A DNA stretch of 64,000 nucleotides, from positions 85,559 through 149,558 of the forward strand of contig CAYNSO010000001.1 of assembly GCA_964399735.1 (NCBI GenBank), written 5' to 3'. The notes below the pieces were generated by a model. That model had not been told where the DNA came from. It was given only the letters and a program-made list of their open reading frames with translations, and searched no databases. The first letter of the stretch is position 1. The number at the start of each line of letters is the position of its first letter. Shown one piece after another: positions 1 to 64,000 of this stretch. Both the position numbers and the translations under genes were made by a program. This stretch comes from an uncultured Cytophagia bacterium. GTDB lineage: Bacteria > Zhuqueibacterota > Zhuqueibacteria > Residuimicrobiales > Krinioviventaceae.

Positions 1-2
1 CC

Positions 3-632
3 CTGTCCCAGGTTCTGAACACGGATTTTTTTTCCCGTGTTATTGACAACCACGAACTTGATTGGCTCGCCCGTCAAAATCCACATTTACTGGTATACCG
101 GGCAACCGTGCCTTTTCAGCGCCAGCATTTCATGTTCATGTATAATCGCCCCAACCGTCGTGGTGAAATTGTCTTTCTGCTTGAAAACGAACAGAGCCAG
201 GCGCTGCTCCATACCAAACCTTTTTTCCCAAATGGTGTGTATCGGCTGCTCTCCGGCGGCATTAATACAGGCGAAGCTGTTGAAGAAACACTCCACCGTG
301 AAGTGTTTGAAGAAACCGGTTTTAAAATCAACAACGGGATTTGTCATGCCTTGATCTTTTTCACACTGCAATATGATACGTTGTCCATGCCGTTTGTTAC
401 CTATTTATACCATATCAGAGGTGTAAACGGCGCCCCGGTTGTTCATGATAAATCGGAAAAAATCAGCGGTTTTTGCTGGATCGACATCAAAGATTTGGAT
501 GATATTTACCGGCAGTTGCTGCAGCTCTCCGACAACTGGCAGGATTGGGGTCTATTTAGGGCGCTGCCGCATAAAATTTTTTACGAAACCTTATGTCCAG
601 AAAATGGCGAGTTGGAACTCTTGCCGGTGTAA
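3..632 (+). CDS. NUDIX hydrolase. The frame is open from nt 3, so the gene may begin upstream of the window (the listed ORF starts at GTG 108).
   Basis: Nudix box GGINTGEAVEETLHREVFEETGF (GX5EX7REUXEEXGU) is read directly in the translation. I translated nt 3-107 in the same frame and found no stop codon. Confidence 0.8.
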   Translation: MSQVLNTDFFSRVIDNHELDWLARQNPHLLVYRATVPFQRQHFMFMYNRPNRRGEIVFLLENEQSQALLHTKPFFPNGVYRLLSGGINTGEAVEETLHREVFEETGFKINNGICHALIFFTLQYDTLSMPFVTYLYHIRGVNGAPVVHDKSEKISGFCWIDIKDLDDIYRQLLQLSDNWQDWGLFRALPHKIFYETLCPENGELELLPV

Positions 633-682
633 ATCGTTAGAATAATAGTCGCCTTTTATTAACACAGCCAAAGGAGGCAAGT

Positions 683-1486
683 ATGTGGCGAACAAAAAAA
701 TATATCGTGTACAGTACTTTTTTATTTGCAATTATTCTGTCACTGGGATGCGCTGCCAAACGGATTGCGGTTGACGAAGCTTATTCAAGTTTACGCCCTC
801 TCAAACAATTGGAACTACCCGAACAGGTGATTGATAATTTGGTTATCATTTTAAATAATGTTGCCGATCAGGGAACCAGTTATAAAAATAATATTGAAGT
901 GTTTGTTAATGACATAAATATTAATCCAAACTGGGACGTTGCCAATACCGAAAGCAACTATACCTACAAATTACGGGTCAAGCCTGGTTATTACAAGATT
1001 AGAGCCGTTTATCGCGCTTATATTGGCTGGGGAGAGGAAAAATTTGATCTGATAACCCAGGATGAGTTTGTCAAAGTAACTCATGATATGCGCACAATTG
1101 TTTCAGCGTCTTTGGTTAAAAAAGCAAATGGTGAATTACTTGAAAAAAAGAGCTATTTTACTGTGCAAAGAGAATCGCTGAACCCGATACCTGGATCGGA
1201 AAGCGCTGTAAAATCAACGCCTCCTGCCGCTGCTGAATTGTCAGCGCCTGCCATAGATCATACAATAACGCTTCAGGTTAACGTCATTCCAGAGAATGCC
1301 AAAGTGATTGTTGACGACAAGACTGTCGGTTATGCCCCTCTCAAAGTTTCCATAGATCGTAATGCCGACCATGTTGTGCAGTTTTCTGCTGAAGGGTATC
1401 AAACAGTCATCAAATTCCTGGATCATACTACATTTAACAATGAAAAGATTATTCATGTTATGCAGGAACTTGAAAAGAACGAATAA
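683..1486 (+). CDS. Secreted lipoprotein with a C-terminal PEGA-type domain
   Basis: Signal peptide ending in the lipobox-like LSLGC. C-terminal VNVIPENAKVIVDDKTVGYAPLKVSI...FSAEGYQ fits the PEGA pattern. AAGGAGG RBS lies 6 nt before ATG 683. Confidence 0.55.
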   Translation: MWRTKKYIVYSTFLFAIILSLGCAAKRIAVDEAYSSLRPLKQLELPEQVIDNLVIILNNVADQGTSYKNNIEVFVNDININPNWDVANTESNYTYKLRVKPGYYKIRAVYRAYIGWGEEKFDLITQDEFVKVTHDMRTIVSASLVKKANGELLEKKSYFTVQRESLNPIPGSESAVKSTPPAAAELSAPAIDHTITLQVNVIPENAKVIVDDKTVGYAPLKVSIDRNADHVVQFSAEGYQTVIKFLDHTTFNNEKIIHVMQELEKNE

Positions 1487-1523
1487 TCGCTAACGGATAA
1501 CCTGATTCTTTTATTTGAATTTC

Positions 1524-1555
1524 GGGCTTTTGTATTTAATGCAAAAGCCCTTTTT
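1524..1555 (+). terminator. Rho-independent terminator after the PEGA lipoprotein gene
   Basis: Perfect 9-bp stem GGGCTTTTG (1524-1532) / CAAAAGCCC (1542-1550), 9-nt loop, then TTTTT (1551-1555). Confidence 0.75.
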
Positions 1556-1807
1556 ATTGGTTTTGAGAGTGTTATAAAACATCCATTGCAAGATGGGTTA
1601 TTCTATACTAAATGGAGCTTTTTCAAATATGAATTTGCATTACAATAATTGCCTGCTGTTAACTGTAATAAAACCTGCCCGGGGAATTTATTTTTGCTGA
1701 TATTGTGTTAAATCTATTATTTACAACTAGTCTATTTTTATAATTTTGTGATAAAAACCTTAAAATATTTGCCCGATTTTTGCTATATTAGTTACCGAAT
1801 AAACAAT

Positions 1808-2875
1808 ATGTGGAGTAGACGGTTGCTTAATTTAATTGAATTTATAAATCACATACCCAAAGTGGAATTGCATTTACACCTTGAAGGTTCCATCCGGCCG
1901 GTAACTGCGCTGGAACTATTCTATCGGCAAAATCCCGATACGCCACAAATTGATTACAACGAGTTGTATAAATTGTATCGATTCGATAGCCTGGGGGAAT
2001 TTGTTACAGGTATGCAGCGAATAACCAACAATATTCAATCAATTGAAGATTTACAACGGATAACTGTAGAATTGATGGATTCGTTGTGTAAACAAAATGT
2101 TTATTATGTGGAATTTGATTGCGCAGTACAAAAATATCTTGATATTGGTTTTTCCCTTGATGTGATAATCGACAGTATCTATTCGGTAGTAAAAAATATT
2201 CAGAGGCAGAATAAAATAAAAGCCAATCTGAACATAAATCTGTTGCGGGGGCATGGCCCTGAAAAAGCGGAACAACTGGTAGAGCAGATTGTCGCCTTGA
2301 ATCATCCGTTTATCCGGGGTATTGGCTTGTCCGGTGATGAGACTGCGGTTAAACAACAAGAATTTACGCATGCTTTTCACCTTGCCCGCGAGGGTGGTCT
2401 GCATCGTACTGCTCATGCAGGTGAATCCATGGGAGCGCACAGTATCTGGGATGCTATTCATTATCTGCAAGTTGAACGCATCGACCACGGTACACGGGCA
2501 ATTGAAGATACCCAATTAATGGATTATCTCGCTCTTTATCATATTCCCTTAACACAATGCCTGACCAGCAATATTCGCCTGAAAGTAGTTAAAAGTTATG
2601 AGCAACATCCATTTGCTGAATTTTTGAAACGAGGAATTTGTGTTACCCTGAACACCGATGATCCACATGTTTTTGATATAACGCTGACCGGTGAATACCA
2701 GTTGGCAGCTACTACATTTAATTTAAATATGATGGATATGCGACAAATTGTATTCAATTCGATCCAGGCATCTTTTATGACGGATGATGAAAAGAAACGT
2801 ATGGAACAACTGATCGCCGCCGATATTGATGCCCTGATTATGCAGAGCAACCAGGAGAATTCCGCATTTGCCTGA
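1808..2875 (+). CDS. add: Adenosine deaminase
   Basis: Metal and active-site motifs ELHLHLEGS, TAHAGES and TLNTDDP. The ORF track begins at GTG 1748. The first ATG (1808) gives the usual short lead-in to HLHLEG. Confidence 0.9.
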   Translation: MWSRRLLNLIEFINHIPKVELHLHLEGSIRPVTALELFYRQNPDTPQIDYNELYKLYRFDSLGEFVTGMQRITNNIQSIEDLQRITVELMDSLCKQNVYYVEFDCAVQKYLDIGFSLDVIIDSIYSVVKNIQRQNKIKANLNINLLRGHGPEKAEQLVEQIVALNHPFIRGIGLSGDETAVKQQEFTHAFHLAREGGLHRTAHAGESMGAHSIWDAIHYLQVERIDHGTRAIEDTQLMDYLALYHIPLTQCLTSNIRLKVVKSYEQHPFAEFLKRGICVTLNTDDPHVFDITLTGEYQLAATTFNLNMMDMRQIVFNSIQASFMTDDEKKRMEQLIAADIDALIMQSNQENSAFA

Positions 2876-2952
2876 CACAGTTCATGATAAAATGAAAAAG
2901 TAACTTGACGACATCCAACAGGAGAGAGATGCAGACCGGATTGGCAAAAACC

Positions 2953-3693
2953 TTAAAAGCTGAAAATTCCTTGTTCTATATCGCTTGCCACTTTATGAAT
3001 AGCCAGCACGGTTCCCAGGTCTTGCCAGTAAATATCATTAAATACCTTGCCGCAAACAATTTTTCCTGCTGCAGCAGCATTGAGATAGACATTGATACTG
3101 TAAAATTTTGTGGCAGGATAGTTTAGAAATAATTTGGGGTCAATAATTTGTATCCCACAGAAGGAAAATTCGCTAACATGACCAGTCGGTTTAGTTACGA
3201 TTGTAAAAGACCTGGTTCGGGGATGCCGCCGACCACAGAGACGAAAGGCCTCGTCAAACAATAGCGGTCGACTGGTTTTACGATTTTGTACTGCCAAAGA
3301 GGTTGCAGCGCTGCTTTGACAATGATCATCATAAAATTTACGCAGGTCAATTCCGGAAACAATGTCAACATTATGTACCAGCACCGGCTCGTTTGTGCGT
3401 AAGATGTTTAGCATTTTTTTTATCCCCCCGCCGGTGTCCAGTAATTTTTCTTCATGGCTTGTTTTTATCGTCAGGTTTTTATTCTGTTCATTATATTTTT
3501 TAATAAAGTTATGAATTTGTTGTGCATGGTGAAATGTATTGATGACTATCTCATCAAATCCACTTACTTGAAGTTTATTCAACAGGATTTGCAGCATGGG
3601 CAGGCCGTGCACAGGTACCAGCGCTTTTGGGAGCGTGTCTGTTAGCGGAGCTAACCGGGAGCCGATACCGGCGGCAAGAATCAGCGCTTTCAT
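2953..3693 (-). CDS. murU: Sugar-1-phosphate nucleotidyltransferase, MurU-like (candidate MurNAc-1-P uridylyltransferase)
   Basis: NTP-transferase signature MKALILAAGIGSRLAPLTDTLPKALVPV. Same-strand run with an APH-fold kinase, which is the known AmgK-MurU arrangement. Confidence 0.65.
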   Translation of the reverse strand: MKALILAAGIGSRLAPLTDTLPKALVPVHGLPMLQILLNKLQVSGFDEIVINTFHHAQQIHNFIKKYNEQNKNLTIKTSHEEKLLDTGGGIKKMLNILRTNEPVLVHNVDIVSGIDLRKFYDDHCQSSAATSLAVQNRKTSRPLLFDEAFRLCGRRHPRTRSFTIVTKPTGHVSEFSFCGIQIIDPKLFLNYPATKFYSINVYLNAAAAGKIVCGKVFNDIYWQDLGTVLAIHKVASDIEQGIFSF

Positions 3694-3694
3694 G

Positions 3695-4117
3695 TTATTT
3701 CTCCATATAAGCGGTCATGTCCCGATGTTCAAGATCAATGTGAAATCGATTTTTCAGCATAGCAGCAAGGGATTCAGCGCAATAAACGGAGCGATGTTGA
3801 CCGCCGGTACAACCAAAAGCTACATACAGATGGGTGAACCCGCGCTCACTGAAATTCTCAGCAGCGAGTTGCACCAGGGATGCCGCCAAGACGATAAATT
3901 GCTGTACAACCGGGTATTGAATAAAGAAATCAATTACTTGTTTGTCCTTTCCTGTCCGGTTTTTGAGTTCAGCGACATAATGAGGATTCGGCAGAGCCCG
4001 GCAATCGAATACAAACCCGCCGCCATTACCATGACAATCCGGTGGCGGCCCGGATTTGTGAAAGCCAAAACTGTAAATTGTGATTTGCAATTTGGGGAAC
4101 ATGTTATTATCCATCAT
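3695..4117 (-). CDS. Stand-alone RapZ C-terminal-domain protein with no P-loop N-domain
   Basis: YSFGFHKSGPPPD..FVFDCRALPNPHY..TGKD and FGCTGGQHRSVY mirror the C-terminal half of RapZ/YvcJ (E. coli SFGFKHG..DVRFLPNPHW..TG.D..GCTGGKHRSVY). No GxxGxGKS motif is present. The start is uncertain (ATG 4117, 4114 or 4102). The ORF-track start at 4165 would overlap the upstream gene by 59 nt. Confidence 0.7.
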   Translation of the reverse strand: MMDNNMFPKLQITIYSFGFHKSGPPPDCHGNGGGFVFDCRALPNPHYVAELKNRTGKDKQVIDFFIQYPVVQQFIVLAASLVQLAAENFSERGFTHLYVAFGCTGGQHRSVYCAESLAAMLKNRFHIDLEHRDMTAYMEK

Positions 4118-5129
4118 ATTTGTTAACCAGGTTTGAGAATATTTTATATAATTCCGGCATGTCATTCATAATCGTCGGTTTTACCAGTAGAGATCGAACA
4201 TTTTGCATGGCCAGGGGAATGTTTTCTTTAAATGCTCTTTTACCTTTAACATCGGCAAGATAGGCAAAAGCGGCTAGGGCCTGCATAATGCGAATCCAGC
4301 AATATGCATAATAAAAACGCCGGAATTTGCCTGGTTCAACGCCGGGATAGTTTTTCAGACGCTCCAAATAATAATCAACCATCTGTTCACGGATAGTGTC
4401 AGGGATTTCAGCTTTGGCGTCGTATAAAAGCGAAGCCAGGTCATACTGGAGCGCTCCGCGGCGGCCGGACTGGTAGTCGATAAACCAGGGTTCGTTATTA
4501 ACGATCATAATATTGCGGGACTGAAAGTCACGGTACAAAAAAAAGTCATGCCGGGCTTCAAGTACTGCTTTTAACAAAAATGAGAATTCATTGTTAAGCT
4601 TTACATAATTCACCGACAGGTCAAGCTGCTTGCGTAGAAAACGGCTGCGAAAATAACTAATATCGTGCCAGATGGCATCCGCGCCAAAGACCGGGTACTG
4701 GTAACACAGGGAATAATCCAGAGTGCGTCCGGCTGTGATCTGGAAATCAGGCAGCCGGTCTAGTACTTTTTTGTAAATTGATATCAGTTCAGCTGTAAAT
4801 TCGCGATTAGCGGCTCGTGCTTTGCAGATGCGTTCATAGAGCGTTTCGTCGCCCAGATCCGTTTCCAGGTACACGCCATGCGCTTCGGCCGCGGCAAAAA
4901 TATCCGGAACCGGCAAACCATAGCTTTTAAAATGCCGGCTAAAACCGATAAAGGCGCGATTTTCCACCGCTTTGTTGCCAATAATACCAATGACGGATTG
5001 CCCGGCGGCAATAAAACGATAAATTTGCCGATCCGAGCCGTCGCCTTGCAGTTTAAGAACCTGTGACGGTTCGCCGGCAAAGGTTTTTCGATAGAGAGCG
5101 AGTAAATAGGGTAATTGTTTATCTGTCAT
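4107..5129 (-). CDS. amgK: APH-fold sugar kinase, AmgK-like (candidate anomeric MurNAc/GlcNAc kinase)
   Basis: Catalytic region LYRDFQSRNIMI ... FIDYQSGRRGALQYDLASLLYDA is typical of the aminoglycoside-phosphotransferase kinase fold. Operon context with a MurU-like gene. Confidence 0.65.
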   Translation of the reverse strand: MTDKQLPYLLALYRKTFAGEPSQVLKLQGDGSDRQIYRFIAAGQSVIGIIGNKAVENRAFIGFSRHFKSYGLPVPDIFAAAEAHGVYLETDLGDETLYERICKARAANREFTAELISIYKKVLDRLPDFQITAGRTLDYSLCYQYPVFGADAIWHDISYFRSRFLRKQLDLSVNYVKLNNEFSFLLKAVLEARHDFFLYRDFQSRNIMIVNNEPWFIDYQSGRRGALQYDLASLLYDAKAEIPDTIREQMVDYYLERLKNYPGVEPGKFRRFYYAYCWIRIMQALAAFAYLADVKGKRAFKENIPLAMQNVRSLLVKPTIMNDMPELYKIFSNLVNKYDG

Positions 5130-5447
5130 ATTTATCCAATTGTTTGAAACAAGTTAGTAAATATTGTTTTGCTTTGCAAAAGGAATCTCTTGATAGTGAG
5201 CCATGACGGAATTTTTAATATCCGCAGATTATGCAGATTGACACAGAGCAGGTTTAACAAACACAAACTATGTACCTGGTAAACGATACCTGGTCTTGTG
5301 TATGGGATAAACAAGAAATTTTTTCTTAATTTCCATTGTAAAATTCTTATATTTTTTTAAATTAATATTTTAGATAACAAACAATATCCATCCTTTAGAA
5401 GCATAACTGGAGCGAATTCACAAAATCTTTATCGACTGAGGCCTGGA

Positions 5448-5906
5448 ATGACACTAACCTGGACTTGTCTGTCTTTTTCGCAACTGACGCCTGATGATTT
5501 GTATACAATACTGGCGGCGCGCCAGGCAGTTTTTGTGGTGGAGCAGCATTGTCCATTTCCGGAAATCGACGGACTCGATCCGCAGTGCCGGCACCTGCAG
5601 GGCTGGTATGATAGCAAGCTGGTTGCCTATTGCCGCATTGTACCGCCGGCAGTAAAATTTTCCGTGCCATCGATCGGCCGGGTGCTGACCACGGCCGAGG
5701 GGCGCGGCCAGGGGTATGGTATTGCCCTGATGGAGCAGGCGGTGCGCATTACCGGCGAACTCTATCCTGGCTGCGATATAATGGTTGCCGCACAAACATA
5801 TCTGGAAAAATTTTATAATCGGTTCGGGTTTTATCGTACCCGCCACGAATACCTGGAAGACGATATACCGCATATCGATATGGTACGCAAGAATTTATAT
5901 GGTTAA
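5448..5906 (+). CDS. GNAT N-acetyltransferase, ElaA-like
   Basis: LYTILAARQAVFVVEQHCPFPEIDGLD is an ElaA-type N-terminus. Acetyl-CoA loop RGQGYGIALM. 152 aa. Confidence 0.8.
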   Translation: MTLTWTCLSFSQLTPDDLYTILAARQAVFVVEQHCPFPEIDGLDPQCRHLQGWYDSKLVAYCRIVPPAVKFSVPSIGRVLTTAEGRGQGYGIALMEQAVRITGELYPGCDIMVAAQTYLEKFYNRFGFYRTRHEYLEDDIPHIDMVRKNLYG

Positions 5907-6129
5907 CGATAATGCCGAATTTGTGAATGACTGAACAGGAGGGAGGCTGAAATAATTCAAGATGGATTTTGATACAATCAAAAAAAGTATATAAAACTTG
6001 CAGACTCGCTTATTATCAGAATCTGCTCCTGTCCCATAAAAAATAAAATTTTGTCAAATTTTCAAATCTGGTAACAAACAGGAGAGTTAACCATTACAAC
6101 CGAGTATGATTCTAAAATATCAATTTTAT

Positions 6130-6153
6130 ATTTTCAAAAAATATTTTGAAAAT
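6130..6153. promoter_or_regulatory. Inverted repeat ATTTTCAAAA-N4-TTTTGAAAAT, 20 nt upstream of the GT2 start codon (candidate operator)
   Basis: Perfect 10-nt arms at 6130-6139 and 6144-6153. The AT-rich context makes a chance occurrence plausible. Confidence 0.25.
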
Positions 6154-6172
6154 ACAATAATAAGTATATATT

Positions 6173-6940
6173 ATGTTCATGGAAGAACTATCTATAATAA
6201 TCATTACGCAGAACGAAGCCGGGCAAATTCGGGAATGCCTTGAAAGTGTTGCCTGGGCCGATGAAATTATTGTTGTCGACGGCGGCAGTACTGATGATAC
6301 CGTGGCAATATGTCGGGAATTTAAAACCACGATATATGAAAATCCCTGGCCGGGATTCGCTGCACAGAAACAATATGCGCTGGATCGGGCGACCAAATCA
6401 TGGGTTTTAAGCATTGATTCTGATGAAAGAGTTTCCGAGCCATTAAAAATTGAAATTCAAAACCTTATGCAACAGCCGGTACCGGGCATTGCCGGTTATT
6501 TCATACCTCGCTTGAGCACATTTCTTGGCAAGCCAATCTATCATGGCGGATGGTATCCGGGATATCAATTGCGGTTATTTCAAAAAAATTGTACGACAAT
6601 TCGTCACACCCATGTTCACGAAGGTTTTATTGTGGACGGGGAATGCGGATATCTGAAGAATAATTTGCTGCATTTTACTCATGCAACCATAGATGCAAGC
6701 CTGGCGCGAATGAACCGCTATTCCAGTCTCGAAGCCCAGGATCGCATCGGGCATGGGCGAATTAACCGGATACATTGGTACGATATTCTGCTACATCCGT
6801 TTTCTGCATTTTGTCGTCAGTTTATATCAAAACAGGGCTTTCGTGACGGCATGCATGGATTTATTCTCGCTTCTGTTACTTCAATGGTAAAATCAGCCTT
6901 GTATATGAAACTCTGGGAACTGGAACAAAAAAACAAATAA
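6173..6940 (+). CDS. Family-2 glycosyltransferase (WaaE/KdtX-like)
   Basis: LSIIIITQNEAGQIRECLESVAWADEIIVVDGGSTDDT and SIDSDE (DXD-type) motifs. Confidence 0.85.
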   Translation: MFMEELSIIIITQNEAGQIRECLESVAWADEIIVVDGGSTDDTVAICREFKTTIYENPWPGFAAQKQYALDRATKSWVLSIDSDERVSEPLKIEIQNLMQQPVPGIAGYFIPRLSTFLGKPIYHGGWYPGYQLRLFQKNCTTIRHTHVHEGFIVDGECGYLKNNLLHFTHATIDASLARMNRYSSLEAQDRIGHGRINRIHWYDILLHPFSAFCRQFISKQGFRDGMHGFILASVTSMVKSALYMKLWELEQKNK

Positions 6941-6986
6941 TACACCACTATTTTATTCTTTTGCAAAATTTTTCAAAACATAGCGG

Positions 6987-7011
6987 ACCGTGCGGACTAG
7001 CACCGGTTTTT
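6987..7011 (+). terminator. Probable rho-independent terminator after the GT2 gene
   Basis: ACCGTGC (6987-6993) / GCACCGGT (7000-7007) forms a 7-bp stem with a one-base bulge and a 6-nt loop, and runs into TTTTT. Confidence 0.5.
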
Positions 7012-7892
7012 ATCCGTCTTGGATCGCTTTATTGATTTAATATTTCCATATTACTATTTTTGTCTATGGATTGTAAAAGAATTCGATTTTATACCGTGTG
7101 AACAGGGAAGAAGTATAAAACTGGTATAACCAGCTATGCACAGCCTGTTTCCGATAAAGACAATGCTTATCGGCTCGTTATTGTTCACTTTGAGCCTGGG
7201 TCAGAATTAAGGTGTATGGCTTTATATATTAGTGGAACATGGTAAAGAAGATGAGATGAATCGTCTAGTTCCAGCGCTGACAACTTGTTTAATGATTGCT
7301 TGAAATAATACTTTAAATCAATTTGCAGATAAAGGCCGGATAATATATCAAAAATAATTGTGATTTTGAGACATTGAGGCAACATTACCCTGTAGATTAT
7401 TTTTTTATTTGAAGAGGTATTTTATCCGTTGCGTGTGGCACAAAGTATCCAATCAGTTGAACTAGATTTTATTATGTACGGTTTTCAGCAAAGAGTATTC
7501 AGGCATGGTGTATTCTATTAAATAGTAACATGTAAAATACTTTCATTTCAAGTAATACTTTACACCAGGTTTTTTATTCTATTATTTTTGTACCAGGATA
7601 GACTCAACTAGAACGATATTGCTTTTATAATCGATATCGTTTGTAAAATCCAGGTCTGGAATTTTAAAATTGAGCAAATTGTTCGAATCCATAAATTTAA
7701 TCTGCAAAATTAAAATAAAGTGGTATAATAAAATTGCACTTGATAGTGTATTTTTATGTGTTACAGATTTGTAAACCAGATTAATATTTTGTGTTGTAAA
7801 AGTGAGGTAAAATCTGTAAATTTTATTATATGCGTCAAGTTTAAAAATGCAATTTGCAAACCGACAATCCAATAATGTAGAGTAATCAACTT

Positions 7893-9329
7893 ATGACAAG
7901 TCCAAATGCCAATCCGGCTCAGGAAGTAAAAAATAAATGTATATCTTTAGATATCAATATTGCCGATTTTTTAAATGAATATAAAGAATTACAGCTATTA
8001 TCGGGCGATGAACAAACGAGTTCGCTGATAGAGTTGCTGAAAGGCCGTTTTCAGGGTTCGGAAGAACTGCTGGAAGTAAATGTAGGGGACAAGTTAGCCC
8101 ATTTAGATTGGCATTACACGAAAAATATTCCAGAAGCCGAAGAGTTGAATCAACAAGCGTTAAAGCATATACGCGACAAGCAGTTTAACGAGGCTTTGCA
8201 GTGTTGGGCAAGCGCTATTGAAATTAACCCCATTGATCCGGATTATCATTATAATCTTGGTTTGGCGTTCATTGGCGTACAAAAGAACGAAGAAGGAATT
8301 AATTGTTGTCTGGAAGCATTACGGATTTGTCCGGTATATTACCGTTCCTGTTTTGTATTGGGCAGTATTTATACAAAAATGCGTCAGTATGACAAGGCGC
8401 AGGATTTTATACGAACTGGATTGTTACTGAACAACAGCAATGTCCAGGGCTGGGTTAATCTGGGTGCGTTGTACAGCATTTTACGTAATTTTGACGAAGC
8501 GATTCGCTGTTTTGACCGGGCAATAGAACGTTCGCCCAAAGAGATCAAAGCTTATCTTGGTATGGGAAAAATTTACCAGAGTAAAAAAGATTACGAAAGC
8601 GCTGAGCGATATTATAATGTTGTTATAAAGCTCGATTCCGAGGGTAATTTTGGAAAAATGGCTCGGCAACTGCTGGCAAGTCTTGATTTTACTGAAAAAG
8701 CTTCGCCGATAGCGATGGAGCATGCGGTTAAACCGGAAGATACTGACGAAGAACAAATTCCCGAATATGTCAACACTTTATATGCTGAAGGTTATCAACA
8801 TTTTATAGACGGGAATTACGATAAAGCCATTGACGCCTACCAGGAATATCTCAAATACAATAAAAATGATGCGGATGTTTGGGCATCGCTGGCATCCAGT
8901 CAGGCACGTAACGGCAACCTGGAAGATGCTGTGAGTTCCATCACCAATGCGTTGTCCTTTGAAACTGAAAATAATGCTATATTCTACAAGCAAGCGGCAA
9001 TTATTTATGATCACCTGGAACGATATAACGAAGCCGGCGATGCAGCACGTCATGCTGTTGAACTGGGTAAACAGGACAGTATTATTCTGACTTTGATCGG
9101 TAAAAGTTTTATTTTTCAGGATAAATGGAATGAAGGTTTGAATTATCTTGAAGACGCCGTAAAATTGAACCCTAATAATTTAACCGCGCGATACCACCTG
9201 GGGATAACATTAAAAAAGCTGGGACAAAATGACAAAGCGATGGAAAATTTTGAAGAGATCATCTGGTCAAAATTCAAATCGCCATTAAAAAACAAAGCCC
9301 GTGAAGCGATGCAAGAGTTGACCGGATAA
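7893..9329 (+). CDS. TPR-repeat protein, with no signal peptide seen
   Basis: Multiple 34-aa repeats with the W/Y..LG..Y...G.Y..A...Y..AL...P pattern (e.g. YHYNLGLAFIGVQKNEEGINCCLEALRICP, WVNLGALYSILRNFDEAIRCFDRAIERSP). Confidence 0.8.
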   Translation: MTSPNANPAQEVKNKCISLDINIADFLNEYKELQLLSGDEQTSSLIELLKGRFQGSEELLEVNVGDKLAHLDWHYTKNIPEAEELNQQALKHIRDKQFNEALQCWASAIEINPIDPDYHYNLGLAFIGVQKNEEGINCCLEALRICPVYYRSCFVLGSIYTKMRQYDKAQDFIRTGLLLNNSNVQGWVNLGALYSILRNFDEAIRCFDRAIERSPKEIKAYLGMGKIYQSKKDYESAERYYNVVIKLDSEGNFGKMARQLLASLDFTEKASPIAMEHAVKPEDTDEEQIPEYVNTLYAEGYQHFIDGNYDKAIDAYQEYLKYNKNDADVWASLASSQARNGNLEDAVSSITNALSFETENNAIFYKQAAIIYDHLERYNEAGDAARHAVELGKQDSIILTLIGKSFIFQDKWNEGLNYLEDAVKLNPNNLTARYHLGITLKKLGQNDKAMENFEEIIWSKFKSPLKNKAREAMQELTG

Positions 9330-9546
9330 TAAATTGTAACAACATAAAAAACAATAAAATAGCAAATCCGGCAATTGCCTGTGAACCTGATAAATATACC
9401 TGATTTGTGCATAATATTAGTTATGTTAACTTGAAAGAACATAACCTCCATCAGGTGATTATTGATCTCTATAGACAGTATAATTCATAATTAATTTATT
9501 TATCCCTTGTTTGTTGTCATTAGTCGTTAGAAAAAAAATAAAAAAA

Positions 9547-9580
9547 GCGGAATAATCTTTATTGTAATTATCCCGCTTTT
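9547..9580. terminator. Hairpin terminator between the convergent TPR gene and leuS
   Basis: GCGGAATAAT (9547-9556) / ATTATCCCGC (9567-9576) pairs at 9 of 10 positions. It is flanked by an A-run upstream and TTTT downstream, so it can act on both strands. Confidence 0.6.
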
Positions 9581-9601
9581 AGTATTGATTTTGTTTATAT
9601 T

Positions 9602-12061
9602 TTATTTAATAACCAATACTACCAGCTTTTTTTGAATAATAAATTGTTTTACGATGGTTTTGTTTTCAATATATGGACGAGCTTTATCATCATTAAAAGC
9701 CATTTTGAATATTTCTTCATCACTGGCATTGGCCGGCGCGGTTATTTGCGCGCGGATTTTGCCGTTGATCTGCACGCCCAGATTTATTGTGTCCAGTACC
9801 AGCATGTTTTCATCATATCCCGGCCAGTCGGCATTGAAAATACTGTATGGTTGGCCAAGCTGTTCCCATAATTCTTCCGCCAGGTGCGGTGTAAATGGCG
9901 CAATGAGCCTCACCAGAGTATATAAAACATCAGATAACAATGCTTTACATTGTTTTTCCGGCGACGTGTCCTGAATATATAAGTAGATCTGGTTAACAAA
10001 CTCCATAATCCGGCTGATGGCGGTATTAAAATGGAATCGTTCCAGGTCCTGGGTGGCATGTTTTACAGCATAATGCATTTGCCGTATTACCGGCATGATT
10101 GCATCATCAATTTCATCCTTAAGCGGTTTATTTTCAATGGTTTGCTCAAATAGACGTATTACCCTTTTCACAAACCGATGTATACCGACAATCCCTTCAT
10201 CGCTCCAATCACCACCATCTTCATACGCGCCCATGAACATCATATACATGCGGAAAGTATCGGATCCATATTCATTAACAAATTTATCCGGGTTGACGAC
10301 ATTTCCGCGTGACTTGGACATTTTTGCGCCGTTATTCGTGATAGTACCCTGGTGAACCAGGCGTTTAAACGGTTCGTCAAAATTGATCAGGCCGAAATCA
10401 TGCAGCGCTTTGGTGAAAAATCGCGCATATAACAGGTGCATTACAGCATGCTCTGCCCCGCCCACGTATTGATCCACCGGCAGCCAGGCATTGACCATAT
10501 CTGTATTGAAAGCTTTATCACCTAAATGCGGATTTGGATAGCGTAGAAAATACCATGAAGAACAGACAAACGTATCCATGGTATCCACTTCACGGGTTGC
10601 CGGCTTGCCACATTTGGGACATGTTGTATTGACAAAGTCCGGATTGGTAACCAGCGGTGATTTACCCCGGCCCGTGAAATCAACTTTTTCTGGCAATAGT
10701 ACGGGCAAATCCTTTTCGGGGACCGGCACTTCTCCACAATCGGGACAATAAATGATCGGTATTGGAGCGCCCCAGTATCGCTGCCGGGAAATGAGCCAAT
10801 CCCGAAGTTTATAAGTTATTTTAGCATCGCCCATGTTGTGCTGCTTCAACCAGTCAATAATTGCCTGTTTACCTGCGACGGATTCAATCCCGTTGAACTG
10901 GCCGGAATTGACCATAATACCGGGATTTATGTATGCTTCTTCAAGTTTTTCTTTACATGGTTGGCCGGTTTTACTTATCACTTCACGAATTGGTAAATTA
11001 TAACGGTGGGCAAATTGAAAATCTCGTTCATCGTGTGCCGGAACAGCCATCACCGCACCGGTACCATAAGAATATAATACATAATCCGCTATCCAGATCG
11101 GTACTTTTTCATTATTGAGTGGATTAATGCAGTAACTTCCCGTAAATACACCGGTCTTTTCCCGCTCGGTAGACAAGCGCTCAATTTCACGGGCTTTGCG
11201 GGTTTGCAGAATGTAATCATTAATTACCGGTTGATTTTCAGGTGTAGTCAGTTTACCGACCAGCGGGTGCTCCGGGGCTAACACCATATAGGTAACGCCA
11301 AATACCGTATCGGGGCGGGTAGTAAAAATTTCAATGGTGTCATTGGAATCCTGCACCGGGAATTTAACAAGCGCGCCAATACTTTTCCCGATCCAGTTTT
11401 TTTGCATAGCAATAGTTTTTTCGGGCCATTCTATTTGTTTATGACCTTCCAGCAAGCGTTCAGCATAATCTGTGATCTTGAAAAACCACTGTTCCAAATC
11501 TTTCATTACAACTTCATTGTCGCAGCGTTCGCAATGCCCTTCTATCACCTGCTCGTTAGCTAAAACTGTTTGACAGTCCGGACACCAGTTCACCGAGGCT
11601 TTTTTGCGATAGGCGAGATTATTTTTATATAGTTGCAGAAACAGCCATTGCGTCCATCTGTAATATTCGGGCGAACTGGTGTTGATCTCTTTTTCCCAAT
11701 CGTACATGGCGCCCATAGCCTTTAACTGACCGCGAATGAACTTTATATTATTTTCCGTACTAACCGCCGGGTGGACGCCGGCTTTGATTGCAAAATTTTC
11801 CGCTGGCAGACCAAAGGCGTCGTAGCCCATTGGTTCAAAAACATTGTAACCCTGCATTCGTTTAAAACGCGCCCAGGTATCCGTAGGTCCGTAATTATAC
11901 CAGTGCCCGATATGTAGTTTATCTCCGCTTGGGTATAAAAACATCACCAGGCAATATAGTTTTTTCTTAATATTTGCAAGATCGATATTGTGTAATCGAG
12001 TTTCTTCCCACTTTTTTTGCCACTTTTTCTCTAGTTCTGTAAAATCGTATGTTCCGGCCAT
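9602..12061 (-). CDS. leuS: Leucine--tRNA ligase
   Basis: Class-I HIGH motif (HIGHWYNY) and KMSKS motif. 819 aa with a CP1 editing insertion. Confidence 0.97.
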   Translation of the reverse strand: MAGTYDFTELEKKWQKKWEETRLHNIDLANIKKKLYCLVMFLYPSGDKLHIGHWYNYGPTDTWARFKRMQGYNVFEPMGYDAFGLPAENFAIKAGVHPAVSTENNIKFIRGQLKAMGAMYDWEKEINTSSPEYYRWTQWLFLQLYKNNLAYRKKASVNWCPDCQTVLANEQVIEGHCERCDNEVVMKDLEQWFFKITDYAERLLEGHKQIEWPEKTIAMQKNWIGKSIGALVKFPVQDSNDTIEIFTTRPDTVFGVTYMVLAPEHPLVGKLTTPENQPVINDYILQTRKAREIERLSTEREKTGVFTGSYCINPLNNEKVPIWIADYVLYSYGTGAVMAVPAHDERDFQFAHRYNLPIREVISKTGQPCKEKLEEAYINPGIMVNSGQFNGIESVAGKQAIIDWLKQHNMGDAKITYKLRDWLISRQRYWGAPIPIIYCPDCGEVPVPEKDLPVLLPEKVDFTGRGKSPLVTNPDFVNTTCPKCGKPATREVDTMDTFVCSSWYFLRYPNPHLGDKAFNTDMVNAWLPVDQYVGGAEHAVMHLLYARFFTKALHDFGLINFDEPFKRLVHQGTITNNGAKMSKSRGNVVNPDKFVNEYGSDTFRMYMMFMGAYEDGGDWSDEGIVGIHRFVKRVIRLFEQTIENKPLKDEIDDAIMPVIRQMHYAVKHATQDLERFHFNTAISRIMEFVNQIYLYIQDTSPEKQCKALLSDVLYTLVRLIAPFTPHLAEELWEQLGQPYSIFNADWPGYDENMLVLDTINLGVQINGKIRAQITAPANASDEEIFKMAFNDDKARPYIENKTIVKQFIIQKKLVVLVIK

Positions 12062-12202
12062 GATACATTCCTGCTGATTAACTGATAATAAAAGAAGAGT
12101 TCCATAATAATTTTTTTAAATTTAACATTATTTTATCAATTTTCAAATTATTAATTCCCTTGTATTGAAGAAAAATTGCGCCAGGATTTGATAGCAATAA
12201 AT

Positions 12203-12233
12203 AAAAAAAGCCTGATAATACTATTATCAGGCT
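12203..12233 (-). terminator. Rho-independent terminator immediately after tRNA-Pro
   Basis: Perfect 11-bp stem AGCCTGATAAT (12209-12219) / ATTATCAGGCT (12223-12233) with a 3-nt loop. On the minus strand it is followed by T7 (plus-strand A-run 12203-12209). Confidence 0.8.
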
Positions 12234-12236
12234 TGG

Positions 12237-12312
<76 letters not shown>

Positions 12313-12321
12313 TAAAGAGGG

Positions 12322-12819
12322 TTAAAATATTTCAAAAATCCCTAAACTTATTAATGTAACAATTGTTGCGGACATAAGCAAGCCAAAAATTGCAGCAATT
12401 ACAGATTTCCAAAATTTTAATCCAAAAATATATGCCGCCAGTGTGCCGGTCCATGCCCCGGTAACCGGTAAAGGTATGCCGATAAAGATGACCAATCCCC
12501 AGAATTCATATTTTTCTATTAATTTACCCTTACGTCGGGTGCGGGCAAATAACCATTCAAAAAAGCGGTTAAAAACCGGATAAGGATAAAGCCATTTATA
12601 TATTTTATCAAAAAACAGCAACAAGGGTATGACTGGAATAAAATTACCGATAATGGAAAAGAAAACCGCAGTAGCAACCGGCAAACCACCACCAATCGGA
12701 GGCTGAGCCAGCGCCCAGGGAATTGCGCCGCGCAGTTCAATAATTGGCAATGTGGATATAATTATTGTAACTATTTCCTTTGGTAGTGATGATAAAAATG
12801 AGGTTATGTGCTCAGTCAT
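12322..12819 (-). CDS. Small multidrug-export-like polytopic membrane protein (COG2426 type)
   Basis: 165 aa, 4-5 hydrophobic helices. N-proximal motif PIIELRGAIPWAL is characteristic of that family, from memory. Confidence 0.6.
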   Translation of the reverse strand: MTEHITSFLSSLPKEIVTIIISTLPIIELRGAIPWALAQPPIGGGLPVATAVFFSIIGNFIPVIPLLLFFDKIYKWLYPYPVFNRFFEWLFARTRRKGKLIEKYEFWGLVIFIGIPLPVTGAWTGTLAAYIFGLKFWKSVIAAIFGLLMSATIVTLISLGIFEIF

Positions 12820-12845
12820 TGATACTCCATAAAAGTAAAGCGGTT

Positions 12846-13532
12846 TTAATTCCAGAAAAAACTTTTTATTACTAGTATAATGAATTTTACAGTGTCTTTG
12901 ACAAGGTGGATAGAACTGGATTCGCTACCATAGCTGGTTTCAACAGGAATTTCATGAAAGCGGCATTTTTGTTTGCCAAGACGCAGAATCATTTCCGATT
13001 CAAATTGAAATCCGGTTTCCTGATAAATATCAGGTTCGAGACATTTAAGCCGAACAGCACGAAAGCCACACTGACTATCGCGAATTCGCTGCATACCTGA
13101 ACACAGAGAAAGAATTGTTGAGGTGATCCCGTTACTCAGTATCCGGTGAACCGGCATTTTTGCCCCCCGGTTTTGCCGATTGCCTAAAATCAAATCGGCC
13201 TTGTCGTCCTGAATTGCTAAAAGAAAGTCATTTATTTGACCGGTATGATGCTGGCCGTCTCCATCCATTGTAATAATCCAGCGATATTGGTTTTTTTTAG
13301 CATAACGAATTGCAGAAAGCAATGCAGCTCCCTTGCCATGATTTTTACTGTGTGCTAACACACGCACCGGCAGCCGGGAAATGATTGCTGACGTGTTATC
13401 CGTTGAACCATCATTCACAATCAGAATATTTTCAAGCTTGACGACCTGGCATACTCCGGCAAGCAATTCTTCTATAAAGCGTTCTTCATTATATACCGGA
13501 ATAACTAACAAAACCGGACTCGTTGAGGCCAT
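12846..13532 (-). CDS. Family-2 glycosyltransferase (polyprenol-phosphate glycosyltransferase-like)
   Basis: LVIPVYNEERFIEELL, IVNDGSTDNT and TMDGDGQH motifs. Confidence 0.85.
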   Translation of the reverse strand: MASTSPVLLVIPVYNEERFIEELLAGVCQVVKLENILIVNDGSTDNTSAIISRLPVRVLAHSKNHGKGAALLSAIRYAKKNQYRWIITMDGDGQHHTGQINDFLLAIQDDKADLILGNRQNRGAKMPVHRILSNGITSTILSLCSGMQRIRDSQCGFRAVRLKCLEPDIYQETGFQFESEMILRLGKQKCRFHEIPVETSYGSESSSIHLVKDTVKFIILVIKSFFWN

Positions 13533-13589
13533 ATTAATCCATTATAAAGAACAAGCGGATATCTATTATATAAAACCGGATTGATGAAA

Positions 13590-14168
13590 TTATTTAATAC
13601 GTTTAAAAAGATTAAATCCGTTTTTTGTTTCAACAATATTACTGACCTGGTTCACTTTTAAACCCAATATTGCATTTTCAATCTCTGCAGCAAAATCGCC
13701 CTTGTCAAAAAATCCCAGATCACCGCCTTTGGCTGCACTGGGAGAAATCGATTTACTTTTTGCCAATTCAGAAAAATCTTTACCTGCATTGATTTGTTTT
13801 ATCAGGTCTTCAGCTTCGGCGCGGGTTTTAACCAGAATATGCAGCGCCCGGTATTCACCGACAGAACCGGACGGTATTACGCTGCTCAATGATTCTTTCC
13901 ATATCCAGCCGGTTATTTGTACTTTAACCCAGTTATCGCGTTCAAGCAACACCGACATTTCAGTACCCTGCATGACCGAGCCAATTTTTTTCCCTCCCGG
14001 TGCGATACGCAGGTTTTCTTCCGGTACTTTTAAATACATTTTCGACGATAAACCCTGGGCGAATATGGTATGTAATGGAAATAAGGCTAGAAAAAATGTA
14101 GCCAAAACATAAAATTTTGCATACTTGCTCAAGACACTAACCTCCAGTTTAATATAAGCATCATCCAT
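13590..14168 (-). CDS. Secreted parvulin-type peptidyl-prolyl isomerase with an SH3b-like N-domain
   Basis: PpiC rotamase core YRALHILV...AKGGDLGFFDKGDF...NGFNLFKRI. Hydrophobic signal segment FYVLATFFLALFPLHTIFAQG. The middle segment NLRIAPGGKKIGSVMQGTEMSVLLERDNWVKVQITGWIW is SH3-like. Confidence 0.8.
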   Translation of the reverse strand: MDDAYIKLEVSVLSKYAKFYVLATFFLALFPLHTIFAQGLSSKMYLKVPEENLRIAPGGKKIGSVMQGTEMSVLLERDNWVKVQITGWIWKESLSSVIPSGSVGEYRALHILVKTRAEAEDLIKQINAGKDFSELAKSKSISPSAAKGGDLGFFDKGDFAAEIENAILGLKVNQVSNIVETKNGFNLFKRIK

Positions 14169-14251
14169 AACAAGTTAAATTACAAATTTTTTAAAAAAAA
14201 TCACAGTGTTTTTTATTTGCTGAAATTTATAATGGTAGCAAATATTACTGT

Positions 14252-15307
14252 CTAGTCTTTCCAGTTTCTGACCTCGTCGACCAGAACGTTAACAATATCC
14301 TTTTCGGCAATTTTACAGAGTATTTTCCCTTTTTTAAACAACACGGCGCTGTGTTTACCACAGGCAATGCCCAAATCGGCTTCTTTGGCTTCACCGGGGC
14401 CGTTGACGGCGCAGCCCATGATTGCTACAGTCAAACGCTTTTTTTCCCCAGCCAGTTTTTTTTCAACTTTTGTTACCAGCGATATCAGGTCGATTTCGGT
14501 TCGAGCGCAGGTGGGACAACTGATTATATTGATTCCATGTGGATACAAATCGAGGTTTTTCAGGATTTCAAAACCAATGATCACTTCATCCACCGGGTCA
14601 CCGGTTAAAGATACCCGTAGAGTATCGCCAATACCTTCAGCCAACAAGATACCCAGACCAATAGCGGATTTAACCGTACCCGAACGCAACGTCCCCGCTT
14701 CGGTTACGCCAATATGCAGGGGCACATCGGTTTGTAGCGCAGCCAGACGGTACGCCTGGACTGTTTTCAACACATCGGAGGATTTAAGGGACAGCACCAG
14801 GTTTTCCGCGCCAAATTCCCGGCAAATATCAACATTTTTTAAACCACTTTTCACAAGTGCGGTTATTGTAGCGCCTCCCTCCTCTTCAAGAATTGATTTT
14901 TCAATCGAGCCTGAATTTACCCCGACGCGAATTGGAATTTTACCGGCAACAGCTTTGTGAATAACCTGGCGAATACGCTCACGGTCACCAATGTTACCGG
15001 GATTAATCCGGATTTTATCCGCACCTGCGTCCATTGCTCCCAACGCCAACCGGTAATCGAAATGAATATCCGCAATCAGGGGTACAGTAACTGCTTTTTT
15101 AATTTCGGCAAAACCTTGTACCGATTCCAAATCCGGTACCGCCAGTCTTACAATCTGACAGCCGGCGTCGGTCAAACGATTTATTTGCGCGATGGAGGAC
15201 GGCACATCGCTGGTTTTGGTATTGGTCATGGACTGGACGGAAACCGGCGCACCGCCGCCGATAAGTATGTTGCCAACTTGTATCTGTCTGGTAGTATTTC
15301 TGTGCAC
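14252..15307 (-). CDS. ispG: 4-hydroxy-3-methylbut-2-en-1-yl diphosphate synthase
   Basis: QVGNILIGGGAPVSVQSMTNT N-terminus. Fe-S ligands in ISCPTCAR and GCAVNGPGE. Confidence 0.95.
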   Translation of the reverse strand: MHRNTTRQIQVGNILIGGGAPVSVQSMTNTKTSDVPSSIAQINRLTDAGCQIVRLAVPDLESVQGFAEIKKAVTVPLIADIHFDYRLALGAMDAGADKIRINPGNIGDRERIRQVIHKAVAGKIPIRVGVNSGSIEKSILEEEGGATITALVKSGLKNVDICREFGAENLVLSLKSSDVLKTVQAYRLAALQTDVPLHIGVTEAGTLRSGTVKSAIGLGILLAEGIGDTLRVSLTGDPVDEVIIGFEILKNLDLYPHGINIISCPTCARTEIDLISLVTKVEKKLAGEKKRLTVAIMGCAVNGPGEAKEADLGIACGKHSAVLFKKGKILCKIAEKDIVNVLVDEVRNWKD

Positions 15308-15340
15308 AATGATACTTTCTGTATAAAGTTGATGATAAAG

Positions 15341-16531
15341 TTATTTAATCAGGTTCATTTCCCTGCCGACCTTGGCAAAAGCATTTAACAACAAATCAAG
15401 GTCTTCTCGTTCATGGGCGGCGGAAATTTGCACGCGAATTCGCGCCAAGCCGCGTGGCACGACCGGGTAGCTGAAACCAATGACATAGATGCCTTCGGTT
15501 AACAATTTATCTGCCATTTGGTGGGCTTTTTTCTCATCATATAGCATAACGGCAACAATCGGGTGAATACCTGGTTTAATATCAAAGCCCAGCCGGGTAA
15601 TTTTTTCCCTGAAATAGCGGGTGTTATCTTCCAGTTTGTCCCGCAGCGCAGTCGATTCCGTCAGCATATCAAGCACTGCAATGGTAGCGCCGGCAATAGC
15701 CGGAGCTAATGAATTGGAAAATAAATAAGGTCGGCTTTTCTGGCGCAGAAACTCGATCAGTTCCTTTCTACCGCTTACACAGCCGCCGGAAGCGCCTCCC
15801 AGGGCTTTGCCAAAGGTGGTTGTAATCAAATCTACTCTTCCACGCACGCCACAATGCTCGGTAATACCGCGCCCGGTTTTGCCCATAAATCCGGTGGCAT
15901 GACAATCATCCACCATGACCAGAGCATTATATTTATCCGCCAGATCACAGATTTGCTGCAATGGAGCTATATCACCATCCATAGAAAAAACGCCGTCTGT
16001 GGCAATGACCCGGTATTTGGCAGTTGAAAATTCCTGGATTTTGCTTTCCAGGTCTGTCATATCACAATGTTTATAGATGGCGCGCTGGGCTTTGGCCAGG
16101 CGAATGCCGTCAATTATTGAAGCATGGTTGAGTTCGTCGGTGATAATGGCGCAGTCCTTGTCAAACAACGGCTCGAAAACACCACCATTCGCATCAAAAC
16201 AGGCGGCATATAATATGGTATCTTCCACACCAAGAAATTTTGAAATTTTGTTTTCCAGGGTTTTATGAATTTCCTGGGTGCCACAAATAAAACGTACAGA
16301 TGATAAGCCGAAACCCCATACATCCATTGCTTTTTGCGCTGCTGCGACAATCAGCGGATGTCCGGATAAACCAAGATAATTGTTAGCGCAAAAATTTAAT
16401 ACTTTTTGTCCGGATCGTACTTTGATATGTGCGCCCTGTGAACTGGTAATAATGCGTTCCTGCTTGTATAAGCCGGCATCCCGGATAGCCTGCAACTGGT
16501 TTTGCAGATCATTTTTTAATTGTCCATACAT
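15341..16531 (-). CDS. kbl: Glycine C-acetyltransferase (2-amino-3-ketobutyrate CoA ligase)
   Basis: Alpha-oxoamine synthase fold with the PLP-lysine region [13 protein letters not shown]. Lies downstream of tdh on the same strand. Confidence 0.92.
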
Positions 16532-16770
16532 ACAACCTCCGGATTAAAGCGTTATAATGTATTACATGAAGTAAATTCGTTTTTAACTTGTTGAATCGAA
16601 AGAATCAATAGATTACATTGCCTGTTTACGCAGGCGACAGGTGTCTCGTTAAGAATTATTAAAACGAGATCAGAGACGTGTTGCCTTGATGGGTCAGTCA
16701 GTCAATTTTCAAATGACAATGTAAAACAAAAAACCAAGAGGATAATTGTTCACTAGCGCAAAAATCACAG

Positions 16771-17802
16771 TTATTCAAATTCAAGTATCACTTTACCAGA
16801 ATTGCCGGATAGCATTGCATCAAAACCTTTCTGAAAATCTTTAAAAGGAAACCTATGCGTCAGCACCGGGGAAATATCCAGCCCGCTTTGCAGCATGGTT
16901 TCCATCTTGTACCAGGTTTCAAACATTTCCCGTCCATATATGCCTTTAATCGTCAGCCCTTTGAAAATGATCTGCTCCCAGTTGATCAGCGCCTGTCCCG
17001 GTAAAATACCCAGTAATGCAATTCGACCACCATGATACATGTTTTCCAGCATTGACTCAAAAGCCTGCGAGTTGCCGGACATTTCCAGCCCAATATCAAA
17101 ACCGATCAACCCCAGTTCCTTGCGACAGTCTTCAATCGTGGTTTGGCTGACATTAATTGCCCGTGTTGCACCCATTTTGCGAGCCAGGTTTAGCCGATAC
17201 TCATTAACATCGGTAATAACCACATTTCTGGCGCCAACATGTTTAACAATAGCTGCGGCCATACAACCAATCGGTCCGGCGCCGGTGATTAGTACATCTT
17301 CACCCACCAGATCAAAGGATAATGCGGAATGGGTAGCGTTGCCATAGGGGTCAAAATAAGCGGCAGTTTCATCGGGGATATTGGAACTCAGTTTCCAGGC
17401 ATTGGAAGCCGGCAAACTCAGATATTCGGCAAAGCAGCCGTCACGATTAACGCCAATGCCAATGGTATTGGTACATAAATGGCCGCGGCCAGCCCGGCAG
17501 CTTCTGCATACTCCGCAAACGATATGCCCTTCACCAGAAACACGGTCGCCAACCTGGTAGCGGGTAACATTTTGGCCTTTTTCCACTACCTCGCCGACAA
17601 ATTCATGGCCGATGATCATAGGTGTTTTGATTGTTCGCTGCGACCAGTCATCCCATTTATAAATATGAACATCTGTACCGCAAATTGCGGTTTTTTTGAT
17701 TTTAACCAACAAATCGGTATTGCCAATTTCAGGAACCGGCATTTCTTCCAACCACAGACCGGGTTCCCGATACCTTTTAACCAGCGCCTGCATTGTTTTC
17801 AT
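16771..17802 (-). CDS. tdh: L-threonine 3-dehydrogenase
   Basis: Zn-ADH motifs: GHEFVGEV, structural-zinc Cys cluster [15 protein letters not shown], and Rossmann ITGAGPIG. Confidence 0.95.
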
Positions 17803-17994
17803 AAGAGTCCTTATTTTAAATCTAGTTCATAATCATGATATTTTCATAATTAATAATAATTTAAACTGTTTGGAGAATTAATTATGGATACGATCTGGTA
17901 TGGTAAATCAATACAGTTTTTTTGTTACTGGAACCCATAAGCGCAATTAAATATTCATTTTTTCTGGATTACAAAAAAGTAATAAACGACCAGT

Positions 17995-18699
17995 CTATGA
18001 TTTAATTTTTTTCTTTACTGCATTAAGGATAATAAACTGTAATGGCGTTTTTTGTTCCCAAACGCAAAGCAGTGAATCGTTACTTTGCTCGGTCAGGATT
18101 TGTTCACCATTAGTAACAATTGCAAGCTCTACCGGAGACAGGGAAACCAGTTTATAGGTCACGCGCGAATCCGGCAGGGACGGATACCAGAACTGGCTGC
18201 CGTGCAGGTGAATGCGCTCGCGGTTTATGCAGCATTCATTACTGTTTAGCGCATTGACCGGAATCGGGGTAAGCGATGATTCCCGGAAATTTCCTTCATA
18301 ATAGACCCGCATTGTTTCCGGAAACAGTGAGAGCGGTAAATGCACCTTGTATAGATTAACATGATCGGAATTCAAGAGTTTGCGAATATAATTAAAATCT
18401 TTGCTGTTGCTGTATCGGGCTTTTTCTATAATTTCCCAGTTAACCGTCTGGTTGCCAACTGTAATTCTGTCAACTGTTAATGAATCATGCAGGTAAAAAT
18501 AGATTTCATTGGTTTCACTCAGGTATTTGATTTGTAAAGTGTCAATAGCAATGATCTTGTTTTCATCGGGAAGGAACTTGATTTGCAAATTATGGAAAGA
18601 GATATCATTTTGAATTTCAAGATCGGAATTCATGCACCCTAACAGGGATAAAAGAGCCAAAATAATCAGGGATAAAAACACCACAAAGAGTTTTTGCAT
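17995..18699 (-). CDS. Hypothetical lipoprotein
   Basis: AAGGAG RBS before ATG 18699 (the ORF-track start at 18753 is less likely). Signal peptide plus LLSLLGC lipobox. No catalytic motif recognised. Confidence 0.5.
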   Translation of the reverse strand: MQKLFVVFLSLIILALLSLLGCMNSDLEIQNDISFHNLQIKFLPDENKIIAIDTLQIKYLSETNEIYFYLHDSLTVDRITVGNQTVNWEIIEKARYSNSKDFNYIRKLLNSDHVNLYKVHLPLSLFPETMRVYYEGNFRESSLTPIPVNALNSNECCINRERIHLHGSQFWYPSLPDSRVTYKLVSLSPVELAIVTNGEQILTEQSNDSLLCVWEQKTPLQFIILNAVKKKIKS

Positions 18700-18992
18700 A
18701 ATCACTCCTTTACGAATACGTAAAAATATAGAGAATAGGCGGTTAAGAGTCAAGTATTATGATGATAAAATACTGAATTGTTAAACGAATCACATTGACT
18801 GGCGTTAATTTAAAGCCTGAAAAATTTATATTGGAAATTAAGAAATTTTTTACTATCATATTACTTGATATAAATGTGGTTGTTGCCGATACTATACTGG
18901 CAATGAGCACACGAGTATAACTCGTAATACCACAAAATGTTCACAATTAATCTACAATGAAGGGTTGCAAAGCCTGACATTAAGGAGAAAAA

Positions 18993-19265
18993 ATGACAGA
19001 CCCCCAAAACCGCAGAATCGGCGTTGTGGCCATTATAATTCAGGACCAGAACGACACCTACAAAATCATCAATGAAATCCTTCACGATTATTCATCCATC
19101 ATCATCGGCAGGTTAGGTCTCCCCTACCGGGAACGTAATCTTTCCATCATTTCGCTGATTGTTGATGGCGATACGGATCAGGTTGGCGCCATGACCGGTA
19201 AAATTGGTCAGGTTACCAATGTCTCGGTAAAAACCGCTTTCGCCAAATCGGTTTCGCAAGAATAA
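18993..19265 (+). CDS. TM1266-family small ACT/NikR-C-like protein (the family is usually annotated as a putative [FeFe]-hydrogenase system regulator)
   Basis: 90 aa. Core RIGVVAIII..INEILHDYSSIIIGRLGLPYRERNLSIISLIVDGDTDQVGAMTGKIGQVTNVSVKT matches the conserved pattern of that family as I remember it. AAGGAG RBS present. No DNA-binding domain. Confidence 0.65.
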   Translation: MTDPQNRRIGVVAIIIQDQNDTYKIINEILHDYSSIIIGRLGLPYRERNLSIISLIVDGDTDQVGAMTGKIGQVTNVSVKTAFAKSVSQE

Positions 19266-19315
19266 TTTTTTAATTTGTTGTTCAGGAATATTAAAATAAC
19301 TGAAGGATAACTGCG

Positions 19316-21694
19316 ATGAAAACATTCTATATAATTCTATTGACAAGTTTAATTTTTTTATCTTCAAGCTTTGCCGGCTCCATTGAAGGCCTGGTAAAAA
19401 ATGCTGAAAATAACCAGGCGTTGCCCGGTGTTAATATTAAATTAATGAATAAACAAAATGGCGCTGCTTCCGGCGAAAATGGCGTTTTCAGAATAACGTC
19501 TCTTGTTCCCGGTGAATACAAGTTACAATTTACCAGTATGGGGTACCGATCTGAGACCGTAACTGTCCGGTTAACCGGCAATGAAACAGTTAAACTGGCA
19601 ATTGCAATGCAGCCGATGACTATACCACTGCAAGAGATCGTTATTACCGGGACCCGCTATGAAAAGCAATTGCAGGATGTTGCCATGCCATTAACTGTTG
19701 TTGATCGCGAAGAAATAATCCAAACTGCGCCTCAGGATGTTGCCGGGGCGCTGGAAACGCAATCGGGGGTTACACTGGCCCGCGATGGTATATGGGGTAC
19801 TCATGTAAACATTCGCGGACTCAGCCGTACAAATATTGTTCTAATGATTGACGGCAACCGGATTGATACGGCAACAGATCTGGCTGCCGGGCTGGCCATG
19901 ATTGATGTGAACGATGTGAACAGGATCGAAGTCGTCAAGGGCGCGGCATCATCTTTATATGGCACCGGTGCAGTAGGTGGCGTGGTGAATGTTATCACCA
20001 GGGATGGCTATTATAACAAAAGTCCTTATTATCATGTTAACCTCAGCGGCGGGTATGGATCCGTTAATAACAGCGGTTCCGGCTATGCAAGTCTTTCCGC
20101 CGGTGCCGCGCATTGGTATGCAAACATTAACGGGATGAAACGTAACGCGGATAATGTTATGACCCCGGGTGGAGAAATTCCCAACAGCCAGTTCCGGGAT
20201 GATAATATTTCTGCTAAAACCGGTGTAAGGTTTTTATCAAATCAAGAGATCAAATTTAATTATCAGCGCTTTATGGCGCATGATGTAGGTATTCCTGGCG
20301 GCTACCCCTTGTTCACTGATATTGCCGATGTACGTTATCGTATGGAAAAGCGGGAAATGTTCAGCGCAGAATATCGCATCACCAATCTGTTACCCGCTCT
20401 GCCGGCGCTAGCGGTTAAATATTATCAGCAAAAGATCTGGCGTGATGTGGAAAATATTCCCTATACGATTACCAATGTACCGTCGACAAACGGGCAACCG
20501 CCAAAACGGATTAATGTATTAAGCGTTACGCCCCATGCGATTCATGACGCCCGTGGTGTGAATTTGCAAACAGACTGGATTTTATTTCAGAATCACCATG
20601 TAATTGCCGGTATCGACGCATGGGAAAAAGACCTTGACAGTCAACGCGAAAAGAACCTGCGCATTGATGTTCTCAATCCGTCAACCGGCGAGGTAAAGCA
20701 ATCAATTACCCAGGTTGTCGGCGAGCGGCCTTTGCCCATCTCTACCTATCGCAGCTCTGGAATTTACCTGCAGGATGAATTTTCATTCCATAAAAAATAT
20801 TCGCTGACCCTGGGTGGCCGTTATGATAAAATAAATGTGGAGAATGAACAAGCGTTGAATCCCTGGTATCAAATTGTCAACGGTGTAAGGAACAATACTC
20901 CGGCTAACCAGGTGGTGTTGTGGGAAAAAATGCAGGCGCGCAACCATTCCTGGAGCGGCAATCTGGGTTTATTGTATAAAATGACCAAAAATGTCGACTG
21001 GTCCTTATCTCTGGGCAAGTCATTCCGGTCGCCTTATATCGAAGAACGTTATTCATTTCTCGATCTGGGCAGCCTGGTTAAAATTGGCGATCCGAATTTA
21101 AAACCGGAAACTGGTACGTTTACAGATCTGGGTGTGCGTATTCACCATGATCAACTAGTGTTTGTTGGTGATATATTCCTGAATCGGCTGAAAAACCAGG
21201 TGGTGGAAATGCCATCGACTTTTGAAGGCCGTAATGCTCTTAAAAATACCAATATCGGGTCATCAGAACTGTATGGATTTGATATGGATGTATTTTATAC
21301 ATTTCATGAAAAATTACAGGTATTTGGCGGCGCTGCCTGGGTGCATGGTCAGGATACTTATAAAGATACCCCCCTGCCCTTGATCGCGCCCCTGAATGGC
21401 CGGGTCGGCTTATCCGGTCGACTGCTGCGGTTAATCAATTACCAGGCAAGTGCGGTTATGTACGCCGGGCAAGATCGCATTGCCAACTGGGAATATGAAA
21501 CTGGCGGCTATACAACATTTAATGTCCATCTAACTACAATTCCAGTTAATGTAATGTCATGGAAAAGCCGGTTTACCCTGGGCGTTGAAAATTTAACTGA
21601 TAAAGCATATCGTAACCACCTTTCAACGAACCGTGGCGCCATTACCATGGAACCGGGACGTAATTTTATCTTTCGCTGGCAAATAGAACGCTAG
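19316..21694 (+). CDS. TonB-dependent outer-membrane receptor with an N-terminal carboxypeptidase-regulatory-like domain
   Basis: Signal peptide. CarboxypepD_reg-like segment GSIEGLVKN..LPGVNIKL..GVFRITSLVPGEYKLQFTSMGY. Plug motifs (IEVVKGAASSLYGTGAVGGVVNVIT). Long beta-barrel, 792 aa in total. Confidence 0.9.
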   Translation: MKTFYIILLTSLIFLSSSFAGSIEGLVKNAENNQALPGVNIKLMNKQNGAASGENGVFRITSLVPGEYKLQFTSMGYRSETVTVRLTGNETVKLAIAMQPMTIPLQEIVITGTRYEKQLQDVAMPLTVVDREEIIQTAPQDVAGALETQSGVTLARDGIWGTHVNIRGLSRTNIVLMIDGNRIDTATDLAAGLAMIDVNDVNRIEVVKGAASSLYGTGAVGGVVNVITRDGYYNKSPYYHVNLSGGYGSVNNSGSGYASLSAGAAHWYANINGMKRNADNVMTPGGEIPNSQFRDDNISAKTGVRFLSNQEIKFNYQRFMAHDVGIPGGYPLFTDIADVRYRMEKREMFSAEYRITNLLPALPALAVKYYQQKIWRDVENIPYTITNVPSTNGQPPKRINVLSVTPHAIHDARGVNLQTDWILFQNHHVIAGIDAWEKDLDSQREKNLRIDVLNPSTGEVKQSITQVVGERPLPISTYRSSGIYLQDEFSFHKKYSLTLGGRYDKINVENEQALNPWYQIVNGVRNNTPANQVVLWEKMQARNHSWSGNLGLLYKMTKNVDWSLSLGKSFRSPYIEERYSFLDLGSLVKIGDPNLKPETGTFTDLGVRIHHDQLVFVGDIFLNRLKNQVVEMPSTFEGRNALKNTNIGSSELYGFDMDVFYTFHEKLQVFGGAAWVHGQDTYKDTPLPLIAPLNGRVGLSGRLLRLINYQASAVMYAGQDRIANWEYETGGYTTFNVHLTTIPVNVMSWKSRFTLGVENLTDKAYRNHLSTNRGAITMEPGRNFIFRWQIER

Positions 21695-21701
21695 ATACTA
21701 T

Positions 21702-21730
21702 AAAGCCCGTGATTATCAGTCACGGGCTTT
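21702..21730. terminator. Bidirectional terminator between the convergent TonB receptor and cytochrome genes
   Basis: Perfect 11-bp stem AAAGCCCGTGA (21702-21712) / TCACGGGCTTT (21720-21730) with a 7-nt loop. A/T runs are built into both stem ends. Confidence 0.85.
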
Positions 21731-21732
21731 AT

Positions 21733-22860
21733 CTATGGTAAAGTCAAGGTTGCTGTAGTTATGGTTTTGGTCTTGCTAAAAGATGTGCCGGTAATATTCA
21801 ACTCGCGCAATAATGGCGGTGGCGCAATATAATACACCAGAGTCGCCTGAATTGTTTTGGCAGGGATGTTTTGCAGGGTATATTTCAAAATCCGTTCTTC
21901 ATCCGGCAACAGACGGGAATCAAACCTTTCACCGGCAGCTTTCCAGAACAGAGCCGGGGCGCGGCCATTTTGGTCTTCAAGTAGTTTTATAAATACGCCC
22001 TGCGGGTCTTCTTTGAGGGGATTCGTATAGTAGTTCTTCCATATTGTTTGTTTCAACTCATCTTTGGCATCGATATTCAAAAGAACCATCCGCAGAGGAG
22101 ATGCGCCGGGTATACCATGACCCGTAGTTTTGTTTTTGACTTTGACTGTCAAAAAATAGTCATTGCCGGTTTTGTCTGCTTGCAATTCCAGTTTTATACA
22201 ATCAGTTAAAATTTCATCATTAAAAGCCCCATAAAACTGGTGGTTATAGGTATTATCACGGAGTTTGCCGAGTTCAGCCGTTATCCCGCTGATGGCCGGC
22301 ATGTGGCAATCCTGGCAGGAAATATTTAGCCTGTAAAAGGAACTCTTTTTCCATTCGTTTTCCAGATCAATAAAAGAAACGCCATGCGGATGATCAGTAT
22401 TATTATGACAAGTCAGGCAAAATTTAGCTTTGCCAATATCTGCCGAGTATTTAAATCCATGAGATGTTGAAATTGCATCTTTGTATGGACCGGTTTTGAT
22501 ATTGCCGGGAATCGGTTTGAACCAGGTATTGGCTCCGCTGCCGGTTAATTCAGTGGCATGACAAAAATCGCAGGTAATTCCTTCCTGACGTAATTTGGGG
22601 CTGGTTAGTTCGGCAAAACCCGGTGACGATAACGGTTCATGGCACTTTTGGCAGGCAGCACGAGATGCCTGGTTGGTTTCAGAAAACATTGCCCGATAAA
22701 TTTGACTGTGTTCGGGTGTTGATATAGAGTGACGAGATTTTTGCCAATGAGTATATATAGTAGCATGGCAATTCTTGCATTCCTGAGCAGATGTGATAAC
22801 CTGGGCCCAAGTTGTACCCGTTAAAAACAAGACAAAGAATAGCAGTCGTATTGTATGCAT
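21733..22860 (-). CDS. Periplasmic pentaheme c-type cytochrome
   Basis: Five CXXCH motifs (CKNCH, CQKCH, CDFCH, CLTCH, CQDCH). Signal peptide LLFFVLFLTGTTWA. Start placed at ATG 22860. Confidence 0.85.
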   Translation of the reverse strand: MHTIRLLFFVLFLTGTTWAQVITSAQECKNCHATIYTHWQKSRHSISTPEHSQIYRAMFSETNQASRAACQKCHEPLSSPGFAELTSPKLRQEGITCDFCHATELTGSGANTWFKPIPGNIKTGPYKDAISTSHGFKYSADIGKAKFCLTCHNNTDHPHGVSFIDLENEWKKSSFYRLNISCQDCHMPAISGITAELGKLRDNTYNHQFYGAFNDEILTDCIKLELQADKTGNDYFLTVKVKNKTTGHGIPGASPLRMVLLNIDAKDELKQTIWKNYYTNPLKEDPQGVFIKLLEDQNGRAPALFWKAAGERFDSRLLPDEERILKYTLQNIPAKTIQATLVYYIAPPPLLRELNITGTSFSKTKTITTATLTLP

Positions 22861-22884
22861 CGATATCTCAATTTCCCTTATCAA

Positions 22885-23088
22885 TTAACTGTGTGGGGTG
22901 TTGCCGGCTTTTTTCGGGGCGTCAGGCAGAGTAAAAAGTATACCCATACCTGCCCCGTAGAATGTACTGATCCAGGGGTTTCCGGTAATTGGACAGGCGC
23001 CGGTTTTGCAACCTATGAAATAATAAAACGCAAAACCCAGGGCGCCACCAATAACAGTACCAACAAGAACACGATATATTTTTTTCAT
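22885..23088 (-). CDS. Small two-helix membrane protein with a CKTGACPITGNP motif (DUF6132-like, from memory)
   Basis: 67 aa, two hydrophobic helices flanking C-X4-C-PIT-x-NP. Its stop lies 24 nt upstream of the cytochrome start. Confidence 0.5.
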   Translation of the reverse strand: MKKIYRVLVGTVIGGALGFAFYYFIGCKTGACPITGNPWISTFYGAGMGILFTLPDAPKKAGNTPHS

Positions 23089-23236
23089 AAATTATTTCCA
23101 GTAATATAAAAGGCAAGTGAATACTTGCCTGTGTTATAAAGTATTAATCAATGGTTTAAAAATCAAGTATAATTTGACAATATAAAGAAATTAAAATTTT
23201 ACTTTTCAAGAACCGCCGGTTCTTTAACTAGTGAGC

Positions 23237-23446
23237 TCAGCCAAAACCGCTTGAGCCACAGGAATGGCCCCCTGAACTGCCGACCTTTGAAATTTCATTA
23301 CCGGATGACGCAAATGCAGAAAACATCTTTTCCGGGGCTGGGGCGCCGCAGGCAGGACAGTGCAGGTTTTCACCGGTTTCACCAACTTTTTGAAATTCTT
23401 CAAAAATATGCTTGCATTGTGTGCATTTGTACTCATAAATTGGCAT
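23237..23446 (-). CDS. FmdB-family zinc-ribbon protein
   Basis: MPIYEYKCTQCKHIFEEF...HCPACGA (CXXC...CXXC). The real start is ATG 23446. The longer listed ORFs are upstream read-through. Confidence 0.8.
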   Translation of the reverse strand: MPIYEYKCTQCKHIFEEFQKVGETGENLHCPACGAPAPEKMFSAFASSGNEISKVGSSGGHSCGSSGFG

Positions 23447-23664
23447 AAAGCAGTTATTTCTCCTCTGTTTTTTCTGGTTGTTTTTTTCCATCTTCCACCG
23501 GAAGATCGCAGGCGCCGGACATTCAAGTCGGCACCCCCAGCCGGGGTAATATAAATTTCTGCAGCAATATCCAGACGACAATAAATGCAATGATAGTAAT
23601 GCTCATAGCCGCTCCTTGTTTGATTGTTATTACTAGTTAGATGCACAGAGCAGCTAAAAAATTC

Positions 23665-23702
23665 AAAAAAAAACGCAAATCCAGTTCAGGATTCGCGTTT
23701 TT
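23665..23702 (-). terminator. Rho-independent terminator after the SPFH gene
   Basis: ACGCAAATCC (23673-23682) / GGATTCGCGT (23689-23698) pairs at 9 of 10 positions with a 6-nt loop. On the minus strand it is followed by T9 (plus-strand A-run 23665-23673). Confidence 0.65.
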
Positions 23703-23718
23703 CAATCATTGCGTTATT

Positions 23719-24468
23719 CTATTTCTTTGCTTTGTTTGGTAAAAAAGGGGATATCAGATCGATGGGAATTGGAAAAATTGTTGTCGAGTTATTTTCCGAA
23801 GCAACTTCGGCCAATGTTTGCAAATAACGCAATTGCAAGGCCTCAGGATGTTTGGAAATAACGTTAGCAGCTTTGGCCAGGGTTTCCGAAGCTTCATATT
23901 CACCCATGGCATGGATCACTTTGGCGCGTCTTTCCCGCTCGGCTTCCGCTTGTTTGGCCATGGCACGCTGCATATCCGCAGGCAAGTCAACGTGTTTTAC
24001 TTCAACAGAAGTAACTTTGATACCCCATGGATCGGTATGCTTGTCGATAACTTTTTGTAATTCCTGGTTGATCTTATCCCGTTCTGCCAGCAATTCATCC
24101 AGTTCGGCCTGGCCCAATATACTACGTAACGTGGTTTGTGCGAGTTGCGAGGTGGCATATAAATAATCTTCCACTTCAACAATAGCTTTGCTCGGTTCAA
24201 CCACACGGTAAAATATTACTGCATTTACTTTAATGGAAACGTTATCTTTGGTTATCACATCCTGGGTGGGCACATCCAGGGTAATCACTCGCAGGCTTAC
24301 CTTGACCACCCGGTCAATAATGGGAATAATAAAGAATATACCGGGTCCTTTGTAATCAACCAGACGTCCCAGCCTGAATATTACTCCACGTTCATATTCG
24401 CGGAATATTTTAATAGCGCTGGTTAGCAATAACACAAGCAGAACAATTATCACTATTAGGGGTTGCAT
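23719..24468 (-). CDS. SPFH/band-7 (stomatin/slipin-like) membrane protein
   Basis: N-terminal TM helix then the SPFH core ([13 protein letters not shown]...[12 protein letters not shown]...). AAGGAGG RBS before ATG 24468. Confidence 0.9.
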
Positions 24469-24499
24469 TTTTACCTCCTTGATTATGTGAGTTGTATGT

Positions 24500-25810
24500 T
24501 CATTTTTTAATGTTCTCAACAGTCATAACTAAACCATTCACGGCCCGGACGACAATTTTTTCACCTTTTTTGATTGCTACGGAGGATTCAGCCTGCCATA
24601 TTTCTCCATGAACAGCTACGCTACCCTTGTCTTTGATCGGCGTTAACGCTTCGCCAATTTCGCCAATTAATCCTTCTTTGCCGGTTTTTGGCTGGGTTAA
24701 TCGGGCTTTAACAGCCATTCCCAGGGCAAAGACAAAAAAAGCCGCGGTTGCCAGCGCAACAGTCAGGGCAACGCGCCAATCAACCATAACGGGAAAGCCG
24801 GGAGTTTGATCGAACAACATAATAGAGCCGAGAAACATGGCAATGATTCCTCCGATAGTAAGAATGCCGAAACTGGTCACTTTAACCTCCAAAACGAATA
24901 AAATGATGGCAAACAAAATCAACAAAACCCCGGCTGTGTTCACCGGCAGCGTTTGCAGGGCAAACAGGGCAAGAATAAGGAATATTCCTCCGGCAACTCC
25001 CGGAAGGATCGTTCCGGGATTGGACAGCTCAAAAAATAGCCCGTAAATTCCCAGCATTAACAGAATATAGGCAATTGTGGGGTTGGAAATTTTATTGAGA
25101 ATCTGGTGACGCCAGTTCATTTCCGAAAAAACCACCCTGGCGTTACGAGTATGCAGCGTTTTTGTCTCATCTCCTTCAAGTATAACCGTTTTACCATCAA
25201 TGGCGGCGAGCAGACTGTCCTGGGTAGGACAAATCAGATCGATAACGTTAATGCGCAGCGCTTCAGCCTCATTAATGGAAACGCTTTCTCGGACTGCCTT
25301 TTCAGCCCAGTCTGCATTGCGGCCATGTTTTTCGGCAATCCCGCGTATCCAGGATGATGCATAATTGGTCACTTTTTCGCCCATAACCTGTGATGAATCC
25401 TGCTGGCCACCAATACCGACCGGGTGAGCCGCGCCTATATTTGTGCCTTCTGCCATTGCTGCAATATGGCACGCCATGGTAATGAAAACTCCTGCCGAGA
25501 CCGCACCGGATCCGCTCGGTGAAATATACATCACCACAGGTACCTTTGCGGTAAAAATTGACTTGACAATCGTTTTGGTCGATTCAAGCAAGCCGCCGGG
25601 GGTGTCCATTTCGATTAACAAGCACTCGTAATTCTCCTGTTCGGCTTTTTTGATATTATCAACAATATACTGTGCCGATGCCGGATTGATGTCGCCATTG
25701 ATGGAAATTTTCAAAACATCGCCCTGCTCGGCGATTGACTGCGCGGAATAAATAAATATCAGAATTGTTAGAATAAATAGAACATGACCTGATTTTTTAA
25801 TTGTGTTCAT
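24500..25810 (-). CDS. NfeD-family membrane-bound ClpP-class serine protease (stomatin operon partner)
   Basis: ClpP-like domain (IEMDTPGGL..., [10 protein letters not shown]), then four or more TM helices, then a C-terminal NfeD OB-fold ([12 protein letters not shown]...). Start taken at ATG 25810 with an AAGGA RBS. Confidence 0.85.
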
Positions 25811-26329
25811 ATTGTTATCCTTCAATCTTACTTATAAGGACTGCTTTTTATCAGCCACCAATCCTGCCTGGTAACAGAAGAAAATAATTATTGATTGAAT
25901 CAAATACTTTCTATTCGATTTAGCGCTAATTGTTCTTTTTGAAAATAAGCAACACCATTGTCATTTGCAATAAAATTATCTGGTTATTTTTTTCGGTCGT
26001 TTGATTGCTGTTGAAGAATTTTGTTTCTGTTGTTCTTTATAATAATACGTTTTTTTACCTGATTTTATTTCCATACCAGGCATTGTTATTTTGTATGGAA
26101 TAAAATATTTCACTTGACATTGTTACAATATTTTATCAAATTTTCACTATAGGATCCCTGTTACCAGGTAATTAGCAAAAAAGAACCAACACCTATAGCA
26201 TGGGAATTTAGCTCTGGCAGTGTATTACAGGCCTACTTGCAAAAGTCTAGGAAGTAAAAAACGGTCAGGCGGTGCCCACTGTGACAAAAGGGTTCTTTAA
26301 CGCAGCGTTGCCTGGTGCAGGGATTTTTA

Positions 26330-27868
26330 TTAATGAAATACTCCAATCCGGTCCAGGCTGCGGTATTGGATCGCCTCGCTAACATACTCCGGCAAAATTG
26401 CCCCTCCTCCTTCCAGATCGGCAATGGTTCGGGCTACTTTTAATATCCGGTCATAAGCCCGCGCCGAAAGTCCCAGCTTTGTTATCGCCATTTTTAGTAA
26501 TTCATGTCCCTGTTCATTCATAGTACAATAACGGCGAATGTCTTTGGAATTCATACGTGCGTTACAAAACAGATGTGGATTTTCCTTAAAGCGTTGCAAC
26601 TGAATTTGCCTGGCTTTTTCGACACGGGCCCGGATTGCCGCAGAAGGCTCGCCAGTTTCCTGGCTGCTCAATTCTTTATATTTTACAGCCGGTACCTCGA
26701 TGTGAATATCAATCCTGTCCAGGAGCGGCCCGGAAATGCGAGATAGATAGCGCTGAATAACAGGAATTGAGCAGGTGCATTCTTTGTTGGGATCGGTATA
26801 ATAACCACAGGGACAGGGGTTCATTGCTGCTGCCAGCATAAACTCGGCCGGATATGTAAGCGATAGCGCAGCCCGCGATATAGTGACATGACCATCTTCC
26901 AGGGGTTGACGCATCACTTCCAGCACATTTTTTTTAAACTCGGGCAATTCATCGAGGAACAATACACCATGATGAGCCAGGCTCACTTCACCGGGTTTGG
27001 GAATATTACCGCCGCCTATTAAACCGGCATCACTGATGGTATGATGCGGCGAACGGAAAGGCCGCGTGGCCACCAATGCCTGGTTCGCCGGCAAAAGTCC
27101 GGCAACAGAATGGATTTTTGTCGTTTCCAGCGCCTCTTCCAGGGTCATATCCGGCAAAATTGTTGGAATTCGTTTGGAAAGCATGGTCTTGCCCGAGCCG
27201 GGGGGACCGATCATAACAATGTTATGACCACCGGCGGCGGCGACTTCCATTGCTCGTTTGACATGCTCCTGCCCTTTTACATCCAGAAAATCAACCTGAT
27301 AGTTTTGATGATGGGAAAAAATTTCCTGCAGATCGATTTGATACGGTTTATAACTGTTATCGCCATTGAGAAAGTTGATGGCATCATTTAATGTTTTAAC
27401 CGGAATAACTTCCAGGTCACGCGCCATTGCCGCTTCACGGGCATTCTCTTCCGGGATGATAATGCCGCGAATTTTATTTTTTACAATTTCTGTAGCGACG
27501 GACAAAGAGCCATTGGTCGCCCGCAGGCTGCCGTCCAGACTGAGTTCACCTAGAATCAGATAATCCTGCAATTTATCGGTCTGCACCATGCCGGCGGCAG
27601 AAAGTATACCAATCGCAATCGGCAAATCAAAAGCTGCGCCTTCCTTGCGAATATCGGCCGGCGCCAGGTTGACTGTGATCTTTTTTTGTGGAAAACGCAG
27701 CCCCGAATTTTTAACCGCAGCTTCCACTCTGAAATTGGCTTCACGGACTGCGCCATCCGGTAAACCGACCATAAAGAATTTGGGTAGCTGCCCCTCCAGG
27801 TGCACTTCAACTTTGACAATATAGGCATTAATGCCCAAAACCGCGCCGCTCAATACTTGCGATAGCAT
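26330..27868 (-). CDS. YifB/ComM-family Mg-chelatase-like AAA+ ATPase
   Basis: Lon-like N-domain, Walker [10 protein letters not shown], Walker [11 protein letters not shown], zinc-like CPCGY...C.C and a C-terminal helical domain. Start at ATG 27868 ([13 protein letters not shown]). Confidence 0.9.
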
Positions 27869-28084
27869 AAGTTTTCCGTTCTGTGTAACGAACCTGTTTT
27901 CATTCCAGTCCGGTACCCCTGATAATTGTTTTGTAATAAAATAAATACGAGGACACACCAACTATTTGGAATAAAATATCAAAATTTTATTAAAAAGCAA
28001 GAGAATTGTACAGATTAAAATTAATCCGGCAATAGGATAAATAACAGAAATTGTATCCATCTGGTTACTTTATCACTATGACGT

Positions 28085-31000
28085 TTATTCGCTACGCAAT
28101 GCTGGTAACAAATTTTGGTGCAAGGCGAGTTTTACGGCCAGATAAATCCATAAAAATCCACAGGCTAACAATGATAATATTGTAATGATAATCGAAAGCG
28201 TTGGCGGCTGTGCACCCGGAGTTGAGAAAACCGGCAATATCGAGATCAGTGCAGCAACACTTCCGGCAACAACCCCGGCGAGTAGCAAAAATAAATGTTC
28301 GGATAACAGATACTTGTATATATCGGTTTGTTTGTACCCAACGGCTGTAAGTAAAGCCAGTTCTGAACGGCGTTCCAGAACATTGCGAACTACGACAATA
28401 CCAAGGCCAATGCTGCCCAGTAACAATCCCAGGCCACCCAAAGATAAAAAAATTGATAAATAGGTATTTTCGATTTTATTAAAAGCAGCCAAACGCTGCG
28501 GTGCAGTTACCAGTTCCAGACCATAATTTTGCAATGAAAAATTCAGCTCTTTTTCAACCGTGGTGCGTAGTGATTGTGGTGCATCAGCTAAAAAGACTTT
28601 ATAGCCGCCAATGGTTGGAAATTTGGCGGTAAACAATGAATCCGAAATCAGCACATGTCCCTGAAATAGAGAGTTTGCAAGGCTTCCAATAATGTATAAC
28701 TTTAACGAATCGCCGTTTTCACTTTGATAGTAAAGAGTATCGCCAATTTCCATGTATAAATTCCAGGTGAGTACGGTCTGGTCAACAATAGCGGGAATAA
28801 TATTTTCACCCCTGGTGTGGTTCAATGCCAACCAGGGATGCTCGGCATTAACGCCCGGTATAGTTTTTATAAAGGTAAACGCGTTGCGATTATCAAATTC
28901 ATACGCCGGAACTCCCAATATCTTTGGTTGCCGTACCATATTCAGGTTAAGACAACTTGCTTCATCTCCTTCTTTAAGGCGGCATTGCACAAATTTAACC
29001 AGCGCGGCCTCTTCAGGGGGCATGTTTAAAAACGCCTGTCCTTTTTCATTATTTAAATTATGCAGGATTGGTGAGACAGTTTCACCCCAAAAGGCAAAGC
29101 CACCGGTACCGGAATCGCGTTTATCAGCATTAAGCAAAGTTCCGTGCCGGTTGGCGCCCTGGGCGATGACCAGAAAAATGCCGCAGGCAAGTAAGGTAAT
29201 GATGGCAAGACTGTTCTTTTTATTGCGACTGCTGTTTAGTATCCCCAATCGTAAAAGCGTGAGATTGGTTTTATTGGCGGGTTTTTGTAAATTGACTAGA
29301 TAGATATTGCACCAGCTAACCGCTGCAATTAATAATAACGTTCCGGCTCCAAAAAAAACACCGGCAGCTTCCTTACCCCGGCCAGGACCGGACAATAACA
29401 GAATGATCAATACACCGGACAAAGAAACAGCGGCAATGAGACGGGAAATGAGCAGCGATTTTTTAGTGAAAGCGGATTGATACCGACTTGTTCCATGTTG
29501 CAAATCTGTAATTGATTTCATCGTTTGTTTAAAAAGAATAAAAGCAATGATGGAACATACAACGACCAAAGTGATCAAAAAGCCGGTCAATAAAGTCTGT
29601 GGCTGCAAATCAAGCATTAATAACGGTTCGCCGACAACATCCTTCCATAAACTTCCCAACGCCCATAGTACAAACTGATTATAGACAATACCGAATAAAA
29701 TTCCGGCCAAGGCTCCGGGAACAGCAACAGCAAGAAACTCTATAAAAAACAAAGTTTTAACCTGCATGTTTGTAAAGCCGATTCCCAGCAACAAACCTGT
29801 TTCAGCAGCACGATTTTCCAGTCCAAATGTAACTAGTAGACCGGTCAATACAAGTCCGGCAACGATAATAAAAAAGCTCAAACCCAGGAACAACTCGCCA
29901 AAATCCTGGGCATTGGCGCTGGCTTGCAGTCCGTCTGCCAAAACCGGAGCAAAGAACAATCCGGCTGTTTCAGGTTTCAGGTTTACACGAATCGCAGAAT
30001 CGATCTGTGCTTGATGGTATTTTGTATTGGAAAAACGCACCAGGGTAAGATTTCCGTAGCGGTTGCCCCACATCTTTTGTGCCTGGGCAAGTGTTACAAA
30101 GGCTTTGGGAGTTCCGCGAAATGAATCCCAATAGTCTTCGTCCTTTTTGCGAATTTTATCCAGATCGATTGGAATACCCGGATCCCAATCCCGGCAATTT
30201 TCTGCATCGACCAAACCGGGGAACTGTGGTACAAGGTTTTTATCCAACGCTCTCCCCTGCATTGGTACAACACTATAAAGAGTAAATTGAGTGGATTGCT
30301 GAACAATGTCTCTACCTGACCCTATGATATAATAATCAATAATAATCTTGTCCCCAATACTGGCTTGCAGATCATCAGCGGCCCATTGATTCAGAATAAT
30401 ACAACTATCCGGCATTTTTTCCGGTACAAGTGGTAAACCGGGCGCGGAGATGAATGAATATGGGGTTGTGTTTCCATTGGACTGTATTTGATTGACAAAG
30501 TAACCAAAAAAGCCGTTATATTTCAAGCCGGTTTGATTAATGGCGTCAATAATCACCGGTTCAATAAAGACACGGGATGAAATCAACTCTTGAGTATTTG
30601 TGAATAGATCGTGCCGAGTCGTCAAGCTTGCATCAGCGAGATTAAAATTTGTTCGCAAAGCGCTGTTGACCTGATCCAGTTCAACAGTACGGGAGTTATT
30701 ATTTGCGACAAGAATCATATTTACCTGATCCTGGCTATCAACCGCATTTTGCAGTGTCGGTAAGGGAATAAAAACATTATATGGCGGTACCTGGCTGTTT
30801 TGCAATCCAAAAGAACCAAATTGTCGATCATCAAGAATCGCGCTTACTGTCACCCGTAATGCAGCGCTTTTTTGCATATCCCGGGCAAAGGGAGCATCAA
30901 GTGGAAAATAATTGATTTTATTGACTCGCAAAATCAATTCATCATTGATTTTTAATGACATTTTTCGGGCAAGGTGAACGTTGATGGCAACCTGATCTAG

Positions 31001-31390
31001 TAAAGTATCTTCCATGGCAAATTTTTTGCGGGCCATCGCCCAAAATCGTTTATCCACGCCATTGAGCTGCACATGATTCACCCGGTTTTGGCCGCCTCCT
31101 GTCATAGCAATTCCTTTTAATTGCAAAACCGGGGCGGTTTGCACCTGCAAGTCAACGCCAATTTTGGTTGCCAACTCGGCGCGAACATGGCGTTCGCCGC
31201 TGTTCATAGCAAATTCAGTTTTACCAAGCCGGTTTAAAGTCATTTGTTTGAGGCTATAGCTGACCGAATCGCCAATAATCAGCGCTCCGGTCAAAATACC
31301 ACAACTTAGCATCGTTCCAAGCATAACCGGTAAATGCTGGCGTTTAAAGTAAAATAAAAAACTGTTTTTTATCAATCGCAATAACGTCAT
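28085..31390 (-). CDS. Large ABC permease with two FtsX modules (YbbP/MacB-type, 1101 aa)
   Basis: Two FtsX-type TM bundles (around ...GLENRAAETGLLLGIGF... and ...NVLERRSELALLTAVGY...). Each is preceded by a large extracytoplasmic domain. Confidence 0.8.
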   Translation of the reverse strand: MTLLRLIKNSFLFYFKRQHLPVMLGTMLSCGILTGALIIGDSVSYSLKQMTLNRLGKTEFAMNSGERHVRAELATKIGVDLQVQTAPVLQLKGIAMTGGGQNRVNHVQLNGVDKRFWAMARKKFAMEDTLLDQVAINVHLARKMSLKINDELILRVNKINYFPLDAPFARDMQKSAALRVTVSAILDDRQFGSFGLQNSQVPPYNVFIPLPTLQNAVDSQDQVNMILVANNNSRTVELDQVNSALRTNFNLADASLTTRHDLFTNTQELISSRVFIEPVIIDAINQTGLKYNGFFGYFVNQIQSNGNTTPYSFISAPGLPLVPEKMPDSCIILNQWAADDLQASIGDKIIIDYYIIGSGRDIVQQSTQFTLYSVVPMQGRALDKNLVPQFPGLVDAENCRDWDPGIPIDLDKIRKKDEDYWDSFRGTPKAFVTLAQAQKMWGNRYGNLTLVRFSNTKYHQAQIDSAIRVNLKPETAGLFFAPVLADGLQASANAQDFGELFLGLSFFIIVAGLVLTGLLVTFGLENRAAETGLLLGIGFTNMQVKTLFFIEFLAVAVPGALAGILFGIVYNQFVLWALGSLWKDVVGEPLLMLDLQPQTLLTGFLITLVVVCSIIAFILFKQTMKSITDLQHGTSRYQSAFTKKSLLISRLIAAVSLSGVLIILLLSGPGRGKEAAGVFFGAGTLLLIAAVSWCNIYLVNLQKPANKTNLTLLRLGILNSSRNKKNSLAIITLLACGIFLVIAQGANRHGTLLNADKRDSGTGGFAFWGETVSPILHNLNNEKGQAFLNMPPEEAALVKFVQCRLKEGDEASCLNLNMVRQPKILGVPAYEFDNRNAFTFIKTIPGVNAEHPWLALNHTRGENIIPAIVDQTVLTWNLYMEIGDTLYYQSENGDSLKLYIIGSLANSLFQGHVLISDSLFTAKFPTIGGYKVFLADAPQSLRTTVEKELNFSLQNYGLELVTAPQRLAAFNKIENTYLSIFLSLGGLGLLLGSIGLGIVVVRNVLERRSELALLTAVGYKQTDIYKYLLSEHLFLLLAGVVAGSVAALISILPVFSTPGAQPPTLSIIITILSLLACGFLWIYLAVKLALHQNLLPALRSE

Positions 31391-31395
31391 GGTGG

Positions 31396-32112
31396 CTATT
31401 TTTCCCGGGTTAAATGTCCTTCTTGCAAATGATAAATGACATTCATTTTATCCGCTAGTTCAGGCGAATGAGTAACCATAATCAAAGTCAAATGAGATTT
31501 TTGTTGTAAATTTATTAATAATTCAACAAGATGAATGGATGATTGATGATCCAGCGAACCGGTCGGTTCATCGGCAAGCAACAGTTTGGGTTGATTGATC
31601 AGCGCCCGCACTACCGCAACCCGCTGGCATTCTCCGCCTGATAATTGTCCGGGACGGTGATTGAGGCGATCTGCAAGTCCAACACTTGTGATTAAAAGCA
31701 GAGCTCGTTCCCGTGCGGAGAAATAGTCCGGCTTTTTTTGCGCCAGAACCGGCACCAGGACATTTTCAAGCAATGTGCATTGCGGAAGTAGATGATGCTG
31801 TTGAAAAATAAAACCGATTTCCCGGTTACGAACCGCAGCCAGTTGGTCATTATTCAAGGTAGACAGATCAAAGCTATCTAATAAAACCTGACCGGAAGAT
31901 GGTCGATCAAGAGCGCCAATAATGTTTAGCAAAGTACTTTTACCGGATCCTGAGGGGCCGATAATTGCAATAGATGCACCGGTATCGGCAGTGAGGGAAA
32001 TATCGTCAAGAACAGTCAAGCCTGCAGGATTATCCGGGATTGAATATGTTTTTTTTAAATTTTTAATTTCGAGCAACACTTGAAAATTCCTTGTTTTGAG
32101 ATACTTGATCAA
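31396..32112 (-). CDS. ABC transporter ATP-binding protein (YbbA/LolD/MacB type)
   Basis: Walker A GPSGSGKST, signature LSGGECQRVAVVRAL, Walker B LLLADEPTGSLD. Confidence 0.92.
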   Translation of the reverse strand: MIKYLKTRNFQVLLEIKNLKKTYSIPDNPAGLTVLDDISLTADTGASIAIIGPSGSGKSTLLNIIGALDRPSSGQVLLDSFDLSTLNNDQLAAVRNREIGFIFQQHHLLPQCTLLENVLVPVLAQKKPDYFSARERALLLITSVGLADRLNHRPGQLSGGECQRVAVVRALINQPKLLLADEPTGSLDHQSSIHLVELLINLQQKSHLTLIMVTHSPELADKMNVIYHLQEGHLTREK

Positions 32113-33404
32113 GTTACAAATTTTTTATATACTTGTTCCATCGCCAGCGCCATTTTTTCAATATTAAAAAGTGCGGAAACATTCCGGGCGCCTTGCTCTC
32201 CCAGGGTTGCTGCATAATTATGATCGCTTAATACTTTTTTTAATGCTAAAGCCAGACCGGCCGGAGTTTTGTCACTATAAATCAGTCCGCCGTTGGTGCT
32301 GGCAACCAACTCGGGAAAAGCGCCGATATTGGGTTGAACAACCGGTACGCCGGCAGCAAATGCTTCGATCAGATAGGTTCCAAAAGCCTCTCCATTAAGA
32401 ACGGGTACAGACAGAATGGTAAGCGACTGTAAAAACTTACGACGTTGTTCATGATCAAAGCCGGTGTAAATTGTAATATCATTACCAAACCCGGCTGCAA
32501 TAAATTTGTGTTGTTGTTGTTTAACAAATTTTTCGTTATTGGCTGTATATCCGCCCATCAATTGGAGTTTAATATCTTGAAAACTGTGGTCTTTTTTTAA
32601 CAACAGACAAGCATCCGTCAAAAGGTCAAGACCTTGAGCCTTGCACAAACGCGATAAAAAACCGATAACCGGAGGATTAAATGGCAGAGGATTCGGAGTA
32701 AAATCAGCGAGGGGGATGCCAATATAGATTGTATGCAGTTTATCAGCCGGAATTTGTATTTTTTTTTGCATTTCAGCTGCCCAGTAGTGACTAACAGCAG
32801 TGAATGCAGCAACATCACGGCCTTTTTCTGCCATCAGGTCCCAAACCCGTTGCTGGAATTGCGGCGCCATGGGATTGATCCACTGATCTTCATCCTGCAA
32901 AGAACAAAAAACCGGAATATTGAGATCGTGTTTAATTTTTGAGGCCAACCCCAGCAACAGAGCATTGGATAAATGTACGACATCCGGTTTTTCATGGTTT
33001 TTTAACCAATTTATCAGGTGCTGCAATTCTGTGGCCTGGTTTCCCAGTTCACCTTGCAGCATGGAAATGGTCATATCCTCCATACCGGCAGCGTTTGTTG
33101 ATCCGGCCTTGTGCGCGGCCATGTTAAGCAGAATTTTTGAATCCATCAGCCTTTCCAGCCACAGCGGCGCTTTGCGATAAAGCGGCATAACCTGTTTCAA
33201 ATAAGTGTTGATCGCCCCGTAAAAAACCGGCGTATCGCCGAAATAGTTTTTCTCCGGTTCATCAATGTTGACCGGTAAATACATAGGCACAATTGCAACT
33301 TCATGTCCGCGTTTACGCAGCTCTTTAACCAAAGAGTTATCGCGCATGCAATTCTGGCAATAAAAAGAATCTCCCGAACCCGGTACAATATGCACAATTT
33401 TCAT
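32109..33404 (-). CDS. GT-B fold family-4 glycosyltransferase
   Basis: C-terminal donor-binding region GEAFGTYLIEAFAAGVPVV. N-terminal MKIVHIVPGSGDSFYCQNC. 431 aa. Confidence 0.8.
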   Translation of the reverse strand: MKIVHIVPGSGDSFYCQNCMRDNSLVKELRKRGHEVAIVPMYLPVNIDEPEKNYFGDTPVFYGAINTYLKQVMPLYRKAPLWLERLMDSKILLNMAAHKAGSTNAAGMEDMTISMLQGELGNQATELQHLINWLKNHEKPDVVHLSNALLLGLASKIKHDLNIPVFCSLQDEDQWINPMAPQFQQRVWDLMAEKGRDVAAFTAVSHYWAAEMQKKIQIPADKLHTIYIGIPLADFTPNPLPFNPPVIGFLSRLCKAQGLDLLTDACLLLKKDHSFQDIKLQLMGGYTANNEKFVKQQQHKFIAAGFGNDITIYTGFDHEQRRKFLQSLTILSVPVLNGEAFGTYLIEAFAAGVPVVQPNIGAFPELVASTNGGLIYSDKTPAGLALALKKVLSDHNYAATLGEQGARNVSALFNIEKMALAMEQVYKKFVT

Positions 33405-34555
33405 TCTGCATCTCCAAAAGCATAAACCTGACCATCTTCTGCACCGATTAAAATCATACCATTAACAACTGCCGGAGATCCGGTAATGGAGCTAACCAGA
33501 TCATAAGACCAAATTAATTCACCAGTAACGAGATTTACCATGTATAAATTTCCATCTGCGGAACCGAACACAACTTTATTGTCGCATATTACCGGTGAAC
33601 TATCGACTTCATCACGGGTGTGAAATATCCACATCATTTTACCGGAAGCACGGTTCAGGCAGTGCAAATTATTATCGCGCGAACCAATGACCACATATTT
33701 TTCATCAACTGCAGGAGAAGAAAAAAATGGTGCGCTGTTTTGCTCGCTCTGGTATTCCCATAAAAGTTTGCCGGTTTTAATATCAATGCAAATCACTTTT
33801 TCATCATAATGCCCCAGGTAGGCAAAATGACCTGCAAGCGCCGGAGAAGCAGCGATATAGGAATCAGTATTGACGGCATTAATTTTTTCCCCACTGGCAG
33901 CGTCAATCACATAAAGCTGTGCATCGCAGCCGCCAAAAATAATTTCTCTACCATTTGTCGCCGGAGCGCCATTAATAAAATTTTCAGTAGGAAAAGTCCA
34001 AACCGGGTTCCCGGCCAAATCTACGCAGTGCATTACATTATCATAACTGCCAACAATAATCCGGGCAGCCTGTTTGTCATTCCCGGCGATATAATTGGCG
34101 GATCCCATAATGCGGTCGCCGGTTGGATATACCCAAATTGAATCGCCTGTAAAAGCGTGCAACGCATAGAGGTTATTATTCATTGAGCCGATAAATACCA
34201 GGGTATCATAGACCACTGGCGGCGCTTCAACAGCATCACCGGTATTGAAACTCCAGAGTTGAGCGCCGCTGTTGATATTTAACGCATACAGGTAGCCGTC
34301 GTTTGAACCGATATAGACAATAGAATCCAAAATAACCGGTGATGAGGTGATTTGATCACCAGTTTTGAAGGTCCATAATAATTTCAGGGAATTTGATAAC
34401 GCGCCGGCAGCGACTCCTGATAAACCGGAATCTCCGCGAAAGATTTGCCAATTATCGGAGCCGGATGTATTGGCGTCCCCGGATTTTTTACCGGATTGGC
34501 AATGCAGCAACATGATTATGACCAAAAAAAGAAATAATTTAAACAACTTTATCAT
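33401..34555 (-). CDS. Exported PQQ/BamB-like beta-propeller (signal peptide, possible lipoprotein)
   Basis: Signal peptide ending ...MLLHC. Repeated blade motif of the A.D..TG...W type (ALNINSGAQLW, ALHAFTGDSIW, CIDIKTGKLLW, MVNLVTGELIW). N-proximal WQIFRGD. Confidence 0.8.
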   Translation of the reverse strand: MIKLFKLFLFLVIIMLLHCQSGKKSGDANTSGSDNWQIFRGDSGLSGVAAGALSNSLKLLWTFKTGDQITSSPVILDSIVYIGSNDGYLYALNINSGAQLWSFNTGDAVEAPPVVYDTLVFIGSMNNNLYALHAFTGDSIWVYPTGDRIMGSANYIAGNDKQAARIIVGSYDNVMHCVDLAGNPVWTFPTENFINGAPATNGREIIFGGCDAQLYVIDAASGEKINAVNTDSYIAASPALAGHFAYLGHYDEKVICIDIKTGKLLWEYQSEQNSAPFFSSPAVDEKYVVIGSRDNNLHCLNRASGKMMWIFHTRDEVDSSPVICDNKVVFGSADGNLYMVNLVTGELIWSYDLVSSITGSPAVVNGMILIGAEDGQVYAFGDAE

Positions 34556-36132
34556 TTTTCCTCACCTTTTTTTAAAGCCAGTGCGCCGGTCGGACAATGA
34601 ATGACACATTCTGCCGCCACCCGGCTCAATCCGGCAGCCAGTTCATGATTAAAGGGAATACCGATTTTCACATTAAAACCGCGACCGATAAACGTTAATC
34701 CCAGTTTCTCTGCCGATTTTTCTGTGATCTGCACGCAAATACCGCATTTGATACATTTGCCGGGCTCGTAAATAATAGTTTGATGTTGATCGATCAATTC
34801 AACAGGCTTGCGATTTATGTTGGAATAACGTTTCTGATCGGCGCCATATTCCTGTGCATATTGTCGTAATTTACAGCCTTCCGGTTTACGGCAATCGCAT
34901 CGCAGGCACCGCGAGGCCTCATAAACTGCCTCTTGCGCAGAAAAGCTACCGGATTGCGTATCGGCCGGGAATTTGCCGGAACCGGGATTGACCAAAGCCA
35001 GCATGGCTTGCAAATCCTGCTGTGTAAGCTTGCCAATGCTTGAATTAAAACGACCCGGCAAAGGTTCGATTTGCTGGTTTGATAAATACTGATGCACCGA
35101 ATGAGCGATTGTTTTGCCTTGAGCTACCGAGCGGATTGCCATACGGATTTCCCGCACCGCGCTGCCTCCGGCAAAAACGCCTTTAACGCTGGTAACAAAA
35201 GTTTTTGAATCGACGGAAAACCCTTTACCGGAGATAATTTCAATGCCAAATTGTCCGGCCAGAGTTTCATCAATAACACCGGTCGCCAGCACAACAGCGT
35301 CATATTTTTTTAAAAGTTCAGCAAAAAGAATATCCTGGCCGATGGTTTGTTGAAAAATAAACTGCGCACCGAGCTTGGCAATGCCCGCAATTTCTTTGTC
35401 CAATACATCAGCCGGACATTTTGCAGGATCGATGCCATAGCGAAGCGTCCCTCCTGCCAGTCTGTTTTTATCGTAAATATCACAGGCGTGGCCGAGTTGC
35501 AGCAAATGATATGCGGCAGCCAGGCCGGTTGGGCCGGAGCCGATAATGGCTACTTTTTTACCGGAAAAAGGTGCACATTCCGGGATAAATTCAGCGGTAG
35601 AGTTTAAATCTGCATCAGCGGTAAAACGCTTTAACAAGCAAATGGAAACCGGTTCATCAATTCTGGCCCGATTGCATACTTTTTCGCAGGGCGCGGGGCA
35701 TATCCTGCCTAACACAGCCGGTAGAGCAATGTCTTTTTTAACTGTACGAATGGCGTTATCCAGTTCACCTGCGGCAATTTGCCGTAACATTTGCGGAATA
35801 TTCATGTGTGCCGGGCAGCCTTTTTGACACGGCGCTTCACAATCACCAATATGCTCGCTAAGCAATAATTCCAGGGCATCGCGACGGGCGGCTTGCACCT
35901 CATCCGAGTCGGTGTCGATAACCATGCCCTCCTGTACTCGCGTAGAACAGGATGGCAATAACCGGCCGCTTTTATGGTCTTTAACAACGCAAACCATACA
36001 GGATGTAAACGGTTCCAGTCCCTCCATAAAACACAGAGTTGGAATGGTTATGCCGAGTTGTTTTGCTGCCTGTAAAATTGTGGTCGAGTCCGGGACTGTG
36101 ATTTTGCAACCATTTATGGTTATCTCGTGCAT
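34552..36132 (-). CDS. Fusion of 2Fe-2S ferredoxin, GltD-like NAD(P)H flavoprotein and C-terminal 4Fe-4S domains (NfnB/StnC-like)
   Basis: N-terminal NuoG-type 2Fe-2S region (TLCFMEGLEPFTSCMVCVV). GltD-type cluster motifs GDCEAPCQKGCPAH and GRICPAPCEKVC. Dinucleotide fold KKVAIIGSGPTGLAAAY. C-terminal CLRCDC, CIKCGICV and IHCPTGAL. Confidence 0.85.
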   Translation of the reverse strand: MHEITINGCKITVPDSTTILQAAKQLGITIPTLCFMEGLEPFTSCMVCVVKDHKSGRLLPSCSTRVQEGMVIDTDSDEVQAARRDALELLLSEHIGDCEAPCQKGCPAHMNIPQMLRQIAAGELDNAIRTVKKDIALPAVLGRICPAPCEKVCNRARIDEPVSICLLKRFTADADLNSTAEFIPECAPFSGKKVAIIGSGPTGLAAAYHLLQLGHACDIYDKNRLAGGTLRYGIDPAKCPADVLDKEIAGIAKLGAQFIFQQTIGQDILFAELLKKYDAVVLATGVIDETLAGQFGIEIISGKGFSVDSKTFVTSVKGVFAGGSAVREIRMAIRSVAQGKTIAHSVHQYLSNQQIEPLPGRFNSSIGKLTQQDLQAMLALVNPGSGKFPADTQSGSFSAQEAVYEASRCLRCDCRKPEGCKLRQYAQEYGADQKRYSNINRKPVELIDQHQTIIYEPGKCIKCGICVQITEKSAEKLGLTFIGRGFNVKIGIPFNHELAAGLSRVAAECVIHCPTGALALKKGEEK

Positions 36133-38480
36133 GATTCCACCTCAACAGCGTTAGTTGGACAAACCTGGCGGCAGGTGTCGCACCGTATGCAGACCGTTGC
36201 ATCGATAACATGTTTTTGAAAAGGGGTATAAGCAATGGCATTAACCGGACAATTTTGAGCGCAGCGGGTGCAACCATTGCAGTTATCATTGATTTGATAA
36301 GTGATCAGAGCTTTGCATTTTTTTGCCCGGCAATAGCCGCGGATATGTTCATCATATTCCTGGCGAAAGTATTTCAGAGTAGTAAGAACAGGATTCGGAG
36401 CGGATTTACCCAGCCCGCACAGACTCCCCTGACGAGTTTTTTCAGCCAAATGTTCAAGGTTTATAATGTCCTCATCAGTACCTTTGCCGTCACAAATTTT
36501 TTCCAGAATATCCAGCATACGCCGGGTACCGACGCGGCAAAAGGTGCACTTGCCGCAAGATTGATCCTGGGTGAAACTCAAAAAATAGCGGGCAATATCG
36601 ACCATGCAATCATTTTCATCCATCACCAGCAGTCCGCCGGAACCCATCATTGCACCAACGCCGGTGAGGGCTTCATAATCGACGCCAATATCGGCCAGTT
36701 CAGCCGGCACACAACCACCGGAAGGCCCGCCGATTTGTACGGCTTTGAAGCGTTTACCGCCGGCAATGCCGCCGCCAATATTTTCAACAATTTCACGGAT
36801 AGTAATGCCCATCGGCACTTCAATCAGACCGCCGCGGTTGATTTTGCCTGCCAACGCAAATACCTTGGTGCCTTTGCTGCGCAGTGTTCCCAATTTGGCA
36901 AAACTCTCCTCGCCATGACGGAATATCCACGATACCTGCGCAAAAGTTTCGGTATTATTGACCAGGGTTGGCTTGCCCCACAGGCCGTGTTCCGAAGGAA
37001 ATGGCGGACGAATACGCGGCATACCGCGCTTACCTTCCATCGAAGCGATTAAAGCTGATTCTTCCCCGCAGACAAACGCCCCGGCGCCTTCCTTGACCTG
37101 CAGGTTCAGAGAAAACGAACTACTAAAAATATTTTGACCCAATAACCCCGCCTGGCGGCATTTTTCCAGCGCTTCATTGATCCGACGCACCGCCAGTGGA
37201 TATTCGGCGCGGATGTATAAATACCCGGTATGCGCGCCCACCGCATAAGCGCCAATGATCATGCCCTCGATAATGCGGTAAGGATATGATTCCAGCAACA
37301 TGCGGTCCATAAACGCGCCGGGGTCGCCTTCATCGCCATTGCATATAATGTATTTATCCGGGCCGGGTTGGACCTTAACCAGGTCCCATTTCATTCCTGT
37401 GGGAAAACCAGCGCCGCCGCGGCCGCGCAAGCCGCTGTTCTTGACTGTAGCAATCACTTCATCAGGGGTAGAGTGCAGCAGGCATTTTAAAAGTGCGTCA
37501 AAACCGCCATGTTGTCGGTACTCTTTGAGATCAAGCGGGTCGATAATGCCATGATTTTCTGTGGCAATATGTACCTGTGGCCCTAAAAATTCCGCCACAG
37601 GTTGATCGCGCATATCAAGCGGATATTTTTTTATTTCTGTATCGGCCCGGTCAGCAATCAGAGAATCCATAAATCGGTTTATTGATCCTGTAATACTGTA
37701 AATACCTTTAGGCCGAAAATGGTTATGGATGATATCCGGAATTTCATCGGGCTGTACTTTATTATAAACTATCGGTTTTTTGCCCGGCAGGGCAATCTCA
37801 ACCAGCGGGGTTTGATGGCACATGCCCACGCAGCCGACGCGTTTGACATTTATATTGATATTTTGTTCACTCAGAGTCTGCAACAACACTTCCTGCACTT
37901 TGCCGCTGCCGCTGGCAACACAGCAAGAACCCAAACCGATGCGGATTTCCCCTTCTTGGTGCACATAATTGATGGGTCTTTTTGTTTTGTTTATGCCGGT
38001 TTTACGGACGAATTTACTAAAATCCTGGATAATGCCGGGTATACCTTCCGGCTGCACGTGACCATAAGTGACGCTGTCAATTTGTACCACCGGCGCCAGA
38101 GTACAGCACCCCAGGCATGCGACTTTTTGCAAGGTATACTTTTTAAAAGGATCGGTATCCGTCACCGGGTCGGTTTTTAAATAGCGTTGAAAAGATTCAT
38201 ACACCAATTCTGCGCCTTTAACATGGCAAGCTGTGCCGATGCAGACATGGATGGTATGTTCGCCCACCGGTTGATGGCGGAATTGCGAATAAAAAGTTGC
38301 TACACCGGTAATGGAAGCCGGGGTGATTTCGCTTATTTCACATACACGCTGTAACGCTGCTTGTGGCAAATAGCGGTATTTGTGTTGAATAGCCTGTAAA
38401 ATAGGAATGACAGCATCCGGGCCTTTGCCAATGGTTTCGACTATATGGTCAATATCGTGTAAATGTAATTCGTGCGTCAT
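36120..38480 (-). CDS. Fused NuoE-like and NuoF-like NADH/FMN iron-sulfur flavoprotein (HydC+HydB or StnA+StnB-like)
   Basis: NuoE-type 2Fe-2S (CIGTACH...CLGCC), then a second thioredoxin-like 2Fe-2S domain (GSCCVASG...GCVGMCH). FMN site GRGGAGFPTGMKW, GDEGDPGAFMDR, N3 cluster SCGKCTFCR...CGLG. C-terminal 2x[4Fe-4S] (CNGCTRCAQNCP, CIRCDTCRQVCP). Confidence 0.9.
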   Translation of the reverse strand: MTHELHLHDIDHIVETIGKGPDAVIPILQAIQHKYRYLPQAALQRVCEISEITPASITGVATFYSQFRHQPVGEHTIHVCIGTACHVKGAELVYESFQRYLKTDPVTDTDPFKKYTLQKVACLGCCTLAPVVQIDSVTYGHVQPEGIPGIIQDFSKFVRKTGINKTKRPINYVHQEGEIRIGLGSCCVASGSGKVQEVLLQTLSEQNININVKRVGCVGMCHQTPLVEIALPGKKPIVYNKVQPDEIPDIIHNHFRPKGIYSITGSINRFMDSLIADRADTEIKKYPLDMRDQPVAEFLGPQVHIATENHGIIDPLDLKEYRQHGGFDALLKCLLHSTPDEVIATVKNSGLRGRGGAGFPTGMKWDLVKVQPGPDKYIICNGDEGDPGAFMDRMLLESYPYRIIEGMIIGAYAVGAHTGYLYIRAEYPLAVRRINEALEKCRQAGLLGQNIFSSSFSLNLQVKEGAGAFVCGEESALIASMEGKRGMPRIRPPFPSEHGLWGKPTLVNNTETFAQVSWIFRHGEESFAKLGTLRSKGTKVFALAGKINRGGLIEVPMGITIREIVENIGGGIAGGKRFKAVQIGGPSGGCVPAELADIGVDYEALTGVGAMMGSGGLLVMDENDCMVDIARYFLSFTQDQSCGKCTFCRVGTRRMLDILEKICDGKGTDEDIINLEHLAEKTRQGSLCGLGKSAPNPVLTTLKYFRQEYDEHIRGYCRAKKCKALITYQINDNCNGCTRCAQNCPVNAIAYTPFQKHVIDATVCIRCDTCRQVCPTNAVEVESCTR

Positions 38481-38486
38481 GTTTTA

Positions 38487-40196
38487 TTACTTTGCTCCAA
38501 TACAATACAGGTTTTCCGAACCGCGCAGATAAAGACGTTCTTCCATGACCACCGGTATAGCGCTGGTCTCTTCACCTAACGGCATCGATCCAACCGGATG
38601 GAATTCCTTATCCGCTTTAAAAATTTGCATCACGCCATCCAAATCCATAATATAAACATTATCGCCAATTAATATCGGTGAGGAATAAAAGCCCTGGTCA
38701 AAATCGTGCAGCCAGTATTTTTCACCGGTTGTGGCGTCCAGGCAGGTCATGGCGCCATAGCTGGTGGGAATAAACAGGTACTCCGGTGTAACAAGCAGAC
38801 TTGCGGCATCGGGCAGGTCATCGTTAAATTCCCAAACGATTTCCGGGGTTTCACCAGGCTTAATGGCAGCCAGGCTTGCGCCTTCGTTACCGGCATAAAC
38901 AAAACCATTCCCATAGACCGGTGATGAGCCCACTTCGCCGCCAAGACATTCCATCCGCCATAATTCTTTACCGGTTTCCGGATTATACGATACCACATTC
39001 GGGTTGGCGCTGAGGATCAGTTCCCAGTGGCTGCCGGTATTGGCGAGAATCGGTGAAGCCCATGAGAGCCCCATATCACGCGGGGTAATCCATTCTTGTT
39101 TGCCGGTAGCTGCCTGTAATGCCATTACTGCGGCTTTGCCGGCATGGTCATATTGAATAAGCAGCAGATCGCGGTGCATAATCAGAGACGAAGAATGCCC
39201 GTAATGGTTTTCCGGTACGCCAAGGTTTTTTGCCCAGATTTTATTACCTTCAAAATCAAAACATACCACATCACCGTTGGCAAAAATTGCAAAGACATAA
39301 TTACCATCCGTGGTCATGGTGGGGGCAGCATAGCCGGTATCATCAGCAACTTTTGGTGATTCAGCCGGCGAGCCGGGTATGCCAGTTACATCACGCTGCC
39401 AAAGCAGATTGCCGGTTTGAGCGTCATAACAATAGACCTGACGTGTGGTTTCATCCGCGCCGCTAAAAAATATTTTATCATTCCACATTATCGGTGAATT
39501 CAGACCAGGCAAGGGTATGGGAGATTTCCAGATAATGTTCTCACCGCTTTCACCATCCCATTGCTGTGGAGCAGTGGTTAAGTGGGCAATTCCAAGTCCC
39601 CATGGACCGCGAAAGCCCGGCCAGTTCTTTTCAATATCGCTTGTTTCAGGAATTTTATAGTCGACCGATGCAGACGGCATTGATGCCGCCGGTTGAGCAA
39701 ACGCCGCTGTTTTCATCTCTTGCCGGGTTAACAGCGCCAGGGCGGTAACTGAAATGAATAAAATGATTCCAGACAGAGCTACCCATTTTTGCGTAAGTAA
39801 ACGCATTTCCCAGCTATTGCCTGAGGTTTTCGGTAATTCGGGGTATTTTATAGTCATGGAACGAATTGATTTAATGGCCACTAACAGGATCACCAGGGCT
39901 GCCAGCAACATATAGCCGCCAAAGTTGATCTGCCACTGCCGGGTAAAATATGCCTTGCGAGCCAGTAAATCCAGGGCACGAATTTGCTCGCGCAATTCAG
40001 CATTGTTGGGATCAGCATCGAGTTGGATATACAGCTTTTCCAGCGCCGGGCTTTCCAGGGGTGGATTGGCTTTTAATTGTAAATAATTGAGTATAAAAAA
40101 AGCGCTGATCAGAATGATAAATGCCGCGGCAATGATCGCAATTCTTTGCAGCAGATTTTGTGCAGCAGGAATGTTTTCAGAATTAAAAAATTTCAA
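38487..40196 (-). CDS. PQQ/BamB-like beta-propeller anchored by three TM helices
   Basis: Three hydrophobic helices in the first ~165 aa, then WPGFRGPWG and repeated A.D..TG...W-type blades (CYDAQTGNLLW, ALQAATGKQEW, SYNPETGKELW, CLDATTGEKYW). Confidence 0.8.
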   Translation of the reverse strand: MKFFNSENIPAAQNLLQRIAIIAAAFIILISAFFILNYLQLKANPPLESPALEKLYIQLDADPNNAELREQIRALDLLARKAYFTRQWQINFGGYMLLAALVILLVAIKSIRSMTIKYPELPKTSGNSWEMRLLTQKWVALSGIILFISVTALALLTRQEMKTAAFAQPAASMPSASVDYKIPETSDIEKNWPGFRGPWGLGIAHLTTAPQQWDGESGENIIWKSPIPLPGLNSPIMWNDKIFFSGADETTRQVYCYDAQTGNLLWQRDVTGIPGSPAESPKVADDTGYAAPTMTTDGNYVFAIFANGDVVCFDFEGNKIWAKNLGVPENHYGHSSSLIMHRDLLLIQYDHAGKAAVMALQAATGKQEWITPRDMGLSWASPILANTGSHWELILSANPNVVSYNPETGKELWRMECLGGEVGSSPVYGNGFVYAGNEGASLAAIKPGETPEIVWEFNDDLPDAASLLVTPEYLFIPTSYGAMTCLDATTGEKYWLHDFDQGFYSSPILIGDNVYIMDLDGVMQIFKADKEFHPVGSMPLGEETSAIPVVMEERLYLRGSENLYCIGAK

Positions 40197-40199
40197 TAT

Positions 40200-41486
40200 T
40201 TATACTCCTTTTAACTCATGTAAACGTTCATGTTCCTTCGGACAAGAGGTAAAACAACGCCCGCAACTCAAACAATTAGCCCGATCGGGTTCATAACTTG
40301 TGTGCCGCCGCCAGAATTGCAAATAAATTAGTTTCATCATAAACACCAGGGCGATAAATGCACCCAAAACCCATGAACCGGTTTTGAATTTTTTTTGTAC
40401 CTGTGCAGCTTGCTGATACAACACGGATGTCGGCGTTCCGGCGCTGCGAAAGGCTTTACTGTCGTCGGTGATGACACTGGTTTGCCCTGTATCTTCAAGA
40501 CGGATCTGCTCGGCAAGCTGAACAATGTAATGTTCGCGTGAAAGCAATATTGATAAACGCGAAAATGACCAGGCGCTGATCACGAGAATTACCGGGGTAA
40601 GCGCCAGCAGCAAGAATAACCTGCGCCGGGTTTTAGCCGGTTCACCGGGGTATTTATCGGGTGTAGGAATCTGAATGGCCTCGAACGGACAGGAATCAGC
40701 ACATAAATGGCACTGGATACATTCGTTCGGAGTGATGGTTGCGTGCCGTTTTGAGAGCATCGACAGCCATTTTAGCAGCACACCAAATGGACATAAAAAA
40801 CGGCAGTACGGCCGCGCGATGAACATACCGGTAATAATTATGACAATACTGAAAATAAACATTCCTTCATTAAAACCGAACCGGAAAAAACCGACGAATG
40901 GGTCAAACCGACAGATCAGATAACCTGCGCCGGTGGCTGCATAAAGTACAGCAAAACCAAGATAGAGATAGGGTATCAAGCCCAGTACCTGATTCAGCCA
41001 GGCAGGTATTTTTTGCGGCCGAACAATCACGGCATCTTGAACAGCGCCCAGGGGGCAAACAGCGGCGCAAAATGTGCGGCCAAAGAACAAGGTGAAAATT
41101 AATGGTAAAATAAAAAATACCACTGCAGATAATGGAATAATGTAGGTTGAATCAAACAACGCCGTAGTTACATTTTGAATAGAGCCGACCGGACAGATAC
41201 AACCCTGGCGATGAAAACCAAAATACCAGAGAGAAAACAACATCAAGGCAAATATCAATTTGCGGGAGCGACGTCGCAACACCAGCCAGGAAGAGAGCGA
41301 CAGTGTCAGCAATAACACCGTCATATCGACATATTGCCAGGTATCGGCGCGGGGAGTTGGACTGGTCGGTACCGGCTGTATATACCCTGATTCAAAATCC
41401 GGCCGCGGGAAACGTTGTTCAACAGGAAGGCAAAAGTGGTTGCCTATCGCCAATAGTACCAATAAAAAAAAGAGACCCTTTTTCAC
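40200..41486 (-). CDS. NapH/NosH-type integral-membrane polyferredoxin
   Basis: Multiple TM helices carrying CxxCP-type motifs (GCICPVGS, FCAAVCPLGA, YCRFLCPFG). Two ferredoxin motifs CIQCHLCADSCP and CLSCGRCFTSCP are separated by two extra TM helices. Confidence 0.8.
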   Translation of the reverse strand: MKKGLFFLLVLLAIGNHFCLPVEQRFPRPDFESGYIQPVPTSPTPRADTWQYVDMTVLLLTLSLSSWLVLRRRSRKLIFALMLFSLWYFGFHRQGCICPVGSIQNVTTALFDSTYIIPLSAVVFFILPLIFTLFFGRTFCAAVCPLGAVQDAVIVRPQKIPAWLNQVLGLIPYLYLGFAVLYAATGAGYLICRFDPFVGFFRFGFNEGMFIFSIVIIITGMFIARPYCRFLCPFGVLLKWLSMLSKRHATITPNECIQCHLCADSCPFEAIQIPTPDKYPGEPAKTRRRLFLLLALTPVILVISAWSFSRLSILLSREHYIVQLAEQIRLEDTGQTSVITDDSKAFRSAGTPTSVLYQQAAQVQKKFKTGSWVLGAFIALVFMMKLIYLQFWRRHTSYEPDRANCLSCGRCFTSCPKEHERLHELKGV

Positions 41487-42088
41487 GATATTTCTCCGTT
41501 TACCGGATTTGGCAGTTCCGAACTTGCTACGCCGCCGCGGAACAGGTATGGTTTATTGGCAGGCACACGCACAAAGGCATCTGCAGGGCAGCTTTTGGCA
41601 ATGGCACATTCATTACAATTGACACAACGGTCGTGCCGAACCTGTAAAAAAAGCGAACCATTGCCGAAGGAGTCACAACCTTTTACGCATTTGGCACAGC
41701 CGATACATAATTCTTCATCTATAGTATATTGAAAATATGGTTCCTCAATAAAAGTACGTTTTATAGCGCCGGCAGGACATTGCTGGCTTTCTGCAGCCGT
41801 ATCCAGATTTTTTACACCAGGTCGGTGATAGCCGCCACACAGATCGCAATAACCGCACATGGCATATTGATGCACGCATTTTACCGCCGAGGGACTGAGT
41901 ACACAATTGGTGGCGCAGCGTTCGCATTGAATACATTTATCGGGGTCGATTTGCCACACCAGGTTAGCCGGTGACGATTTACTCAGCGTTATTCCTGCCA
42001 GGCCGCCTATAGCCAGCGCGGCTGTGGTATGCAAACCTGCTTTAATAAATTGCCGGCGATGTACCGGTTTGTTGTCTTGTTCATTCAT
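41483..42088 (-). CDS. Tat-exported NapG/NosG-type ferredoxin with four [4Fe-4S]-type motifs
   Basis: Twin-arginine motif HRRQFIKAG followed by a hydrophobic region. Cys motifs CIQCERCATNC, CGYCDLCGG...CP, CIGCAKCVKGC and CVNCNECAIAKSCP. Confidence 0.85.
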   Translation of the reverse strand: MNEQDNKPVHRRQFIKAGLHTTAALAIGGLAGITLSKSSPANLVWQIDPDKCIQCERCATNCVLSPSAVKCVHQYAMCGYCDLCGGYHRPGVKNLDTAAESQQCPAGAIKRTFIEEPYFQYTIDEELCIGCAKCVKGCDSFGNGSLFLQVRHDRCVNCNECAIAKSCPADAFVRVPANKPYLFRGGVASSELPNPVNGEIS

Positions 42089-42114
42089 GACATGATCCTG
42101 TTACGAATATTTTA

Positions 42115-42315
42115 TTATCTACCGGGCATTTGTGCCGGTTGATGGGGACAATGACCGTTTTGTGAGCATCCGGCGCAGTCGCCTGGTGATGTACAGGGTT
42201 GTCCCTGGACTGATGGAACACTTTTTTTGCTCAGCAACAATGCCGCAAATACTGCCAACAGTGCAGCGGTTAAATATCTGATAATATCGGCAATAAATTC
42301 TCGTCGTGAGGTCAT
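42115..42315 (-). CDS. 66-aa protein with a twin-arginine-like N-terminus, one hydrophobic segment and a CX5CX2CX5C tail
   Basis: MTSRREFIADIIRYLTAALLAVFAALLLSKK then ...GQPCTSPGDCAGCSQNGHCPHQ. Its ATG overlaps the TGA of the upstream NHL gene (ATGA at 42312-42315). Coding status is inferred from this coupling and from the motifs. Confidence 0.5.
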   Translation of the reverse strand: MTSRREFIADIIRYLTAALLAVFAALLLSKKSVPSVQGQPCTSPGDCAGCSQNGHCPHQPAQMPGR

Positions 42316-43316
42316 ATTTTACCTGCAATTGAATTGTTATGTTGAAAAACCCGCACCACACGGGCGGACGGATCGAGAACATAGATACAATCATCGGTAT
42401 CAACGGCAACATCAAGGCCGACTGTGCCAGGGGTAAACAGTGATGGCGGCGCTACTATGCAAACAAATTGCCCGGCACGATTATAAACTTTAACCCGTTC
42501 CAGTCCTTTTTCCGCAGTGACAAACGAGCCATCAGACATCAGGGCAAAATGCGATGGATTACAGCAGCCGCTGAATCCTTCAATACCTATGGAGGAGATG
42601 CCCCAATGGGAGCGCAGCGCTCCTGTCGGGGTGTAATTTTCCAGCCTGAGCTTTCCGGTATTGACTGCCCAGATAAAACCGTCCTCATCCACAGCCACAT
42701 CAAAATAAGGGCTGGGAATCACGAAACCAATAATATCCCTGCTTACATCCCTCTCCCCTATCCGGTTCAGCAAATTTCCGTTTTGGTCATAACGAAGCAC
42801 AATCTGTTTACCGGCATCAGCGGCGTATACATTATCATTTAATGCAGCAATGGAAGTGATAAACGAATTGGCATGACAGGGCTGCCAGCGCTGTAATAAA
42901 GAGCCGGTGGTATCATAAATTTCGATATGATTTCCAACACCGGATAGAATGTTGAAATGTTGATCAACAGCAAGGCAGCTTATAGCATTGGCAGTTGTAA
43001 ATGAGCGTTGCAATTGGCCGTCCGGTGTGTAAACAAGAATACTGCTATCGCCGCTGACAATCAACCGTTTATCGAACGTTACTGCCAGAGCGCGGGGTTT
43101 TGCAAGATAGAGTTGAATTTTTCTGATTTGTGTATAGTGGATCAATTCCACCGGAACATGACGATAGGTTTCAATATCATATTCATAGGGATTATCGCTA
43201 GTCGGGGGAGTTTTACGGGCCAGGGAATGATAGCCCAACCAGGTAATACCAGTTGCAATAACAATCATAACCAGAATGGTTGTGATTGTTCGTATACCGG
43301 ATGATTGCCTGTTCAT
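42312..43316 (-). CDS. Membrane-anchored six-bladed NHL-type beta-propeller
   Basis: N-terminal TM anchor. Six units of the x-[IV]-x-[IVL]-[YF]-x3-G-x-[LF] type (ILVYTPDGQL, IEIYDTTGSL, VLRYDQNGNL, LENYTPTGAL, VKVYNRAGQF, VVRVFQ). GGAGGTGA RBS before ATG 43316. Confidence 0.7.
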   Translation of the reverse strand: MNRQSSGIRTITTILVMIVIATGITWLGYHSLARKTPPTSDNPYEYDIETYRHVPVELIHYTQIRKIQLYLAKPRALAVTFDKRLIVSGDSSILVYTPDGQLQRSFTTANAISCLAVDQHFNILSGVGNHIEIYDTTGSLLQRWQPCHANSFITSIAALNDNVYAADAGKQIVLRYDQNGNLLNRIGERDVSRDIIGFVIPSPYFDVAVDEDGFIWAVNTGKLRLENYTPTGALRSHWGISSIGIEGFSGCCNPSHFALMSDGSFVTAEKGLERVKVYNRAGQFVCIVAPPSLFTPGTVGLDVAVDTDDCIYVLDPSARVVRVFQHNNSIAGKI

Positions 43317-43419
43317 AAATCACCTCCAGAAAAAAAGCGGGATTTAATTGGCAGCAATTGCAAAAGCAAAAGCTGATGATAATGATTAAACAAAAAGAAA
43401 ATCCTTTTAATTTAAATTT

Positions 43420-44835
43420 TTAAATCTCTATACATACCATCCTTTTTGAATCCCGCAACAACATACGACCATCGGCAACAGCTATCGGTCCCCAGGCGTC
43501 CGGGCCGTCCAATACTTTAGTTCTGGCAAGCTGTTTGTAGCCCTGGGTACTTGCCTCAATAACAGTCAGTTCACCTTCATCGCTGAGGATAAAAAATTTA
43601 TCATCGACAAAAATATATGGGCCCAGGCCAAAACGGTTGGTTTTATCGCTGCTCCATACATAACGTGTAATATCATCAGGGTTGCAGCAGACAAACTGGT
43701 TGCGCATTGGTCCGGCGTCTTTGGGCAATACACAGAATAGATGACCTTGATAAAGAATCGGAGTTTGCTGTTCGGATGACAGGCCGTCTTTCGGGAGCGC
43801 TTTGTGCAGGATATCGACAGACCATACATTATTTTCTTCTTTTAATTGCAACAACATCGAACCGGCGCCATATCCTGCGGTTACAAAAATTCGTCCATCC
43901 GGTATAAAAATTGGCGATGGCGCAATTACGTTATGGCTCCAGGCCGTAGATTGCCACAGGATCTGTCCTGCATCATTCCCTGCTGCAGAAATACCGGCAA
44001 TACCGCCGGTTGAACAATAGATATACATTTTTTTATTGTTAAAAGTAACCGGCATAACAGAGGAATGGGACATTTGCCAGTTGCCGGGATTCGGTACGCT
44101 CCATACAACCTGGCCGGTTTTGCAACTGACTGCAATGACCAGTGCATCACCGCCGGTTGCAATTATTGCCAGCGAATCGTCGATAAGCGGGCACTGACCT
44201 GTGTACCAGAGCGGCACCTGGGCATTATAATCCTGCACCAGGTCTATACCCCAGCGAAAATTTCCTGAATCGGCATCCACGCACATTACGTGGCATTGCG
44301 GGCCAATTGTTACCACATATTCATCGGTAACCGCTGGAACGGTACGGGACAAGCCATGATTTCTTTTCATAGGATTGCTATACCAGCGCCGCCATATCTC
44401 TTCGCCGGAGAGCAGTGAAAAACATCGCAAGGCATCGGCATGGTTGGTTTCATCATAATCCAGCACATAGACCCGCCCTTTATGAATGGCCGGCCCGGCA
44501 TGACCTTCGCCGAGTTCAACAGACCATAAAATTTTGGGGGAACCGCCAGCCCAGGCTATATTTGCTTTCTCATTACTAAAATTATCAAAATTACTGCCCC
44601 GGAATCGCGGCCAGGAACCCTGCAACTGCCCGGCAACTCCGTTAAAACGCTGAAAGAACTCACCAATTTTTACTGCCGATGCTGATGAGTTGGATCGTTG
44701 CGGACGATTATCCATTCCGGGAACATTTTCGGTAAAGCGAGCGGTGGGATCATAAAATAACCAGAAACCGGTTACTCCGGCGGCGGATAGGATAAAGAAT
44801 ATAATTATAAATTTTATAACACGATTATAATTCAT
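43420..44835 (-). CDS. Membrane-anchored PQQ/BamB-like beta-propeller
   Basis: N-terminal signal-anchor helix. WPRFRGSNFDN motif. Blade motifs (CFSLLSGEEIW, CVDADSGNFRW, AVSCKTGQVVW). C-terminal ADGRMLLRD is shared with its paralogs. Confidence 0.8.
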   Translation of the reverse strand: MNYNRVIKFIIIFFILSAAGVTGFWLFYDPTARFTENVPGMDNRPQRSNSSASAVKIGEFFQRFNGVAGQLQGSWPRFRGSNFDNFSNEKANIAWAGGSPKILWSVELGEGHAGPAIHKGRVYVLDYDETNHADALRCFSLLSGEEIWRRWYSNPMKRNHGLSRTVPAVTDEYVVTIGPQCHVMCVDADSGNFRWGIDLVQDYNAQVPLWYTGQCPLIDDSLAIIATGGDALVIAVSCKTGQVVWSVPNPGNWQMSHSSVMPVTFNNKKMYIYCSTGGIAGISAAGNDAGQILWQSTAWSHNVIAPSPIFIPDGRIFVTAGYGAGSMLLQLKEENNVWSVDILHKALPKDGLSSEQQTPILYQGHLFCVLPKDAGPMRNQFVCCNPDDITRYVWSSDKTNRFGLGPYIFVDDKFFILSDEGELTVIEASTQGYKQLARTKVLDGPDAWGPIAVADGRMLLRDSKRMVCIEI

Positions 44836-44878
44836 AAATTTGAATTGTTATTGAGAAACGAAATAATATAAAAATTAA

Positions 44879-44902
44879 GGTGCGCCGGTAAAAGAACGCA
44901 CC
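44879..44902 (-). terminator. Weak hairpin that may act as an internal terminator or attenuator between propeller genes
   Basis: GGTGCG (44879-44884) / CGCACC (44897-44902) forms a 6-bp stem with a 12-nt loop. On the minus strand it is followed by the T-rich TTAATTTTTAT. It lies 57 nt after the upstream stop codon. Confidence 0.3.
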
Positions 44903-44958
44903 ATAATGCAAATAAATGTACAACAATTTGATTTTGAAAACAAACTGAATCGCAGCGA

Positions 44959-46218
44959 TCAAGCCTTAATTGAAAAGGCCTGTAACGATTCACCATGACG
45001 AACATACATAACGCCATTGGCAATGGAAATATGTGCCCAGAATGGGCCGCTGCCTTCGGTTATGGTAAAGGAACTGACCAGGTCAAATTTTTGCGGATTT
45101 GGTTTAACAAGCCCGACATTACCGTTCTTCTCATCATAAATATAGAGCATACCGTCGGCGGCAATGATTGACCCTTTACAATGCCAGGTCGTTTCGTACA
45201 TTGTCTTGCCGGTTTCCCAATCAAGGCACACCCAGTTACCGGTCATATTGTTTTTCCAGTTGGCGCCATAGATATATCCGTCCACGAGTACTACGCCGCC
45301 GTGATGAACGTCCAGCGTATTTTCTACCCATTTGCGGGTAACCTTTGTGCCGTCGTCAGAGAGTAGAAACATGGCGCTGCCGGAATTATATCCTTCGGTG
45401 ATAAAGATACCGCCGTCATGATAGACCGGTGAAGTCGGATTGATAGAACCATTTTTCGGCCAAAAATCTTTTAATGTCTCTTTCCATAATAAATCGCCGT
45501 TTATGCAGTCGATGCCAATAAATGATTTTTCTACAACGGTTGAGATAATTTTTTTGCCGCCGTATTCAATCATAATCGGGTTACAGTAGCTGGATTTATC
45601 AATCACACCTATCGGCACCCAAACGGTTGTGCCGGTCATTTTATTCAAAGCGACGACTGTGGCATCCGGGCCGCCCGGTGTACAGTAGACATTTTTTTCA
45701 TCTACCAGCAAACATTCCGAAATCCCCCATCTGTCGTATTCGCCACGAAACCGTTCAACGACATGGACAGCCCATTTTTGCGCGCCGGTATTGGCGTCGA
45801 AACAAACCAGCTGACCTACGCCGCTGATGACGTAAACCCGGTCGCTATCAATTGTTGGCGTTGATCTTGGATCAGGATAGGAATGCAGCCAGGCATCGCC
45901 GTACTTTTGCTTCCAAAGCATTTTGCCGGTCAGATCGAATGCCATAATATATTCTTGTTTGTCGAACATACCGGTAATATATAACTTGTTGTTGGCAACC
46001 GCAGCGGAAGAATGGCCGGCGCCAATAGTATTAACAGACCATAATAATTGGGGGCCGCTTTCCGGCCAAGATTTGAGCAGACCGGTTTCCGGGGAATGAC
46101 CATTGCGATTTGGCCCACGAAATTGCGGCCAGTCGGCAGCAATCAGAGTTTGATTGAATATAAACAAGATCACTACTGATAAAAACGCCAACCATGATAT
46201 TGATTTAAATATCTTCAT
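44959..46218 (-). CDS. Secreted PQQ/BamB-like beta-propeller (tandem paralog)
   Basis: Start at ATG 46218 with a GGAG RBS. Signal peptide MKIFKSISWLAFLSVVILFIF. WPQFRGPNRNG motif. Collinear similarity to the upstream paralog over the whole length. Confidence 0.8.
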   Translation of the reverse strand: MKIFKSISWLAFLSVVILFIFNQTLIAADWPQFRGPNRNGHSPETGLLKSWPESGPQLLWSVNTIGAGHSSAAVANNKLYITGMFDKQEYIMAFDLTGKMLWKQKYGDAWLHSYPDPRSTPTIDSDRVYVISGVGQLVCFDANTGAQKWAVHVVERFRGEYDRWGISECLLVDEKNVYCTPGGPDATVVALNKMTGTTVWVPIGVIDKSSYCNPIMIEYGGKKIISTVVEKSFIGIDCINGDLLWKETLKDFWPKNGSINPTSPVYHDGGIFITEGYNSGSAMFLLSDDGTKVTRKWVENTLDVHHGGVVLVDGYIYGANWKNNMTGNWVCLDWETGKTMYETTWHCKGSIIAADGMLYIYDEKNGNVGLVKPNPQKFDLVSSFTITEGSGPFWAHISIANGVMYVRHGESLQAFSIKA

Positions 46219-46243
46219 ACATAAACTCCACATAATTTTGATA

Positions 46244-47476
46244 CTATTTTTTTGTCGGTTCTGCAATGGAATATACCATTAATGCATTACCGTGGCGAAC
46301 ATACAGCCTGCCATCCCGGATGACTGTATGCGCCCAATGCTGGTCGGCGCCTTTGGTGATCGGGAATTTACTGACAACCGTCCAGCTTGCCGGATCAGCT
46401 TTTACCAACGCCATTTCACCCTTTTCCGAATAACAATAAAACATACCGTCTGCATAAATAATATTGCCATTGCCTAACTCGCGGGACTGAAACTGGCTGA
46501 CGCCGTCTTCCCATTTCAATGCCTGCCAATGCCTTTTCCGGTCACCGGAACCATAAATATAACCATTCAATACTACAAAAGCGCTGGTTTTGGGATCAAG
46601 GGTTTTGTTTTTCCATACTTGAGTTACACTCTTGCCGTCAGCTGAAAGTTTAAGCATTACGCTACCGGTTCCATAACCACTGGCGCAATAGACATGACCG
46701 TTTTTATAAAAGGGGGTGTTTGGATTTATGTCCCAGTCAGTTTTATGCGGGTGAGACCAGTAAAATTCGCCGCTATCGGCATTTAAACAAACGATGGATT
46801 TCTGGGTCATGGTTAAAAACAGCCGCACATTATTATGTGTAACAATAACCGGCGAACAATAAGCGGAAGGTTCGCTGAAATTTGTACTTTTCCAGATTAA
46901 CTTGCCGCTCATTCTATCCAAAGCAATGATGCTGGCGTTCGCGCCACCAGAGTTAACAAATATACGGTTGCCGTCAACCAGCGGAGATTCGGCGATCCCC
47001 CAACGAATTACATTACCATTATAGGTTTTTACTGCGTCAACAGACCAAACCCGGTTGCCAGATGTAATATCAAAGCAAGATACAACGCCATAAGCGCTGA
47101 TTATATACAAGTGATTTCCAACTATGGTCGGTGTAGAGCGCGCGCCGGGATAATCTCCAGTCCATTCAGTACCATAAGCTTTTTTCCATAGTAACTTTCC
47201 ACTGGTGTTAAACGCAAATAAATAACCGGTTCCATCTATCATACCGGTAACAAAAACTTTATCGGCAGTCACAGCGGCAGATGAATGTCCCTGACCCAAA
47301 CCGTCAGCTTCCCACAATAAAGTTGGTCCGGTGGCTGGCCAGGTTTTCAATAAATTTTTATCCGGATACACACCGTCGCGGTTTGGGCCTCGCCATTGCG
47401 AATCGATTTGACCGGTAACCATGGATGCCAGAATCAGCATCCAGATAAATAAAAAAGCAATACGTTTTGTTTTCAA
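46244..47476 (-). CDS. Secreted PQQ/BamB-like beta-propeller (first gene of the block)
   Basis: Signal peptide MKTKRIAFLFIWMLILASMVTG. QWRGPNRDG motif. Blade motifs (CFDITSGNRVW, ALDRMSGKLIW, CLNADSGEFYW). C-terminal RDGRLYVRHGN. Confidence 0.8.
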   Translation of the reverse strand: MKTKRIAFLFIWMLILASMVTGQIDSQWRGPNRDGVYPDKNLLKTWPATGPTLLWEADGLGQGHSSAAVTADKVFVTGMIDGTGYLFAFNTSGKLLWKKAYGTEWTGDYPGARSTPTIVGNHLYIISAYGVVSCFDITSGNRVWSVDAVKTYNGNVIRWGIAESPLVDGNRIFVNSGGANASIIALDRMSGKLIWKSTNFSEPSAYCSPVIVTHNNVRLFLTMTQKSIVCLNADSGEFYWSHPHKTDWDINPNTPFYKNGHVYCASGYGTGSVMLKLSADGKSVTQVWKNKTLDPKTSAFVVLNGYIYGSGDRKRHWQALKWEDGVSQFQSRELGNGNIIYADGMFYCYSEKGEMALVKADPASWTVVSKFPITKGADQHWAHTVIRDGRLYVRHGNALMVYSIAEPTKK

Positions 47477-47723
47477 TTTTGTCTCCTGTAAATTGAGAAA
47501 TATAAACTATCTCTGCCGAAAGTAAAAGAAATACATTGTAAATTAATGTAAAATTGAACCGCTATGCCGTGTTTTACATTAAAATTATCTTGAAATAAAT
47601 CATTCCAACATGCGCAATAAAGTAGATAATATATTATATTTATATACTTTACATTTTGTGCAGATTGGCAATGAAAATTTATAGATTGTACAATAAACGT
47701 GAAAACCGGATCAAAGTTCCACT

Positions 47724-49112
47724 TTATTTTATGTGCGAAATAAGTTCAACTGCTAAAAGTAATTGCTCACGGACTGATTGCGTGCCCGTGCCCCCGCAAA
47801 TATTACGGCGGTTGATGGATTCGAGGGGATTGAATAACGTAAAAACATCCTGATCAAACAATGATGATATAGATTTCAAGTCATGCAAATCAATACTGGA
47901 AAGCGTTATATTTCTAGTTTCCGCCAGAGTGACCAGAGAACCAACCACGCTGTGCGCCTGACGAAACGGCATCCCCTTGCGCACCAGGTAATCGGCAACA
48001 TCTGTTGCATACAGCGCCGGATCGAGCGAGTCGATCATTTTTTGACGATTAATCACAAGAGTAGAGAATAATCCGTGCATAATTTGCAAGGATAATGTGG
48101 TATGGTGCAGGGCATCAAAAATTGGTTCTTTATCCTCCTGCAGGTCACGAACATACGCGGTCGGTATGCCTTTCATCAGGGTCAAACCAGTGACCAATTG
48201 TCCAACGACCCGCGCTGATTTACCGCGTACCAGTTCCAGCGAATCGGGATTCTTTTTTTGTGGCATCATACTGCTGCCGGTGGCATACTGTTCATCGATT
48301 TCAATATAGCGCAACGCTTCTGAAGACCAGATGATTAAATCCTCGGCGATACGCGAAAGGTGCAGCATGATCTGAGTACATACATACAATAATTCCAGTA
48401 CAAAATCGCGGTCGGAAGTTGCATCATAACTGTTTTCCGTGGGTGCATCGAAACCCAGTTCCCGGGCCAGTTTTTTCCGGTCAATAGCAAATGCCGCTCC
48501 GGCAATAGCCCCGGAGCCGAGCGGCATTTTGTTCATGCGTTTTCTGGCGGCCAGCAGACGGTCTTTATCGCGTTGAAGTTGAAAAAACAGGGCCAGAAAA
48601 TAATGTGCCAGGGAAACCGGCTGCGCCTGGCGCAAATGTGTTTGTCCCGGAAAGATCGTTTCGATATGCTGTTTGGCAGTCTCGACCAATACTGATTGCA
48701 AGTTGAGTACAGCATTCTGCAAGAGGTCAATCCTGTCTCGCAAATAGATGCGCAGGTCGGTAACCACCTGGTCATTACGACTGCGACCGGTATGGATACG
48801 AGCGCCCAAATCGCCGGTGCGCTCAGTCAGCCAGCGTTCATTAGCGGAATGGATATCCTCATCTGCCGAAGATACTGCAAGTGAACCGGCATGGAAATCC
48901 TGCTGAATGCTTTCTAAAGCTGCATTAATTTGCGCGGCTTCCCGGGCGGTATAGACGCCGGCATCAATCAGCGCCTGCGCCCAGGCTTTATTTACAGCTA
49001 TATCCGCATCGAACAGTTTTTGATCGTACGCAATTGAATAACTGAATTCTTCCATTAACGACGCGGTTTTTTGGCTGAACCGACCACCCCAGATCTTTAC
49101 CGGATTTTTCAT
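47724..49112 (-). CDS. argH: Argininosuccinate lyase
   Basis: KIWGGRFS N-terminus. Fumarate-lyase signature GSSMMPQKKNPD. Confidence 0.95.
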   Translation of the reverse strand: MKNPVKIWGGRFSQKTASLMEEFSYSIAYDQKLFDADIAVNKAWAQALIDAGVYTAREAAQINAALESIQQDFHAGSLAVSSADEDIHSANERWLTERTGDLGARIHTGRSRNDQVVTDLRIYLRDRIDLLQNAVLNLQSVLVETAKQHIETIFPGQTHLRQAQPVSLAHYFLALFFQLQRDKDRLLAARKRMNKMPLGSGAIAGAAFAIDRKKLARELGFDAPTENSYDATSDRDFVLELLYVCTQIMLHLSRIAEDLIIWSSEALRYIEIDEQYATGSSMMPQKKNPDSLELVRGKSARVVGQLVTGLTLMKGIPTAYVRDLQEDKEPIFDALHHTTLSLQIMHGLFSTLVINRQKMIDSLDPALYATDVADYLVRKGMPFRQAHSVVGSLVTLAETRNITLSSIDLHDLKSISSLFDQDVFTLFNPLESINRRNICGGTGTQSVREQLLLAVELISHIK

Positions 49113-49117
49113 TTTTA

Positions 49118-50377
49118 TTAATCCCTTTTAAATATCGTATAATCGGGTTCGTCATAGCCGGCTTTGCGGCCCCAATCCATTTCAACCAACGAACGTACCT
49201 TGATCGGCAGCCCGAACAAATTAATAAATCCCTTGGCATCGGTTTGGTCATAAACATCTTCCTTGCCAAAAGTCGCCAGTTCTTCACGATATAGCGAATA
49301 GGGTGATTTTACACCAGCAGACATTACATTGCCCTTATATAATTTAAATCGTACCGAGCCGGTAACATTTTGCTGTGTCGATTCCATAAAAGCATCGAGA
49401 GCCTCGCGTAAAGGCGTATACCATTCTCCGTAATAAACCAGTTCGGCATACTTGGGCGCCAGCATCTCTTTAAAGTGCATAATTTCACGATCCAGCACCA
49501 AACTTTCCAGTTCCTGGTGAGCGCGGTAAAGAATTGTACCGGCAGGGCACTCATATACGCCGCGTGATTTCATACCAACCAGGCGGTTTTCAACCAGATC
49601 AATTCTACCTATGGCGTTTTCGCCGCCGATGACGTTGAGTAACTGCACAAGCTGCACAGAATCCATGCGCGATCCATTAACAGCAATGGGCACGCCTTTG
49701 TAGAATTCAATTTCAACAAGAGTTGGTTTGTCCGGCGCTTGCTGCGGGGATTTGGTCATAACAAACATTTCATCTTTGGGTGCGTTCCATGGGTTTTCCA
49801 GGTCGCCGCCTTCATGACTGATGTGCCAGATATTGCGGTCGTTGCTGTATATTTTTTCTTTCGATACTGTTATCGGCACCTGGCGTTCTTCGGCGTAGGC
49901 AATTGCATCTTCGCGGGAGCGGATGTTCCACTCGCGCCAGGGAGCAATAACCCGTAATTTTGGGTTGAACGCCTTGTAGGTCAGTTCAAATCGTACCTGG
50001 TCATTTCCTTTACCGGTGCAGCCATGCGCCACAGCATCGGCGCCTTCGGCATTGGCAATTTCAACCTGACGTTTGGCAATTATCGGCCGTGCGAATGAAG
50101 TACCTAACAGGTATTTTTCTTCATAAACAGCCCCGGCTTTTAGTGTGGGCCAGATAAATTCTTCAACAAATGGTTTCCGTAAATCTTCAATATAGCATTT
50201 ACTGGCGCCGGTAGCAATAGCTTTTTCTTCAAGGCCATTCAATTCCTGGCCTTGACCCAAATCAGCGGCAAAAGCTATTACTTCGCAGCCGTAATTTTCC
50301 TTGAGCCAGGGAATGATGATTGACGTATCGAGACCACCGGAATAAGCAAGTACAACCTTTTTTACTTTCTGTGTCAT
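49118..50377 (-). CDS. argG: Argininosuccinate synthase
   Basis: ATP-PPase motif [22 protein letters not shown]. Confidence 0.96.
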
Positions 50378-50438
50378 TTTTTACTCCACTTTAAAATGAT
50401 AATAAATTTAATCCGTTAATACAAATTTTCAATAATAT

Positions 50439-52280
50439 TCAAGTTAATATTTTTTCATCCGGATGAAAATAATCGTAAATTTGCTGTGCCATTTTGAGAG
50501 ACAAACCCGGGACTGTGGATAACTCTTGAGCGGAAGCATGTTTGACGTTTTTAACCGAGCCAAAAGTTTTTAGTATTTGCTCCCTCCTGCCGGCGCCAAT
50601 TCCGGGAATTTTTTCCAAAACTGAGGACAGGGTTTGTTTACCCCGCAAGCTGCGGTGATAGGTTACAGCAAAACGATGTGATTCATCACGCACACGCTGT
50701 AAAAGTTTAAGGGCCGATGAATCACGCCGAATGTTTTGCGCTTCGGCGATGCCGGGTATAAATACTTCATCCAGCCGTTTTGCCAGTGAAATGATTGGCT
50801 GGTTTTTAATATTCAGTTTTTCCAGAGCGGAGGTAGCAGCGCCAAGCTGCCCTTTGCCGCCGTCGATCAGGATCAGATCCGGCATGGGCTTATTTTCTTT
50901 TTGCAAACGAGAATAGCGTCGGAAAACCGCTTCATGCATCATGGCAAAGTCGTCCGGGGTTTCTTTGATGCGAATTTTAAAACGCCGGTATTCCGCTTTT
51001 GCCGCCTTGCCGTTAATAAAACATACCATCGATGCAACCGGATTTGTGCCCTGGATGTTGGATATATCAAAGCCTTCAATACGCCTGGGAATAACCGATA
51101 ATTGAAGAGCTTCCTGCAAGGCTTTTACAGAACCGGCAATAAAGTCACGGTTTTTATTTTTTTGCAACAGCAGTTCATCAAGCAGCAAACGGGCATTTTT
51201 TGCGCACATTTCCAGTAATTTTGCCCGGTCATCATTTTGGGGGATTATAATCTGCAGCGAACCTGCTCGCTTTTGCGCCAGCCAGTTGGCAACAATTTCC
51301 TGGTCATCAATGGCAATCGGTACCACAATTTCTTGTGGAACAAAATCTGCTTTGATATAATACAGCTTGATAAAGGTATTGAGAATGGAACCGACAGGTT
51401 CATCCAGAACATTATCAAGGTAAAAATGCTGCCGACCGGTGATTTTACCATCCCGAACTTTGAATATAACACAGCAGGCGTCATTATCGGTTTGGGCTAC
51501 AGCAATTAAATCGCGGTCGGCCAGTTCCTGGTCGAGTACTTTTTGCTGCTGTTTAAAAAGCGCAAAAGATTTTAATTGATCGCGCAGCCGGGCTGCTTCT
51601 TCAAATTTTAATTCACCGGCCAGGATTTTTATTTGTGCGACCAGGTCTTCTTCAATCCGGGTAGTTCGACCCTGAATGAGTTTGATGGCATTTTCAATGA
51701 CCCGGTTATATTCCTGCTGCGAAACCAGGCCTTCGCATGGGCCATGACACCGTTTAATGTGAAAATCCAGGCATACTTTGAATTTTCCTTTATGGATCAG
51801 TTCATCGGTCAAATTATAATTACAGGAACGCACCGGAAAGATGCGCTTGATGGCTTTTATAGTGGTGCGCAGTGAATAAACGTCAGTATATGGGCCGAAA
51901 TAGCGTGAGCCATCACGCACCATTTTACGGGTTGGAAAAATTCGTGGATAAGGCTCATTGGTTACACGGATATAGGGAAAACTTTTATCGTCCTTGAGAT
52001 TGATATTATAACGCGGTTTATTCTCTTTGATCAGGTTGGCTTCAAGGATCAATGCTTCCATTTCTGAATCGGTGACAATTGTTTCCACATCATGCACCCG
52101 TGATACCATACGCAATGTTTTAACGCCGGGCGTGCGGCTTGCCTGGAAATAAGAACGCACCCGATTACGCAGGATTTTCGCTTTGCCGATATAGATGATC
52201 TCCCCTTCTTTATCCCGAAAAATATAAACTCCGGGCTTTTGAGGAAGATTTTGAAGCTTTTCCTGCAAATCAATCGTCAT
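50439..52280 (-). CDS. uvrC: Excinuclease ABC subunit C
   Basis: GIY-YIG N-terminus (PGVYIFRD..GEIIYIGKA). UvrBC-interaction region, RNase-H-like endonuclease domain and C-terminal (HhH)2. Confidence 0.96.
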   Translation of the reverse strand: MTIDLQEKLQNLPQKPGVYIFRDKEGEIIYIGKAKILRNRVRSYFQASRTPGVKTLRMVSRVHDVETIVTDSEMEALILEANLIKENKPRYNINLKDDKSFPYIRVTNEPYPRIFPTRKMVRDGSRYFGPYTDVYSLRTTIKAIKRIFPVRSCNYNLTDELIHKGKFKVCLDFHIKRCHGPCEGLVSQQEYNRVIENAIKLIQGRTTRIEEDLVAQIKILAGELKFEEAARLRDQLKSFALFKQQQKVLDQELADRDLIAVAQTDNDACCVIFKVRDGKITGRQHFYLDNVLDEPVGSILNTFIKLYYIKADFVPQEIVVPIAIDDQEIVANWLAQKRAGSLQIIIPQNDDRAKLLEMCAKNARLLLDELLLQKNKNRDFIAGSVKALQEALQLSVIPRRIEGFDISNIQGTNPVASMVCFINGKAAKAEYRRFKIRIKETPDDFAMMHEAVFRRYSRLQKENKPMPDLILIDGGKGQLGAATSALEKLNIKNQPIISLAKRLDEVFIPGIAEAQNIRRDSSALKLLQRVRDESHRFAVTYHRSLRGKQTLSSVLEKIPGIGAGRREQILKTFGSVKNVKHASAQELSTVPGLSLKMAQQIYDYFHPDEKILT

Positions 52281-52293
52281 ATCCAGATCCGGT

Positions 52294-52788
52294 TTAAAAT
52301 TTTTCCCAGTGGATAACTGTATCCAAAGACCGTTTTTCCCTGGGCTCTGTTATTTGCAACGGATAACCGACTGGAATTAATGCGACCAGTTTTAAGTTTT
52401 CCGGAACCTGAAGAATAGAACTGATTTGGCCGGCATACTTTTTTTTATCCCCGGCAACCCAGCAGGCGCCCAAATTGAGCGCAGTTGCTGCCAGCAAAAT
52501 ATTTTCCACAGCAGCGCAGCCATCTTCAAGATAGTATTTGGTATCATTACAAAATACAACAATACAGGCTGGCGCATCCTTAATAAATTGACCATGATCG
52601 GTTTCTGCGGCAAGCGCAGATAAAGTTTTGCGCTCGGTTATTACAACAAACTCCCACGGTTGTATATTATTTGCTGTAGGAGCTTTACGGCCGGCATTGA
52701 TGACAATTTCCAGCATTTCACGCGGCACCTTTTTATCAGTAAACTTGCGTACACTGGTACGTTTGTTCAAAGCAGTAAAAAAATCCAT
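52294..52788 (-). CDS. Nitroreductase-family FMN oxidoreductase
   Basis: RTSVRKF, APTANNIQPWEF and the typical ~165-aa length. Start at ATG 52788 (MDFFTALNKR). Confidence 0.85.
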   Translation of the reverse strand: MDFFTALNKRTSVRKFTDKKVPREMLEIVINAGRKAPTANNIQPWEFVVITERKTLSALAAETDHGQFIKDAPACIVVFCNDTKYYLEDGCAAVENILLAATALNLGACWVAGDKKKYAGQISSILQVPENLKLVALIPVGYPLQITEPREKRSLDTVIHWEKF

Positions 52789-52927
52789 TTTTGGGACCAC
52801 CTGTATTAGAAAATTTGACTGATTATTACCATACAATTCGGCGCAGGACGAATCCAAAAAAGTTCAGCCGAATGGATTGAGATTTTTTATTAAGGTAATT
52901 TATAAAAAAAATTCAAAAAAAACATAT

Positions 52928-52961
52928 TAAAAAAGGCCGTTTCAAAAAACCTGAAACGACC
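52928..52961 (-). terminator. Rho-independent terminator after the ClpX-like gene
   Basis: GGCCGTTTCA (52935-52944) / TGAAACGACC (52952-52961) pairs at 9 of 10 positions with a 7-nt loop. On the minus strand it is followed by TTTTTT. Confidence 0.7.
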
Positions 52962-52989
52962 TTGCGGTTATTAGTAATGTAACAATTTT

Positions 52990-54531
52990 TTATTTTTTTT
53001 CATACGTTTTTTTTATCAGTTCTTCCAGACGCTTTTTGGGTTCCCGGACAATGGATTCATCGACGGTAAATTCTTCACACCCCAGCAAACGCAAACCATA
53101 CTCGTAATCGCGCAGCATGTTGGTGCATTCTTCTTCCAGGGTTATTTCATTTTTTTGGGCCATTGCTTTAAGCAATTTTATTGCCTCTTTTGTAAAAACA
53201 ATAACAATACCATTTGTTAACAGAAAACGTTTCTGGAATTTTTTAATGTAATAGCCGGTCAATATTTTATCGAGTTCTTCATGCGGCTTTTCGATCATCT
53301 TTTCGGTAAAATGTAATTCCTGAATTTCCGTATCAGGAAGAATTTTTTCATACCGCAGCATCAGGCGGTCGATAACGCTCACCAGACCACGCGCGCCGGT
53401 TTGTTCCTGGTAAGCCATTTCTGCAATTTTCCGCAAGGAACTGTCTTCAAATTGTATATCGATCCCGTATGCAGTAAAATCCCGTTTTTTACCCTGGATC
53501 ACAGAACTATTGGCGCTATTCAGAATCTGGTACAATCCTTCCACATCCAGTGAATTCAGGGTGACGACTACCGGTAAACGGCCTATGAATTCAGATTCAA
53601 ATCCAAACTTGATCAAATCTTCAGTTTTAACTTTTTTCAATACTTGAACAGCATCAGCCGGATTTACTAGTTGCAGGTTATCGGATTGAAAGCCGATGGG
53701 CTGCTGGTTAAGCCGGCGTTTGATAATATCGGTTAATTGAAAAAAAGCGCCGCTCATCACAAACAGAATGTTTCTCGTATTGATTTTTTTGCGGGTCACC
53801 TTACCGGTTCGCTGCGCTTCCATGGCCGCTTCCATTTGTGCCGCCAAATCATGCGGGGTTTTCAAATCAACCTCAGCTTCTTCCATCAGTTTCAACAGGT
53901 TGCGCTGCACGCCGCCGCGTGACACATCCGGGCCATAACCATTACCGGATGAGGCAATTTTATCAATTTCATCCAGGTAGATGATTCCATACTCGGCAAT
54001 GGATATATCACCATTCGCTTCATGCACCAGGTTACGCACCAGGTCCTCTACATCACCGCCAACATAACCGGTTTCACTGAATTTGGTGGCATCGCCTTTA
54101 ACAAACGGTACGCCAATCTTTTTGGCAATCAGCTTGAGCAAATAGGTTTTACCAACACCGGTTGGACCGATCATCAATACATTACTTTTTATATTGCCAA
54201 CAAGCTCTACGGCTTCAGGATGGTTTTTTTCATACCTCATGCGATTGAAATGGGTACAAATTTTTGTAGACAGTATTTCCAGCGCTTCATCCTGACCAAC
54301 AACATATTTTTTTAAATAATTTTCCAGTTCGGTCGGTTTGAGATCGAAATTTATTTTTAAGGTTTCTTTTTTTCCTTCATTTGGCACACCCGGTTCGGAA
54401 CCGACAGCATTGGGTTCAGGGGGAATAATGACATTTTTACCATATTTTTCTTTTAAGAATTCCGCTACGTCCCGCTGTAATTCTTCCGGAGTAGGTATTT
54501 TCGTGTTTTCAGCTTTCATGTAATTCCTCAA
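52990..54531 (-). CDS. ClpX-like AAA+ unfoldase lacking the N-terminal zinc ribbon and carrying a C-terminal extension
   Basis: Walker A GPTGVGKTY, pore-1 loop TGYVGGDVE, Walker B IIYLDEIDK, IGF-loop-like QPIGFQS, sensor-2 GARGL. There is no Cys in the first ~90 aa. Confidence 0.8.
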   Translation of the reverse strand: MRNYMKAENTKIPTPEELQRDVAEFLKEKYGKNVIIPPEPNAVGSEPGVPNEGKKETLKINFDLKPTELENYLKKYVVGQDEALEILSTKICTHFNRMRYEKNHPEAVELVGNIKSNVLMIGPTGVGKTYLLKLIAKKIGVPFVKGDATKFSETGYVGGDVEDLVRNLVHEANGDISIAEYGIIYLDEIDKIASSGNGYGPDVSRGGVQRNLLKLMEEAEVDLKTPHDLAAQMEAAMEAQRTGKVTRKKINTRNILFVMSGAFFQLTDIIKRRLNQQPIGFQSDNLQLVNPADAVQVLKKVKTEDLIKFGFESEFIGRLPVVVTLNSLDVEGLYQILNSANSSVIQGKKRDFTAYGIDIQFEDSSLRKIAEMAYQEQTGARGLVSVIDRLMLRYEKILPDTEIQELHFTEKMIEKPHEELDKILTGYYIKKFQKRFLLTNGIVIVFTKEAIKLLKAMAQKNEITLEEECTNMLRDYEYGLRLLGCEEFTVDESIVREPKKRLEELIKKTYEKK

Positions 54532-54802
54532 TTAACAAAACTAAAGATCAAGTTATGAAACCAATCTATTGCAAATTCTATTCCAGTATTTGTTGATTGT
54601 ATAAATCAGCTTAAATTATTAATTTTTATGATATTATCTTTTTAACCAGGTTTCTAAACCATTGTCATTATGGCACAAGTATGAAAAAAAGGCAGTCATT
54701 TTTGTATATGTGTATACTAGTAGTACGTTTAGCAGGCTAAATCGTTCCAGGAAATTTTATAAAGTCAGCTGCAAAAAAAGCGAGCTCCAGGTTATACCAT
54801 CA

Positions 54803-55654
54803 TCAAATAAACAGCAGACTGACATCAAAATTAGGGGCAGAATGGGTAAGCGCACCAATGGAAATATAATCGACCCCGGTGGCGGCAATTTCTGCTACCC
54901 TTTCCAGAGTGACATTACCGGATGCTTCAAGAGGAATACGGCCATGAACAAGGGCTACGCATTCACGCATTTGCATAATGGTCATGTTATCCAGCATAAT
55001 TCGTTCTACATTCAATTGCAACGCTTCCTCAACTTGTTGCAGGTTTCCGGTTTCAACCTCGATTGGCGCGGAAAATTTGTTTTTTTGCATATATTCCCTA
55101 CATGCCAGTACCGCGTTGGTAATCCCACCGGCGGCAGAGATATGGTTTTCTTTGATGAGGAACATATCGTACAAACCGATACGGTGGTTGTCTCCCCCGC
55201 CACACTGCACCGCGTATTTTTCCAGCAGCCGCATTCCTGGAATGGTTTTGCGGGTGTCAAGAATCCGGGCGCGGGTTTTGTTAACCTGTCCGACAAACTT
55301 GTGGGTCAGGGTGGCAATTCCGGAAAGCCGGCCAAAAAAATTTAAAGCGGTGCGTTCTCCCAATAGAATAACCTCAGCAGGGCCAGTAATGCTGGCAATA
55401 ATGTCCGGCTTGTTGACAAATGTTCCATCATCTAACTGGTTTAGTATAGAAATTGAAGGATCAAGCGTTGTGAAAACCAGCCCGGCAATGTCTACACCGG
55501 CAATAACTCCGCTTTGTTTGGCAATAATATTTGCCGTCATAACCTTGTTAACCGGACAGGTTGCCTGGGTTGTAATATCGCCACGCCGTCCGAGGTCTTC
55601 TTTCAGCGCCTGACGAATCAGCTTGCGGAAATTTTCGAGTAACTTTTTATCCAT
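54803..55654 (-). CDS. nadC: Nicotinate-nucleotide pyrophosphorylase (quinolinate phosphoribosyltransferase)
   Basis: LKEDLG..GDITT, ERTALNF, DTRKT.PG.R, KYAV.CGGG.NHR and LDNM motifs. Start at ATG 55654 (8-nt overlap with the upstream gene). Confidence 0.93.
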   Translation of the reverse strand: MDKKLLENFRKLIRQALKEDLGRRGDITTQATCPVNKVMTANIIAKQSGVIAGVDIAGLVFTTLDPSISILNQLDDGTFVNKPDIIASITGPAEVILLGERTALNFFGRLSGIATLTHKFVGQVNKTRARILDTRKTIPGMRLLEKYAVQCGGGDNHRIGLYDMFLIKENHISAAGGITNAVLACREYMQKNKFSAPIEVETGNLQQVEEALQLNVERIMLDNMTIMQMRECVALVHGRIPLEASGNVTLERVAEIAATGVDYISIGALTHSAPNFDVSLLFI

Positions 55655-58600
55655 TGGCTTTGACGCGTTGCATGTCCTGCTCAATTTCCTTAATACGTTC
55701 ACCGGCAGCCCGACCAATATTATCCGTTGCGCCCCGTTCTCGCAATACCTGGCTTAATAGTTCAATCGCTTTGGAAAAATTACCCAGCTTGCGATATGCG
55801 AGGCCCGCTTCATACAGAGCGGTCACTCCCCAGGGTAGTTTTGTCGGTTTATAGAGGTATTTAACTTTGAGAAATTCAACAATAGCTTGTTCCGTATCGC
55901 CCTTGTCGGCATACGATTTGGCAATCCAGTACTGAACTTCGGGGTCTTCTTCGGCATTTACCAGCGGTTTGAGTTGTTTCAATTCGCTGATAGCGCGTTC
56001 ATAATCCTTTAGATCATATAAAAAAATACCAATTTGAATTTTTTTTGTCAATATATCGGGGGAATCAGGGTAAAGGTTGATATAGTCACGAATTGTGGCA
56101 ATGGCTTTATCTTTAAGACGGAATTCATCATAACATTTTATCAAAAAATCCATAGCCTGGGCATGTAAAAGACCGGGTTTTTGAATTTTGATGACATTCT
56201 CACAGGCGGATATGCACTGAGCAAGCAGTCGGTTTTCATAATAAAAGGTCGCCAGGTACAGATAACCGGTAGCAATCACATCCGGGTCTTTGTATTTTTC
56301 AGGAATCTGGGTTAATATTTTTAATGCGTCGTCCGGTTTTCCGGTGATAATGTACATTCGCCCCAACCCTAAATCTCCTTGTGCGCCTTCGGGCATATCG
56401 CTAAATTTTTTAGCCAGATTTTTAAATAATTTTTCTGCCGGCTCAAATTCTTTTTGCCGAACAAAATACTCGCCTTCTTCATACAGGAATTGTGCTTCGT
56501 TTGCTTTACCGGGGTATTTTTTTAGAAAATCATTGGCCAGGCTTTTGGCGCGGTTGACGTTGTCAAGTTTAAAATCGCAAACAATTTCTCGCGCACTGGC
56601 GTGGACAGCCAGATCGCCGGTTAAGTGATTTTTAATCAAGTTATATTGACTGCGCGCTTCCACCCACATACCCCGGTCATAAAACATATCTGCTTTTCTA
56701 ACTTGAGCAAGTTGCGCCAGGCTGTCCTGCGGAAAGGAATGGATTATTTCATCATAATGACCAATAGCAACCTCGCGGTTGTTCATGGCTGCTGCCTGGT
56801 CACCCAAAGCAAGTAACGCTGTGCCACGATATTTACCAGTTTTGGTATTGTATAGATAATTACGAAAAGCCGACATGGTTTGTAATGGATTTGCCGGATC
56901 AATATTTAATTGGGTATACATCCACAACACTTGCTCATCAATCAACGGATCAGCATAAAACGGTTGCAATTCTTCCGGTATTGCCGGCATTTCGCGGTTT
57001 ATGATTGCCCGGGCTTTATCTAGTTCACCCTTTTCCATTAGCAAGCCAATTAATCGCGATTTTGCAGCATAACTATGCCGTGAATAGAAATAATGATCAA
57101 CAATATCCTGCAACAGCAGCATGGTCAGTTCAGGCTGACTGCGTTCAACATAAATATCGGCAAGTAATAATTTGGAATCCAAACAAGTTGTATTGTTATT
57201 CAAGACAATTGATTTTTGCAGCAAGACAATCGCGCTGTCGGTTTCACCTAGTCTATGCAAAACGTGCGCATAATAAAACAGCACACCGGCATATATATCC
57301 GGGGACAATTTTTTACTGATTACATCACTGCAAATAATATTCGCTTTTTGCAGTTTTAGCCAATCAACAGAGTTATCGCCGGCCAGAATGATTTGTTTTA
57401 CCAACTGCATGCTGAGGTCATATTTCAGGCTGTCGCAGCGGGCATCGTCAGACATATCAGCCAAAGTCGATTCAAGAAGCGGAATTTTGGTGGTTGGCGA
57501 ATCCAGAGTTAAAAGTGTTGCTTTAACAAACCGATACATTGCAATGCCGCTCCAATAATTCCCCGGATATTGGCTGCGTAACGTTTGAATAACCTGCTGC
57601 AACAAACTCTGTTGTTCTGCAGCTTTGACCGGCTGGTTTTCAATGATATACTTTTCCATCAGCGCACTATGACAAAATGCTTGATAGTATACAAGTTCAG
57701 CCCGTTCCGCGCTTTCTGTTGGTATAACGGCAAGCGCCTGTTGCAGCAATTCCAGAGCGCGGGGATAATCATGGAAAACATGAACAGTGGTTTTGGCTAA
57801 TTGAATGGTTCTTTGTGTTTCAGTTAGTGATACCGGCGTTACAGCGAACATGGTAGCGAATGATTGCTGAAGTTGTGATAAGGAAGCCGGTGCAAATTTT
57901 TGAAGAATATCAAGACGAGTTTGCACATTTTCAAATTCATCAGAGCCGGGAAATAATGATAAAAAGCGGCGATATTCCGATACAGCAGCAGCAAGATTAT
58001 TTTCCGATTCATAACTGCGGGCAATTGCCAATTGCGCGTCATCCAGAAAACGGCTCCAGGGGTTTATTGCAGTAATTGCAGCATAACTACTGCGCGCTCC
58101 CCCCCGATCCTGTAATTTGAAATTTAAAAGATTACCCAATTCAAAAACAAGTTCGTCACGAAAAGAGTTGAAATTATCATCTAGAATTTTATCCTGCAAT
58201 AAACGGCTGGCTTGCAGAACATGGCCGGCATTAGCAAGTAAAGCCGCAAGATTAAGCAGGCTTTTTTCCCGAACTGCTATGTTGGTACAGAGGCTATCCT
58301 CAACAATTGTCCGGAAATGAACGATTGCATCATTATTGCGGTTTAATTTATGTTTAACAACACCCAGACGAAAATCCAAACCATATTGAAATTTGTTTTC
58401 CAGCTCTGGTTTTGAAATTTTTTCATAATTTTGCCGGGCTTGTTCCAGATCCCCACTCAAATAGTAATTATCACCCAGAATCAACTGTAAACGAGCCGTG
58501 GTAGCTGCCGGGAGTTTTTTAGTCAGCTGACTCTGCACGATTTCTAAAGATTGCCGGTAATTGCCCTGATGTTGCAGAGAGATTGCAAGACGAACAGCTG

Positions 58601-59357
58601 CTTCTCCAACATAATCGCTGGTTTTTCCGCTTTTTACAATATCGGTTAACAGACTATCGGACTGGCTGTAGCGGCCGGAATTGGCATATAATTCCGCTTT
58701 TAACAAGCTGGCGCGGAAAGCCAGATCGTCTTCAAGACGGGAACCGGATACTTTATTAAGGGCATTGAATGCCAGTTGAAAAGACCCCTGTTTGCCATAA
58801 ATTTCCGCAGCCAGTAAATAAGCCTCAAAACGCAGTGGATGAGTAGGATAATTTTCCAGTACGAAATTGACCGCATCAATGGCGTTGATCATTTTATCGC
58901 ATGCCAGATACGCCCGGCCGGCTTGTAACTGGGCTTCGGGGATTAGTGCGCTTTTTGAGGCAAACAGACTTAATCTTTCCAGAGTGAGCGCGGCATTCAA
59001 CGGTTCACCCAGTTTGAACAATAAATTGCCACGCTTTAATAACGCCTGGTCTGTCAATGCAGATTGCGGGTATTGCATCAACAGCTGCAAATATATATTG
59101 GCTGCTGCAGATAAACTATCAATTTTTTCCAAATTTTGGCCGGCATTAAAATATGCCTGGGGTGAATTGATACTGCCGGGATAATTCTCGGTAAATTTTA
59201 AAAATTGTTGTGCAGCAAGATCATTCATGCCTTTATCCTGCAGCTGCATCGCAAAATGAAAATCTTCATCTTCCTGAAGGCTGCCTTGTTGTGCCGAAAG
59301 CTTGGTAAGCAACAGCAAAAATAGAATAAAAATCAAAAGATACTGAACTTTTTTCAC
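55647..59357 (-). CDS. Large secreted TPR-repeat protein (1236 aa)
   Basis: Signal peptide MKKVQYLLIFILFLLLLTKLSAQ. TPR-like helical repeats run throughout. Confidence 0.8.
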   Translation of the reverse strand: MKKVQYLLIFILFLLLLTKLSAQQGSLQEDEDFHFAMQLQDKGMNDLAAQQFLKFTENYPGSINSPQAYFNAGQNLEKIDSLSAAANIYLQLLMQYPQSALTDQALLKRGNLLFKLGEPLNAALTLERLSLFASKSALIPEAQLQAGRAYLACDKMINAIDAVNFVLENYPTHPLRFEAYLLAAEIYGKQGSFQLAFNALNKVSGSRLEDDLAFRASLLKAELYANSGRYSQSDSLLTDIVKSGKTSDYVGEAAVRLAISLQHQGNYRQSLEIVQSQLTKKLPAATTARLQLILGDNYYLSGDLEQARQNYEKISKPELENKFQYGLDFRLGVVKHKLNRNNDAIVHFRTIVEDSLCTNIAVREKSLLNLAALLANAGHVLQASRLLQDKILDDNFNSFRDELVFELGNLLNFKLQDRGGARSSYAAITAINPWSRFLDDAQLAIARSYESENNLAAAVSEYRRFLSLFPGSDEFENVQTRLDILQKFAPASLSQLQQSFATMFAVTPVSLTETQRTIQLAKTTVHVFHDYPRALELLQQALAVIPTESAERAELVYYQAFCHSALMEKYIIENQPVKAAEQQSLLQQVIQTLRSQYPGNYWSGIAMYRFVKATLLTLDSPTTKIPLLESTLADMSDDARCDSLKYDLSMQLVKQIILAGDNSVDWLKLQKANIICSDVISKKLSPDIYAGVLFYYAHVLHRLGETDSAIVLLQKSIVLNNNTTCLDSKLLLADIYVERSQPELTMLLLQDIVDHYFYSRHSYAAKSRLIGLLMEKGELDKARAIINREMPAIPEELQPFYADPLIDEQVLWMYTQLNIDPANPLQTMSAFRNYLYNTKTGKYRGTALLALGDQAAAMNNREVAIGHYDEIIHSFPQDSLAQLAQVRKADMFYDRGMWVEARSQYNLIKNHLTGDLAVHASAREIVCDFKLDNVNRAKSLANDFLKKYPGKANEAQFLYEEGEYFVRQKEFEPAEKLFKNLAKKFSDMPEGAQGDLGLGRMYIITGKPDDALKILTQIPEKYKDPDVIATGYLYLATFYYENRLLAQCISACENVIKIQKPGLLHAQAMDFLIKCYDEFRLKDKAIATIRDYINLYPDSPDILTKKIQIGIFLYDLKDYERAISELKQLKPLVNAEEDPEVQYWIAKSYADKGDTEQAIVEFLKVKYLYKPTKLPWGVTALYEAGLAYRKLGNFSKAIELLSQVLRERGATDNIGRAAGERIKEIEQDMQRVKANG

Positions 59358-61555
59358 TATAAAATCTCCAATTTTGCATACGGATAAACCAAACGTTTTT
59401 CACCTTCCCTATCAAACAATATCATCAACTTGATTGTTCCATTGCCATGCTCAATTTTCAATATAGTCCCTTTTCCAAAGATATTGTGTTTTACCCGCAT
59501 TCCCACCTGGAATTCATGACTTTCCTGAGACTGATTTTCATAATCCGGCATGACGCTGTTTGAATTATAATTGAAATTTGTCTGTTTCGCGGACGGTATT
59601 TTGGCAGCACGACTGGCAACACTCTCAATAAAACGGAAATCCAGTTCTTTGATAAACCGAGATTTTACCTGGGCGGGATTTTCCGTATACTTGCGCCGAT
59701 TTTTAGCCCAGGTTAGATATAATTTATCTTTGGCCCGCGTGGCCCCCACATAAAACAGCCGCCGTTCTTCTTCAAGAGCAAGAGGATCATCCGTTGAACG
59801 GGATAAAGGAAACAACCCCTCTTCCAGGCCGGTTATAAATACCACTGGAAATTCCAGTCCTTTGGCGGCATGTAAAGTCATCAGGGTTACGGCATTTTTT
59901 CGGTCATCCCAGGTATCAATGTCGGTTATTAATGATACATGCTGTAAAAACTCTTCCAGGCGCGCTTCCGGACCATTATTATTGCTAAATTCTACAAGGG
60001 CAACCATCAACTCGCGAATATTTTCAGCACGGGTTTGTGATTCGACAGAATTATCTTCTTTATATAGCTTTAATATGCCGGTTTCTTCAAGTAATGAACT
60101 GGCAATTTCAGCAGGTGGCAGTTCGTTGCGTAAAGAGCTGTATTTGTTAATCAATTTATAAAAAGCAGCAATACTGGTCGATGCTTTGGCAGGAATTTCC
60201 GGGATGGAATCAACTATGCTCAGGGTGTTGTAAAGCAGCATATTATTTTCATCGGCAAACTTTTCCAGCTTGATGATTGTGGATTCGCCAATTCCCCGCA
60301 ATGGAAAATTTATAATACGCTTTAAACTGATGACATCGGCAGGATTCACAAGTATTTTTAAATAAGCCAGCACATCCTTAACTTCCTTGCGTTCATAAAA
60401 TTTAACGCCACCGACAATAATATAGGGAATTCCATCCAATCGCAGAGCGTCTTCAATAACACGAGACTGGGCGTTGGTACGGTAGAGGACGGCAAAATCG
60501 TAAAAACGCCGTTCCGCTTTGCGAAATTCATTGCTGATCTGGTTTACCACATAACGCGCTTCTTCCCGCTCATCCATAACGTTCATCAGGGTAACACTAT
60601 CCCCTTCCGGCCGTTCCGTCCATAATTTTTTGCTGTGTCTTTTTACATTGTTTTGAATGACGGAATGAGCAACCGATAAAATATTTTTTGTGGAACGATA
60701 ATTTTGTTCCAGGCGAAATTTATGGCATTTAGAGTAATCCTGTTCAAATTCCAGAATATTTCGCACATCTGCGCCCCGCCAGCGATAGATGGATTGGTCA
60801 TCATCGCCGACGACGCATATATTACCCCGCTTACCGGCCAGTAAATGCAATACACTATATTGCGCCCGGTTGGTATCCTGGTATTCATCTACAAGGATAT
60901 AGTGAAATTTGTTTTGATAATATTCTTTAACTTCAGGAAATTGTTGAAACAAAATGATTGGCTTGATCAGTAAATCGTCAAAATCCATTGCATTCATTTC
61001 CAGCATTCGTTTTTCATACCTGGCATAGACCTTGGCAGTAACTTCTTCAACAGGACTGTTGACATTTGCCGCATACTCGGCAGGGAAAATCATATCGTTT
61101 TTAGCAGCGCTAATTTTCTGATTGATCACCTTGGGAGCGATATTTTGCGCCGGTAAGGCAAGTTCTTCAAGGATCATTTTGACCAGAGTTACCTGGTCAT
61201 TCATATCATAAATTGAAAAATTGCTGTTGTATCCCAGCTTTTCACCTTCAAAACGTAAAAGGCGTGCGAATAGAGAATGAAATGTGCCTATCCACATGCC
61301 GGAAATCATATCCGGCACAAGTTTTTGCACGCGTTCGCGCATTTCAGAGGCAGCTTTGTTGGTAAAAGTCATGGCGAGTATCTGGTATGGGGCAGCTTTG
61401 CCACTGGCCAGAATATGGGCGATGCGAAAAGTCAAAACACGGGTTTTGCCGCTGCCCGCTCCGGCAAGAATAAGCACGGGGCCGTCAACCTGGTGTACGG
61501 CTTTTTGCTGCTCTTCATTTAAATCGGAATGTATCCAGTCCAGGTTATTTTTCAC
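59357..61555 (-). CDS. UvrD/PcrA-family ATP-dependent DNA helicase
   Basis: Walker A AGAGSGKT, motif II DEYQDT, motif VI (VGATRAK) and a C-terminal Tudor-like tail (FQVGMRVKHNIFGKGTI). Confidence 0.93.
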   Translation of the reverse strand: MKNNLDWIHSDLNEEQQKAVHQVDGPVLILAGAGSGKTRVLTFRIAHILASGKAAPYQILAMTFTNKAASEMRERVQKLVPDMISGMWIGTFHSLFARLLRFEGEKLGYNSNFSIYDMNDQVTLVKMILEELALPAQNIAPKVINQKISAAKNDMIFPAEYAANVNSPVEEVTAKVYARYEKRMLEMNAMDFDDLLIKPIILFQQFPEVKEYYQNKFHYILVDEYQDTNRAQYSVLHLLAGKRGNICVVGDDDQSIYRWRGADVRNILEFEQDYSKCHKFRLEQNYRSTKNILSVAHSVIQNNVKRHSKKLWTERPEGDSVTLMNVMDEREEARYVVNQISNEFRKAERRFYDFAVLYRTNAQSRVIEDALRLDGIPYIIVGGVKFYERKEVKDVLAYLKILVNPADVISLKRIINFPLRGIGESTIIKLEKFADENNMLLYNTLSIVDSIPEIPAKASTSIAAFYKLINKYSSLRNELPPAEIASSLLEETGILKLYKEDNSVESQTRAENIRELMVALVEFSNNNGPEARLEEFLQHVSLITDIDTWDDRKNAVTLMTLHAAKGLEFPVVFITGLEEGLFPLSRSTDDPLALEEERRLFYVGATRAKDKLYLTWAKNRRKYTENPAQVKSRFIKELDFRFIESVASRAAKIPSAKQTNFNYNSNSVMPDYENQSQESHEFQVGMRVKHNIFGKGTILKIEHGNGTIKLMILFDREGEKRLVYPYAKLEIL

Positions 61556-62601
61556 TATTGCGTTTGTCCTTTCTCGCGTTTATCACGGGCAACTTGACGG
61601 CGAATTTTATCAAACTGTTGCTTGGCATTGACATGTTGACGGAGCGTTTCGCTAAAAATATGGCCGCCTTTACCATCGGCAACAAAATAAAAGTAATTGG
61701 TGGGGGCAGGAAAAACCGCCGCACGGATGGCGTTAATGCCCGGATTGCCAATGGCGCCTGGTGGTAACCCGGCATATTTATAGGTATTGTAGGGTGATTC
61801 AATTTGCAAATCGCGTTTTAACAGGCGACGGGGGCTATCGGCCAATATGTACTGAATTGTCGGATCGGCTTGTAATAACATGCCGGCGCGTAAGCGGTTG
61901 TGGTAAACCGAGGATATGAACACCATTTCGCTATCGAGAATGGCTTCTCCCTCAATGATTGAGGCAAGTGTTACAATTTGATTGAGCGTAAAGTTATATT
62001 TACTACCGGCCGCAATAATCGAATCAGTTACATTCTGATAGAACTGGTGAATAAACTGGTCAATTACCTGCTCCGCAGAAAGACCAAAGGTGAAAAAATA
62101 GGTTTCAGGATAAAGATACCCTTCCAGAGAATGGGCATAAATATTAAATTTTTCAAAATAAGCGGGCTTGTTAACCAATTCGATAAATTTTGTAGAATCA
62201 ATGCTCAGTTTGTTTTGTAAAATTGAAGCAATCTTGTATGATGTAATTCCTTCGGGAATGGTAACTTTGATGAAATTTTGTTTACCCTCTGTTAAAATTT
62301 TCAACACCCGGTAATTGGAGGCATGAACTGGTATGGAAAATTTACCGGCTTTGACCCTGGTCGTTTTGCCGGTTAATCGGGCAGTCCAAAGCAGGTGTTT
62401 CGGATTTTGGATAACATTCTGATCAACGAGCAGCGCCGAAATTGTGGAAAAAGAATCACCCCGGTTTATTATAATATTCTTCTTTTCGGTATTGGCGGAC
62501 TGGAAAAATGGCCAATGAAATAAATATAAAAGAAAAAACCCGAAACAGGCAAAAACAAGCAACAACGGGACGAAAAAGTACTTGGTTAGTTTTGCTTTCA
62601 T
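61555..62601 (-). CDS. mltG: Endolytic murein transglycosylase MltG (YceG-like)
   Basis: N-terminal TM anchor. LASIIEGEA, YNTY...GLPPGAIGNPG motifs. Confidence 0.9.
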   Translation of the reverse strand: MKAKLTKYFFVPLLLVFACFGFFLLYLFHWPFFQSANTEKKNIIINRGDSFSTISALLVDQNVIQNPKHLLWTARLTGKTTRVKAGKFSIPVHASNYRVLKILTEGKQNFIKVTIPEGITSYKIASILQNKLSIDSTKFIELVNKPAYFEKFNIYAHSLEGYLYPETYFFTFGLSAEQVIDQFIHQFYQNVTDSIIAAGSKYNFTLNQIVTLASIIEGEAILDSEMVFISSVYHNRLRAGMLLQADPTIQYILADSPRRLLKRDLQIESPYNTYKYAGLPPGAIGNPGINAIRAAVFPAPTNYFYFVADGKGGHIFSETLRQHVNAKQQFDKIRRQVARDKREKGQTQ

Positions 62602-62604
62602 AAA

Positions 62605-63378
62605 CTATCGGTAATAAATAACAAGTAAATCATAAATTGCGTGTGTATATGCAACAACGCCAAAGCCGCGTATTTTATATAATATACATAATAAAATTGC
62701 CATAAAAAAACGGAAAAATGCGCTTAGAAAAGAAAATAACTCGCCATTCAGATAATGACACCAGGAAAAAATTATTGAGGAGAACACCGCCGCCAGCAGC
62801 CAGGCTTTTACTGGATGCATTTTTAATAATATCAAAGTATATGCCGAACCTGAAAATAGTAATACCCGGAAGATCAATTCTTCATAAAAGCCTGCTCCCA
62901 GCGACAACATAATCTCCAGGCTGCGGTCTCCGGCAGGCGTCATATTTAAAAATAACAGAGACGTTACGGTTGAGGTCAGGTAGCCGAATATCACAGCATA
63001 AAGCGCACCTTCCAGTATGATCATAAAAAGATAGTGGAACTGAAAGACAAGTGTTTTACGATCCTGCAGGTAAAAGATTAGAGTAGTTAAACAAACAATT
63101 ATCAAAGCAATGGCAAAAGTGCCATGTATGCCAAACTGGTTCAATAGTTCTTTGAATATGACTTCTGCAAAATTACGAATACTATAATCGCTGTAATTGC
63201 CAATAAATAAGGTCATAAACTCATAAGCAAGCAACAGCGGTATGGTGCTGAGTAAACCATAAAACGGGGTACGGCTGCTCATCAGGTAGCCGGATTTACT
63301 AAAAAACCTGTCAAGAAACAGAAATTTACTGATTGCGTTAAATATTCGGGTGATGGCCGATGTCCTTTTCCTGGGCAA
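62605..63378 (-). CDS. CPBP-family (CAAX) intramembrane metalloprotease
   Basis: Polytopic membrane protein with EELIFRVLLF (motif 1) and a downstream FSWCH / HAIYD histidine motif. The start codon is uncertain. Confidence 0.75.
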   Translation of the reverse strand: MPRKRTSAITRIFNAISKFLFLDRFFSKSGYLMSSRTPFYGLLSTIPLLLAYEFMTLFIGNYSDYSIRNFAEVIFKELLNQFGIHGTFAIALIIVCLTTLIFYLQDRKTLVFQFHYLFMIILEGALYAVIFGYLTSTVTSLLFLNMTPAGDRSLEIMLSLGAGFYEELIFRVLLFSGSAYTLILLKMHPVKAWLLAAVFSSIIFSWCHYLNGELFSFLSAFFRFFMAILLCILYKIRGFGVVAYTHAIYDLLVIYYR

Positions 63379-63401
63379 GTGTGTTCCTTTATAGCAAATG
63401 T

Positions 63402-64000
63402 TTAGCGGTTGCGTTTTTGCCGGGTGCGAAATTCATCTAGAGGCAGGGTGTTTATTATATCTTTGCACTCTGCCCATCCTCTGCGGGCAGTAGCTACGCC
63501 GAATTCCATCATCATCAGGTGACTGGCCTGATGTGAATCGGTATTGATGCAAATTTTAACGCCCTGGTCAAGTGCGCGTTTGACATGCAGGTCGGATAAA
63601 TCAAGACGATCCCACCAGGAATTTAATTCCAGTACAGTGCCGGTTTCTGCGGCTACGGCAATGACCCGGTCAATATCAAGAGCGAAACCCGCCCGCCGGG
63701 AGATCAACCTGCCGGTGGGATGGCCAATAACATCGACAAACGGATTTTGCATGGCAGCAATGGTGCGGCCAGTCGGGTCAGTCTCAAAAGCGCTGTGAAT
63801 GGAAGCAATGACAAAATCAAGTTGCTGGAGAATCTGATCAGAAAAATCAAGCGAACCATCCGGCAATATATCAGATTCTGTTCCGGCAAGAATTGTGAAA
63901 TCGTCAAAGCGTTCATTCAGTTTGCGTATTTCCTCGATCTGCTGCATCAAGCGTTTTTCATCCAATCCGTTGGCATAGAATGCACTGCGAGAATGATCAC
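63402..64000 (-). CDS. PHP phosphoesterase domain of a family-X DNA polymerase (PolX). This is the 3' part only, and the frame is open to the window end.
   Basis: PHP motifs: LAGTESDILPDG, ASIHS, IGHPTGR, ELN, INTDSH. No in-frame stop between 63965 and 64000. Confidence 0.75.
   Translation of the reverse strand, partial: DHSRSAFYANGLDEKRLMQQIEEIRKLNERFDDFTILAGTESDILPDGSLDFSDQILQQLDFVIASIHSAFETDPTGRTIAAMQNPFVDVIGHPTGRLISRRAGFALDIDRVIAVAAETGTVLELNSWWDRLDLSDLHVKRALDQGVKICINTDSHQASHLMMMEFGVATARRGWAECKDIINTLPLDEFRTRQKRNR

Follow-up and report, generated by a model that had tools for sequence, protein, structure and literature searches.

The window analysed here, a 64,000-nt stretch of a contig from an uncultured Cytophagia bacterium, contains a dense run of 14 open reading frames (P1 to P14) that all lie on the minus strand between positions 28085 and 47476, and an ORF check placed each of them at the coordinates first assigned. 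The tight junctions reported in a preliminary description were likewise reproduced, with one 13-nt overlap, five 4-nt overlaps, gaps of 3, 5, 6, 25 and 26 nt and two larger spacers of 103 and 123 nt. The five 4-nt overlaps are real, but they are not uniformly of the ATGA type as had been claimed: ATGA occurs at only three, while the P6/P7 and P12/P13 junctions read GTGA and TTGA, respectively. The 25-nt gap hinges on starting P2 at the ATG at 46218, which affords a good signal peptide; the longest reading frame would start at a TTG at 46266. Within the 123-nt spacer between P2 and P3, consensus matches alone point to a hairpin of the terminator type (44902-44879) and to promoter-like hexamers. 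This hairpin hints at more than one transcript and counts against a single-system mechanism.

Pfam and NCBIfam profiles found the domains originally named in the 14 genes, including five PQQ_2/BamB-like propellers and one weak NHL/SGL propeller, and the predicted subcellular locations are consistent with hydropathy as well as with the sequences of the N-termini. The same profile libraries matched no molybdopterin, cupredoxin, NosZ-propeller, hydrogenase or cytochrome domain in the 14 genes, and domains for heme, Mo, Cu or an H-cluster are likewise missing from the cluster and from the neighbourhood conserved around it. The sole CXXCH of the block, CIQCH, lies within a CX2CX2CX3CP motif of the NapH-like protein P7, as first noted, and its histidine varies among 14 aligned sequences.

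To place the block in a wider context, a profile of the NapH-like protein was used to collect 80 related loci. Every one of them retains this gene set, either colinear or clustered, so the arrangement is not due to chance. Carriers span about ten phyla or candidate phyla as named in the sequence records, including KSB1, Calditrichota, Aminicenantes, Latescibacterota, Planctomycetota, Kiritimatiellae, Lentisphaerota and Bacteroidota, and cultured Ancylomarina is among them. Presence was counted in the 38 loci with full 10-kb flanks: the genes for P7, the NHL protein (P4) and the 569-aa propeller (P8) occur in 38/38, those for the NapG-like (P6), NuoEF (P9) and GltD-like (P10) proteins in 37/38, and that for the 471-aa propeller (P3) in 36/38, while P1/P2-type genes occur in 31/38 with varying copy number. 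No other recurrent neighbour family was detected, as no foreign family appears in more than 7 of these 38 loci; no further recurrent neighbour could thus serve as a concealed terminal enzyme. In Planctomycetota, P11-P14 have moved upstream and P1/P2 downstream, all still adjacent. Furthermore, independent gene calling on a 6.5-Mb contig (L082) recovered all 14 genes, the 66-aa ORF among them, and from locus to locus the bit scores of P3, P4, P6 and P8 rise and fall together (rho 0.63-0.90). The proposal of a single dedicated system gained support from this survey: genomes in which redox and propeller genes are unlinked were sought and not found, with core genes in 36-38 of 38 loci. No ORF gave a full-length, above-cut-off match to a curated equivalog, which agrees with the view that this is not an already characterised operon, and neither the literature searched nor the curated HMM libraries gave a description of the combination. 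Overall, the block is a real, self-contained evolutionary unit, and apparently an undescribed one.

The first three genes encode related propellers. P1 (46244-47476, 410 aa) is a predicted Sec-secreted PQQ_2 propeller of the 8-blade type (Pfam PQQ_2, 5e-22) whose N-terminus resembles a signal peptide, and P2 (44959-46218, 419 aa from the ATG at 46218) is a second Sec-secreted PQQ_2 propeller. P1 is a paralogue of both P2 (39% identity) and P3 (24% over the full length of P1), and it does not possess the funnel residues of P3 described below. P3 (43420-44835, 471 aa) begins with a TM anchor, which a disordered linker connects to a propeller of eight blades, and its AF2 model (pLDDT 79) matches the folds of BamB and tetrathionate hydrolase; towards the BamB equivalog itself it scores just 31.6 bits against a cut-off of 285. 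Identity between P3 and its relatives, among the matches listed (source names KSB1 and Aminicenantes), is ~57-85%, mostly ~60%. The alignment and the AF2 model place its invariant polar residues (K157, R158, H160, S163 and R164; Y211, Q214 and C215; H257, S258 and S259; Q356 and T358; and others) in the loops leading into each blade's innermost strand, where they line the central funnel, a position that corresponds to the active site of 8-bladed quinoprotein-fold enzymes. Because these residues line the funnel, P3 is the best candidate for a catalytic subunit. More broadly, the enzyme-like conservation of the funnel supports our inference that the propellers may be catalytic. The funnel is rich in basic residues, histidine and cysteine. 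Conserved cysteines of P3, P8 and P11 fall mostly within a repeat motif, xCxD..tG, and most of them are therefore probably structural.

The two remaining propellers of the core are also membrane-anchored. P4 (42312-43316, 334 aa) is a TM-anchored 6-bladed NHL propeller with an invariant vicinal cysteine pair (G-C251-C252-N-P), and its AF2 model (pLDDT 88) matches the NHL domains of TRIM2 and Brat. Its family comprises 856 clusters (50% identity) at E<=1e-30, and CC[NS]P is kept in 148 of the top 150 representatives, so that the vicinal pair is a hallmark of the family. P8 (38487-40196, 569 aa) combines three TM helices, placed by hydropathy at residues 19-37, 90-108 and 139-157, with a periplasmic PQQ_2 propeller (2e-28). 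Fold searches with P3 and P4 yielded nothing more specific than common propeller folds, for example BamB and NHL domains, and no redox cofactor or metal site could be assigned to any propeller of the block.

Between the propeller genes lie those of a putative Fe-S relay. The micro-protein P5 (42115-42315) is 66 aa long and combines a TM helix with a twin-arginine motif (SRREFI) and a C-x6-C-x2-C-x5-C-P pattern. Nearly every locus, whatever its phylum, has a small ORF of this pattern between P4 and P6, and in-frame fusions that join it to the N-terminus of P6 occur in 13 of 78 loci, representing at least three lineages. P6 (41483-42088, 201 aa) is a NapG-type polyferredoxin with Fer4 domains and a RRQFIK motif predicted to direct Tat export; R11 and R12 are at least 90% conserved, and its 17 conserved cysteines suffice for four [4Fe-4S] clusters. 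P5 provides the NapG-like ferredoxin with its signal-anchor and an additional 4-Cys module, and the two gene products are parts of one periplasmic Fe-S protein. P7 (40200-41486, 428 aa) is a polytopic Fe-S protein of the NapH/NosR type (Fer4_5, 7e-16), for which the predicted topology includes a signal peptide, seven TM helices, a periplasmic RFPxPxF tail and a cytoplasmic 2x[4Fe-4S] domain interrupted by a TM hairpin. In addition to two CX2CX2CX3CP motifs, three invariant cysteines lie on the predicted periplasmic face and four on the cytoplasmic one. P7 has more than 4600 homologues at E<=1e-10. It scored only 43.8 bits with the NapH subfamily HMM (cut-off 213), and no sequence relative was found in the PDB. 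In one locus, P6 and P7 form a single fused ORF. NapH-like proteins have already been viewed as modular transmembrane electron-transfer units (PMC8238504).

The cytoplasmic genes had been described as a Bfu/Stn-like flavoprotein pair, an assignment that holds for P9 and calls for correction in P10. P9 (36120-38480, 786 aa) is a NuoE-NuoF/HydB fusion, a Bfu-type NADH/FMN module with Pfam domains 2Fe-2S_thioredx, Complex1_51K, NADH_4Fe-4S and 2x Fer4. Its motifs indicate two [2Fe-2S] and three [4Fe-4S] clusters, two of the latter being extra to NuoE plus NuoF, and residues 178-782 align full length to NfnB/StnB (9bov_B, 9n5u_B and 8oh5_B; E 1e-207 to 1e-219). P10 (34552-36132, 526 aa) resembles StnC/NfnA(Bfu) and contains Fer2_4, Fer4_20 and FAD (GltD-like) domains, that is, a [2Fe-2S] domain, a GltD-type Fe-S/FAD domain and NuoG-like 4Fe-4S motifs. 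Its alignment skips from ~297 to 420 in 9bov_A and from 287 to 434 in 8oh5_C, ending near chain residue 674 in both, and 51/53 orthologues share the deletion. In contrast to StnC, whose domain map was used for comparison (PMC10482914), P10 has neither the NADP(H) Rossmann fold nor the FdhF-like C-terminal domain, both of which define StnC. A Stn/Nfn transhydrogenase is thereby ruled out for P9/P10. The alignments show P10 to be a StnC/NfnA relative that lost its NADP(H)/nicotinamide site; with this fold the usual third-substrate site has disappeared, whereas the FAD motif and the Fe-S wire are retained.

The last four genes form an accessory module that moves as a block, positioned upstream of P3 in Planctomycetota. 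Its first gene encodes P11 (33401-34555, 384 aa), a probable lipoprotein propeller of the PQQ_2/ACSF4 type (Beta-prop_ACSF4, 6e-70; PQQ_2, 6e-38) with the N-terminus MIKLFKLFLFLVIIMLLHC. P12 (32109-33404, 431 aa) is a cytoplasmic GT4 glycosyltransferase (Glycos_transf_1, Glyco_transf_4) with a conserved N-terminal motif, GSGxTFYCQNC(M/F)RD. P13 (31396-32112, 238 aa) is a LolD/MacB-type ABC ATPase (ABC_tran, 2e-33) that scores 244 bits towards LolD TIGR02211, under the cut-off of 307.75. P14 (28085-31390, 1101 aa) is a duplicated permease with two FtsX stretches, in which hydropathy indicates ~10 TM helices and two large periplasmic domains; it matches the ADOP subfamily at 2.6e-11, MacB permease is its only PDB relative, and it is a type VII (MacB/YbbP-like) ABC transporter. 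The suggested link to glycoconjugate export is weak: several lineages, among them those of the Ancylomarina (L057, L081), Marinifilaceae, L074 and L012 loci, gave no GT4 match while keeping the rest of the cluster. It is also hard to see where the ABC/GT4 module would fit in a simple redox chain, which counts against a single-system mechanism.

We consider the chances about even that the products of the block make up a single multi-subunit system for electron transfer in the envelope, running from NADH to a periplasmic propeller reductase. P9, through FMN, and P10, through its Fe-S/FAD centres, would oxidise NADH, probably together with reduced ferredoxin (confurcation). In Stn/Nfn enzymes the third substrate is NADP+; here, electrons would instead pass to the cytoplasmic 2x[4Fe-4S] domain of P7, by way of a P10-P7 interaction that is purely conjectural. 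NapGH and NosGH draw electrons from quinol, and by analogy with this precedent P7 could possibly contain a quinol site, in which case P9/P10 would have another role. If P7 is instead supplied by P9/P10, its Cys motifs on both faces would carry electrons over the inner membrane to P6, the ferredoxin with four clusters, and its 4-Cys signal-anchor P5. P6/P5 would then reduce a membrane-anchored head of three propellers (P3, P4 and P8), where a periplasmic substrate would be reduced, most likely in the conserved P3 funnel. The soluble paralogues P1/P2 may capture or present this substrate, and P11-P14 may serve in maturation or in substrate/product handling.

Electrons would thus flow outward, a direction argued solely from energetics; assistance by the membrane potential would suit low-potential periplasmic reductions. 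If the proposed reductase reading is true, the system would be an electron sink for anaerobic heterotrophs. Candidate substrates include sulfur oxyanions or polysulfide, reactive oxygen/nitrogen species, and metal or organic oxidants.

Fourteen consecutive minus-strand open reading frames occupy positions 28085-47476 of the window, exactly where the preliminary description had placed them, and are referred to here in transcription order as P1 (46244-47476) to P14 (28085-31390). For P2, the ATG at 46218 chosen in that description is the sensible start. The tight junctions that it listed (five 4-nt overlaps, one 13-nt overlap, gaps of 3-26 nt, and spacers of 103 and 123 nt) were all recovered, but the 4-nt overlaps, described there as ATGA, have that sequence in only three of five cases, with GTGA at P6/P7 and TTGA at P12/P13. 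Annotation with Pfam and NCBIfam profiles bore out every domain call that had been made: five ORFs (P1, P2, P3, P8 and P11) encode PQQ_2/BamB-type β-propellers, P4 gives a weak NHL/SGL match, and the remaining genes encode Fe-S, flavin, glycosyltransferase and ABC transporter proteins alongside a 66-aa micro-protein (P5). None of the 14 ORFs matched a molybdopterin, copper, heme or hydrogenase domain in either collection, in agreement with the initial impression, and the sole CXXCH of the block is indeed a CIQCH within a ferredoxin motif of P7.

The cluster is bordered upstream by the housekeeping genes argH, argG and uvrC and downstream by genes for a ComM/YifB-like ATPase, NfeD and an SPFH protein. 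As the remainder of the 64-kb window is ordinary chromosome, the block constitutes a discrete unit. The related locus L082, which lies on a 6.5-Mb contig and has a P7 only 58% identical to that of the window, also carries uvrC-argG-argH directly upstream of the cluster (L082:1-4165 versus window 47724-52280), and chromosomal position is therefore conserved within this, possibly KSB1-related, lineage. Upstream of uvrC are minus-strand genes for a nitroreductase-family protein (52294-52857) and an AAA_2/ClpB_D2-small-domain AAA+ ATPase (52990-54531), neither of which is connected with the cluster in other genomes. A search of the window for riboswitches and RNA regulators found none, the sole Rfam match being a tRNA gene (12238-12312, minus strand). 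Sigma-70 promoter-like matches were no more numerous than in shuffled sequence, and terminator-like structures showed only a modest excess (36 versus 25.2 shuffled, sd 4.6). One such hairpin (44879-44902, minus strand; 8 bp, 5 GC, T-rich tail) falls in the 123-nt spacer between P2 and P3, where promoter-like hexamers (44824-44892, minus strand) overlap it and continue just downstream. These consensus matches hint that P1-P2 may be transcribed apart from P3-P14.

Homologues of P7 number in the thousands at about 50-55% identity, and their source names span several phyla. When GTDB species genomes were scanned with a profile, at least 574 P7 relatives were recovered; the top 80 loci were retrieved with flanks of 10 kb, and gene presence was scored by using phmmer to compare every six-frame ORF with the 14 proteins of the window. 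The gene-neighbourhood check of redox and propeller linkage proposed in the preliminary description gave a clear outcome: the same genes surround P7 in 80 of 80 loci from about ten phyla or candidate phyla, so the unlinked arrangement that would have spoken against a single system was not encountered. Record titles name KSB1, Calditrichota, Aminicenantes/Acidobacteriota, Latescibacterota, Kiritimatiellae, Lentisphaerota, Poribacteria and Aegiribacteria, as well as Planctomycetota (Phycisphaerae, Sedimentisphaerales, 'Pirellulales' and Thermoguttaceae) and Bacteroidota (Bacteroidales, Lentimicrobiaceae, Marinifilaceae, Prolixibacteraceae, and the cultured Ancylomarina euxinus M1P and Ancylomarina sp. 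DW003). In the 38 loci whose flanks are complete at either end, P4, P7 and P8 are universal, P6, P9 and P10 occur in 37, P3 in 36, P11 in 32, and P1 or P2 in 31. The corresponding counts for P12, P13 and P14 (24-27 of 38) are underestimates because P14 lies past the 10-kb flank.

Planctomycetota place P11-P14 first and P1/P2 last with all parts still adjacent, and independent gene calls on the L082 contig reproduce the 14-gene order down to the 66-aa ORF. Genes flanking the full-flank related loci differ by lineage, and no foreign family was found near the cluster in more than seven of them; the neighbourhood therefore lacks a hidden terminal enzyme, a candidate also ruled out by the housekeeping genes on either side of the block. 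The redox genes and P3 are the best conserved of the set. Spearman correlations of 0.63-0.90 link the bit scores of P3, P4, P8 and P6 across loci, which is consistent with a shared complex but is also expected from shared phylogeny.

Within the redox core, P7 is a Fer4_5 (PF12801) membrane protein of the NapH/NosR type (7e-16, two stretches). Hydropathy and charge distribution predict an N-terminal signal peptide followed by a 29-residue periplasmic tail with an invariant RFPxPxF, and seven TM helices in all. Three invariant cysteines (C96, C98 and C192) are assigned to the periplasmic face and four (C140, C144, C228 and C232, in two CX3CP motifs) to the cytoplasmic face, where a two-cluster ferredoxin domain is built from two CX2CX2CX3CP motifs; a TM hairpin, whose periplasmic loop of 60 residues is conserved, lies between the two. 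P7 scored 43.8 and 39.7 bits against the NapH models TIGR02163 and NF007013 (cut-offs 213 and 234), was likewise far under the NosR family cut-offs, and found no relative in a PDB sequence search. Public records often name this family 'NosR/NirI family transcriptional regulator', which looks like over-annotation. A published proposal casts NapH-like proteins as modular wires that carry electrons through the membrane for extracytosolic reductases as well as oxidases (PMC8238504).

P6 is a Fer4 protein bearing an RRQFIK twin-arginine motif (R11 and R12 conserved) and 17 conserved cysteines, sufficient for four [4Fe-4S] clusters; no match to a NapG-specific HMM was returned. A small ORF of the P5 type lies between P4 and P6 in almost every locus and follows one common pattern, in which a twin-arginine xRRxF[L/I] and one TM helix precede C-x5-6-C-x2-C-x5-C, with x-L-P after it in most cases. 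In 13 of 78 loci (Bacteroidales/Lentimicrobiaceae, one Lentisphaerota genome and one 'Pirellulales'-labelled genome), an in-frame fusion puts this module at the N-terminus of P6, displacing the Tat signal of P6 itself, and P5 and P6 are therefore one periplasmic, membrane-tethered Fe-S unit. A role for P5 as a RiPP-like precursor for the ABC and GT4 genes was also considered and is ruled out by the P6 fusions and by retention of the RR motif, TM helix and four cysteines across phyla. In one Bacteroidetes MAG, a single 661-aa ORF (L029:9296-11278, plus strand) joins the NapG-like and NapH-like proteins, and could be a genuine fusion or the product of a missed stop, frameshift or sequencing error.

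The cytoplasmic module comprises P9, a NuoE-NuoF fusion with two extra ferredoxin motifs, and P10, a [2Fe-2S] and GltD-type Fe-S/FAD protein. The preliminary description had called them a Bfu/Stn-like pair, which holds for the full length of P9 but only for part of P10. Residues 178-782 of P9 align full length to the BfuB-type chains 8oh5_B, 9n5u_B and 9bov_B of Stn/NfnABC (E 1e-207 to 1e-219) and share their FMN, N-terminal [2Fe-2S] and two C-terminal [4Fe-4S] sites, with conserved Cys motifs. The first 155 residues form a NuoE/BfuC domain (2Fe-2S_thioredx 1e-47, residues 11-154) that is fused rather than separate. In StnC, residues 102-565 adopt a GltD fold with FAD and NADPH on two different Rossmann folds, and residues 683-1172 provide an FdhF-like domain that forms the tetramer (PMC10482914). 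P10 aligns to StnC (8oh5_C), NfnA (9n5u_A) and 9bov_A, in two pieces for 8oh5_C and 9bov_A: residues 4-286 correspond to StnC 6-287 and residues 288-521 to StnC 434-674. The alignment jumps StnC 288-433 (9bov_A 298-419), leaving the second Rossmann fold missing, and P10 ends at about StnC 674, short of the FdhF-like tetramer core. A replacement segment of ~114 residues (positions 230-345) is alike in 51 of 53 orthologues. P10 retains the [2Fe-2S], GltD Fe-S and NuoG-like clusters and the FAD motif (GSGPTG, GGTLRYGI; FAD GxGxxG kept).

These alignments indicate that the P9/P10 pair is derived from an Stn/Nfn-Bfu enzyme. Since the third-substrate NADP(H) site has been removed from P10, the pair cannot be a transhydrogenase. 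A survey of the Bfu family lists Mbh-Bfu and Nuo-Bfu as the only membrane-bound types and mentions no NapH-, PQQ- or periplasm-linked form (PMC9304861); its 'Nfn' assignments in Bacteroidetes might take in P9-type proteins paired with a subunit that has no NADP site.

Six propellers accompany the redox genes. The P3 relatives listed, which carry KSB1 and Aminicenantes source names, are mostly ~60% identical, unusually high for a 'BamB-like' protein. An AF2 model of P3 (471 aa; pLDDT 79) has a TM helix joined by a disordered linker to an 8-bladed propeller with no extra domain. Fold searches with the P3 and P4 models returned generic BamB-type and NHL propellers only; the nearest fold to P3 was BamB, and a tetrathionate hydrolase match was dropped as a sign of function because the likeness is at fold level only (13% identity). 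Invariant residues of P3 comprise GEGH112; K157 R158 N159 H160 G S163 R164 T165; W210 Y211 T G Q214 C215 P; M S256 H257 S258 S259; A P S307 P; E355 Q356 Q357 T358 P; R401 F G x G P; and D446 A W448. Placed by the secondary-structure register of the model rather than by measured distances, they appear to occupy, in each blade, the loop that leads into the innermost strand, ringing the top of the central channel. In 8-bladed quinoprotein-fold enzymes the active site is formed by the loops before the innermost strands, at the top of the central channel, and the conserved funnel predicted for P3 would lie at the same position.

The conserved cysteines of P3, P8 and P11 were ruled out as a metal cluster, since most fall in a repeat strand motif (xCxD..tG) and are probably structural; the only off-repeat conserved cysteines are P3 C181/C185 and C215 and a CC pair in P4. 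P4 is a TM-anchored 6-bladed NHL propeller (AF2 pLDDT 88) with an invariant G-C-C-N-P loop. Its family contains 856 clusters (50% identity) at E<=1e-30, and the vicinal Cys pair is present in 148 of 150 top representatives. P8 (569 aa) has three TM helices ahead of its propeller and, like P3, is TM-anchored, whereas P1 and P2 have plain signal peptides. The latter two are P3 paralogues, 24% identical over their full length, that lack the P3 funnel residues and are present in 0 to 4 copies per locus.

The propellers share only their fold with BamB, scoring 31.6-165 bits against the equivalog TIGR03300 (cut-off 285), and fall similarly short of the quinoprotein dehydrogenase model TIGR03075 (20-96 bits, cut-off 480). 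No pqq genes occur within the 64-kb window, and no propeller matched the nos_propeller or COX2/cupredoxin Pfam families. P3-family proteins are called 'outer membrane protein assembly factor BamB' by JGI and 'PQQ-binding-like beta-propeller repeat protein' by NCBI. With scores so far below equivalog cut-offs, the pipeline 'BamB' names are unsupported, and the public names of the P3/P8 and P7 families look like systematic over-annotation.

The last four genes, P11-P14, travel together as a block. P11 is probably a lipoprotein propeller. P12 (32109-33404, minus strand) is a GT4 protein with the motif GSGxTFYCQNC(M/F)RD at residues 9-22, which is kept in 11 orthologues inspected; C16 and C19 are >=90% conserved over 34 aligned sequences. 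GT4 enzymes usually have a glycine-rich N-terminal loop at this position, and the CxxC suggests a metal- or redox-sensitive site in the glycosyltransferase. P13 is a LolD/MacB-like ATPase (ABC_tran; 244 bits to LolD, equivalog cut-off 307.75, and 204 bits to MacB), and P14 is a duplicated FtsX permease of 1101 aa with two FtsX stretches, ~10 TM helices and a pair of periplasmic domains (~460 and ~235 aa), whose only PDB relatives are MacB permeases. Type VII ABC transporters (MacB, LolCDE, FtsEX, YbbAP) convert cytoplasmic ATP into mechanical work on periplasmic partners. P13/P14 have the architecture of this class, a MacB/LolD-type ATPase with an FtsX permease carrying a large periplasmic domain. 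Domains of the known partners MacA/TolC, LolA/B, EnvC and TesA are absent from the cluster, where the conserved neighbours are P11 and P12. Neither Ancylomarina, another Marinifilaceae locus nor the related locus L012 gave a GT4 match; these loci keep the core, and glycosylation is therefore not essential to it. By analogy, P11-P14 could mature or service a propeller head made of P3, P4 and P8, or handle a poorly soluble substrate or product.

Comparison with characterized systems places the relay core in a known kind, NapGH/NosGH or NapH-like, and the donor among recognisable Bfu derivatives, and in each specific family a defining feature is missing. As in NapGH and NosGH, a polytopic Fer4_5 protein with cytoplasmic 4Fe-4S clusters and a Tat-exported four-cluster ferredoxin are encoded beside periplasmic partners, and P6 has the export signal and the capacity for four [4Fe-4S] clusters that characterize NapG. 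Clade II nos clusters likewise combine a catalytic β-propeller with an ABC transporter and a lipoprotein. In contrast to Nap and Nos, the cluster has no NapA/NapB, NosZ, Mo, Cu or heme domain, and the donor linked to it is of the NuoEF type, not (or not only) quinol. No molybdopterin NapA or NapB/C cytochrome partner was detected among the 14 ORFs, nor as a recurrent extra family in related loci. P7 differs from NapH in its seven TM helices, split ferredoxin domain and conserved periplasmic RFPxPxF tail. NosZ has a 7-bladed propeller with CuZ His ligands and a CuA cupredoxin domain, whereas P3 is predicted to be 8-bladed without an additional domain; the ABC transporter is of the FtsX/MacB type rather than NosFY, and NosD and NosL domains are lacking.

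The Stn/NfnABC enzymes (8oh5, 9n5u, 9bov) resemble the cytoplasmic module in that P9 matches StnB/NfnB along their whole length and has BfuC as a fused domain, and P10 shares the [2Fe-2S], GltD Fe-S/FAD and NuoG-like regions. P10 departs from them in lacking both the NADP(H) Rossmann fold and the FdhF-like domain, and therefore has no NADP+ third substrate and probably forms no StnC-type tetramer; P9/P10 are, moreover, genetically welded to a membrane relay and periplasmic proteins. Flavinylated NapH-like systems, including NosR and PceC, also use a PF12801 protein as a transmembrane wire to extracytosolic oxidoreductases (PMC8238504), and the extracytosolic systems of that study (Meheust et al. 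2021) are defined by FMN-binding domains and ApbE. Neither FMN_bind nor ApbE matched in the 14 ORFs or flanks or recurred as an extra family in related loci; the carrier here is instead a polyferredoxin with a four-Cys micro-subunit, the partners are propellers and the donor is Bfu-type. The 8-bladed PQQ_2/BamB fold predicted for P3, and the matches of P1, P2, P8 and P11 to the same Pfam family, recall BamB and PQQ proteins, from which the set differs by scores far under cut-offs and by the inner-membrane anchors of P3 and P8. P13 (LolD/MacB-like) and P14 (duplicated FtsX with large periplasmic domains) resemble mechanotransmission transporters, but without a membrane-fusion, LolA-like or EnvC-like partner and with a lipoprotein propeller and GT4 instead, and P14 is 1101 aa long versus 654-671 aa for the matched MacB chains.

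The view that this combination matches no described system has so far stood up, as no description was found in Pfam, NCBIfam release 20 or the literature, in a search that left subscription journals mostly uncovered. Beyond background on NapH-like units, Stn and the Bfu family, that search yielded no literature on the gene combination. The six-propeller acceptor set, the P5 micro-subunit and a Bfu module welded to a periplasm-directed relay appear to be new, being in no source searched.

Based on these features, we propose an outward electron path from NADH, probably with ferredoxin, through P9/P10, P7 and P6/P5 to a propeller head that reduces a substrate. Judged from cofactor-binding motifs, the Bfu-type P9/P10 would take electrons from NADH, and probably from reduced ferredoxin as well. 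With no nicotinamide site in P10, these electrons would leave the Fe-S/FAD end of that subunit for the ferredoxin domain on the cytoplasmic side of P7, traverse the membrane along the P7 Cys motifs, enter P6/P5 in the periplasm and reduce substrate at the membrane-anchored P3-P4-P8 head. Membrane potential would favour outward transfer, and a confurcating donor would supply electrons near -400 mV; the arrangement therefore looks built for low-potential periplasmic reduction, as an electron sink. We consider the chances of this overall scheme to be about even, and those of any particular substrate much lower. Speculatively, anionic or sulfur-containing substrates, or reactive oxygen or nitrogen species, would fit the basic/His/Cys funnel of P3 and the P4 vicinal dithiol. 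More tentatively, the P3/P4/P8 head with P5/P6 might represent a new class of periplasmic terminal oxidoreductase without heme, molybdopterin or copper, in which a novel metal or Cys/His site in the P3 funnel or the P4 dithiol might serve, driven by the first Bfu-type (NADH and ferredoxin confurcating) module with its third substrate across the membrane; such a pathway would be a widespread and hitherto unrecognized electron sink or respiration-like route in anaerobic FCB, PVC and Acidobacteriota.

The same parts could be run in the opposite direction, with the head oxidizing a low-potential periplasmic donor and electrons passing from P6 through P7 to P10/P9 for bifurcation to NAD+ and ferredoxin. 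Bfu enzymes are reversible and many bifurcate with the third substrate as donor (PMC9304861), PQQ-fold propellers classically act as dehydrogenases, and NapH-like units have been proposed for oxidases as well as reductases (PMC8238504). We regard inward flow as unlikely, given that it would oppose the membrane potential and require a donor more reducing than about -400 mV, that the usual catalysts (hydrogenase, FDH, CODH, Mo/W enzymes) are absent from the cluster and related neighbourhoods, and that the propellers fall so far short of the quinoprotein dehydrogenase cut-off. Less probable again is a relay in which menaquinol supplies P7/P6 with electrons for the propellers, on the pattern of NapGH and NosGH, leaving P9/P10 as a separate co-regulated enzyme or one that only services the cytoplasmic clusters of P7. 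The NapH domain architecture of P7 and the quinol donor of characterized Nap and Nos systems (PMC8238504) speak for it. Against it, P7 is far beneath the NapH family cut-offs, P9/P10 directly follow P8 even after rearrangement in every full locus except L009, which lacks both, and the loss of the nicotinamide site from P10 makes a stand-alone soluble enzyme hard to rationalize.

A role in envelope biogenesis or maintenance, in which propellers, a Lol/MacB-type ABC transporter and the GT4 build or export a glycoconjugate or lipoprotein and the Fe-S chain provides redox control or reductive maturation, would account for the BamB fold, the LolD-, MacB- and DevA-like ATPase, the FtsX-type permease of a type VII ABC transporter, and the presence of a GT4 and a lipoprotein. 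Yet every propeller is far under the BamB cut-off, and P3, P4 and P8 are anchored in the inner membrane rather than being outer-membrane lipoproteins. Several lineages that keep the redox core have no GT4 match, two flavins and many Fe-S clusters seem excessive for regulation, and it is the redox genes and P3 that are best conserved, so we hold this reading to be very improbable. Finally, the 103- and 123-nt spacers and the terminator-like hairpin between P2 and P3 could be taken to mean that two or three unrelated operons (propellers; redox; GT4/ABC) have come together by chance, an idea effectively refuted by synteny: linkage of the genes in all 80 loci, including internally rearranged ones, excludes it, as do the P5-P6 gene fusions and flanks that vary by lineage without a recurrent foreign family.

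A system of 12-14 genes thus persists intact across about ten phyla or candidate phyla, many of its carriers belonging to sediment or subsurface lineages for which metagenome-assembled genomes are the only record. Conservation on this scale speaks for an important function, and none of the periplasmic parts has a known one. If the outward electron path is correct, fermentative anaerobes would gain a new means of discarding or exploiting reducing power beyond the cytoplasm, the Bfu electron-bifurcation family would come to include a transmembrane reaction that faces the periplasm, and a redox role would fall to 'BamB-like/PQQ-like' and NHL propellers that pipelines now mislabel as BamB or hypothetical. 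Metabolic reconstructions would change for KSB1, Latescibacterota, Aminicenantes, Phycisphaerae, Kiritimatiellae and marine Bacteroidales. The cultured carriers Ancylomarina euxinus M1P (L081) and Ancylomarina sp. DW003 make the question directly testable.

Roughly 5 kb downstream of the block, and outside the conserved cluster, the window encodes a 383-aa exported protein with five CXXCH motifs (21733-22884, minus strand), which has a Cytochrome_C554/c7 match and a weak MtrC-like domain match and adjoins a gene for a TonB-dependent receptor with a CarboxypepD_reg domain (19316-21694, plus strand). This protein shows that the organism makes periplasmic multihaem cytochromes.

Follow-up and report, generated by a model that had tools for sequence, protein, structure and literature searches.

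A conserved operon probably encodes a membrane-spanning iron-sulfur wire that links cytoplasmic NADH/ferredoxin to a cysteine-bearing propeller outside the inner membrane

What does a NapG/NapH-like electron-delivery pair serve when its immediate neighbors are an NHL propeller and a Cys-rich micro-protein rather than a reductase? Such a pair lies in the window (the whole stretch of 64,000 nucleotides that was analyzed), within a compact run of four genes on the minus strand that encode an NHL propeller (42312 to 43316, 334 aa), a micro-protein (42115 to 42315, 66 aa), a ferredoxin (41483 to 42088, 201 aa), and a polyferredoxin (40200 to 41486, 428 aa). The open reading frames of the window agree with the preliminary description in these coordinates, and the DNA agrees with it in the three junctions: a 26-nt gap lies between two 4-nt overlaps, ATGA where NHL meets the micro-protein and GTGA where the ferredoxin meets the polyferredoxin. 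The run is as tight as described, but it does not end at four genes. Packing goes on downstream, with 3-nt and 6-nt gaps followed by 13-nt and 4-nt overlaps and at least eight further genes.

These four genes form the central part of a larger conserved operon that is uncharacterized and for which our full-text searches gave no description. Its core comprises eight genes in the order PQQc, NHL, micro-protein, ferredoxin, NapH/NosR-like polyferredoxin, PQQtm, NuoE-NuoF fusion, and a truncated NfnA/StnA-like FeS-flavoprotein. Nearly all of 83 related loci share this order, and they span at least 10 lineages at phylum level (KSB1, Calditrichota, Aminicenantes, Latescibacterota, Planctomycetota, Kiritimatiellae, Lentisphaerota, Bacteroidota, Poribacteria, and Aegiribacteria). 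Thus, the four-gene unit does recur, inside this larger operon, and its arrangement is not due to chance, since the ferredoxin gene was found in 82/82 loci, NHL was linked to the polyferredoxin in 70/71, and PQQc stood upstream of NHL in 65/68. Across the core genes, linkage to the polyferredoxin ranged from 56/61 to 82/82. The polyferredoxin is present in at least 574 species genomes; the carriers amount to hundreds of species, mostly uncultured, with genomes mainly derived from metagenomes, although Ancylomarina euxinus is an example in culture. A local rearrangement that had removed the pair from a canonical reductase had also been considered. This reading fails, because the Pfam gene tables of four related loci show no adjacent catalytic gene of the nap, nos, nrf, or mau type, and the order was the same in the 83 loci.

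The ferredoxin is the most conserved protein of the locus. As described before, it has a twin-arginine signal (HRRQFIK, then a weakly hydrophobic h-region) and four Cys-cluster motifs of Fer4 families. Their 16 Cys residues, all ≥95% conserved among 82 sequences (the window protein and 81 orthologues), would be enough for four [4Fe-4S]-type sites. Homologues numbered 6,220 at E ≤ 1e-10, and the best 120 of these 6,220 were 62 to 77% identical. The motif RRxF[LI] is conserved in 67 of the 82 ferredoxins as called; of the other 15, 13 are fusions with the motif farther upstream, and the remaining two are exceptions in the start call or the motif. A cytoplasmic ferredoxin would have spoken against delivery of electrons outside the cell membrane, and both this motif and the predicted topology point to the periplasm. 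The NapG HMM scored 17.7 bits against a cut-off of 269 bits.

In the micro-protein, the twin-arginine motif (SRREFI) is followed by a hydrophobic segment that would anchor it in the membrane and by the Cys4 tail already noted, C41-x5-C47-x2-C50-x5-C56 (CX5CX2CX5C-x-[LP]P). It had no match in Pfam or NCBIfam. Most related loci contain a homologous small ORF that shares its Cys motif, and RRxF[LI] is conserved on it as well as on the ferredoxin. Its proposed role as partner or substrate was not borne out, because in about 16 loci (Bacteroidota, Lentisphaerota, Kiritimatiellae, and one MAG labeled Pirellulales) it is in frame with the ferredoxin N terminus as one fused ORF, which marks the micro-protein, as judged from these sequences, as an added module of the periplasmic ferredoxin.

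The polyferredoxin (PF12801, E 7e-16) aligned by BLASTP with Paracoccus NosR (29% identity, E 5e-16) and E. coli NapH (23% identity, E 2e-8). Its best NCBIfam match was TIGR02163 napH, but at 43.8 bits against a cut-off of 213 bits. The label of a NapG/NapH-like pair therefore holds for a Tat ferredoxin combined with a NapH/NosR-superfamily polyferredoxin, and not for membership in the curated NapG and NapH families. The “three CxxCP-type” membrane motifs reported earlier were only loosely right, as they are one CxCP (GCICP) and two CX3CP (FCAAVCP and YCRFLCP). The two CX2CX2CX3CP motifs (C256-P267 and C405-P416) are indeed separated by hydrophobic helices (290-308 and 373-391, from hydropathy and AlphaFold2 helices), and orthologue alignments showed this noncanonical split C terminus to be real and family-wide. 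Seven TM helices are predicted, together with a cleavable-type signal peptide whose AxA-like site precedes an invariant QRFPxPxF. The positive-inside loop RRRSRK would put the two CX3CP motifs, like the two ferredoxin half-motifs, on the cytoplasmic side, and a family-specific Cys triad (C96, C98, and C192) is predicted on the periplasmic side. The AlphaFold2 model was moderate (pLDDT 73); the protein has no structural relative in the PDB, and the NapH/NosR superfamily as a whole has no solved structure.

The pair thus resembles NapGH of E. coli and Wolinella and NosGH/NosR in the gene for a four-cluster Tat ferredoxin beside that of a polytopic protein with two CX3CP motifs, and a cytoplasmic CX2CX2CX3CP ferredoxin domain. 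However, NapH has 4 TM helices rather than a signal peptide and seven, the flavin domain of NosR is missing here, and in neither is the ferredoxin domain interrupted, as it is here, by a TM hairpin whose conserved loop measures about 64 aa. All three residues of the Cys triad are missing from the aligned E. coli NapH, and C192 from the aligned Paracoccus NosR. Instead of a NapA or NosZ partner, a cytoplasmic NADH module is linked.

This module consists of two genes, also on the minus strand. The first (36120 to 38480, 786 aa; Pfam and NCBIfam) is a BfuC-BfuB (NuoE-NuoF) fusion with, in order, a NuoE-like [2Fe-2S] domain, a HydB-type N-terminal domain, the NuoF FMN/NADH site, and a C-terminal 2x[4Fe-4S] domain. 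Residues 178 to 782 matched 9bov_B (Csac NfnB, E 7e-219), 9n5u_B (NfnB), and 8oh5_B (Stn), the first 170 aa were nearest to HydC, StnC, and NfnC, and the C-terminal 2x[4Fe-4S] Cys and the FMN/NADH motif were ≥95% conserved. The second (34552 to 36132, 526 aa) is a truncated BfuA (NfnA/StnA-like) with [2Fe-2S], FeS clusters, and a GltD-type FAD domain, matching the N-terminal FeS and FAD part of NfnA/StnA (E 1e-101). Its residues 4 to 296 align with 9bov_A 6 to 297 and 271 to 520 with 9bov_A 420 to 673, whereas 9bov_A 298 to 419 and 674 to 1178 have no counterpart, so that both the NADPH-binding Rossmann domain and the FDH-like domain are missing. The GxGxxG of the FAD domain is conserved, and orthologues are 431 to 563 aa long. 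By sequence, then, the nearest relatives of this pair are the electron-bifurcating NfnABC/StnABC (Bfu) enzymes (PDB 9BOV, 9N5U, and 8OH5), from which it differs in the fused C and B subunits, the shortened A subunit, and the location of its genes among those of membrane and periplasmic proteins. The electron path of NfnABC has been described (PMC11829005); with the NADPH domain gone, the “third substrate” path must therefore join something else. The fusion gene was linked to the polyferredoxin in 61/63 loci and the BfuA-like gene in 56/61. These linked genes identify the cytoplasmic end, so the quinol dehydrogenase role first suggested for the ferredoxin pair is not needed, although a NapGH-type quinone link could still exist. 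Schut et al. (2022) left 17 BfuB clades without an assigned function and predicted membrane-bound complexes, Mbh-Bfu and Nuo-Bfu, which are alike in the idea of a BfuBC core docked to a membrane complex but have complex-I/Mbh-type arms in place of the NapH/NosR-type FeS protein, periplasmic ferredoxin, and propellers found here; that study mentions neither PQQ-type propellers nor polyferredoxins (PMC9304861).

At the other end, the NHL gene encodes an anchored six-bladed propeller, as first described from the sequence: it has an N-terminal Sec-type anchor helix with no RR motif, and its AlphaFold2 model (pLDDT 89.9) has 24 strands in six 4-stranded blades. The top Foldseek matches were the NHL domains of TRIM2, Thin, and Brat (E about 1e-16), and the fold search returned only such non-enzymatic NHL domains and no enzymatic relative. 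The residues of highest conservation, those of the (C)xCC-N-P loop among them, are found in two long loops that belong to blades 4 and 5. In the orthologue alignment, C251 and C252 lie in an invariant G-x-x-G-C-C-N-P loop, which reads GFCGCCNP in 54 of 75 sequences; none of the 75 has a selenocysteine variant. This vicinal Cys-Cys pair is likely a redox-active, thiol-type site, and the NHL propeller is still the best candidate for terminal redox partner, as had been proposed.

Several further propellers, all BamB-like and on the minus strand, accompany it. PQQc (43420 to 44835; PF13360 (PQQ_2), E 7.6e-20; anchored N-terminally by TM 9-27), the first gene of the invariant core, has no sequence relative in the PDB. 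Directly upstream are a promoter-like site and a terminator-like hairpin (44902-44879) that parts it from the secreted PQQb (44959-46266) and PQQa (46244-47476; both PF13360), a type of propeller that varies from 0 to 4 copies by lineage in related loci. PQQtm (38487 to 40196; PF13360, E 2e-28), immediately downstream of the polyferredoxin in 72/73 loci, has its propeller behind three TM helices (19-37, 90-108, and 139-157, from hydropathy). An accessory block usually accompanies the core, downstream or, in Planctomycetota, upstream. Also on the minus strand, it begins with the secreted PQQe, possibly a lipoprotein (33401 to 34555; PF13570, E 6e-70; PF13360), and continues with a GT4 glycosyltransferase (32109 to 33404; PF00534 and PF13439; generic GT4 matches only in NCBIfam), a LolD/MacB-type ABC ATPase (31396 to 32112; PF00005; TIGR02211 at 244 bits, below cut-off), and a duplicated FtsX-type permease of 1,101 aa (28085 to 31390; PF02687 twice; a weak ADOP-family match; ten hydrophobic helices).

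From the genes present and their linkage, from their families, lost domains, and fusions, and from the conserved motifs, we infer that the operon probably encodes an iron-sulfur wire that spans the membrane, from NADH/ferredoxin in the cytoplasm to the Cys-bearing propeller outside the inner membrane. The Bfu-type flavoprotein core in the NuoE-NuoF fusion would oxidize NADH and, by analogy with all characterized Bfu enzymes, trade electrons with ferredoxin; the NfnA-like FeS/FAD subunit, its NADPH site lost, would hand electrons onward to the split cytoplasmic 2x[4Fe-4S] domain of the polyferredoxin. They would then cross the membrane via clusters presumably held by the two CX3CP motifs and the periplasm-side Cys triad, pass to the Tat-exported four-cluster ferredoxin, lengthened by its Cys4 module, and end at the CC-N-P loop of the NHL propeller, with the BamB-like propellers as a putative periplasmic scaffold. 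We give about an even chance to the full reading, one membrane-spanning redox complex that exports electrons from NADH (and reduced ferredoxin) to an extracytoplasmic acceptor. With low confidence, we guess that the acceptor is a compound of sulfur or disulfide type, for example polysulfide or a disulfide in a protein or organic molecule. The net result would be an electron sink for fermentative anaerobes and, if true, may be a new kind of sink. Against a single complex, the PQQtm gene sits between the polyferredoxin and the Bfu genes, and none of the related loci has a fusion joining the cytoplasmic and membrane parts.

A purely respiratory role also leaves the conserved GT4 and ABC/FtsX genes unexplained. 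The periplasmic electrons could instead make, mature, or repair a cell-surface component, for example by reducing disulfides or modifying a lipid or glycan that GT4 builds and ABC/FtsX extracts or exports, with the propellers as an assembly platform. This is unlikely, although the PQQe-GT4-ABC-FtsX block adjoins the core even where it has moved upstream in Planctomycetota, the ATPase is LolD/MacB-like, the propellers are BamB-like and not PQQ-dehydrogenase-like (Pfam and NCBIfam), and in one related locus hopanoid-synthesis genes abut the core. In some loci, however, the core lacks GT4 or the block is missing within the available flank; a bifurcation-type NADH/ferredoxin module is a costly source of biosynthetic electrons, and we know of no envelope pathway that uses such parts.

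The same complex might also run in reverse, as an uptake or energy-conserving module in which a low-potential periplasmic donor is oxidized at the propellers and the Bfu core bifurcates to NAD+ and ferredoxin. Characterized Bfu enzymes are reversible and often bifurcating, NfnABC and Stn are the closest relatives, and the full Bfu apparatus (C1 and B3/B4 Cys) is conserved. Yet established redox values put the midpoint of the NAD and ferredoxin couples at about -385 mV, and bifurcating uptake requires a donor close to this potential or lower; the Pfam-annotated loci examined contained no hydrogenase, formate or CO dehydrogenase, or other enzyme with a metal cofactor. Nor could the NHL propeller carry a cytoplasmically assembled cofactor, since it is Sec-exported. 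We therefore prefer outward flow and regard uptake as distinctly improbable.

A slim chance is left for two unrelated neighbors, a soluble Nfn/Stn-like flavoenzyme and a separate NapGH-like quinol dehydrogenase that feeds either the propellers or a reductase whose gene lies elsewhere. Quinol oxidation is the accepted role of the NapGH and NosGH modules, reportedly as treated by Brondijk et al. in 2004, the CX3CP core is common to the polyferredoxin, NapH, and NosR, and the halves are never bridged by fusion. On the other hand, in at least 10 phylum-level lineages the polyferredoxin is followed, always in one order and on one strand, by the NuoEF (61/63) and NfnA-like (56/61) genes, the NfnA-like subunit has no evident substrate of its own because both its NADPH and FDH-like domains are lost, and none of the annotated loci has a nap, nos, nrf, or mau catalytic gene in its vicinity. 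That the pair is a redox sensor or regulator rather than a conduit, as NosR was first annotated, is very improbable: many orthologues are named “NosR/NirI family transcriptional regulator” by JGI, but this name is an automatic transfer, the polyferredoxin has no DNA-binding domain in Pfam or NCBIfam, and a 16-Cys Tat ferredoxin of such conservation plus a Bfu core exceeds the needs of sensing.

The putative outward wire also has partial parallels elsewhere. The mau cluster of methylamine dehydrogenase encodes, in one operon, the NapG/NapH-like MauM/MauN together with a beta-propeller subunit and a small exported subunit rich in Cys. Here, by contrast, the micro-protein lacks a conserved Trp that could form a TTQ-type cofactor and would be a ferredoxin module, the propeller is a six-bladed NHL, a Bfu module is present, and no mauG-like heme protein was found in the window locus (Pfam). 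In DsrMKJOP, Hmc, and Tmc of sulfate reducers, the redox chemistry of two compartments is joined by a Tat FeS protein in the periplasm, membrane subunits, and an FeS protein in the cytoplasm. The likeness is in concept only: their membrane subunits, NrfD or cytochrome b, are unrelated, and by Pfam/NCBIfam the window locus has no heme proteins and no CCG-domain protein. The fused micro-protein-ferredoxin resembles RnfB in its N-terminal membrane anchor, Cys4 segment, and polyferredoxin. RnfB is cytoplasmic, whereas the conserved RRxF[LI] Tat motif here points to the periplasm, and the rnfB HMM scored 20.7 against a cut-off of 68.7 bits, over a Fer4 stretch only. JGI auto-annotation names the ferredoxin RnfB. 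Planctomycete micro-proteins have a strongly basic stretch (KRRRLVREGK) after the TM helix, which could indicate the opposite orientation of the micro-protein, unless it is a Sec-avoidance c-region.

The four genes of the preliminary description were found by an ORF check at the coordinates proposed for them, all on the minus strand: the NHL propeller (334 aa, 42312-43316), a 66-aa micro-protein (42115-42315), the Tat ferredoxin (Fd, 201 aa, 41483-42088), and the NapH/NosR-like membrane protein (NapH), hereafter the polyferredoxin (428 aa, 40200-41486). In the DNA, their tight junctions read as an overlap (ATGA), then 26 nt of spacing, then a second overlap (GTGA). The run is real, but the unit is larger than four genes, with downstream and upstream genes kept in the same arrangement. 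Past the polyferredoxin, the same-strand run goes on with gaps of 3 and 6 nt and then overlaps of 13 and 4 nt, through PQQtm (38487-40196, minus), whose BamB-like propeller (PF13360) comes with three TM helices, a 786-aa NuoE-NuoF fusion with extra FeS domains (NuoEF, 36120-38480, minus), a 526-aa [2Fe-2S]/GltD-like protein (34552-36132, minus), and the propeller PQQe (33401-34555, minus). PQQe is followed on the minus strand by a GT4 glycosyltransferase, a LolD-like ABC ATPase, and a duplicated FtsX permease of 1101 aa (28085-31390). Upstream of the NHL gene there are three BamB-like propellers, PQQc (43420-44835, minus) and the two outermost ones. In the 123-nt gap ahead of PQQc there is a terminator-like hairpin (44902-44879, minus), GC-rich, 8 bp long, and with a T-rich tail; after it comes a promoter-like site that includes a TATAAT box (44824-44851, minus). 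Both are consensus matches only, and their presence suggests that PQQc opens the core operon, the two outermost propellers belonging to a separate transcript.

Databases contain over 4600 homologues of the polyferredoxin, of which the best 120 listed cover 93-100% of the query at 51-84% identity. In a scan with one genome per species, relatives were carried by at least 574 species, the best 80 of which belong to KSB1, Calditrichota, Aminicenantes/Acidobacteriota, Latescibacterota, Planctomycetota (Phycisphaerae, Sedimentisphaerales), Kiritimatiellae, Lentisphaerota, Bacteroidota (including the cultured Ancylomarina), Poribacteria, and Aegiribacteria. The nearest genome matches were an unclassified MAG (81%) and a KSB1 MAG (67%). 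To follow gene order, 14 window proteins were mapped by tblastn onto 82 loci, and the order PQQc-NHL-Fd-NapH-PQQtm-NuoEF-GltD was kept wherever the contig was long enough. Counted as loci having the gene over loci with sufficient flank, linkage was 82/82 for the ferredoxin, 70/71 for NHL, 72/73 for PQQtm, 65/68 for PQQc, 61/63 for NuoEF, and 56/61 for the GltD-like gene. The accessory block PQQe-GT4-ABC-FtsX stays adjacent, on the downstream side in most phyla and on the upstream side in Planctomycetota.

The preliminary description had asked whether the four-gene core recurs in other genomes and had noted the lack of a canonical reductase neighbor, taking a canonical catalytic gene beside orthologous pairs in close relatives as the sign of a local rearrangement. 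The arrangement proved far more general than described there, with the same neighbors in 83 loci from many phyla. No nap, mau, or nos catalytic subunit was found in the window or in four distant related loci annotated with Pfam, and the gene tables of those four listed no molybdoenzyme, NosZ, cytochrome, or amine dehydrogenase. We therefore reject a local rearrangement of a nap, nos, nrf, or mau cluster, because the same neighbors recur across these loci and the annotated ones have no catalytic reductase. A full-text search, whose coverage leaves many subscription journals outside, found no description of the locus in the literature.

Within its own lineage, synteny reaches past the operon, since uvrC-argG-argH adjoin the locus both in the window (47724-52280, minus) and in L001 (1-4165), from a genome of 6.5 Mb with a polyferredoxin that shares only 58% identity with that of the window. 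In another related locus (L083, 521-6518), genes for a radical-SAM protein, a DUF116/polyprenyl synthase, a prenyltransferase, and a squalene-hopene cyclase lie directly upstream of PQQc, on the same strand and with an 8-nt gap.

The polyferredoxin has two CX3CP motifs, FCAAVCP (C140/C144) and YCRFLCP (C228/C232), which are invariant in 49 sequences and align with those of NapH and NosR; as in NapH/MauN proteins, they flank predicted TM helices. Three CxxCP-type motifs had been listed in the preliminary description, and three there are, but one is a CxCP (GCICP) and two are CX3CP, so they are not of a single type. Its best family matches all scored far below the curated cut-offs: 43.8 bits against 213.05 for the NapH/MauN family (TIGR02163), 39.7 against 234 for NapH (NF007013), and 33.4 against 1000 for NosR/NirI (NF046105). 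By BLASTP it shared 23% identity with E. coli NapH (E 2e-8, over 235 aa) and 29% with Paracoccus NosR (E 5e-16), in the latter case only between residues 118-282 and NosR 500-675, the CX3CP core; Pfam gave no FMN_bind match for a NosR-type N-terminal periplasmic flavin-binding domain. In databases it often bears the misleading automatic name "NosR/NirI family transcriptional regulator", although it falls below that cut-off. In a plasmid database only NosR/NirI, YccM, and generic 4Fe-4S proteins matched, covering no more than 47% of the query with 25-32% identity. No solved structure resembled it by sequence or by fold, the best PDB neighbor of its model having an E value of 0.54.

NapH has four TM helices, a cytoplasmic N terminus, and a compact C-terminal 2x[4Fe-4S] domain. 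The polyferredoxin departs from this topology, with a signal peptide whose AxA-like site precedes an invariant QRFPxPxF segment, an extra TM helix, and seven predicted TM helices in total. Its two CX2CX2CX3CP motifs are 138 residues apart and separated by two hydrophobic helices (290-308 and 373-391), a conserved TM hairpin with a helical loop of ca. 64 residues that divides the ferredoxin domain, as the preliminary description had read when it called this C terminus noncanonical. Three further conserved cysteines, C96, C98, and C192, stand in loops predicted to face the periplasm; all three are absent from the aligned stretch of E. coli NapH, and C192 from that of Paracoccus NosR. With RRRSRK as a positive-inside loop, the predicted topology puts the two CX3CP motifs and the two halves of the ferredoxin motif pair on the cytoplasmic side.

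The ferredoxin is the most conserved protein of the locus, with 6220 homologues at E≤1e-10, the best 120 of them 62-77% identical. Its 16 Cys in four cluster motifs were at least 95% conserved in 82 sequences (the window and 81 orthologues). The window protein carries HRRQFIK, a Tat-type RRxF[LI]K motif, and RRx[FLIVM][LIVMF] was present in 67 of the 82 sequences as called; the other 15 comprised 13 fusions with the motif upstream and two start-call or motif exceptions. The twin-arginine signal and the four clusters fit the NapG-like periplasmic class in a functional sense, as judged from these motifs. The protein is not a NapG family member (17.7 bits against a cut-off of 269, NF007012), and only short Fer4 stretches aligned with E. 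coli NapG by BLASTP (E 0.001). It is often auto-named "electron transport complex protein RnfB" and falls below that cut-off as well; the two proteins thus score below the curated HMM cut-offs of NapH, NapG, NosR, and RnfB. The best PDB match of the ferredoxin, a weak one, was 9mqx_E, an FeS subunit in the same entry as the Bfu-like chains 9mqx_A, B, and C (Bfu being the electron-bifurcating flavoenzyme family).

Most loci encode, between NHL and the ferredoxin, a short ORF that combines RRxF and a TM segment with the pattern C-x5-C-x2-C-x5-C-x-[LP]P. In ca. 16 loci this module is fused in frame to the ferredoxin, replacing the ferredoxin's own signal in the layout MQNRRDFLN...TM...C-x5-C-x2-C-x5-C-xLP...VWQLDP.KCIQC; these loci were annotated as Bacteroidales, Bacteroidota, Lentimicrobiaceae, and Prolixibacteraceae, together with one Lentisphaerota, one Kiritimatiellae, and one MAG labeled Pirellulales. 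By this Rosetta-stone argument from sequence, the micro-protein belongs to the putatively exported ferredoxin as an extra module, where it plausibly carries a fifth cluster, and is not a substrate; the preliminary description had listed it among the candidate electron acceptors or donors. A TTQ/CTQ-like cofactor peptide was likewise discarded, the micro-protein having no conserved Trp. It matched no Pfam or NCBIfam family, and a Pfam scan of four such sequences at E≤10 gave only insignificant matches (FeoB-associated Cys-rich protein and NuoG 4Fe-4S). In one Bacteroidetes MAG (L030, 9296-11281) the micro-protein, ferredoxin, and polyferredoxin are read as one continuous 661-aa frame uninterrupted by stop codons, which may be a sequencing or assembly error or a real fusion; we treated it as a possible assembly error and left it out of the evidence because it is topologically inconsistent and occurs in one MAG only.

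AlphaFold2 modeled the NHL protein (pLDDT 89.9) as an N-terminal helix and 24 strands that make up six four-stranded blades, and Foldseek matched the model to the NHL domains of Thin and TRIM2 (E 2.5e-16, TM 0.66-0.82). The Pfam NHL match was below threshold (17.8 bits against 20), and the modeled fold agrees with the six-bladed NHL propeller of the preliminary description. The fold search returned generic, nonenzymatic NHL domains only. Two long loops, belonging to blades 4 and 5, hold the most conserved residues, among them a vicinal Cys-Cys that is invariant, within GFCGCCNP in 54 of 75 sequences and GFSGCCNP in the window; a selenocysteine at this site was discarded, as no in-frame TGA variants occurred among the 75 motif instances. 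The propeller is Sec-anchored and has no RR motif, hence it cannot bring along a cofactor assembled in the cytoplasm. The five BamB-like propellers do not appear to be PQQ dehydrogenases, since the best of them scored 96.1 bits against a cut-off of 480.05 for PQQ-dependent dehydrogenases (TIGR03075) and their matches are to PF13360, a BamB-type family; PQQc had no PDB sequence match.

The cytoplasmic side of the locus resembles NfnABC and StnABC. Over residues 178-782, the 786-aa protein aligns from end to end (E down to 7e-219) with 9bov_B, 9n5u_B, and 8oh5_B, the B subunits of NfnABC (9BOV/9BP5, 9N5U) and StnABC (8OH5), which scored above hydrogenase HydB proteins and far above complex-I NuoF. 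Residues 1-170 match HydC, StnC, and NfnC most closely, and the cluster Cys of the protein are at least 95% conserved. On these matches the protein is, at the sequence level, a fused BfuC-BfuB core, BfuBC being defined by a NuoF-like protein with a HydB-type N-terminal domain and a C-terminal 2x[4Fe-4S], plus a NuoE-like [2Fe-2S] subunit. Two stretches of NfnA/StnA, the first 297 residues and residues 420-673, have counterparts in the 526-aa protein, which keeps the FAD GxGxxG motif and the FeS Cys. It has neither the NADPH-binding Rossmann segment (9bov_A 298-419) nor the FDH-like domain (674-1178), nor an equivalent of the second GxGxxG of 4ylf_B (275-303), and so falls outside the Nfn/Stn-type BfuA, which combines a GltD-like FAD domain with an NADPH Rossmann domain. 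This short form was found in 57/57 sequences (the window and 56 orthologues, 431-563 aa). In NfnABC, NADPH delivers electrons at the NfnA FAD, from which they travel over the A-clusters and reach the B1-FMN-C1 site; there they reduce NAD at the FMN and, by way of B3/B4, ferredoxin (PMC11829005). With NADPH entry lost, the third electron path must connect elsewhere, and we infer that it leads to the FeS domain on the cytoplasmic side of the polyferredoxin, as the operon encodes no other conserved candidate. A survey of the Bfu family predicted membrane-bound complexes of Mbh and Nuo type and left 17 of its 53 BfuB clades unassigned, with no mention of the architecture of this locus (PMC9304861).

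We rate the locus as a widespread, so far uncharacterised electron-transfer module, whose terminal reaction is only proposed. It would work like a delivery module of NapGH/NosGH/NosR type joined to a Bfu core. The core would oxidize NADH, probably together with reduced ferredoxin, and pass electrons to the NfnA-like subunit and from there to the split ferredoxin domain of the polyferredoxin; they would continue through the CX3CP clusters to the periplasm-side Cys triad, then to the Tat ferredoxin with its Cys4 module, and finally to the NHL propeller, where a thiol/disulfide-type end reaction would be the simplest fit. Read most boldly, the locus would encode a novel extracytoplasmic reductase or respiratory complex, in which a confurcating Bfu core would drive electrons of NADH and reduced ferredoxin through an all-FeS conduit across the membrane to a cofactor-less NHL propeller, whose vicinal Cys-Cys, beside a Tat-exported Cys4 cluster, would reduce an external sulfur, disulfide-type, or metal substrate. 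We put this bolder reading forward tentatively, as less likely than not.

A role of the redox chain in envelope biogenesis is rather unlikely, even though it would account for the linkage of GT4 and ABC/FtsX, genes whose block changes sides between phyla. Somewhat less probable still is reverse flow through the same complex. The NAD/ferredoxin midpoint lies at about -385 mV; bifurcating uptake needs a donor near or below this value, and no enzyme for such a low-potential donor is encoded in the window or in the four Pfam-annotated loci, for which reason the outward direction is favored. That two unrelated systems merely stand as neighbors, each half resembling a known family of its own within a gene order shared across phyla, is improbable, and a sensor, as the regulator names of database entries would have it, is very improbable.

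If the outward-flowing reductase is correct, it would be a hidden electron sink for many abundant fermentative sediment lineages (FCB, PVC, Aminicenantes), with a large set of cultured and uncultured anaerobic carriers usually modeled as plain fermenters (KSB1, Calditrichota, Latescibacterota, Aminicenantes, Phycisphaerae, Kiritimatiellae, Lentisphaerota, and marine Bacteroidales), and a route from NADH/ferredoxin to the periplasm would alter the view of their energy metabolism and of sediment redox cycling. A Bfu-type flavoenzyme wired to a NapH/NosR-type membrane protein would be a new kind of Bfu complex, and would give a concrete and testable answer to the long-standing question of which partner the cytoplasmic FeS domain of the NapH/NosR superfamily contacts and by what means the superfamily transfers electrons across the membrane. 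Thousands of entries named NosR regulator, RnfB, or NuoF/HndC would unite into one defined system, joined by others named glutamate synthase small subunit or PQQ-binding protein. Experiments are feasible because cultured carriers exist, such as Ancylomarina euxinus; the paper on the Black Sea isolate contains no data on electron acceptors for Ancylomarina. Lentimicrobiales isolates, described in PMC11129491, would be further candidate carriers.

The carrier lineages overlap with sulfatase-rich polysaccharide degraders and putative mercury methylators of anoxic sediments. Papers on hgcAB name the same taxa, and shared habitat may alone explain the overlap. Outside the conserved locus, ca. 5 kb past the end of the operon at the FtsX gene (28085), the window encodes a 383-aa multihaem cytochrome (21733-22884, minus) with Cytochrome_C554, C7, and MtrC-like domain matches. 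Between them stands a common pair with no relation to the redox locus (23719-25825, minus), in which an SPFH/Band-7 protein is overlapped by an NfeD membrane protease-like partner.
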